Part shown: positions 1-33,055 of the stretch, one piece after another
Layout: each line of letters starts with the position of its first letter
Position numbering within the stretch: the first letter of the stretch is position 1
IMG/VR virus record: IMGVR_UViG_3300044228_003889
Coordinates: 1 to 33,055 of that record
Source: a virus
Taxonomy: Duplodnaviria > Caudoviricetes
Direction: 5' to 3' (one strand)
DNA length: 33,055 nucleotides
Made by a program: the position numbers and the translations under genes
The notes under the pieces: model-generated
Told to the model about the DNA's origin: nothing
What the model saw: only the letters and a program-made list of their open reading frames with translations
Database searches by the model: none

Positions 1-216
1 GGATTCGGTTGGGTACTCATCAAGAATGGTGTGTTTGAGCATGCCGAAATGAAATACCCTTGGTTTGCACCGAAGATGCAAGTCTTCGAGTCTGGAGAGG
101 TACAGGACATGTGTGGAGAGGACGTTTCATTCTGTCTAGACGCAATCGAGGCAGGATTTGATATCTGGTGCGATCCACAGATTCGGGTCGGACATGAGAA
201 AACCAGAGTCATCTAG
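1..216 (+). CDS. Glycosyltransferase-like (GT-A/GT2-type) protein, 5'-truncated C-terminal part
   Basis: Frame is open from base 1 (GFGWVLIKNGVFEH...). GFGWVLIK..VF and GEDVSFC...GFDIWCD..IRVGH match the C-terminal motifs of GT-A-fold phage proteins. The track's start at 31 is internal. Confidence 0.6.
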   Translation, partial: GFGWVLIKNGVFEHAEMKYPWFAPKMQVFESGEVQDMCGEDVSFCLDAIEAGFDIWCDPQIRVGHEKTRVI

Positions 217-225
217 GAGGACACT

Positions 226-507
226 ATGCACGATCAGAATTCAATCGACCAATCTGAGTCACCTTCTCAGAAGTATCAGAGGGCATTAGACCTGTTTACA
301 GAGTCGGTGCTGAAACCTGATCACAATCTTCGAGGGTGTGCACATAATCAGGGGTGTTATGATCAGTTGATGGAGATTCGAGAGCATGTTCTTGAATACC
401 TCAAGACTCTCAAGGAGGTCACACATCACGAAAATGCTGATGAGTCTGATATCATAGAGAGTGAGAAGTTGGAGAGTATTAAGAAATATCCCTCAAAGTG
501 GCGGTAA
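226..507 (+). CDS. Hypothetical phage protein (93 aa)
   Basis: ORF with strong SD (AGGAGG) just upstream of the ATG. Confidence 0.75.
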   Translation: MHDQNSIDQSESPSQKYQRALDLFTESVLKPDHNLRGCAHNQGCYDQLMEIREHVLEYLKTLKEVTHHENADESDIIESEKLESIKKYPSKWR

Positions 508-546
508 AAAAATCGTCGTCAAAGTCAAAAAATCGTCGTTAAAGTT
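507..546. repeat. Tandem direct repeat, 2 x 20 bp
   Basis: AAAAAATCGTCGTCAAAGTC (507-526) followed by AAAAAATCGTCGTTAAAGTT (527-546), 18/20 identical, intergenic. Confidence 0.85.
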
Positions 547-561
547 TAGGAATTATTAATT

Positions 562-702
562 ATGGCAATGAGATTCAGTATGGGTGATTCATTAATCGAA
601 AGTCGCCCAAAAAAGACAAGACAAGGAAAAGGAAAGCATAGTAAGTACTCTGCTACGAGTCGTAACGGGGCAAAGAAGAGGTATAGGGGTCAAGGCAGAT
701 GA
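562..702 (+). CDS. Small basic K/R/G-rich protein (46 aa)
   Basis: Hand translation MAMRFSMGDSLIESRPKKTRQGKGKHSKYSATSRNGAKKRYRGQGR; AGGA upstream; ATGA overlap with next ORF; not in ORF track. Confidence 0.75.
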   Translation: MAMRFSMGDSLIESRPKKTRQGKGKHSKYSATSRNGAKKRYRGQGR

Positions 703-851
703 ACTGCTGGCACTGTGGCACTGAATTGATCTGGGGTGCCGATTACGATATGGAAGATGTAAATGATGGAGAGGAGTCAGAGTACGACTTCTTTTCAACC
801 TTTACTTGTCCAAAATGTCAATCTTACGTAGAAGTTTATCATCATAGTTAA
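699..851 (+). CDS. Small acidic zinc-ribbon protein (50 aa)
   Basis: Hand translation MNCWHCGTELIWGADYDMEDVNDGEESEYDFFSTFTCPKCQSYVEVYHHS; two CxxC pairs; stop abuts next ATG. Confidence 0.75.
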   Translation: MNCWHCGTELIWGADYDMEDVNDGEESEYDFFSTFTCPKCQSYVEVYHHS

Positions 852-1520
852 ATGGCTTGTTTAATTGCAAATTTACCCTCCTACGAGGTATGGGTAAGAA
901 AAGAATATCTAACCGACCATAAAAGTGGTCATGGTGAGTTTGTAAAAGGAGTATGGGTATCTGCGAAGAGTATACCTGGTCGTGCCTTCTACTTCGAGAC
1001 TTATCTTCCAGACTATGCTGCAATGTTTGATAAATTGCCAATCTCTGCGTTCACTACCGACCCTGAGACACCGAAACCAGACATGACCTTACATAATCTC
1101 CAGTTTTGGAATTGTATGGACTATGGGGTTGTTGCGGTACAGAAGCAGTTTATTGGTTCAATGCACTATGAAGTGCTTACAAGAGACTACGGAACGCAAA
1201 CAGGCACATATATTTGCACTTTAGACAACTATCATCAAGATGTAGATGTCATAGACTACTCAACAAGTGAACAACCAGCTGAACATAAGAGTCATAACCT
1301 CTTAGAATTAGATAATGGGCAGTTTTGTCTCTATCCAAACAACAGAATGAGGATATATGACAATAGTATCACTCCTGAGACACCTAAGACTCCCGATTTT
1401 AAGGTTTCAACCGTGTATTATCAGGTAGAAAACGGTCATGATCGTGATGGATTGGGTTCAGAAGAGAATTATTTCTGGAAAACAGCTAAAGAACGTAAGG
1501 AAAACCCAGAATTGGGATAA
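852..1520 (+). CDS. Conserved hypothetical marine phage protein (222 aa)
   Basis: Long ORF in operon context; protein-like composition with aromatic, His and Cys residues; function unknown. Confidence 0.8.
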   Translation: MACLIANLPSYEVWVRKEYLTDHKSGHGEFVKGVWVSAKSIPGRAFYFETYLPDYAAMFDKLPISAFTTDPETPKPDMTLHNLQFWNCMDYGVVAVQKQFIGSMHYEVLTRDYGTQTGTYICTLDNYHQDVDVIDYSTSEQPAEHKSHNLLELDNGQFCLYPNNRMRIYDNSITPETPKTPDFKVSTVYYQVENGHDRDGLGSEENYFWKTAKERKENPELG

Positions 1521-1523
1521 ATA
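1517..1523 (+). promoter_or_regulatory. Putative late promoter (ATAAATA)
   Basis: T4-type late -10 core about 20 bp upstream of the ORF at 1543. Confidence 0.45.
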
Positions 1524-1542
1524 AATCATTACGGAGACAAAA

Positions 1543-1674
1543 ATGGTTATTAAAATGGACAAATCGCAAGAATTCATCAAAAGTGGTAAAAAACTGATTA
1601 GTGAATACGATGCTGATGCTTATTTTGAAGAAAAAGAGGAAGAAAAACCTCAATTTTTAAAGGAAGGCGAATAA
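1543..1674 (+). CDS. Small acidic hypothetical protein (43 aa)
   Basis: MVIKMDKSQEFIKSGKKLISEYDADAYFEEKEEEKPQFLKEGE; GGAG SD upstream; not in ORF track. Confidence 0.65.
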   Translation: MVIKMDKSQEFIKSGKKLISEYDADAYFEEKEEEKPQFLKEGE

Positions 1675-1705
1675 ATAAACGTAATATTAAAAACCCTTAT
1701 AGATA
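1671..1705 (+). promoter_or_regulatory. Putative late promoter(s) for the baseplate operon
   Basis: ATAAATA at 1671-1677 and TATAGATA (one mismatch to TATAAATA) at 1698-1705, upstream of gp25. Confidence 0.4.
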
Positions 1706-1730
1706 TATTAGGAAAAATATATCAAATTGA

Positions 1731-2132
1731 ATGGTAGTTAAAATTTCTCGTGCATTTAAGGACATTAGTTTGTCATTTACGAAGCATCCTGTCACAAATG
1801 ACGTGACTGTGCTGAAAAATGAAGATGCAATTAAGAAATCAGTGGTCAATTTATGCCGAACACGCATAAATGAGAGATTTTTTAACGACTTATTGGGTAC
1901 ATCAATCGAAGATTCGTTGTTTGAGACGAATTTGAATGACATTACATCATTTATAGAGAGAGAAATCACTGTTTTACTTAGTAATTATGAGCCAAGAATA
2001 AGACTAACTAGTGTTATTGTTGAATCTTTAGTTGATTCATACGAATTACAGATAAGAGTTGAGTATGAAATTACAGGATTACCATTTCCGACACAAAATA
2101 TCGAATTTTTACTTCAACCGACTAGGATATAA
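1731..2132 (+). CDS. gp25: Baseplate wedge subunit gp25
   Basis: FKDISLSF..HPVT.D, AIKKSV.NL..T...ERFF, YEPRI are GPW/gp25 family motifs; directly precedes gp6. Confidence 0.92.
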   Translation: MVVKISRAFKDISLSFTKHPVTNDVTVLKNEDAIKKSVVNLCRTRINERFFNDLLGTSIEDSLFETNLNDITSFIEREITVLLSNYEPRIRLTSVIVESLVDSYELQIRVEYEITGLPFPTQNIEFLLQPTRI

Positions 2133-4009
2133 TGTCATTTACACAGTTTACCAACCTCGATTTTAATACTTTTAGGGCTCAGATTAAGGATTATTTGAGA
2201 TCTAACTCAAATTTTACTGATTTTGACTTTGAAGGATCAAACTTTTCAATTTTAATTGATACTTTAGCATATAACTCTTACATAACTGCTTATAATACGA
2301 ACATGGCAGTCAATGAATCTTTCATTGATAGTGCAACTCTACGTGAAAATGTCGTATCATTAGCAAGAAATATCGGTTATGTACCAAGATCTAAAAAATC
2401 AGCAGTTGCAACAATTAGTTTTAATGTCGATGTATCATCAATAAACGCACAGCAAGTCAAATTAAATGCTGGTTTAGTAGCATTAGGATCTGTACAGGGT
2501 GGAAATTATACATTTTCAATACCAGAAGACATTATAGTAACTCCAACCAGTAATGGAGTTGCGAGTTTTAACAATATTTCAATCTATGAGGGTAATTATC
2601 TAACTAAAACCTTCGTTGTAGACAGTTCACAAACAAATGAAAGGTATATTTTACCAAATGCAAACATTGATATCTCCTCAATTCGTGTTGAAGTCAGTGA
2701 TAAGGATGGTATTTTAACATATAATCCATATACAAATATTTTTGATGTTAATCCTGAATCTCGATTATTCTTAGTTCAAGAAGTTGATGATGAAAGATAC
2801 CAAATCATGTTTGGTGATAATATTGTAGGTAAAAAGCCAGCAAATGGTGCAACAATTAAAGTCAGTTATATTGTCACTAATGGAGTGGAGGGTAATAATG
2901 CTGCTAATTTTACTTTTTCTGGTAGACTAGTGAGCAACTCAGGAGCATCAATTGTTAGTAATATATCGCTCTTAACAACCACACAATCGTCTGAAAATGG
3001 TGATGAGATAGAATCTATAGACAGTATCAAATATCTTGCTCCAAGGGTGTATGCATCGCAATACAGAGCAGTTACACCAAATGATTATAAGAGTTTAATA
3101 CCATTTTTATACCCAAATATTGATTCTGTAAGTGCTTATGGTGGAGAAGAACTCGATCCACCTGAATTTGGAAAGGTTTACATCACTGTTAAACCAAAAA
3201 ATGGTGAATTTTTATCTGCGGTAGCAAAAGATTCAATTAAAAGTGATTTAAAAAAATATACTGTAGCTGGAATCAAACAAGAATTTTTAGATTTAATGTA
3301 TTTGTATGTTGAATTTGATTCAACTGTATCATATGACTCAGGATTTATTGCTGATAAATTAAACTTACAGACAAGAATATTATCTGCAGTTGAAACTTAT
3401 TCAAAATCAGCAGATATTAACTCTTTTGGTGGAAGATTGAAGTATAGTAAGTTACTTTCTCAAATTGATAAGGTTGATACTGGAATAACCTCAAATATCA
3501 CAACTCTTGTAATTCGAAGAAATATGATTCCTGCTTACAATTCAATCGCAACCTATGAAGTTTGTTATGGAAACAAGTTTCATGCTGATTTGGAAGGGTT
3601 TAATATTCGTTCCTCTGCTTTTAAAATTGATGCAGTTGATGGTGATGTATACATGACTGATTTCCCAAATGATGATCAACTCACTGGAGTTGTTAAGTTT
3701 TTTGTATTCGTTGATGGTGTGATAACTTATATCAATAATAATGCAGGAACTGTAAATTATACAAAAGGAGAAGTAAATTTATTTCCAGTAAATATTACCT
3801 CTACAACACTATCTAATCGAATTGAAATTGAGGCTACACCAGAATCTAATGATATCGTAGCAAAAGAGAACCTTTATATTGTGCTAGATACTACAGGAAA
3901 TAGTAAATTAAACCTATTAGAGGATGTTCTTGTTTCTGGATCAAATATATCAGGAACAAACTACGCACCACCATCTAGTTTCATTAGTAACAAAAAATAT
4001 ATAAGATAA
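2132..4009 (+). CDS. gp6: Baseplate wedge subunit gp6
   Basis: LDF..., FTDFDFEGS, LAYN, ESFIDSATLRENVVSLA..IGY.P, FGD, RAVT..DY, WGGE-like AYGGEE motifs of T4 gp6. Confidence 0.95.
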   Translation: MSFTQFTNLDFNTFRAQIKDYLRSNSNFTDFDFEGSNFSILIDTLAYNSYITAYNTNMAVNESFIDSATLRENVVSLARNIGYVPRSKKSAVATISFNVDVSSINAQQVKLNAGLVALGSVQGGNYTFSIPEDIIVTPTSNGVASFNNISIYEGNYLTKTFVVDSSQTNERYILPNANIDISSIRVEVSDKDGILTYNPYTNIFDVNPESRLFLVQEVDDERYQIMFGDNIVGKKPANGATIKVSYIVTNGVEGNNAANFTFSGRLVSNSGASIVSNISLLTTTQSSENGDEIESIDSIKYLAPRVYASQYRAVTPNDYKSLIPFLYPNIDSVSAYGGEELDPPEFGKVYITVKPKNGEFLSAVAKDSIKSDLKKYTVAGIKQEFLDLMYLYVEFDSTVSYDSGFIADKLNLQTRILSAVETYSKSADINSFGGRLKYSKLLSQIDKVDTGITSNITTLVIRRNMIPAYNSIATYEVCYGNKFHADLEGFNIRSSAFKIDAVDGDVYMTDFPNDDQLTGVVKFFVFVDGVITYINNNAGTVNYTKGEVNLFPVNITSTTLSNRIEIEATPESNDIVAKENLYIVLDTTGNSKLNLLEDVLVSGSNISGTNYAPPSSFISNKKYIR

Positions 4010-4012
4010 CAG

Positions 4013-7000
4013 ATGTCTGATAAAAAAGTCAAAATTTCAAATATTCTTGGTAGTCAAATACCAGATTTTATACAAGCAGATAATCCACTCTTCAAAGAGT
4101 TTTTAACTCAATACTATGAGTCTGAGGAACGTGAATATGGGACAACATACTTAGCTGACCATATTTCATCTCTTAAGAAGATACCAACTGTTGCTGATAT
4201 TTCTTTAGTTAAAAAACAAACAGTTAATGTTCCAGGCACTGCATCTCCAGAGTCACCAGTTCTTATATCTTCTTTTTTATATGCATATGATGATGTAATT
4301 AATGTAAATCAAACAACTGGATTTCCAGATAAGTATGGATTACTAAAAATTGATAATGAGATTATCACATATACTGGAAAAACTGCAACTTCATTTACTG
4401 GATGTATTCGTGGGTTTAGTGGTATATCTGAAATTGAAACTGTTTCAAATCCTGAGTTCTTAACTTTTAGTGACACAAATGCAGATGCACATGATGAAAA
4501 TTCAACAGTAACTAACTTAAGTTTTCTTTTTGTAACTGAATTCTATAAAAAATTTAGAAAACACTTTTTGCCTGGTTTAGAAGGAAGAGATTTTTCCTAT
4601 GGAATAAATGTAGAAAATATTTTATCGAGGGCAAGGGATTTTTATAGTTCAAAAGGAACAGATACTTCATTACAAATACTTTTTCAGGTATTATATGGTA
4701 AACAAATTGATGTTATTAAACCTTTTGATCAAACAATCATGCCATCAGAGGCTGAATATGATGTATCGGATAATATTATAGTTGAAGTTTTATTTGGAAA
4801 TCCCTTAAATTTAGTTGGTGTTAAAATATATCAAGATTCCTTTACTAATCCAACTGCGAGTGGTGCAGTTTCAAATGTAAATACAAAATTTTTAGGAAAT
4901 AAAAAATATTATGAAATATCTTTTTCAAAGGGAACAATAATAGATAAACTTAAAGTTTCTACAAAAACTAAAGTAATAGGAGCTGCTTCAACGACTGAAG
5001 TTTTAACAGTTGATTCTACTATTGGGTTTGGAGAAACTGGTAATTTTTATTATCCTAATGAGGATAATATTTACACATTGGCAGAATATACTTCTAAATC
5101 CAGTAATCAATTTTTTGGTTGCACTGGTGTTTCTAGACTTCTGACAGAATCTGAGTCAATCATAGATACTAATTTTGTCTATGGTTATGAAAATAATGAT
5201 TTGACTAAAATATGCACGATGAGAATTGTAGGAACAATTTCTGGTGCATCTGATAATAAGGATTCAACTAAGTATTTTGATTTTGATGATTTAATTAGAG
5301 TCAAACATTTAGGTGAAAAATATGATGTATCTGATAAAAAATTTAATACTTGGTTTTATAATAATATATCATATGTTGATGCTTTGGGACATGTAGCTGA
5401 TGGAGACACCATTAACGATTCTGCTGCAGATAGAACATTTACAACATCAACAGAGCATTTTTTAAAAATAGGTGATAGAGTAGATATATTTTTTAAAGAG
5501 TCAGGTGTTAAATTTAGAGAAAATTCAGAAGTTAGTGTAGTCAATAATGAAAAACAAATTCAAATAGACGGTGGTATTATAAACACTAAAATTATTAGCG
5601 GTGATTATGTAATTAAAAAAAGATTAAATTATACATCTTCAAATTTTGGAATCACTAATCTCCTTTCAAATATTCAAAATTCTTTTTCAGATAAAGATAA
5701 AAACACATACGTTTCTTTTTCTGGATATCCATCATTTGATACACAAACTACAAATAGATCACATGTATTTCAATCATCTGCGATTAATGCAAATACGATT
5801 ACGATAAATGATCATAATTTTATAAATGGTGAGAAAGTATATCTATCTCTTTCTTTAGACTCTGGACTTAGTGAGGGATCAAGTGGTTATTACTATGTGA
5901 ATGTTATTAATAATAATAATTTCAAATTATCCACAAGTTATCCAAACTTATATAATAGCGTTTTTGAAACAATTACATGGAGTGGAGTTGGATCTGGAGA
6001 ACATACAATAACACCTGCATCATTATACATTGGCCAAAAATTAAGTAATCAAAATAATTTAAGAAGAATATATAAAAATCCACAAGTTTCAAAAAATAAT
6101 TCAAGAATTATTGGTGCAATTGGTATTTCTTTAAATGGTGTGGAGTATCATTCACCAATTTCTAATGAATCTGTTTACTATGGACAAATTGATGAATTGC
6201 AAGTTACAAACTCTGGAGAAAATTTTGATGTTATAAATCCACCTACATTATTAATTACAGATAAAAATGGAACAAACTGTGAAACTATTGTTAATTTTTC
6301 TGGCCAACCAACAAAAGTAATTTTAAATAAATCAGGATTTGATTATTTAAATACTCCCTCAGTAAGAATAGTTGGAGGAAATGGCACTGGAGCTGTTTGC
6401 AAAGCAAAAATGAGGGGATTTAATTATAGTAGATCATATACTGATTTTAATGTAGATTTAACAACTAATAGAATTACTGGAGAACATAGATTTTCTGATG
6501 GTGAAGAAGTTAGATATATTGCAACTGGAACTCCCATAGGAATTACCACTGGAGTAAATGTGGGATTTAATACTGATAGATTGACATCAGGAACATCATA
6601 CTTTATCGCAAAATATGATAATAATTCATTTGGTTTAGCAATTAATGAAGACAGAGCACTAACTAAAACAAATTTATTAGATTTATTTGATTTTGGAAAT
6701 CAAGTTCATACTTTTGAATCTCAAAAGGTAAGAAATATAATTGACAGAATTGAAATAACAAATACTGGATCTTCCTACGATAATCATCGTGTAGAAATAC
6801 CATCACAACTATATCCACCAATAAATTTAAAAGATGTGTTTAAAACATTTGTTGGTATAAACACTTTTAATGATTATGTTTATGCTAAAAATCATAATTT
6901 TAAAAACGGTGATATTGTAGATTATATTTGTAGTGGAACTGTTATATCTGGATTATCAACATCAATTCCTTATCAAATTACGGTAATTGATAATGATAAA

Positions 7001-10000
7001 TTTAAATTAAGTAGTGCAGGAACAGCAACAACTATATCAAATACAAATTATGAAAGAAAAATATATGAAAAATTAAGTAGTATTGGAGTTGGAACCCATA
7101 CATTTAAATATCCTAATATTCGAGTTGAAATTAATGGGCAAATTTCTGCAGGTACAACTTCTACAATTCCTGATTATTATAAAGCGTCAGCTGATGTTGA
7201 AGTAAGAGGGGGGTTAAAAAATATTTTTGTAAAAAATGGTGGTGTTGGATATGGAGTAACAAATATAGTAAATTATTTAAAAAAACCAAAAATATCTTTA
7301 CTAACTGGAAAAAATGCGTTTTTAACACCTAATGTTGTAAATGGTAAAGTAGAGAGTGTTTCTATTGGAAACGGTGGTTCTGAATATACAAGTCCACCAA
7401 TACTTGAAGTTGTGGAAGTTGGTAAAGCAATTGGAACTATTGGTGCAGTTGCTGAATTAAAAGCAGTCGTATCTGACGGAAAAATAACTGATGTTAAGAT
7501 AATTAAAAAAGGAAGTAAATATAATCCAAACAACACAATAATAAGAATTACACCATCAGGATCTAAATCAATCATAACAACTAAAATTCATGAATGGAAA
7601 ATAAATGCAGTAGAGAGATATGATCATGTTTTAACAGAAAATAATTCTCAATTTGTTCAAATAAATTCAGAATCATTAGACTACAATAATAAAATTTGTT
7701 CTTTTTATCCTGTTAAAAAATATCGTCGTTTACTCAGAGATAATATTGATTCCAATTTAATAGAATTTGTAGATGATCACTCAAAAATAGTTGGATGGGC
7801 ATATGATGGTAATCCAATTTATGGGCCAGTTGGTGTTAACACTTCTGGAATTACCACATATATGCAATCTAGTTATCAACTTGATATTATCGCAGATTCT
7901 GGTTTAAGACCATCAACTTATCAAAATGGATATTTCATTCAGGATTATGTTTATAAAGGAAATGGTGATTTGGATGAGTTTAACGGAAAATTTTTAATAA
8001 ATTCAGATTTCCCAGAGGGAACTTATGCTTATTTTTCAACTTTGAACAATACTAGTAAAAATCCATCTTTCCCTTACATTTCATTCCAACATCGTAATGC
8101 CACTGATAATTTTAATTATAATTTAAACAGTAAACAAATAGATAAAGTAATTAATAGTGGAGAATATAAAAGAAATGTAACTCATTTAGGTTTGAATGAT
8201 GAGTTTAGAAGATATCCTGTTCTTAATGATTCTCTTGAATCAAAGGCATTAGTCAAAATTGATGGGGTAAAAGACTCAAGAATTACAAAAGTTAGCGTTG
8301 ATGGATCTGGAACTGGATATAAAGTTAATGATAGAATTATTTTTAACGATCCTTCTATAACATCTAGTGTAGATCAAGTTATTGGTAAAAAAATTGTATC
8401 TGTAGGAACCACTAATACAATTATCAATAATTTAATATTTTCAGTTCTTGATGATCAAGTAACAGGTTTTTCTACAATTCCACATGGACTATCTGCAGGA
8501 GATATTGTTGAAATATCTGGAATATCATCAACCCTTTACAAAAATATAGAGGGAGTACAAACTATTGGTGTAACAACAACTACTGCCAGTTTATCTCAAG
8601 CTATCGGAAATGCAGCTACAACTGGAATTACAACATTTATAAGTCTTAGTTCTCCAACCTTAAATAGAAAATTTGAAGTTGATGATGTTTTCCAAATTGG
8701 ATCAGAGCAATTCCTTGTAATAGATCATGATGATGTTAACAACAAATATAGAGTTAGAAGAGGTTATAATTCTTCAGGAAATACTACTCATAGTGCTGGA
8801 ACAATAGTTAATAAATTAGAAACAAAATTTACATATCCAATATCAAAAAAAGTAGAAAATATTAATGTTCAATTTCCTAAAATTGAATATTTTGAAGGAA
8901 CAAGTTCAATCGGAATTGGAACAAGTGTATCGAATGTCATTGTTGGACAAGTAGGAATAACATCCATTTATAAATCAATTCCTGCAAAGGCAATTTACTT
9001 ACCAAATCACAAATTTCAAAATGGAGATGAAGTAAAACTAATTTCTATTGGATCAACCATTAATGCAACTAGAAATGCAGATTTATCTAATCCATTTGAT
9101 TTATCAAGCTTTGATAAACTTTTCTGCACTAGATTCAATTCAGAATTTATTGGTTTAGCTACTGAAAAAACAGGAATAGGAACTTTAGGTATAAGTACAA
9201 CATCACAGAATGTATTTTTTAAAGAGGTTTTGACCACAGGTGGTGATGATAATAAACTTGAATTACTTACTAATAACGTATTTGGATCTTTAAGAAAAGT
9301 CAATGGAACTGTTACTGTTGCAACATCTGCAACTACAGGTCAACACCATGCATTATCCGTTGGGGATGAGTTTGAGTTACATTTAACAACTAATAAAACA
9401 CAAACATTCAATTTAAAATATAACGAAAGTATTCAAAAATTAGTTGTTAATCCTTTATCTTTCATAGATTCGGCAATTGGAATAGGGACAACCATGTCAA
9501 CTATAACAATTAATGATCATGATTTTCAAACAGGAGATTTGGTTGTTTATAATTCAACAACACCAGCAGATCCTTTAGTTAATGATGGAGTTTACTATGT
9601 AATTAAAGAATCTAGAGATACCATAAGATTAGCAGAAAATGCTTATGATTTATCAATATTTCCATATAATTATATTGGAATTGGAACAACTGGAGGAACC
9701 AATCATGAAATATCAAAAATTAATCCAAAATTATCTTTCTATAAAAACAATACAGTAGAACTTGTAACCACCGATTCAAGTTTAGATGATTTTAGTATAG
9801 AATTTTATGAAGATAAAAATTTAAAATCAAAATACAATAGTAATTTAATTACTAAAACTAGTGATAAAATTACCATATCTGTAACTGATTTATTAGCACA
9901 AGAGTTTTTCTATAAGATTGAAGGTAAAAAAACTAATTTACATAAAACTTTATCTTTCCCTGTAGATGAAAGAGTTCCAAATCATTCGCAAATAGTATTA

Positions 10001-13000
10001 GTTGAATCTAAATTTAATGATAAATTTAAAGTCGTAGGAATTAGTTCTGACACATTTAAATTTAATGCCACTGGTATTGCTGAAACCACTTCCTACACTT
10101 CTACAGGCCTTTCAACATCATTCTATTCAACATCATCAATTAATGAAATTGGAGGAATACATTCTGTAAATGTTTTAAATAAAGGATTTAATGTTAGAAA
10201 ATTACCACTAATAACCTCAATAGGAACAACTGATGGTTTAAATTCTGTTTTAACTGTAGAAGCAGATGATATCGGAAAAATAGAAAGTACTCAAGTTATT
10301 AATCAAGGTTTAGAATTTTCTCCTGATAACACTTTAAAACCAAAAGCAGATAGTAATGTGCTTCTAAAATTAAAAAATGTATTAACTTTAGATAGTATTG
10401 GAATTACTTCAGGTGGAGTTAATTATACAAATCCACCAAGCGTATTAGTGATTGGAAAACCAAATATACTTGCACAAACAACTATAAGTGGAACTTCAGT
10501 TAATAGTGTTAAAATTTTAACAAATGACAGTGGATTATCTGAGGACGTTAGAATTATTCCAATTACAAATTCAAATGGAGTTGTTGTAACTGGTGCTGAT
10601 ACAGATGCTCTTGGAACCGTAACTCTATCATTAAGGGCACCAAATCCAGAGTCTGGTTCTGAAAGTGGATTCTATAATTCAGGTGGTGATTTTCCATTCG
10701 CAGTAAATGATGAAATATTTGTTGAAAATATTAAAACTACGGATAATCCGAATGGTGGATATAATTCAAGTGATTATAATTACACCTATTTTAAAGTAAC
10801 TGGAATCGGAACTACAGGTGGTGGAGAAACAGTTAGTTATTCATTAGTTGGCCTTGGATCAACTGGTGGAACATATCAGGAAGATAATAATTTTGGTAGA
10901 GTTATAAAAAAAGATAACTTAGCGGTGTTTAAAGCAATTTTCAAAGAAACAGTATTTAGTGATGATGAAATAGTTAGAGTAGACGGTAAAAATGTTTCGG
11001 GAATAGTGGCTAGAAATGGTTGGGATCCAATTTCAGAAACTTTAAAAGTATTCAGCACTAATGGTGATTTTTCACCAAATGATAAGATAGTAGGATCTAT
11101 AAGCAATAATAAAGGAACTGTAACGGAACAATTTAAATTTGATTTTGATTTGGATGTGGATAGTTTGGCTAATATTAATAATAGTTGGAAAACAAATATT
11201 GGAAAATTAAATTCTGACATCCAAAAACTTCATGACAATCATTATTATCAAAGATTTTCTTATTCAATTAAAGGAGAAGTTCCATATAACACATGGAAAG
11301 ATGCTGTTAATAGTTTAGATCATGTTGCAGGATTTAAAAACTTTTCTAATTTAGGTATTAGTACAGTAGGAATACAAACTATAAAATCAGATTCTGAAGT
11401 TGTTTTAAATGTAGACGTTGATCAAGAAGCGTCAGTGAATGAGAGATATTATTATGATATGGCTTCTGAGGATACTAATGATCCAGAATTATCAAAATTG
11501 ATTGTATTAAAATCTAAAATTATAACTGACTATAACGAATCAAGAACAAATAAAGTACTTTTAATAGATGATATAAGTTCACAATTTACTGGAATTGTAA
11601 CATCAATTGGTGGTGGTGTAATTGGTACAACTAGTTTTAATGTCTTTGCAGATGGAAATTCATTATTTCATAGAGAATTTAATCCATCCACGGGAGTATC
11701 AACTGTAACACACAAAATAAATCTTCCAAAACATAATTTTAATACTGGTGAAGAGTTAGTATATAAACCACACACTGGACAATCTCCCATTGGAATTGCA
11801 AATACATCTGATGTTAACGCTGGTGTGGCTGCAACAACATTATTACCATCAACTGTTTTTGTAATAAGAGAAGATCCAGATATTATTAAAGTTGCAATTT
11901 CTGCTACTTTTGCATCTGCTGGAATCGCAGTATCATTTACTAACGTAGTTGGAATAGCAAATACTAACATTCTTTCAGTTCCCTCAGAAAATGCCACTAT
12001 CCGATCCTTAATAACTGTTGATAATATAATTCAAAGTCCCATTGGCATTACAACTGCCATATCTGTAGGATTAACTACTGAAGTGGGTATATCAACCACA
12101 ATTCTATTTTTGAATGACACTTCAGAAATTTCAGGTAAGTCATTATTAAAAATAGAAGATGAAATAATTAAAGTGTCTATTGTTGGTCTTGGAACAACTA
12201 CTCTAAACGTTGAAAGAGGTCAAATGGGAACTGTTGCAGTAGCACATACAGTGGGTGCAGCAGTGACAGTGGTTAAAGGTGATTACAGAATAAATGAAGG
12301 AAGAATATATTTTTCTGAAGCACCTTATGGGCCAGCTGGGATTGGTACTCTTACGACTAAATCTACATTTAGTGGTAGAGCATACTACAGGTTAACTTAT
12401 GATACTAATAAAATTATTGATGATATATCAGATAGATTTGATGGATCTACCGATCAATTTAAGATGACAACAAATGGAAATGAATTGTTAGGAATTTCTA
12501 GTAGTTTTGGTGCAGTATTAATCAATAATATATTCCAAAAACCTTTTTTTGGAGATGTCGGTGACATTAACAAATCTGATTATCAAATAATTGGAGCAGG
12601 AAGTTCGATTGATTTTACAGGAACATCAGCAAATAAAGATTTACCTAGAGGAGGAATTATTAATGAATTTGATGTAGGAATTGGCTCTGGATATCAAGTT
12701 CCCAAAAAAGCAATACTAACTGCTGTGGTTTCAGCAGGTGGAACAATACAATCTGTAGGAATAGCTAGTGGTGGTGCTGGTTACTTGTCCAATCCTTTGG
12801 TCTCAGTGAGTTCTACAACTGGAGTTGGTGCTGCAATATCCGCATTTGTAACTGCTGGCATAGTTACATCTGTCACAATTACAAATCCTGGTTCAGGTTA
12901 TGCACAAGGTGGAATTTCAACTGGAATAAATTTTGTAACAACTGAACTTCCAAGTCCTTATAAAAATATTCCATTGTCTGGTGGAAATGGATCTGGTGCA

Positions 13001-14506
13001 ACGATGGATGTGGTTGTTGGGACTGGTGGAAGTATACTATCATTTGACATAGCAGATCGTGGTGTAGGTTATGAAATAGGAGATAATTTGCAGTTAACTA
13101 CACTACCATTCCAAGTAGGAATTGGAACAAGTGCGTTTAATATAACTGTAAAAAATAAATTCCAAGATAAATTCGCAGGATGGTGTTTTGGCCAATTATT
13201 AGAACTTGATGATTTTAGTATTCAGTTTAATGGATCTAGAAAATCATTTTTAATAACTCGTACAATTAAAGATAAAGAATACTATAGTATAGTTGCTCAA
13301 GAAGGATCAGGAATTATTCTACAAAATAATCTCTTGATATTCATTAATGATATTTTACAGAGACCAGGTCTTGATTATGAATTTGAAGGTGGAACTAGAA
13401 TAACATTTAAAGAACCACCAAAACCAGGTAGTTTATTTAAAATGTATTTTTATACTGGTTCTACGTCCGACTTTGTTGAGGTAGATGTTGACGAAACAAT
13501 AAAACCAGGTGACGAATTAAGATTACACTATTTTAATCAAAGTAATGTAAATTCTAGTATTTCTTCTGGAATTAGAACTGAATCCGTAATCACATTAGAA
13601 AAAAAATCTGAGCAAGATAATAGAGTGGTTTATGAATTAATAGCAGCAGATACAGTGGAAACCACAACATATTCTGGAGTTGGTATATCTACTAATGCTG
13701 ATTTTGCTCGACCAATGATGTGGAGAAAACAAACACAAGATTTAATAATAGATGGAGTAAGCATATCAAAAGAGAGAAATTACTTAGAACCTGATATAGT
13801 ACCAACAAGTGGAATAATTAAATCGATTTCACCAACTGATAGTAAAATTTATGTCAAAGACTCTTGGATGTTTAAAAAAGTTGATGACTTAGGACAAACT
13901 CTGAATAATATAAACATAGTTGGTTTGGGAACAACTGCTGTTGTTGAGACAATCGAGAAAGTCACATATGAAGGTGATTATGGAGTTGTCGTTGGAATTG
14001 GAACTAGTCTTGTAGGTATTAATACAACTGGGCCTGCACTATTCTTTGAAATTGTACCACATGAAAACATATATGATCCAGACGGTATACCAAATGGTTC
14101 TGAACAGGATAAAAGATCCAAATCTGGTATTTCTACTGGTGATTATTTTGTAATTGAAAATACATTTATAGGAAATGGAATTACTGGAATAAAAACTACA
14201 TCTTCAGGCCCAGAAACTGTAGGTGTTGGAAATAGTTTCTTAAATAATGTTTATTTTGCTGAAGATTATGTTTCTGTTGGATCTTCTATGATAAGAGTTT
14301 TCGCAAATGTTAATTCGATTGCAGGTATAGATACAACAACACTAACAACTAAAGTTAAATATGGAACTTATAGTTGGGGTTCAATTAATGTATCTAGAAG
14401 TGCTAATTCAAAATCATTTACTTTCCACAATCAAAATGGAGTTGTTGGAATTGAGACCTCAGCTCAAGTGATAAGAACTATACCAATCAAAACTTCTTAT
14501 ACATAA
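4013..14506 (+). CDS. gp7: Giant baseplate wedge initiator, gp7-like (3497 aa), multi-repeat
   Basis: Lies between gp6 and gp8. N-terminal QIPDFI...F..FL..YYE, RDFYSSKGT..S...LF..LYG and LHDNHYYQRFSYSIK...W...V..L.H.AG match gp7-like cyanophage proteins. Confidence 0.8.
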   Translation: MSDKKVKISNILGSQIPDFIQADNPLFKEFLTQYYESEEREYGTTYLADHISSLKKIPTVADISLVKKQTVNVPGTASPESPVLISSFLYAYDDVINVNQTTGFPDKYGLLKIDNEIITYTGKTATSFTGCIRGFSGISEIETVSNPEFLTFSDTNADAHDENSTVTNLSFLFVTEFYKKFRKHFLPGLEGRDFSYGINVENILSRARDFYSSKGTDTSLQILFQVLYGKQIDVIKPFDQTIMPSEAEYDVSDNIIVEVLFGNPLNLVGVKIYQDSFTNPTASGAVSNVNTKFLGNKKYYEISFSKGTIIDKLKVSTKTKVIGAASTTEVLTVDSTIGFGETGNFYYPNEDNIYTLAEYTSKSSNQFFGCTGVSRLLTESESIIDTNFVYGYENNDLTKICTMRIVGTISGASDNKDSTKYFDFDDLIRVKHLGEKYDVSDKKFNTWFYNNISYVDALGHVADGDTINDSAADRTFTTSTEHFLKIGDRVDIFFKESGVKFRENSEVSVVNNEKQIQIDGGIINTKIISGDYVIKKRLNYTSSNFGITNLLSNIQNSFSDKDKNTYVSFSGYPSFDTQTTNRSHVFQSSAINANTITINDHNFINGEKVYLSLSLDSGLSEGSSGYYYVNVINNNNFKLSTSYPNLYNSVFETITWSGVGSGEHTITPASLYIGQKLSNQNNLRRIYKNPQVSKNNSRIIGAIGISLNGVEYHSPISNESVYYGQIDELQVTNSGENFDVINPPTLLITDKNGTNCETIVNFSGQPTKVILNKSGFDYLNTPSVRIVGGNGTGAVCKAKMRGFNYSRSYTDFNVDLTTNRITGEHRFSDGEEVRYIATGTPIGITTGVNVGFNTDRLTSGTSYFIAKYDNNSFGLAINEDRALTKTNLLDLFDFGNQVHTFESQKVRNIIDRIEITNTGSSYDNHRVEIPSQLYPPINLKDVFKTFVGINTFNDYVYAKNHNFKNGDIVDYICSGTVISGLSTSIPYQITVIDNDKFKLSSAGTATTISNTNYERKIYEKLSSIGVGTHTFKYPNIRVEINGQISAGTTSTIPDYYKASADVEVRGGLKNIFVKNGGVGYGVTNIVNYLKKPKISLLTGKNAFLTPNVVNGKVESVSIGNGGSEYTSPPILEVVEVGKAIGTIGAVAELKAVVSDGKITDVKIIKKGSKYNPNNTIIRITPSGSKSIITTKIHEWKINAVERYDHVLTENNSQFVQINSESLDYNNKICSFYPVKKYRRLLRDNIDSNLIEFVDDHSKIVGWAYDGNPIYGPVGVNTSGITTYMQSSYQLDIIADSGLRPSTYQNGYFIQDYVYKGNGDLDEFNGKFLINSDFPEGTYAYFSTLNNTSKNPSFPYISFQHRNATDNFNYNLNSKQIDKVINSGEYKRNVTHLGLNDEFRRYPVLNDSLESKALVKIDGVKDSRITKVSVDGSGTGYKVNDRIIFNDPSITSSVDQVIGKKIVSVGTTNTIINNLIFSVLDDQVTGFSTIPHGLSAGDIVEISGISSTLYKNIEGVQTIGVTTTTASLSQAIGNAATTGITTFISLSSPTLNRKFEVDDVFQIGSEQFLVIDHDDVNNKYRVRRGYNSSGNTTHSAGTIVNKLETKFTYPISKKVENINVQFPKIEYFEGTSSIGIGTSVSNVIVGQVGITSIYKSIPAKAIYLPNHKFQNGDEVKLISIGSTINATRNADLSNPFDLSSFDKLFCTRFNSEFIGLATEKTGIGTLGISTTSQNVFFKEVLTTGGDDNKLELLTNNVFGSLRKVNGTVTVATSATTGQHHALSVGDEFELHLTTNKTQTFNLKYNESIQKLVVNPLSFIDSAIGIGTTMSTITINDHDFQTGDLVVYNSTTPADPLVNDGVYYVIKESRDTIRLAENAYDLSIFPYNYIGIGTTGGTNHEISKINPKLSFYKNNTVELVTTDSSLDDFSIEFYEDKNLKSKYNSNLITKTSDKITISVTDLLAQEFFYKIEGKKTNLHKTLSFPVDERVPNHSQIVLVESKFNDKFKVVGISSDTFKFNATGIAETTSYTSTGLSTSFYSTSSINEIGGIHSVNVLNKGFNVRKLPLITSIGTTDGLNSVLTVEADDIGKIESTQVINQGLEFSPDNTLKPKADSNVLLKLKNVLTLDSIGITSGGVNYTNPPSVLVIGKPNILAQTTISGTSVNSVKILTNDSGLSEDVRIIPITNSNGVVVTGADTDALGTVTLSLRAPNPESGSESGFYNSGGDFPFAVNDEIFVENIKTTDNPNGGYNSSDYNYTYFKVTGIGTTGGGETVSYSLVGLGSTGGTYQEDNNFGRVIKKDNLAVFKAIFKETVFSDDEIVRVDGKNVSGIVARNGWDPISETLKVFSTNGDFSPNDKIVGSISNNKGTVTEQFKFDFDLDVDSLANINNSWKTNIGKLNSDIQKLHDNHYYQRFSYSIKGEVPYNTWKDAVNSLDHVAGFKNFSNLGISTVGIQTIKSDSEVVLNVDVDQEASVNERYYYDMASEDTNDPELSKLIVLKSKIITDYNESRTNKVLLIDDISSQFTGIVTSIGGGVIGTTSFNVFADGNSLFHREFNPSTGVSTVTHKINLPKHNFNTGEELVYKPHTGQSPIGIANTSDVNAGVAATTLLPSTVFVIREDPDIIKVAISATFASAGIAVSFTNVVGIANTNILSVPSENATIRSLITVDNIIQSPIGITTAISVGLTTEVGISTTILFLNDTSEISGKSLLKIEDEIIKVSIVGLGTTTLNVERGQMGTVAVAHTVGAAVTVVKGDYRINEGRIYFSEAPYGPAGIGTLTTKSTFSGRAYYRLTYDTNKIIDDISDRFDGSTDQFKMTTNGNELLGISSSFGAVLINNIFQKPFFGDVGDINKSDYQIIGAGSSIDFTGTSANKDLPRGGIINEFDVGIGSGYQVPKKAILTAVVSAGGTIQSVGIASGGAGYLSNPLVSVSSTTGVGAAISAFVTAGIVTSVTITNPGSGYAQGGISTGINFVTTELPSPYKNIPLSGGNGSGATMDVVVGTGGSILSFDIADRGVGYEIGDNLQLTTLPFQVGIGTSAFNITVKNKFQDKFAGWCFGQLLELDDFSIQFNGSRKSFLITRTIKDKEYYSIVAQEGSGIILQNNLLIFINDILQRPGLDYEFEGGTRITFKEPPKPGSLFKMYFYTGSTSDFVEVDVDETIKPGDELRLHYFNQSNVNSSISSGIRTESVITLEKKSEQDNRVVYELIAADTVETTTYSGVGISTNADFARPMMWRKQTQDLIIDGVSISKERNYLEPDIVPTSGIIKSISPTDSKIYVKDSWMFKKVDDLGQTLNNINIVGLGTTAVVETIEKVTYEGDYGVVVGIGTSLVGINTTGPALFFEIVPHENIYDPDGIPNGSEQDKRSKSGISTGDYFVIENTFIGNGITGIKTTSSGPETVGVGNSFLNNVYFAEDYVSVGSSMIRVFANVNSIAGIDTTTLTTKVKYGTYSWGSINVSRSANSKSFTFHNQNGVVGIETSAQVIRTIPIKTSYT

Positions 14507-14510
14507 CAGG

Positions 14511-14518
14511 TATAAATA
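14511..14518 (+). promoter_or_regulatory. T4-type late promoter TATAAATA
   Basis: Exact gp55-dependent consensus in the gp7-gp8 spacer. Confidence 0.8.
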
Positions 14519-14537
14519 ATCAAAAATGTAAGTATCA

Positions 14538-16175
14538 ATGCCCGCAATAATCACTGACCAATATCGTATATTAAACGCAGAAACTTTTATAGACAGTTTT
14601 GTAGGTATTGGCACGACTGGAAATAACAACTATTATACTTTTTTAGCACATCCAAATCCTAAGAATGTCGGAGTTAAAAATTATGGATTTGCAGACTGGG
14701 GAAGTCCTGTTCCAAATCCTGTAGATTCATTTTCTCAAGAAAGTTTTTATTATGACAGTATGCTTTTCTTAAAAAAAGTGACTTCAGATGATGTTAGAAG
14801 AGTTATACCTAGATTAAATTGGCAAACAGGAACGATATATGACATGTATAGAAATAATTATTCTGGAAAGAATGATTATATTGATCAAAATTTAACACCT
14901 CAAACTAAATCAACAAGTTTATATTCATCAAATTACTATGTGGTAACATCAGAATTTAAAGTATATCTTTGTATTAATAATGGATCAGACCCAGATAATC
15001 CAGACGGAAAAAAATCAATAGCTGAACCAACTCATACAAATACTGCACCTCAAGATGCTGGAGATGGGTCAGATGGGTATAAGTGGAAATACTTGTATAG
15101 TATATCACCATCAGATATTGTCAAATTTGTAACAGAAAAATATGTGCCTCTTCCTAAAAAATGGGGAGATACAACTAATGAAAATATCAAAAATGCAGCT
15201 GTAGACGGAGAAATTCAAACTGTAATAATTAAAAATGGTGGAACTGGTATTTCTGTAGGAACTACCGATTCTGGAACAGTTTCTCAAATACCAATTAGTG
15301 GAGATGGAACTGGTGGATCTGCAACTGTTGATATTCAAGGGGGAACAGTACAGTCAATATCAATTGTTGGTGGATCTAATTATACTTACGGACACGTTAG
15401 ATTTATAACAGGTGATTACACTGATGGTGCTGGAAATAATGTTGTTCTTGGAGTTCCTGCTTCAAGTGTAGATCAACCAAAATTTGAAGTTGTAATACCA
15501 CCAAAAGGAGGTCATGGTGCTGATATATATCGTGAATTGGGTGGATTCAGAGTTATGTTATATTCAAAATTTGATAATAACGTTGATGATTCTCCAGATT
15601 ATGCTGTTGGTGTTGACTTTTCTCGTGTCGGTATAGTTAAAAATCCTCTTGAAAAGAATGGAACCACCCTTCTAAATAGTACGACTGCCACAAATCTTAA
15701 GGCTTTAGCATTAACTTCCAATGGTGTAGCTGGAGTAACTACAACTTCTGCAGTTACTTATTCAGTCGATAGTTTAATTAAACAAACAATTTCGACTGCG
15801 GGAATTGGATCTACAGCTGTAGGATATGTTGCTTCTTGGAATCCAGACACTGGCATTTTAAAATACTATCAACCAGTTGGTTTTTCAACACTATCGGCTT
15901 ATTCATACAAACAACTTGATTTTGTTGGAACAAGCACTGCTCCGATAGTTAATGCTGGTACCTCAGGAAATTTAAAGATAGATAGTTCTTTTAACAATGA
16001 TTCAATTCAGATTGCAAGTGGAACAAAAATTTCTTTAGGTCAAACATTTGTTTCTGGAAAAGCAAATGCAGATGTTAAAAAATACTCTGGTGAAATAATC
16101 TATATTGATAATAGATCACCAGTAACAAGATCATCTTCACAAAAAGAAGAAGTCAAAATAGTCATAGAGTTCTAA
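14538..16175 (+). CDS. gp8: Baseplate wedge subunit gp8
   Basis: AIITDQ.R..NA..F, W..G..YDMYR, VY.CI.N, DGYKWKYLY, C-terminal KYSGEIIYIDNR.P..R...Q.E..K..IEF. Confidence 0.92.
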   Translation: MPAIITDQYRILNAETFIDSFVGIGTTGNNNYYTFLAHPNPKNVGVKNYGFADWGSPVPNPVDSFSQESFYYDSMLFLKKVTSDDVRRVIPRLNWQTGTIYDMYRNNYSGKNDYIDQNLTPQTKSTSLYSSNYYVVTSEFKVYLCINNGSDPDNPDGKKSIAEPTHTNTAPQDAGDGSDGYKWKYLYSISPSDIVKFVTEKYVPLPKKWGDTTNENIKNAAVDGEIQTVIIKNGGTGISVGTTDSGTVSQIPISGDGTGGSATVDIQGGTVQSISIVGGSNYTYGHVRFITGDYTDGAGNNVVLGVPASSVDQPKFEVVIPPKGGHGADIYRELGGFRVMLYSKFDNNVDDSPDYAVGVDFSRVGIVKNPLEKNGTTLLNSTTATNLKALALTSNGVAGVTTTSAVTYSVDSLIKQTISTAGIGSTAVGYVASWNPDTGILKYYQPVGFSTLSAYSYKQLDFVGTSTAPIVNAGTSGNLKIDSSFNNDSIQIASGTKISLGQTFVSGKANADVKKYSGEIIYIDNRSPVTRSSSQKEEVKIVIEF

Positions 16176-16179
16176 AAAG

Positions 16180-19100
16180 ATGCCACAAAATACTAATTTA
16201 AACGTTTCTCCTTACTTCGATGATTTTGTTGATAGTAAAAACTATCAAAAAGTTCTATTTAAACCAGGATTTCCAGTTCAAGCAAGAGAATTAACTACAC
16301 TACAGTCAATTCTTCAAAATCAGATTGAAAAATTTGGACAACACTTCTTTAAAGAAGGTTCAATGATAATTCCTGGTGGAACTTCTTATGATTCTGAGTA
16401 CCATGCAGTAAAAATAGATCCAAATTTTTTAAATATTCCAGTTAGTAGTTACACAAAAGTTTTAGTAGATAATAATATAAAGATAAAGGGAGAGACATCT
16501 GGTGTTGAAGCTACTGTAGTTAATAGAATACTATCTTCAGAATCAATTGATGGGTTTGATACTTTATACGTAAAGTATACAAAATCAGGAACAGATGGGG
16601 AAACTAAAGTTTTTCTAGATGGAGAAAATTTAATAACACTTTCAGATATAAGTTATCTCAATACAAGTATTACAGCAAATGGTCAATTTGCAAGGACTAT
16701 TGTATCTAATTCAACATCTATTGGATCTGCATTTTCTGTGAGTGAAGGTGTTTATTTTATTCGTGGATTTTTTGTAAAAAATGTCTCCTCAACAGTCATA
16801 TTAGATCAATATGCAAATACTCCTAGTTATAGAGTTGGATTTTTATTAAAAGAAGAAACATTAGGGCCTTCATCTGTTAATTCTGATTTGTATGATAACG
16901 CAAAAGGATTTTCAAATGAGGCTGCACCTGGAGCAGATAGATTTAAATTATCAGTAGTTTTACATAGAAAACTTTTAACAGATACGAATGATAGTGATTT
17001 TGTTGAATTGTTAAGAGTAGAAAATGGTGTAGTAAAGGAAATAGTAACTAAAACTGATTATAATATTTTTGCAGATGAATTAGCAAGACGAACATATGAT
17101 GAATCTGGAGATTATTATATCAAACCTTTTTCTATTGATGTTAGAGAATCTTTAAATGACAGAATTGGTAATAGAGGAATATATTTTGATACTCAACAGA
17201 CTCAAAATGGAAATGCACCAGCAGACGATATAATCAGTTTACAAGTTTCTTCAGGAAAGGCATATGTCAGAGGTTACGAGATAGATAAAATATCCACAAC
17301 ATCGATTGATGTTTTAAAACCAAGAACAACTAAATTGGTTGAAAATCAGAGTGTTCCAATAAGAATGGGTAAATCTGTAGAAATTACTAATGTAGTTGGT
17401 TCACCAGAAATTGATTTTTCAAATAATACTACTAAACAAGTTTCTTTTTTACGTAATCGATTAACTAATCTAAAAGCTGCTCAAGTTGGAGCATTTGATG
17501 TAGATGATAGAGTAGGAACTGCAAAAGTTTATGATTATAAACAAAAAACTACATCAGGAATAGCAGTTACGACTTATAATTTATCACTTTACGATGTTCA
17601 ACTTTATACACGTCTTACTATTTCAAAAAATATTGACGCTAGTTATGGTTCTTATACTCGTGTAGAGGGGAAGTATAGTGGTGCAGTTGGATATTCAGTA
17701 TCTACAATAACTAATACAACTGTAATTGTTCTTACTGATGTTACAGGTCAATTTCAACTTAATGAACCATTAATTATTAATGGTATTACTGAAGGTAATA
17801 GTGTAACTGCAATAGAGGATAATACTTTTGAGGACATTAAAGCAGTTCATAGTTTTGATGGATTAGGAGCTGGTAGTACGACATTTGCTGCAAATACAGT
17901 TTTAAGCACCACAAAAAAAGCATTTCCTGAAAGTATTGAATTTACTATAAGTGGTGGTAACACGCTAAAGTCTCCTCAAATCGCTGATTTTAGAAGTCAA
18001 ATAAAGGTTGGTGATATCATCATATATGGAACAGCAGGTGAAACTGATCCTACATTTAACAAAGTAACATCAGTTGTACAAAATCAAGTAGGTCTTGCAG
18101 CAGTTGCAGATGTAACTGATGTCTGTGATGGTAGTGTAAACAATGGCACAATATCTGGTTTGAATGTTGTAATTCCAACTTTAAATGAAACAGATGATCC
18201 TGGTTTTAGAGTTAAATTGGCAGACAAATATATCTCATCAATGAATGTTTTAGATAGTTCTTACATTATTAGAAAAAAAATAAGTAAAACTTTTACTGAC
18301 AATTCAGTTCAATTTAATATTAGTGACATTACAACTGGTGACACTTCCAATCTTTTCTTTGAACCTTTTAGTACATCAAACTATGTATTAGAACTTGATA
18401 ATACTGTTGAAAAACTATTAGATCCGATGGTAAGTGTTGATTCAGGATTAAAGCAAGTTACAATTTCTGGTTTGTCTGGGCCTGCTACTAGTAGAACTGC
18501 AAAACTTATAGTGGCAGTCAGAAGAAGTAAATTAGCATCAAAAGAAAAATCACTCACAAGATGTAGTAATTTAATTGTAGATAGATCAGAATCAGTTGGC
18601 TCTGGAACAACTATTGATGGATTAACTACAAGTACAGTTTATGGAACAAGAGTTCAAGATAAGGAATTATCATTAGACGTTCCAGAAGTAACTCGTGTTT
18701 TAGCAGTTCTTGAATCAAATGATAACAACTCTCCAGATTTACCATTAATTGGTGTTACAAATCAGAGTGATACCTTTACTGATAATGTCGTCGTTGGTGA
18801 GCAGTTTATTGGAGGGACATCAGGTGCAGTTGCTCGTGTAGTGGTGGTACAAGCAACTCAGTTGTCTTTTGTTTATGAAAACGAAAATACATTCGAAATA
18901 GGAGAAAACATCTCTCTGAAGACCTCTGGAATCTTTGCTACAATAACTGGAATAACACCTGGTGATAGAAATATACTTAAAAATTATGATCTAGATAATG
19001 GTCAGAGAGAAGAATTTTGTGATTATTCGAGACTCATGAGAAAGGTTGATTCAGAAAAACCAACTCGTAGACTAAGAATTATATTCGACCACCTTGTTAA

Positions 19101-22100
19101 TAATGAAACATCAGGAAATGTAGAGACAGTAAACAGTTACAATACTCTTGATTATTCAAAAGATATACCATATGTGTTTGATAGTTGGGCCTCAGATTAT
19201 CTTGATTTTAGACCAAGGGTTGCACCATTTAATAGATCTGGTAGTTCTGCTTCACCATTTGTAAATGCGTCTAGAAATTTTGCATTATCTAATTCTGATA
19301 ATGTGGTTTCAGGTAAAACGGTTGTTGTTGATTATTCTTATTATCAAGGAAGAGTAGATAGACTATATTTAACAAAGGATGGTCTTTTTGATGTAAAAGA
19401 GGGTAAACCATCAAGAATTCCAAAGGCACCAGTGCATAATCAAGGTGCTTTTCAGGTGGCAACAATTAAATATCCTCCCTATGTTCGCCATGCTTCTGAA
19501 GTGCTAACAAAAAAAGTTCCTCATAAAAGATATACTATGAGGGATATTGGTGGTTTAGAGAATAGAATTAAAAATTTAGAAAATTATACAACACTATCTT
19601 TACTCGAAACTGATACTAAAAATTTATCAATAAAAGATCCAAATACTGGATTAGATAAATTTAAATCTGGTTTCTTTGTTGATAACTTTAGAAATCATAG
19701 TTCTCACAATTTAATTGGTGAGTCTAAATTTGATATCGATATTGATAATAGTGAATGTAGACCAAGATCAACAGAAAGAAATGTTGGATTAATATTTGAA
19801 ACTGTTACTACTCAATCAAATCCTACAACCACAGACTACAATTTTGTTAATGATTTTTCTGATTCTAATATTACTAGGGGCGGTGCTGCGTTAACTTTAA
19901 ATTACACTGAATCACTATTCATAGATCAACCAAATGCAACTAGAGTAGAAAATCTTAATCCATTTCTTGTCGATGTATTTGTTGGATCAATTGAACTACT
20001 TCCAAGTTCTGATTTTTGGATTGAAGAAATTCCTTTAGCTCCTCAAAATATTGAAATTGATAATGCTTTTGATGCAATATCACAATTACTCGGAGTAGAA
20101 GATCGTGAAAATGGTGGAATGGCATCTAGTTTCTGGAACTCTCATGAAACTACTTGGAATGGACGAGATAGTGCGACTTTAATTAATGAAAATATTATAG
20201 ACAGTCGTGTTACTAACAGAGATGTTGATGTGAATAGAGTAAGAGATACAAGAGCATGGGAAATAACTACAACCACTACTACTGATATACAAAATACAAT
20301 TAGACAAACTTTTGAAGAAACAGGTATAGAAAGAGAGTTTAATTTTGAACTATCAGCTGGTCAAGAAGTTATTGATTTAGGAACTAAAGTTGTAGGTATT
20401 GATGTTCTTTATAATGTAAGATCTAGAAATATTCAAGTGTTTGCTAAAAAAGTAAAACCAAATACAAGATATTATGTATTCATGGAAAATACAGATTTAA
20501 CTCCATATGCAGTTCCTAAGTATCTTCCAATCACAATGAATAGAGGAACTTTTGCAATTAATGATATAGTTGAAAGTTCAAATAGCGAAACCTCTGGAAA
20601 TGCTAGTATCAAATTTAGAGTTGCATCACCAAATCATAAGTCAGGGCCATATAATAATCCAAATGATCTTGTAACTATTTTGCCTTTTCCAAATATAACA
20701 GTTCCTACCGCATATTCAAGTACAAGTGAAATATTAAATATTGATACTGCTGATTTATCTTTAGAAAATAATATCGATAATATTGGATGGGCCAGAAAAG
20801 GAATGCAACTAGTCAATTCAGCAGGAACAGCAGAAGCAACTGTTGGTGATTTAGCATTATTCAGTGATAGTAAAGGTGATCTAATATTTTCATTACATAT
20901 TCCCGATCCAAAAATTTCAGGCAATCCTTTATTTACTACTGGTAATAATACTATAAGAGTAACAACAAGCCAGACTAATGCTTCTATATTAGATCCTGGT
21001 TCAAGTTCTGCAGAAACAGAGTATTTTGCAAGTGGATATCAAACAAACACGCAAGAACAAACATTATCAATTAAGACACCTCAAATTGAAAGAGTAGAAG
21101 TTGCAAGTGAAGAAGTAACAAGAACATTTAATCGAGAAAGAACTGAAAACATAACTACAGTGGATGTTGATGTTCGAAGAAGAAGAATAAGAAGAGACCC
21201 ATTGGCACAATCATTCTTAGTTTATCCAAATGTATATCCAAATGGTATCTTTATTACTAGTGGTGAAGTATTTTTCAAAACTAAAGATGATGAAATTCCA
21301 GTAAGTGTTCAGATTAGAACAATGAGAGATGGAATACCAACTCAAACTATTGTTCCTTTTGGTGAAACTGTAATAAATTCAGAGGATATAAATCTATCTG
21401 AAGATGGTAGTGCTGCAACCACATTTACTTTCAAATCACCAGTTTATCTTCAAAGTGGGTATGAGTATTGTATAGTATTAATGGCACCACATACATTGAA
21501 TTACCTAGCGTTCATTAACAGAATGGGTGAAAGTGATTTAATTACTCAAGGATTAAACAGTACTCAACCAACTTTAGGTTCATTGTTTAAATCACAAAAT
21601 AATAGTACTTGGACACCAAGTCAATATGAAGATCTTAAGTTCAAACTTAATAAAGCAGATTTTGTAACAAACTCACCATCAAGTGTCTTACTTTATAACA
21701 GTGAATTGCCTCTAGGTAAAATTAAAAAAGTTAATCCAGTTGTTGGATTTTCAAAAAGAGTTAATGTCAAACTAGGAATAGCAACTGAAATGACTCTTAC
21801 ACCAGGTGATGAGATTCAACAAACAGTTAGTGGAGTAGTTCATACGGGAAGAATATTTAAAACTGGTGGGCCAATAAAAACAGGAACCAGTAAGTTAACT
21901 ATAATATCAAATACTGGTATCGGATTGACAGATGGAGCATTTACTGGTATTGGATTTACATCATTAACTGGAGATGGTTCAGGTTTAACTGCAAATGTGA
22001 CAGTTGCTAGTAATGCGGTAACTGCTGGTAATGTTAATATTCAGAGTGGTGGATCAGGATATGCACCTGGTGACTTGTTACTTATGAACTCACTTGGTGC

Positions 22101-23532
22101 AACTGGATCTGGAGTCAGGGCAGTTGTTACATCTCATGTATCAATTGGTGGAACAGATTTAATTATTTTAGATGAAGTTAGCAATGATTTTGTTGCAACC
22201 ACAGATATGGTTCATTTTACCCAAAGTGGATCACAAACAACTTTATTAAACGGTGAGATTACTTCGGTTAATCCAGATCCTATAAGAGATGGATATACTC
22301 TTAAATTTGATCATAAAAATCATGGAATGCATGCAAATACAAACAAAGTTAAAGTTTCAAACTTCCATCCAGATGGAGCTCCAACAACTCTATCCCAGAA
22401 TATAGATGATGATAGTACTCAAATAACTGTCACATCTGGAACTAGTTTTGAAACATTTGAAGGTAAAACAGTTAGTGTATCTTTTCCTGGTTATATTTTA
22501 ATTGACAAAGAAATAATAGAATATAGAGGTGTTTCTGGAAATATTTTAACAAATATTACTAGAAGTATTGATTCTAGTTTAAAATCAAATCACAGTGCAA
22601 CAACTTCAGTATTTAAATATGAATTTAATGGTGTTTCATTACTTAAAATCAATAAAGAACATGACATTGATCCTAGAGAAAAAACATTTGATAGTTATTT
22701 TGTAAAAGTTTCTACTGCATCAACAGAACCAACGTTTAATACAACAAAAACAGGTGGTGGCAGTGCAGTTCATGTATCCCAAAATATTCCTTTTGAAGTA
22801 ATTGACCCACAAATTACCTCAATTACACCTACTGGAACAAATGTATCTGCTAGAATTAAAACAACATCTGGAACAAGTTTAAGTGGAAATGAAGCATCAT
22901 TTGTCGATGCTGGTTATGAAAATGTCGCATTGAATAAATTGAATTATCTTGATAGTCCTAGAATCATAGCTTCAAAAACTAATGAATACAATATACTTAG
23001 TAACGAAAAATCATTTGCTTTAGAGTTAACACTCACAACTAACAATTCAGATGTATCACCAGTAATTGATTTAGAAAATCCAAATGCTATCTTGATAAGT
23101 AATCTTGTTGATGATAAAGTTGATGATTTTGAAACTGCTAGTGGGCCAAAAATTCCTGGTTATGATCCTAATACTGCAATATATGAAACAAGAATGATTA
23201 ATTTAGAATTTGTTTCTAATTCATTGTTTGTTCAATTTGATGGGCATAGAGAAGCAGAAGGAGATATTCGAGTATTCTACAAATTAATAAGAAGTGATGG
23301 TGATGATACTCATGCAACTTATATTCCATTCAATAGTAACGGATTACCAGACAAAGTTATAAATCCAAACAAAAATAGTAATGCCTTTAGTGAGTATAAG
23401 TTTACTGCTGAAAATACTCCACAATTTAATGGATTTATGATTAAAGTCGTCATGACATCAACCAGTCAGGCAAAACCACCTAGAATTAAAAACTTTAGAT
23501 CAATTGCTCTTAGGTCATTTGAGATTGAATAA
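16180..23532 (+). CDS. VrlC-like / DUF4815 large virion structural protein (2450 aa)
   Basis: NLNVSPYFDDF, VLFKPGFPVQARELT.LQS.LQ.Q, APGADR, LARRT.DESGDY, GKAYVRGYE, RYTMRDIG.LE.RI..LEYYT-like, DPLAQSF motifs. Confidence 0.85.
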   Translation: MPQNTNLNVSPYFDDFVDSKNYQKVLFKPGFPVQARELTTLQSILQNQIEKFGQHFFKEGSMIIPGGTSYDSEYHAVKIDPNFLNIPVSSYTKVLVDNNIKIKGETSGVEATVVNRILSSESIDGFDTLYVKYTKSGTDGETKVFLDGENLITLSDISYLNTSITANGQFARTIVSNSTSIGSAFSVSEGVYFIRGFFVKNVSSTVILDQYANTPSYRVGFLLKEETLGPSSVNSDLYDNAKGFSNEAAPGADRFKLSVVLHRKLLTDTNDSDFVELLRVENGVVKEIVTKTDYNIFADELARRTYDESGDYYIKPFSIDVRESLNDRIGNRGIYFDTQQTQNGNAPADDIISLQVSSGKAYVRGYEIDKISTTSIDVLKPRTTKLVENQSVPIRMGKSVEITNVVGSPEIDFSNNTTKQVSFLRNRLTNLKAAQVGAFDVDDRVGTAKVYDYKQKTTSGIAVTTYNLSLYDVQLYTRLTISKNIDASYGSYTRVEGKYSGAVGYSVSTITNTTVIVLTDVTGQFQLNEPLIINGITEGNSVTAIEDNTFEDIKAVHSFDGLGAGSTTFAANTVLSTTKKAFPESIEFTISGGNTLKSPQIADFRSQIKVGDIIIYGTAGETDPTFNKVTSVVQNQVGLAAVADVTDVCDGSVNNGTISGLNVVIPTLNETDDPGFRVKLADKYISSMNVLDSSYIIRKKISKTFTDNSVQFNISDITTGDTSNLFFEPFSTSNYVLELDNTVEKLLDPMVSVDSGLKQVTISGLSGPATSRTAKLIVAVRRSKLASKEKSLTRCSNLIVDRSESVGSGTTIDGLTTSTVYGTRVQDKELSLDVPEVTRVLAVLESNDNNSPDLPLIGVTNQSDTFTDNVVVGEQFIGGTSGAVARVVVVQATQLSFVYENENTFEIGENISLKTSGIFATITGITPGDRNILKNYDLDNGQREEFCDYSRLMRKVDSEKPTRRLRIIFDHLVNNETSGNVETVNSYNTLDYSKDIPYVFDSWASDYLDFRPRVAPFNRSGSSASPFVNASRNFALSNSDNVVSGKTVVVDYSYYQGRVDRLYLTKDGLFDVKEGKPSRIPKAPVHNQGAFQVATIKYPPYVRHASEVLTKKVPHKRYTMRDIGGLENRIKNLENYTTLSLLETDTKNLSIKDPNTGLDKFKSGFFVDNFRNHSSHNLIGESKFDIDIDNSECRPRSTERNVGLIFETVTTQSNPTTTDYNFVNDFSDSNITRGGAALTLNYTESLFIDQPNATRVENLNPFLVDVFVGSIELLPSSDFWIEEIPLAPQNIEIDNAFDAISQLLGVEDRENGGMASSFWNSHETTWNGRDSATLINENIIDSRVTNRDVDVNRVRDTRAWEITTTTTTDIQNTIRQTFEETGIEREFNFELSAGQEVIDLGTKVVGIDVLYNVRSRNIQVFAKKVKPNTRYYVFMENTDLTPYAVPKYLPITMNRGTFAINDIVESSNSETSGNASIKFRVASPNHKSGPYNNPNDLVTILPFPNITVPTAYSSTSEILNIDTADLSLENNIDNIGWARKGMQLVNSAGTAEATVGDLALFSDSKGDLIFSLHIPDPKISGNPLFTTGNNTIRVTTSQTNASILDPGSSSAETEYFASGYQTNTQEQTLSIKTPQIERVEVASEEVTRTFNRERTENITTVDVDVRRRRIRRDPLAQSFLVYPNVYPNGIFITSGEVFFKTKDDEIPVSVQIRTMRDGIPTQTIVPFGETVINSEDINLSEDGSAATTFTFKSPVYLQSGYEYCIVLMAPHTLNYLAFINRMGESDLITQGLNSTQPTLGSLFKSQNNSTWTPSQYEDLKFKLNKADFVTNSPSSVLLYNSELPLGKIKKVNPVVGFSKRVNVKLGIATEMTLTPGDEIQQTVSGVVHTGRIFKTGGPIKTGTSKLTIISNTGIGLTDGAFTGIGFTSLTGDGSGLTANVTVASNAVTAGNVNIQSGGSGYAPGDLLLMNSLGATGSGVRAVVTSHVSIGGTDLIILDEVSNDFVATTDMVHFTQSGSQTTLLNGEITSVNPDPIRDGYTLKFDHKNHGMHANTNKVKVSNFHPDGAPTTLSQNIDDDSTQITVTSGTSFETFEGKTVSVSFPGYILIDKEIIEYRGVSGNILTNITRSIDSSLKSNHSATTSVFKYEFNGVSLLKINKEHDIDPREKTFDSYFVKVSTASTEPTFNTTKTGGGSAVHVSQNIPFEVIDPQITSITPTGTNVSARIKTTSGTSLSGNEASFVDAGYENVALNKLNYLDSPRIIASKTNEYNILSNEKSFALELTLTTNNSDVSPVIDLENPNAILISNLVDDKVDDFETASGPKIPGYDPNTAIYETRMINLEFVSNSLFVQFDGHREAEGDIRVFYKLIRSDGDDTHATYIPFNSNGLPDKVINPNKNSNAFSEYKFTAENTPQFNGFMIKVVMTSTSQAKPPRIKNFRSIALRSFEIE

Positions 23533-23756
23533 TGGAGAAATATTTAAAAGTTAAATCTGATGTTTCTCTTGTAAGAGATATGGATTCTCATGCAATTGTT
23601 AATCAAAATAAAAGTGAATATGATAAATTTATTAAATTATCTCAGAAAAAATACGAAGAAAAGAAAAAATTTGACACTATGCGTAGTGATTTAGACTCTT
23701 TAAAACAAGATATGAATGAGATTAAAACTCTTCTTTTAAATTTTATGGATAAATGA
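23532..23756 (+). CDS. Hypothetical protein with C-terminal coiled coil (74 aa)
   Basis: TAATG coupling to VrlC; LVRD..S.AIVN and heptad LDSLKQDMNEIKTLL. Confidence 0.8.
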   Translation: MEKYLKVKSDVSLVRDMDSHAIVNQNKSEYDKFIKLSQKKYEEKKKFDTMRSDLDSLKQDMNEIKTLLLNFMDK

Positions 23757-23758
23757 TT

Positions 23759-23766
23759 TATAAATA
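23759..23766 (+). promoter_or_regulatory. T4-type late promoter TATAAATA
   Basis: Exact consensus 30 bp upstream of the ORF at 23796. Confidence 0.8.
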
Positions 23767-23795
23767 TTCCAAGATAGATTCTAATTAGTTAAATA

Positions 23796-24134
23796 ATGGC
23801 AGCATATATCAGTAACATAGTAATCGATGCTGGAGCTGATTTTGATCAAACTTTTAATTTAGAAAGTTCATCAAACGCACCACTAGATCTAAGTGGTTAC
23901 ACTGCAACTTCCAAATTAAAAAAGCACCCTGCCTCTTTAAATGACAAAGCAACATTTACGGTTTCATTTCCGAACCGTGCACAAGGAGTATTGAGAATAT
24001 CTTTGGGATCTTCTATAACGTCTGCTTTAAAAGCAGGTAGATACAGTTATGATGTATTATTAAATGATGGTTCTTTAAAAACAAGAATTGTTAGTGGAAG
24101 TGCGATTGTTACTGCTGGAGTTACTACAGGTTAA
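23796..24134 (+). CDS. Small virion structural protein, probable beta-sandwich (112 aa)
   Basis: NIVIDAGADF, LDLSGYTA, LKAGRY.YDV, RIVSG.A.V..GVT pattern of phage baseplate/fibre adaptor proteins. Confidence 0.7.
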   Translation: MAAYISNIVIDAGADFDQTFNLESSSNAPLDLSGYTATSKLKKHPASLNDKATFTVSFPNRAQGVLRISLGSSITSALKAGRYSYDVLLNDGSLKTRIVSGSAIVTAGVTTG

Positions 24135-24139
24135 TCAAC

Positions 24140-24367
24140 ATGGCTGACATAAAAGTTAGAGTCGGATCAAGAAATGCCAATAAAGTTATATCTACCTTAT
24201 CTGGTAGTGGTGGAACTCTAGGTGGGTTATCAGACGTAGACATATCTGGTGGTCTACAAGATGGAATGGTCTTGGTTTTTAATGCAGCAACGAGTAAATT
24301 TGAAGCAACTTTAGAATTAACACCAGGAGCAACACAAAATTTAAACATTAATGGGGGAAGTTTTTAA
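24140..24367 (+). CDS. Small fibre-associated protein (75 aa)
   Basis: LGGLSDVD....QDGMVLVFN....KF repeat unit typical of phage fibres; ends INGGSF. Confidence 0.65.
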   Translation: MADIKVRVGSRNANKVISTLSGSGGTLGGLSDVDISGGLQDGMVLVFNAATSKFEATLELTPGATQNLNINGGSF

Positions 24368-25801
24368 ATGGCCAGCATAATACGAGTAAAAAGATCGACT
24401 GGCAATGCTGCTCCGTCAACTATAAACTACGGTGAACTTGCGGTCACGATTGCAAATGGAACACAGGGAAATAAGGGTGGGAGATTATTTGTTGGAGACA
24501 ATACAAATCCAGATCCAGATCCGATAGTTATTGGTGGTAAGTATTACACTGATATGATGCAAAATACACCAGGTACAGTCGCTGGTGGTGCAAATGCTAA
24601 TGCTGGTACGTTAGCTAATGGTTTCATACCAATTCTTGATAGAGAAAGTTCAGGACATCCAGGTGGAAGTGCTACAGGTTTTGGTGAAGTTAGTGGTGCT
24701 GTGGCAAATATGCCAAGAGTTAATCAATGGAACGTAGACAATCTAACACTAGATGGAAATACAATAGCCTCAAATAATGTAGATGGAGATATTAAATTCG
24801 TAACTAATGGTGCAGGTCAAGTTATTATTAATGATGACACTAAGTTAACATTTGGTACAAGTGAAGATGCAAGTATAGAGTATGATGAAAATGGAACTGA
24901 TAAAGTTCAAGTCACTGGTGCAACATGGGTTTATAATACGCAAGTTGAAATGTTTGGTGGATTTAATGTTGATAACGTTGGAATTTCATCCAATGTTATA
25001 AGAACTAGATCTGGTGGTGGAAACACTTTATTCATTGATCCTTACCCAGATGGTTTAGATAGTGATGGAATGGTTATCATCAAAGGTAGTTTACAAGTAG
25101 ATGGAACAACAACCACTGTTAACTCTACTAATGCAACTTTAAATGATCCAATAATGAATATTGGTGATGTATCCAGTAAAAGAACTGTTACCTCTACAGT
25201 TGGATCTGGTGTATCAGCAATTACTTTAGATTCTGTTGTTGGTATTAATACTGGTGACGTTATAACTGGTAGTAATTCATTACCAGGTGCTGGAACTACC
25301 ACAATTAATTCTTACACCACACAACCAGGTGGAACTGGAATCGGAACAATTTTTATTGATGGCCAAACAACTGCTGGTATATTAACAACTACACAATTAA
25401 CAATTACTCACGGATTTGATACAAATACTGATCGTGGTATTTCTTTTAATTACAATACTGGAACTGGAGTAGCAAATAACAAAACTGGATTTTTTGGTTA
25501 TAATGATAGTACAGGTGAGAGTAGTAATGCACCTGAAAGATCTTTCACATATATTCCTGATGCAACCATCACTGGTAACGTTTTAAGTGGTACAAAAGGT
25601 TTCCTAGATATAAAAGGAATATACTTCCAAAGTGGAGATTATTCAACAGCTGGTAACGGAATCATCTATTTTGATACTACTGGTAAAATGGTTGGTGCTG
25701 CTGGTACAACTGCTGGCATATCCACCTCAAACTTTATACTCACAACGGATGCCAGTGGCATACCGAAGTGGACAACAACAATTGATGGAGGTCAATTCTA
25801 A
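24368..25801 (+). CDS. Tail fibre-like structural protein (477 aa)
   Basis: N-terminal IRVKRS....P.....GELA (Mtd-N-like anchor); G/T-rich; IKGSLQVDGTTTTVNST, DRGI.F.Y; ends IDGGQF. Confidence 0.7.
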   Translation: MASIIRVKRSTGNAAPSTINYGELAVTIANGTQGNKGGRLFVGDNTNPDPDPIVIGGKYYTDMMQNTPGTVAGGANANAGTLANGFIPILDRESSGHPGGSATGFGEVSGAVANMPRVNQWNVDNLTLDGNTIASNNVDGDIKFVTNGAGQVIINDDTKLTFGTSEDASIEYDENGTDKVQVTGATWVYNTQVEMFGGFNVDNVGISSNVIRTRSGGGNTLFIDPYPDGLDSDGMVIIKGSLQVDGTTTTVNSTNATLNDPIMNIGDVSSKRTVTSTVGSGVSAITLDSVVGINTGDVITGSNSLPGAGTTTINSYTTQPGGTGIGTIFIDGQTTAGILTTTQLTITHGFDTNTDRGISFNYNTGTGVANNKTGFFGYNDSTGESSNAPERSFTYIPDATITGNVLSGTKGFLDIKGIYFQSGDYSTAGNGIIYFDTTGKMVGAAGTTAGISTSNFILTTDASGIPKWTTTIDGGQF

Positions 25802-25804
25802 ACT

Positions 25805-25981
25805 ATGAACAGTGAAGTTGATGTGAATATTTTGATTAATCATTACCATAAGAAATTATCAACATTAGTTAATCAAAATATATTATTAGAAGCAAAAATG
25901 GAATCCATGACAAAGGATTACATGGATCTGAAGCAAAAATTTGATGAATTACAGAGTCCTAAAAGAGGAATTAAAAAATGA
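25805..25981 (+). CDS. Small coiled-coil hypothetical protein (58 aa)
   Basis: MNSEVDVNILINHYHKKLSTLVNQNILLEAKMESMTKDYMDLKQKFDELQSPKRGIKK; fills the gap; ATGA overlap with gp13; not in ORF track. Confidence 0.75.
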   Translation: MNSEVDVNILINHYHKKLSTLVNQNILLEAKMESMTKDYMDLKQKFDELQSPKRGIKK

Positions 25982-26793
25982 GTAAGCCATCCACAAGGCA
26001 AGGATTAATAGACTACTGCTTAAGAAAATTAGGTTATCCTGTGCTGGAAATTAATGTGGATGATGATCAAATTGATGATTTAATTGATGATGCTATTCAA
26101 TACTTTCAAGAACGTCATTTTGATGGTATTGAGAGAATGTTATTAAAACACAAAGTAACTAAAGAAAATAAAGAAACTCTAACAACTGGAGTTACTACCA
26201 CTACTGCTAATTCTACAGTTGGTATAACCACTACCACATTTGAAGAGTCACAAAATTTTATACAGTTGCCTGATCATGTGCTAGGTGTAGAAAGAGTTCT
26301 TAAAATAGATAATAGCACTATATCAAGTGGTTTATTTAATATTAAGTATCAAATATTTTTAAATGACCTTTACTATTATGGTGCACTTGATTTATTAAAT
26401 TATACAATGACAAAGACTTATCTTGAAGATTTAAGTCGTATCATTACACCAGACACACAAATAAGATTTAACAAGAAGCAAGGAAGATTATATTTAGATA
26501 TTGATTTTCAACAGATGTCTGATGATACTTTTATAATTATTGATGGTTATCGTCTTTTAGATCCAGCAGATGTAAGTAAAATATACAATGATTTTTGGTT
26601 AAAGAAATATGCAACAGCATTAATCAAAAAACAATGGGGAATGAATTTAATAAAATTCCAAGGTGTAATGTTACCTGGTGGTGTTGCATTGAATGGTAGA
26701 GAAATATATGAAGATGCAATTAGAGAACTAGAAGAACTAGAAAACACACTCAAAACAGAATACGAATTACCACCTCTTGACTTTATAGGATGA
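25978..26793 (+). CDS. gp13: Neck protein gp13
   Basis: LIDYCLRKLG.PVLEINV..DQ..D.I..A.Q.F.E.HFDG, WLK.YATALIK.QWG.NL.KF....LPGGV..NG. Confidence 0.95.
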   Translation: MSKPSTRQGLIDYCLRKLGYPVLEINVDDDQIDDLIDDAIQYFQERHFDGIERMLLKHKVTKENKETLTTGVTTTTANSTVGITTTTFEESQNFIQLPDHVLGVERVLKIDNSTISSGLFNIKYQIFLNDLYYYGALDLLNYTMTKTYLEDLSRIITPDTQIRFNKKQGRLYLDIDFQQMSDDTFIIIDGYRLLDPADVSKIYNDFWLKKYATALIKKQWGMNLIKFQGVMLPGGVALNGREIYEDAIRELEELENTLKTEYELPPLDFIG

Positions 26794-26797
26794 TATT

Positions 26798-28243
26798 ATG
26801 CCACTTTCTCCGTATTTTTTACAAGGATCTTCGAGTGAACAAAGATTAGTTCAAGATCTCATAAATGAGCAATTAAAAATTTATGGTCAAGATGTAGTTT
26901 ATCTTCCTCGTAAAATTATAAACAAAAAAACAATTATGAAGGAGGTTGTGGCCTCTACTTTTGATGATGCTTATCGTATGGAAGCATATCTTTTAAATTA
27001 TCAAGGATTTGAGGGTAACGGAGATATTTTACAAAAATTCGGAGTTCAAACTACAGACGCAGTGACGTTTGTTATATCAAAAGAAAGATACGAAGATTTT
27101 ATAAGTCCATTTTTAACTGGAGAAAGTGATGTAGAGCTTGCAACAAGGCCAGAAGAAGGAGATTTAATTTATTTCCCTCTTGATAACACCATGTTTGAAA
27201 TTAAGTATGTTGAGGGTAAAAAACCATTTTACCAATTGAATAACCTTTATGTTTACACTTTAAGTTGTGAGGTAATGGATTATGCTCTTGATGAGAATAT
27301 TGACACTGGACTTGAAGAAGTTGATAAAGCAGCAGTTGAATTTGGATTCACAACAAGATTAAGTATGGTGAGTATCGCTGCATCAACAGCAACAGCAACA
27401 GTTCAATTGTCTAAAGATGCAGGTAATACTAACATTGGTAAGGGTGTTGCATTCATTGATTTAATTAATGATGGAACAGGATATACACTACCACCACTAA
27501 TTGGTATTTCATCAGCACCAAGTCAAGGTATTAATGCAACTGCTGTTGCAATTATGACAAGTCGAACTGGTCAAAATGGTCAGTCTATAGATCGTATTGA
27601 ACTAACAAATCCTGGTTTTGCTTATACAACACCTCCAACAATTACAATTCGAAGTCAAAATGCATTTGGAACTGGTGCTGCAGCAACTGCAGTCATAGCA
27701 GAAGGAACAATATCAACACCAACCATTACTAATCCAGGTGCAAGTTATAGTGTAGTTCCTAAAGTTTCTATTAATCCTGTTGGACTTGATACAAATATTG
27801 GAATCGGATCAACTGCAAAGGCAGTGGCAATAATCAATACTCTTGGTCAACTTGCCTCAATTAGATATACCTTTGCAGGTGTTGGATATACTGCAACACC
27901 AACAGTAACTATTGATCCACCAGTAAAAGCAGGTATCTCTAGTGGTAATTATCTCTTTAAGGAAGTAGTTAGAGGAGTTTCAACAGGAACAACGGCTATC
28001 GTTGCTAATTGGGATTCTGATGATAGAATACTCAAAGTTACAAATGTTGGTGGTGTAGGATTTGCTGTCGGTGAATCAGTCGTTGGTATTGGAACTACTC
28101 TATTAGGATCAGACTCAGAATATGTTGTTAGAAGTGTTTCCGATCAAGATGAGTATGATTTATACAACGAAAATATTACAGTAGAATCAGAGGCAGACTC
28201 AATTATTGACTTTTCTGAAGACAATCCGTTCGGTGATTTCTAA
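26798..28243 (+). CDS. gp14: Neck protein gp14 with internal repeat insertion
   Basis: EQ.L..DL..E....YG.DV.Y.PR, KFG, P.EGDLIYFP, FEI..VE...PFYQL, C-terminal IDFSE.NPFG. Confidence 0.92.
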   Translation: MPLSPYFLQGSSSEQRLVQDLINEQLKIYGQDVVYLPRKIINKKTIMKEVVASTFDDAYRMEAYLLNYQGFEGNGDILQKFGVQTTDAVTFVISKERYEDFISPFLTGESDVELATRPEEGDLIYFPLDNTMFEIKYVEGKKPFYQLNNLYVYTLSCEVMDYALDENIDTGLEEVDKAAVEFGFTTRLSMVSIAASTATATVQLSKDAGNTNIGKGVAFIDLINDGTGYTLPPLIGISSAPSQGINATAVAIMTSRTGQNGQSIDRIELTNPGFAYTTPPTITIRSQNAFGTGAAATAVIAEGTISTPTITNPGASYSVVPKVSINPVGLDTNIGIGSTAKAVAIINTLGQLASIRYTFAGVGYTATPTVTIDPPVKAGISSGNYLFKEVVRGVSTGTTAIVANWDSDDRILKVTNVGGVGFAVGESVVGIGTTLLGSDSEYVVRSVSDQDEYDLYNENITVESEADSIIDFSEDNPFGDF

Positions 28244-28246
28244 ATA
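28240..28246 (+). promoter_or_regulatory. Putative late promoter CTAAATA
   Basis: Late-promoter variant overlapping the gp14 stop, about 25 bp before gp15. Confidence 0.5.
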
Positions 28247-28270
28247 GTTTGGATAAGTCCTGTTTAAGAT

Positions 28271-29323
28271 ATGTTAGGAACCTATTATTACCATGAAATA
28301 ATCAGAAGGACTATTATAGCCTTTGGTACTCTTTTTAATGAAATCGATATTAAACATCAGACTGCTGCAGGTGGAGCATTTTCAACTGTAAGAGTTCCAA
28401 TTGCTTATGGCCCAACAGAAAAGTTCTTGGCAAGATTAGAACAGAAACCAGATTTGAGAAAGAGAGTCGCAATAACTTTACCTCGTTTAGCATTTGAAAT
28501 GGATGGGATATCATATGATCCAGCAAGAAAAGTCTCTACAATGCAAACTTTTAAAGCATTTACAAAAGATGGTTCAAAGAGTGCAAGAAAAGTATTCATG
28601 CCAGTTCCATATAATTTAAGTTTTAAGTTATATGCAATGACTCAATATAATGAGGATTCACTTCAAATTATTGAACAAATATTACCATACTTCCAACCAT
28701 CATTTAATTTAACTGTAGATTTAGTTAAAGCAATTGGCGAAAAAAGAGATATACCAATGGTACTAGACAGTGTTACCTTTGATGATAATTATGATAGTGG
28801 TTTTGAGCAGAAAAGAGTTATAACACACACATTAGGATTTACAGCAAAAACTTACTTGTTTGGCCCAGTATCAGATTCTGGTTCAGGTCTTATTAAGAAA
28901 GTTCAGGTTGATTATCATACAAGTGCTAATACTAAAACTGCATCAAGATCTAAGAGATATGTTGCAACACCAAGGGCACTCAAGGATTATAATGATGATG
29001 CAGTAACAACACTTGCAGAAGATATAACAAGAACACAGAAGAAATTCTTAGTTCAAGATACATCAAGTTTAGTTGTAGATACTTACATTGCTATCGGTGA
29101 TGAACTTATGTTTATCAAAGAAATTGACGGTAATAATATTACAGTAAAACGTGGTGAAGATGGAACAACTATAGATACTCATATAAACGGTGATGTAATT
29201 GACGCAGTTAATGCTCAAGATGATGCACTTGTTGAAGTTGGTGATGACTTTGGATTTAGTGAACAAAGGTTTGATTTACCAGACTTTAGAACATATAGTC
29301 CTACAAAAGGAGTTGATGTATGA
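28271..29323 (+). CDS. gp15: Tail sheath stabiliser/terminator gp15, with extra C-terminal domain
   Basis: YYH..IR..I.AFG.LFN.I, VPIAYGP..KF, LPRL.FE, P.PY, QI.EQILPYF.P. Confidence 0.93.
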   Translation: MLGTYYYHEIIRRTIIAFGTLFNEIDIKHQTAAGGAFSTVRVPIAYGPTEKFLARLEQKPDLRKRVAITLPRLAFEMDGISYDPARKVSTMQTFKAFTKDGSKSARKVFMPVPYNLSFKLYAMTQYNEDSLQIIEQILPYFQPSFNLTVDLVKAIGEKRDIPMVLDSVTFDDNYDSGFEQKRVITHTLGFTAKTYLFGPVSDSGSGLIKKVQVDYHTSANTKTASRSKRYVATPRALKDYNDDAVTTLAEDITRTQKKFLVQDTSSLVVDTYIAIGDELMFIKEIDGNNITVKRGEDGTTIDTHINGDVIDAVNAQDDALVEVGDDFGFSEQRFDLPDFRTYSPTKGVDV

Positions 29324-29739
29324 GTAAGTTCGATGAAATAGATGAGTTTTTGGATATAGAAGCAGTTGATGATTCAAAAAATAATCAAATTGAAGAAGTA
29401 AATAAAAAAGATGATCCAACTCTTGATTATGAATACTCAAGAGGTAACTTATATTCTTTAATTGAAAAAGGACAAGAAGCACTTAATGGTATTCTTGAAG
29501 TAGCACAGGGTAGTGACCATCCGAGAGCATACGAAGTTGCAGGACAATTAATTAAAAGTGTTGGAGATACAACTGATAAGTTGATTGATTTACAATCAAA
29601 AATGAAAGAGTTGAATAAAGAAGAAAAAGATTCACCAAAAACAGTTAATAATGCATTGTTTGTTGGTTCTACTTCCGAACTTTCAAAGTTATTGAAGAAG
29701 GGAGTTCTAAATAATAATGTGGAAAAGGAAGAAGAATGA
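29320..29739 (+). CDS. gp16: Terminase small subunit gp16
   Basis: DYEY.R..L, A..S.HPRAYEV, NNALFVGST.EL. Confidence 0.93.
   Translation: MSKFDEIDEFLDIEAVDDSKNNQIEEVNKKDDPTLDYEYSRGNLYSLIEKGQEALNGILEVAQGSDHPRAYEVAGQLIKSVGDTTDKLIDLQSKMKELNKEEKDSPKTVNNALFVGSTSELSKLLKKGVLNNNVEKEEE
29707..29713 (+). promoter_or_regulatory. Putative late promoter CTAAATA inside the gp16 3' end
   Basis: Late core 22 bp upstream of the ATG at 29736. Confidence 0.45.
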
Positions 29740-30449
29740 AATCATTTAAAGAATTTTTACAAGAAAGTAGTTTAACAAGACTGAAGAGTAAGTCAGATAA
29801 AGGTGGTATGGCTATTCTTTCTGGAAGTCGTGGTGATAAATCTGCAAAAGAAAATCGTGCAAGAGCAAAGCAGTTAGATAAAGACATTCGTGGTAAGTTT
29901 GGAAAGGGTGCAACAAAAGTAACTGGAAAATATCTAGAAAAAGATGAAAAAACTGGACAAGAAAAGAAAGTAAAGGAAAGAAGTCACGTTGTAACTTCTG
30001 GAAAGATGGGTAAGAGAAAGTTTAAAAAAGCAGTCAAAGCACTTGGTAAAAAATATGATCAGGATGCAGTCATCACACAAACAAAAGGTGGTGGAGGTGC
30101 TACACTAAAAAGAACTCGTAAGGGTGGATTACCAAAAAGAAATATACCTATTGGTAAGATGAAACCTCAAGGTAGAAATCCAGAGGCAGAAACTCAAATT
30201 AAGGGTAAGACATTTACTTATGAATCTTATCTTCGTGTTCAAGAAAGAGGTAAAACATACACAATAGTTCTTAGTTGGAAAGGTAAATTGATTACAACTC
30301 AGATGTTCATACCTTCATTTAAAAGACCAACAAAAGCAGAAATGACAGTAGAAATTCAAAAGGTATATCCAACAGCAATTGTAATGTACTTCAATCCATC
30401 AATGGTAGATCCAACAAAACCGATGTTGTTTGCTGGACAAGAAACGTAA
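29736..30449 (+). CDS. Basic hypothetical protein, candidate internal head protein (237 aa)
   Basis: N-terminus MKSFKEFLQE resembles the T4 internal-protein capsid-targeting sequence; very Lys-rich. Confidence 0.7.
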   Translation: MKSFKEFLQESSLTRLKSKSDKGGMAILSGSRGDKSAKENRARAKQLDKDIRGKFGKGATKVTGKYLEKDEKTGQEKKVKERSHVVTSGKMGKRKFKKAVKALGKKYDQDAVITQTKGGGGATLKRTRKGGLPKRNIPIGKMKPQGRNPEAETQIKGKTFTYESYLRVQERGKTYTIVLSWKGKLITTQMFIPSFKRPTKAEMTVEIQKVYPTAIVMYFNPSMVDPTKPMLFAGQET

Positions 30450-30455
30450 GTTGTC

Positions 30456-32099
30456 ATGAGTGAAATTTATCTTGGTAATCCTAATCTAAAAAAAGCAAAT
30501 ACACAAATTCAATTTTCTGCAGAGCAGATTGAAGAGTTTTTAAAGTGCAAAAACAATCCCGTATACTTTGCACAGAAATATGTAAAGATCGTATCTCTTG
30601 ATGAGGGATTAGTTCCGTTCAAACCATATAAGTTTCAAGAAAAATTAATTAAAAGATTTCATAAGAATCGTTTTAATATATGCAAGATGCCTCGTCAGAC
30701 TGGTAAGTCAACGACTGTGGTTTCATATTTGCTTCATTATGCTGTTTTTAATGATAGTGTAAATATTGGTATACTAGCAAACAAAGCTGCAACTGCAAGA
30801 GAATTGTTAGGAAGATTGCAGACTGCATATGAGAATCTTCCAAAGTGGATGCAACAGGGTGTGTTGGTATGGAACCGTGGATCACTGGAGTTAGAAAATG
30901 GATCAAAAATACTGGCAGCATCTACCTCTGCATCTGCAGTTAGAGGTATGTCTTTCAACATTCTTTTTCTGGATGAATTTGCCTTTGTTCCTAATCATAT
31001 TGCTGACTCGTTCTTTGCCTCTGTATATCCTACTATCACTTCTGGTAAAAAAACCAAAGTCATCATAGTTTCTACTCCACATGGTATGAATCATTTCTAC
31101 CGATTGTGGCATGATGCAGAAAGAGGAAAAAATGAATATACACCGACTGATGTTCACTGGTCTGAAGTACCAGGTAGAAATGCAAAGTGGAAAAAACAAA
31201 CGATAGCAAACACATCAGAACAGCAATTTAAAATTGAGTTTGAGTGTGAGTTCTTAGGATCTATTGATACTTTAATTGCACCAAGTAAACTTAAATCTTT
31301 AGTGTATGAAAATCCAATACAACAAAATGCAGGATTGGATATTTACATCCCTCCAGAAAAAGACCATGATTACTTAATGACGGTTGATGTTGCACGAGGA
31401 GTTGGTGAAGATTATTCCGCATTTGTTTTGACCGATATTACTGAGTTTCCACATAAAGTTGTGGCTAAATATCGAAACAACGAAATCAAACCAATGTTAT
31501 TTCCAAATATCATATATGAAGTAGCAACAAATTATAATCAATCTTTTATCCTATGTGAAGTAAATGATATCGGAGACCAAATAGCATCAATATTAAATTT
31601 TGATTTAGAATATGAAAATTTACTAATGTGCTCCATGAGAGGTCGTGCTGGTCAAATTGTAGGACAGGGATTTAGTGGAAAGAAAACTCAACTTGGAGTT
31701 AAAATGTCAAAGACGGTCAAAAAGGTTGGTGCATTAAACCTCAAGACTATGATAGAGGAAAATAAACTTTTATTTAAAGATTACAATATAATATCTGAAC
31801 TCACCACATTTATATCAAAAAGTAATTCATTTGAGGCTGAAGAAGGATGTAATGATGATTTAGCAATGTGCCTTGTAATATACGCATGGTTAGTTGCACA
31901 AGATTATTTTAAAGAACTTACAGATCAAGACGTAAGAAAAAGATTATATGAAGAACAAAAAAATCAAATTGAACAAGATATGGCACCTTTTGGTTTTATA
32001 TCTGATGGGTTGGATGACGGTAGTTTTGTAGATAATGAGGGAGATACTTGGCACGTTGATGAGTATGGAGATCGTTCTTATATGTGGGAGTATCGGTAA
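30456..32099 (+). CDS. gp17: Terminase large subunit gp17
   Basis: YLGNPNLK, Walker A PRQTGKST, Walker B ILFLDEFAF, VSTPHG, nuclease VDVARG...DYS and DDLAM. Confidence 0.97.
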   Translation: MSEIYLGNPNLKKANTQIQFSAEQIEEFLKCKNNPVYFAQKYVKIVSLDEGLVPFKPYKFQEKLIKRFHKNRFNICKMPRQTGKSTTVVSYLLHYAVFNDSVNIGILANKAATARELLGRLQTAYENLPKWMQQGVLVWNRGSLELENGSKILAASTSASAVRGMSFNILFLDEFAFVPNHIADSFFASVYPTITSGKKTKVIIVSTPHGMNHFYRLWHDAERGKNEYTPTDVHWSEVPGRNAKWKKQTIANTSEQQFKIEFECEFLGSIDTLIAPSKLKSLVYENPIQQNAGLDIYIPPEKDHDYLMTVDVARGVGEDYSAFVLTDITEFPHKVVAKYRNNEIKPMLFPNIIYEVATNYNQSFILCEVNDIGDQIASILNFDLEYENLLMCSMRGRAGQIVGQGFSGKKTQLGVKMSKTVKKVGALNLKTMIEENKLLFKDYNIISELTTFISKSNSFEAEEGCNDDLAMCLVIYAWLVAQDYFKELTDQDVRKRLYEEQKNQIEQDMAPFGFISDGLDDGSFVDNEGDTWHVDEYGDRSYMWEYR

Positions 32100-32215
32100 T
32101 GAAGAATCCATTTAAGCATGCTAAATTGAAAAGATTACTATCAAAATCATTTCCAAAAAAGAAAATAACTATCATAGATAACAAAGACGGATCACAAACA
32201 ATCTTTATACTTTGA
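32099..32215 (+). CDS. Small basic hypothetical protein (38 aa)
   Basis: MKNPFKHAKLKRLLSKSFPKKKITIIDNKDGSQTIFIL; TAATG overlap with gp17 and TGATG overlap with next ORF. Confidence 0.6.
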   Translation: MKNPFKHAKLKRLLSKSFPKKKITIIDNKDGSQTIFIL

Positions 32216-32451
32216 TGGATAAGAACGAAGAGTTTGGTTTTACTCTTGAACATTTACTCTTTCAGGAAAGAAAATGTAGAGTTTGTGGAGAAACAAAAGA
32301 TTTAGTAAATGAGTTTTATCTAATTCGTAAAAACAAAAGAAACTTTCCATCTGGGTATTCTTATGAATGTAAGATATGCACAGTCAAAAGAATTTTAAAA
32401 AATCGAAAGAAAAGTAAGGTATCAACTGAATGGTCATATCCAGACTGGTAA
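32215..32451 (+). CDS. Small zinc-finger protein (CRVC...CKIC)
   Basis: R.CRVCGE.K.L...FY.....SY.CK.C pattern. ATG at 32215 preferred over TTG at 32212 because of stop/start overlap. Confidence 0.75.
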   Translation: MDKNEEFGFTLEHLLFQERKCRVCGETKDLVNEFYLIRKNKRNFPSGYSYECKICTVKRILKNRKKSKVSTEWSYPDW

Positions 32452-32490
32452 TGTTCATGCATTGTTTCCCCAATGTAAAAGTAGCAAATA

Positions 32491-32497
32491 ATAAATA
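32491..32497 (+). promoter_or_regulatory. Putative late promoter (ATAAATA) for gp18
   Basis: Late core in the spacer before gp18; GAGGG SD at 32526-32530. Confidence 0.6.
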
Positions 32498-32536
32498 CTT
32501 TTAGTAAAATTGAATCTTTTATAAAGAGGGAAAGAC

Positions 32537-33055
32537 ATGTCGCTTAACTTAGTATCTCCTGGAGTCAAGGTAAGAGAAGTTGACTTGACTATCGGTAATA
32601 TATCTGGAGCACAAGAACAGGTCGGAGCGATTGCTGGCCCATTTGAAAAAGGCCCCATTGATGTACCGTTGTTAATAGAAAATGAGCAAGATCTTATAGC
32701 AACTTACGGAAAACCATTAGACACAGACGGACAATTTGAATATTGGATGACTGCATCATCATACCTTTCATATGGTGGTACACTAAGAGTTTTAAGATCC
32801 GATAGTTCAAATTTAAATAACGCAAACGCAGGTGTTAGTGCTGAATCAGTAACTACAAAAATTAAATCATATGATGAGTATAATTCAAATACTTATAGCA
32901 CTTTTTATTATGCAGCAAGAAACCCTGGTACATGGGGTAATGGATTAAAGGTATTCACGATTGACCATTTTGCTGATCAAGTTATTAGTGGAATCAGTAC
33001 AGGTGATATTTCAGTTGGAATGGGTGTAACCCAATCAATATCTGGAAGAATTCGA
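32537..33055 (+). CDS. gp18: Tail sheath protein gp18, 3'-truncated
   Basis: MSLNLVSPGVKVREVDLT...GAIAGPFEKGP...YLSYGG.L.V.R...AARNPGTWGN; open to the window end, hence absent from the track. Confidence 0.95.
   Translation, partial: MSLNLVSPGVKVREVDLTIGNISGAQEQVGAIAGPFEKGPIDVPLLIENEQDLIATYGKPLDTDGQFEYWMTASSYLSYGGTLRVLRSDSSNLNNANAGVSAESVTTKIKSYDEYNSNTYSTFYYAARNPGTWGNGLKVFTIDHFADQVISGISTGDISVGMGVTQSISGRIR

Follow-up and report, generated by a model that had tools for sequence, protein, structure and literature searches.

The contig IMGVR_UViG_3300044228_003889 (33,055 bases, 32% GC, the whole record in itself and hereafter the window) raised the question of why a phage in which glycine is mostly encoded by AT-rich codons would spell every Gly-Pro dipeptide with GC-rich ones. 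The region spanning 1731–33055 on the plus strand contains a T4-like structural module with gp25, gp6, gp7-like, gp8, a large structural gene and gp13–gp18, the names being assigned by order and by similarity to Prochlorococcus phage P-TIM68. The terminase gene gp17 (30456–32099) showed 81.5% DNA identity to P-TIM68, the best match, and 72–78% to other cyanomyoviruses. With its structural gene order matching that of the T4-like cyanomyoviruses (Kyanoviridae) and its gp17 resembling cultured members (74–82% DNA identity), the window is classed as the structural module of such a phage, with P-TIM68 as nearest isolate. Because P-TIM68 is the closest relative, a picocyanobacterial host, probably Prochlorococcus, is presumed. 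Genome assemblies were also scanned for a host cell with the clade of this contig; this gave 22 loci, none of them from the clade.

Gly-Pro spelling and GGWCC in the window

A Gly-Pro dipeptide is always encoded by GGNCC and a Pro-Gly dipeptide by CCNGG, so that these words are not removable and can only be steered to the W or the S form. Thus, a phage must bear either GGWCC or GGSCC at Gly-Pro; GGSCC always includes GGCC, and CCSGG always includes CCGG. In the 20 genes called in the window, 13 in-frame Gly-Pro pairs were found, eight spelled GGG-CCN and five GGC-CCN, all on the plus strand, in agreement at each position with an earlier note made on this DNA and with no further in-frame pair. 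The 3497-aa baseplate wedge (gp7-like) gene contains GGG-CCA at 7823–7828, where 6/6 isolates aligned have GGW, and at 12329–12334, GGG-CCT at 14030–14035 and GGC-CCA at 14207–14212. The 2450-aa structural gene (16180–23532) contains GGG-CCT at 16864–16869 and 18478–18483, and GGG-CCA follows at 20644–20649 (GGW in P-TIM68, S-SSM7, Bellamy, S-SCSM1 and L025), 21868–21873 and 23143–23148. In gp15 (28271–29323), GGC-CCA occurs at 28409–28414 and 28862–28867, both being GGW in all non-clade relatives having Gly-Pro there, and the tail sheath gene gp18 contains GGC-CCA at 32636–32641 and GGC-CCC at 32651–32656, both of which are GGACCT in S-SSM7. Beyond the Gly-Pro frame, two further copies of GGGCC were present on the plus strand, a tolerated, avoidable GGSCC at 19187–19191 and another at 20789–20793.

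Glycine in the window is mostly GGA (412 codons) or GGT (367), as had been noted, with 39 GGG and 28 GGC; the GGW forms account for 779 of 846 codons (92%), and the chance of 13/13 GGS at Gly-Pro given this usage is P about 5e-15. Before other C-starting codons Gly was GGW in 32/39 cases for CA, 10/12 for CT and 3/3 for CG, by which a preference for GGS before any C-starting codon is rejected.

Exact counting over the whole contig (1–33055) gave zero GGACC and zero GGTCC in 33,055 bases, in line with the scan by eye in the earlier note. The comparison with a codon-preserving shuffle that the note had proposed gave an expectation of 14.4 ± 1.9 GGWCC under synonymous-codon shuffling (minimum 9 in 300 shuffles) and of 10.6 (minimum 4) when the shuffle preserved the 3|1 dinucleotide. 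Other words said to be scarce fared differently: CCGG was 0 vs 19.5 expected (7.0 under the dinucleotide control), and GCGC and CGCG, each also 0, had expectations of only 1.3 and 1.5 with that control and were not significant in the window alone. GATC, which the note had called common, stood at expectation (122 vs 125). CCWGG, also called common, has 28 copies (975–32928, plus strand), every one of them an in-frame Pro-Gly, the sister forced motif. The absence of GCCTA (0 vs 7 in the window) was treated as chance, the word being present in clade contigs G005 and G006 and in clade loci.

GGWCC loss in the clade and among relatives

A gp6 search of IMG/VR, covering a third of the collection, gave 71 loci from the best 80 of 612 candidates. 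The 27 closest (L221–L247, 237.5 kb) were taken as the clade; they overlap the same genes and hence are not independent. In these 27 loci, Gly-Pro was GGW in 0 and GGS in 40 pairs, and GGWCC was 0 vs 50 expected, CCGG 1 vs 128, GCGC 0 vs 32 and CGCG 1 vs 26. The other 44, non-clade loci had 148 GGW and 11 GGS pairs and 193 GGWCC vs 189 expected. Raw GGWCC was also 0 in 153.8 kb of 18 metagenome clade loci, some of them the same contigs, and in the whole clade contigs G005 (29.7 kb) and G006 (52.2 kb). At orthologous Gly residues, clade members exchange GGG and GGC where cultured relatives have GGA or GGT; the clade swaps the two GGS codons but never returns to GGW, against a 92% GGW bias. The whole clade shares the GGWCC purge. 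The clade contigs found reach at most 52 kb, and thus the clade is not linked to its replication region.

The target of the purge is the DNA word GGWCC, and not the codon pair or a sub-word, because the one-base neighbours AGACC, TGACC, AGTCC, TGTCC, GGACT and GGACA were near expectation and GGWCC outside Gly-Pro was 0 vs 14 and 0 vs 11 expected in two pooled clade sets. A general purge of GACC/GGTC was considered and was not seen in 15 sequences tested. The out-of-frame loss (0 vs 11–14 pooled) also speaks against explanations by translation (a codon-pair preference), by decay through mutation or by selection favouring GGCC, which we regard as highly improbable. Gly at the same residues is GGW in sister phages, and GGWCC is freely used in host DNA (55 copies over 159 kb of overlapping loci), which leaves no translation constraint. 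Selection for GGCC, an alternative offered in the earlier note, draws on the 11 vs 4 expected GGCC outside Gly-Pro in the window, but it is not borne out across the 27 clade loci (21 vs 25 expected). Loss by methylation decay, suggested there too, is not supported either. The deamination products were not raised (GGATC 67 vs 60, GGACT 15 vs 27, GGTTC 35 vs 40, GGTCT 21 vs 24), a C5 methylase (PF00145) was present in 1/25 phage records, and decay cannot drive codons to a rarer GC-rich form.

Cultured relatives were compared over 100-kb samples or whole genomes. Avoidable GGWCC, given as observed/expected outside Gly-Pro, was purged in P-SSM2 (3/10), P-HM1 (1/20), P-SSM7 (4/16), P-RSM4 (5/15), P-TIM40 (2/37), S-SSM7 (2/27) and P-TIM68 (1/15), partly purged in S-SM2 (18/37) and S-SSM5 (18/28), and not purged in Bellamy (27/31), Sf-FS3 (23/23), S-SCSM1 (13/19) and G503 (18/17). 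The cultured open-ocean phages also purge CCWGG outside Pro-Gly and all CCGG, and their Gly-Pro stays GGW. The cultured Prochlorococcus phages presumably hold GGW at Gly-Pro because GGCC is purged too; the clade tolerates GGCC and would in this way have reached the GGWCC zero. GGWCC is thus widely disfavoured, and the clade of the window took the last step. P-TIM68 had been considered as a mirror case with a GGSCC-specific purge, which turned out to be part of a broader GGCC/RGCY depletion.

The GGWCC-free state was found in 3/80 terminase loci. Searching gp18 for a pattern of two GGS-CCN codons retrieved 120 loci, and 63/79 new loci with flanks had no GGWCC in their ORFs. Twelve contigs picked by this pattern, the window included, had a raw GGWCC count of 0 over 30–115 kb and GGS at every Gly-Pro. 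On a gp18 tree of 138 sequences, built from a short alignment and a sample enriched for the GGWCC-free state, the free and non-free labels need 14 changes, i.e., they are scattered, and one GGWCC-free cluster is sister to S-SSM7, whose codons are GGACCT. The purge thus recurs in several unrelated marine myovirus lineages. Intermediates were also found: AG-345-O18 is half-way, with nine GGW and nine GGS Gly-Pro pairs interspersed and no avoidable GGWCC, and L110 is a mosaic, or could be an assembly chimera, in which a 5-kb gp18–gp20 tract from the clade with GGSCC lies amid a GGWCC-bearing background. The GGWCC-free state is also seen in distant myoviruses, probably with other hosts, an observation that runs against the host-restriction reading given below.

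Candidate agents of selection

GGWCC is a known orthodox type II site, recognised by AvaII and HgiCII according to the available part of the source (PMC2615612), as the earlier note had held in general terms. Its count is zero against a protein- and codon-preserving expectation (0 vs 14.4 in the window and 0 vs 50 in the clade), and the loss is motif-specific in every frame. Restriction-site elimination is the best reading of these findings and a fairly probable one, the nuclease being putative. A GGWCC-cutting type II enzyme, most likely present in a minority of picocyanobacterial hosts, would destroy site-bearing phage DNA, and the clade would have erased every GGWCC by synonymous recoding. 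The zero would be reached site by site, as the intermediates show, and once it is reached each new site would be costly, making the state stable; in very large populations a small per-site cost would presumably hold the zero, so that rarity of the enzyme need not tell against this reading. The earlier claim of selection by a host defence stands as to selection (the clade-wide zero, the unrelated lineages, the orthologous codons and the loss outside Gly-Pro), and host defence as the selecting agent is likely.

Candidate enzymes were searched in 285 Prochlorococcus-genus genomes reached through G011. C5 methylases were present in 74 of them; among the best 30 C5 loci, four methylases shared 63–64% identity with a methylase that has an Eco47II-family nuclease as its partner, and two of these four adjoin a TdeIII-family nuclease. 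The TdeIII family was above the cut-off in 2/285 genomes, paired with a C5 methylase and of putative specificity, and LlaMI-type (two) and HaeII-type (one) nucleases also occurred in host-genus loci. The Eco47II and SinI families were found in 0/285 genomes, the SinI search being without a positive control; the Eco47II-family profile matched 4/201 cyanobacteria. We take the TdeIII, Eco47II and LlaMI families to act on GGNCC/GGWCC and CCNGG, the TdeIII family being presumably mostly of the GGNCC type. No nuclease specific for GGWCC emerged from these searches, and if TdeIII cuts GGNCC the GGS switch would give nothing; both points count against elimination of a GGWCC site as the best reading.

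The presence in the host genus of TdeIII, a family presumably of the GGNCC type, would also fit a threat from a GGNCC cutter, with the clade having moved its forced sites to GGSCC, where a GGCC-type modification made by the clade or by the host would block cleavage. The earlier note had excluded GGNCC restriction, which was too strong, since GGNCC is imposed by every Gly-Pro, both of its halves are purged in relatives wherever they can be avoided, and modification of GGSCC could hide the sites. GGCC outside Gly-Pro is raised in the window, G497, G498, G500 and G501, and GGm4CC methylases are described as D12-like and common across cyanobacteria in the available text of PMC6105098. However, the 11 genomes bearing a D12 (Dam-like) methylase are those purging GGSCC (4/633 Gly-Pro pairs GGS), and D12 methylases are uncommon in the genus of the host (4/151, one of them a phage contig), a rarity for which a host GGCC methylase as free protection was also set aside. 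A GGNCC cutter is judged quite unlikely.

The nuclease could instead be phage-encoded, with clade or co-infecting phages carrying a GGWCC cutter against host or competitor DNA from which the clade is spared by lacking the site; we consider this unlikely. An absolute zero across lineages with different hosts would fit a phage-side agent, and cyanophages do carry restriction-like nucleases: a weak PvuII-like gene adjoins the P-TIM68 N4 methylase, in a marine viral MAG an RsaI-like gene has a GTAC methylase as its neighbour, and clade contig L539 has a MutH/Sau3AI-like gene. The last was rejected as the agent, as three relatives of it lie in GGWCC-keeping, GATC-poor loci. No Eco47II or TdeIII match was obtained in GGWCC-free contigs (five searched for each), and no nuclease-like shared gene was confined to GGWCC-free contigs, which are fragments at most 64% complete.

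It was also considered whether GGWCC is the target of a modifying enzyme (a phage N4 methylase, a DruA-like transferase or a host C5 methylase), the modified site being harmful, for instance by being cut by a modification-dependent nuclease or by blocking replication. RGCY, CCWGG and GGWCC, the motifs methylated in marine myoviruses, are those depleted here, and the gp049-type N4 methylase is present both in the clade and in those cultured phages that purge most strongly. Yet S-SSM7 has the same avoidable-site purge without such a methylase, and the gp049 type and the DruA-like gene each occur in both GGWCC states, the former being rejected as a switch on that ground. Harmful modification is very doubtful, and restriction-site elimination is retained as the preferred reading.

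Site elimination in a lytic phage is itself ordinary. For orthodox type II sites the strategy is established, and elimination is near complete in roughly one viral genome in ten (Rusinov et al, 2018; PMC6286503, available passages). As in that study, a short palindromic type II site was lost here by synonymous change. Unlike there, the site is half of a dipeptide-forced motif whose loss requires rare codons and brings in GGCC sites, sister lineages show two opposite states side by side, and the cognate enzyme is putative; the available passages do not mention GGWCC or cyanophages. In marine myovirus-like genomes, m4C has been measured at RGCY, GGWCC/GGHCC and CCWGG/CCNGG (Hiraoka et al, 2022; PMC8919816, available passages), with GGCC-type and CCSSGG-type methylases among the top matches listed. 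The virus group and the motifs are the same as here, and relatives carry N4 and GGCC-type methylases, the clade one of them; in contrast to the clade, which has none, those genomes keep and methylate about 15–65 GGWCC each. These passages of Hiraoka et al (2022) do not link GGWCC/CCWGG to Gly-Pro/Pro-Gly forcing, and they doubt a defensive role of the methylation, as the hosts show few restriction systems. GANTC depletion in pelagiphage subgroups (PMC9516812, in the part available) is likewise a case of marine phages in which one methylation/restriction motif was lost along clade lines; motif and hosts differ, and the host methylase is known there. A literature search covering few subscription papers gave no report of GGWCC loss in cyanophages, of Gly-Pro-forced sites or of the D12/DruA swap.

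The gene between gp44 and gp62 and the Gly-Pro choice

The GGS escape would be open only to lineages tolerating GGCC, and this tolerance seems tied to the absence of a Dam-like (predicted m4C RGCY/GGCC) methylase. Lineages keeping GGWCC would probably protect the site through m4C methylation of the kind measured in other marine myoviruses. Among 16 long sequences spanning gp44–gp62, 11 carry a D12 methylase there, four a DruA-like gene (370–383 aa, PF14236, phrog_19197), none both and one neither. AGCC/GGCT stood at 0.13–0.34 of expectation in the 11 D12 genomes, and eight further D12 loci all keep GGWCC. The phage D12 specificity is predicted as m4C at RGCY/GGCC; the characterised GGm4CC enzyme M.Ssp6803II is itself a D12/Dam-like protein (PMC6105098, as far as available).

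We further fetched 80 gp44 loci, selected for one GGS-CCN codon, of which 59 were cyanophage-like. The 28 GGWCC-free loci comprised 22 with the DruA-like gene, one with D12, one with neither and four not covered; the 31 GGWCC-keeping loci comprised 18, three, three and seven, respectively. By allele, 1/4 loci with D12 and 22/40 with the DruA-like gene were GGWCC-free, making the link to D12 weak. S-SSM7 and Sf-FS3 are without D12, yet their Gly-Pro GGW/GGS counts are 60/0 and 72/0, and S-SM2 is without D12 yet RGCY-poor. S-SSM7 gave no N4, D12 or C5 methylase match, and keeping GGWCC therefore does not need those enzymes. Absence of D12 is at most permissive for the GGS route and not sufficient, as seen in gp44–gp62 loci, the allele of the window's clade being unseen. 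The gp157-type methylase was rejected as a switch: 80/80 loci with it keep GGWCC and 0/91 primase loci carry the gene, with no GGWCC-free contig known to span its site.

The model of the DruA-like protein was of low confidence, with a pLDDT of 53, and its top fold matches were all GNAT acetyltransferases, none reaching E 0.001. A 207-aa gene beside the clade N4 methylase matched no family in Pfam, PHROGs or Atlas. A cyanomyovirus with Dam-like and Mom-like genes is described in the available part of PMC12801897.

These observations could be joined in a wider proposal, which is tentative and on the whole rather unlikely. Marine T4-like phages would face a Gly-Pro choice between GGWCC and GGCC, and a swappable gp44–gp62 modifier, either the Dam-like m4C methylase or the DruA-like, GNAT-type transferase, would set the genome-wide spelling; the GGWCC-free state would escape a widespread putative nuclease, possibly phage-encoded, and gene flow between sister lineages would become one-directional. 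Of all this, the existence of two Gly-Pro spelling states, and their link to a modifier gene that can be swapped, most merits further work. Picocyanobacteria are thought to be poor in restriction systems, and the codon record shows strong, repeated selection on exactly the motifs that the m4C methylases of marine myoviruses cover. In addition, how Gly-Pro is spelled offers an easy way to tell lineages apart and to recognise tracts acquired by recombination.

Depleted words in the window and in distant phages

CCNGG is a forced motif, since every Pro-Gly codon pair spells it. All 28 copies of CCWGG in the window (975-32928) were found to be in-frame Pro-Gly, and CCSGG and CCGG were absent from it. 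In the window, CCNGG has thus been purged from every place where the protein sequence does not demand it, a pattern shared with Prochlorococcus phages in culture. The Shine-Dalgarno-like words AGGAG/CCTCC and GGAGGA were also depleted in its coding DNA, and GTAC and AGCT occurred at about 0.4 of expectation. The three distant GGWCC-free myoviruses G001, G002 and G003 showed a broad avoidance pattern different from that of the window, with many six-base palindromes as well as non-palindromic words also missing.

SAM lyase fusion gene between gp16 and gp17

The gene located between gp16 and gp17 (29736-30449) encodes a SAM lyase domain (PF23780, E 2.7e-18) joined to the C-terminal domain typical of this position in most cyanomyoviruses. 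The complete fusion was seen in clade contigs; in P-TIM68 the SAM lyase domain is sited elsewhere in the genome. The N-terminus of the product is similar to the leader sequences that direct the internal proteins of T4 to the capsid, so that the product may be an enzyme that is injected and counters restriction. Separately, the mosaic locus L110 carries a probably recombinant stretch of clade gp18-gp20 DNA (1980-7143) in a background bearing GGWCC.

Methylase and nuclease genes

In 15 of 16 long sequences, one of two genes lies between gp44 and gp62, encoding a D12/Dam-like methylase in some and a DruA-like (GNAT-like) protein in others, but never both (L891:3065-4213 and homologues; P-TIM68 127106-127930); this points to a candidate DNA-modifying enzyme of an uncharacterised kind. 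In loci encoding the gp157-type N4 methylase (L323-L402; P-TIM68 140400-141176), both TCGA (251 versus 2055) and CCGG (16 versus 458) were strongly depleted, which suggests a YCGR-type target. The early-gene region of the clade contig L539 encodes a MutH/Sau3AI-like nuclease (3046-3684), whose three relatives lie in GATC-poor loci. A P-TIM68 N4/N6 methylase adjoins a PvuII-like nuclease (weak match) and another small methylase (L001:46248-48278), a possible phage restriction-modification cluster.
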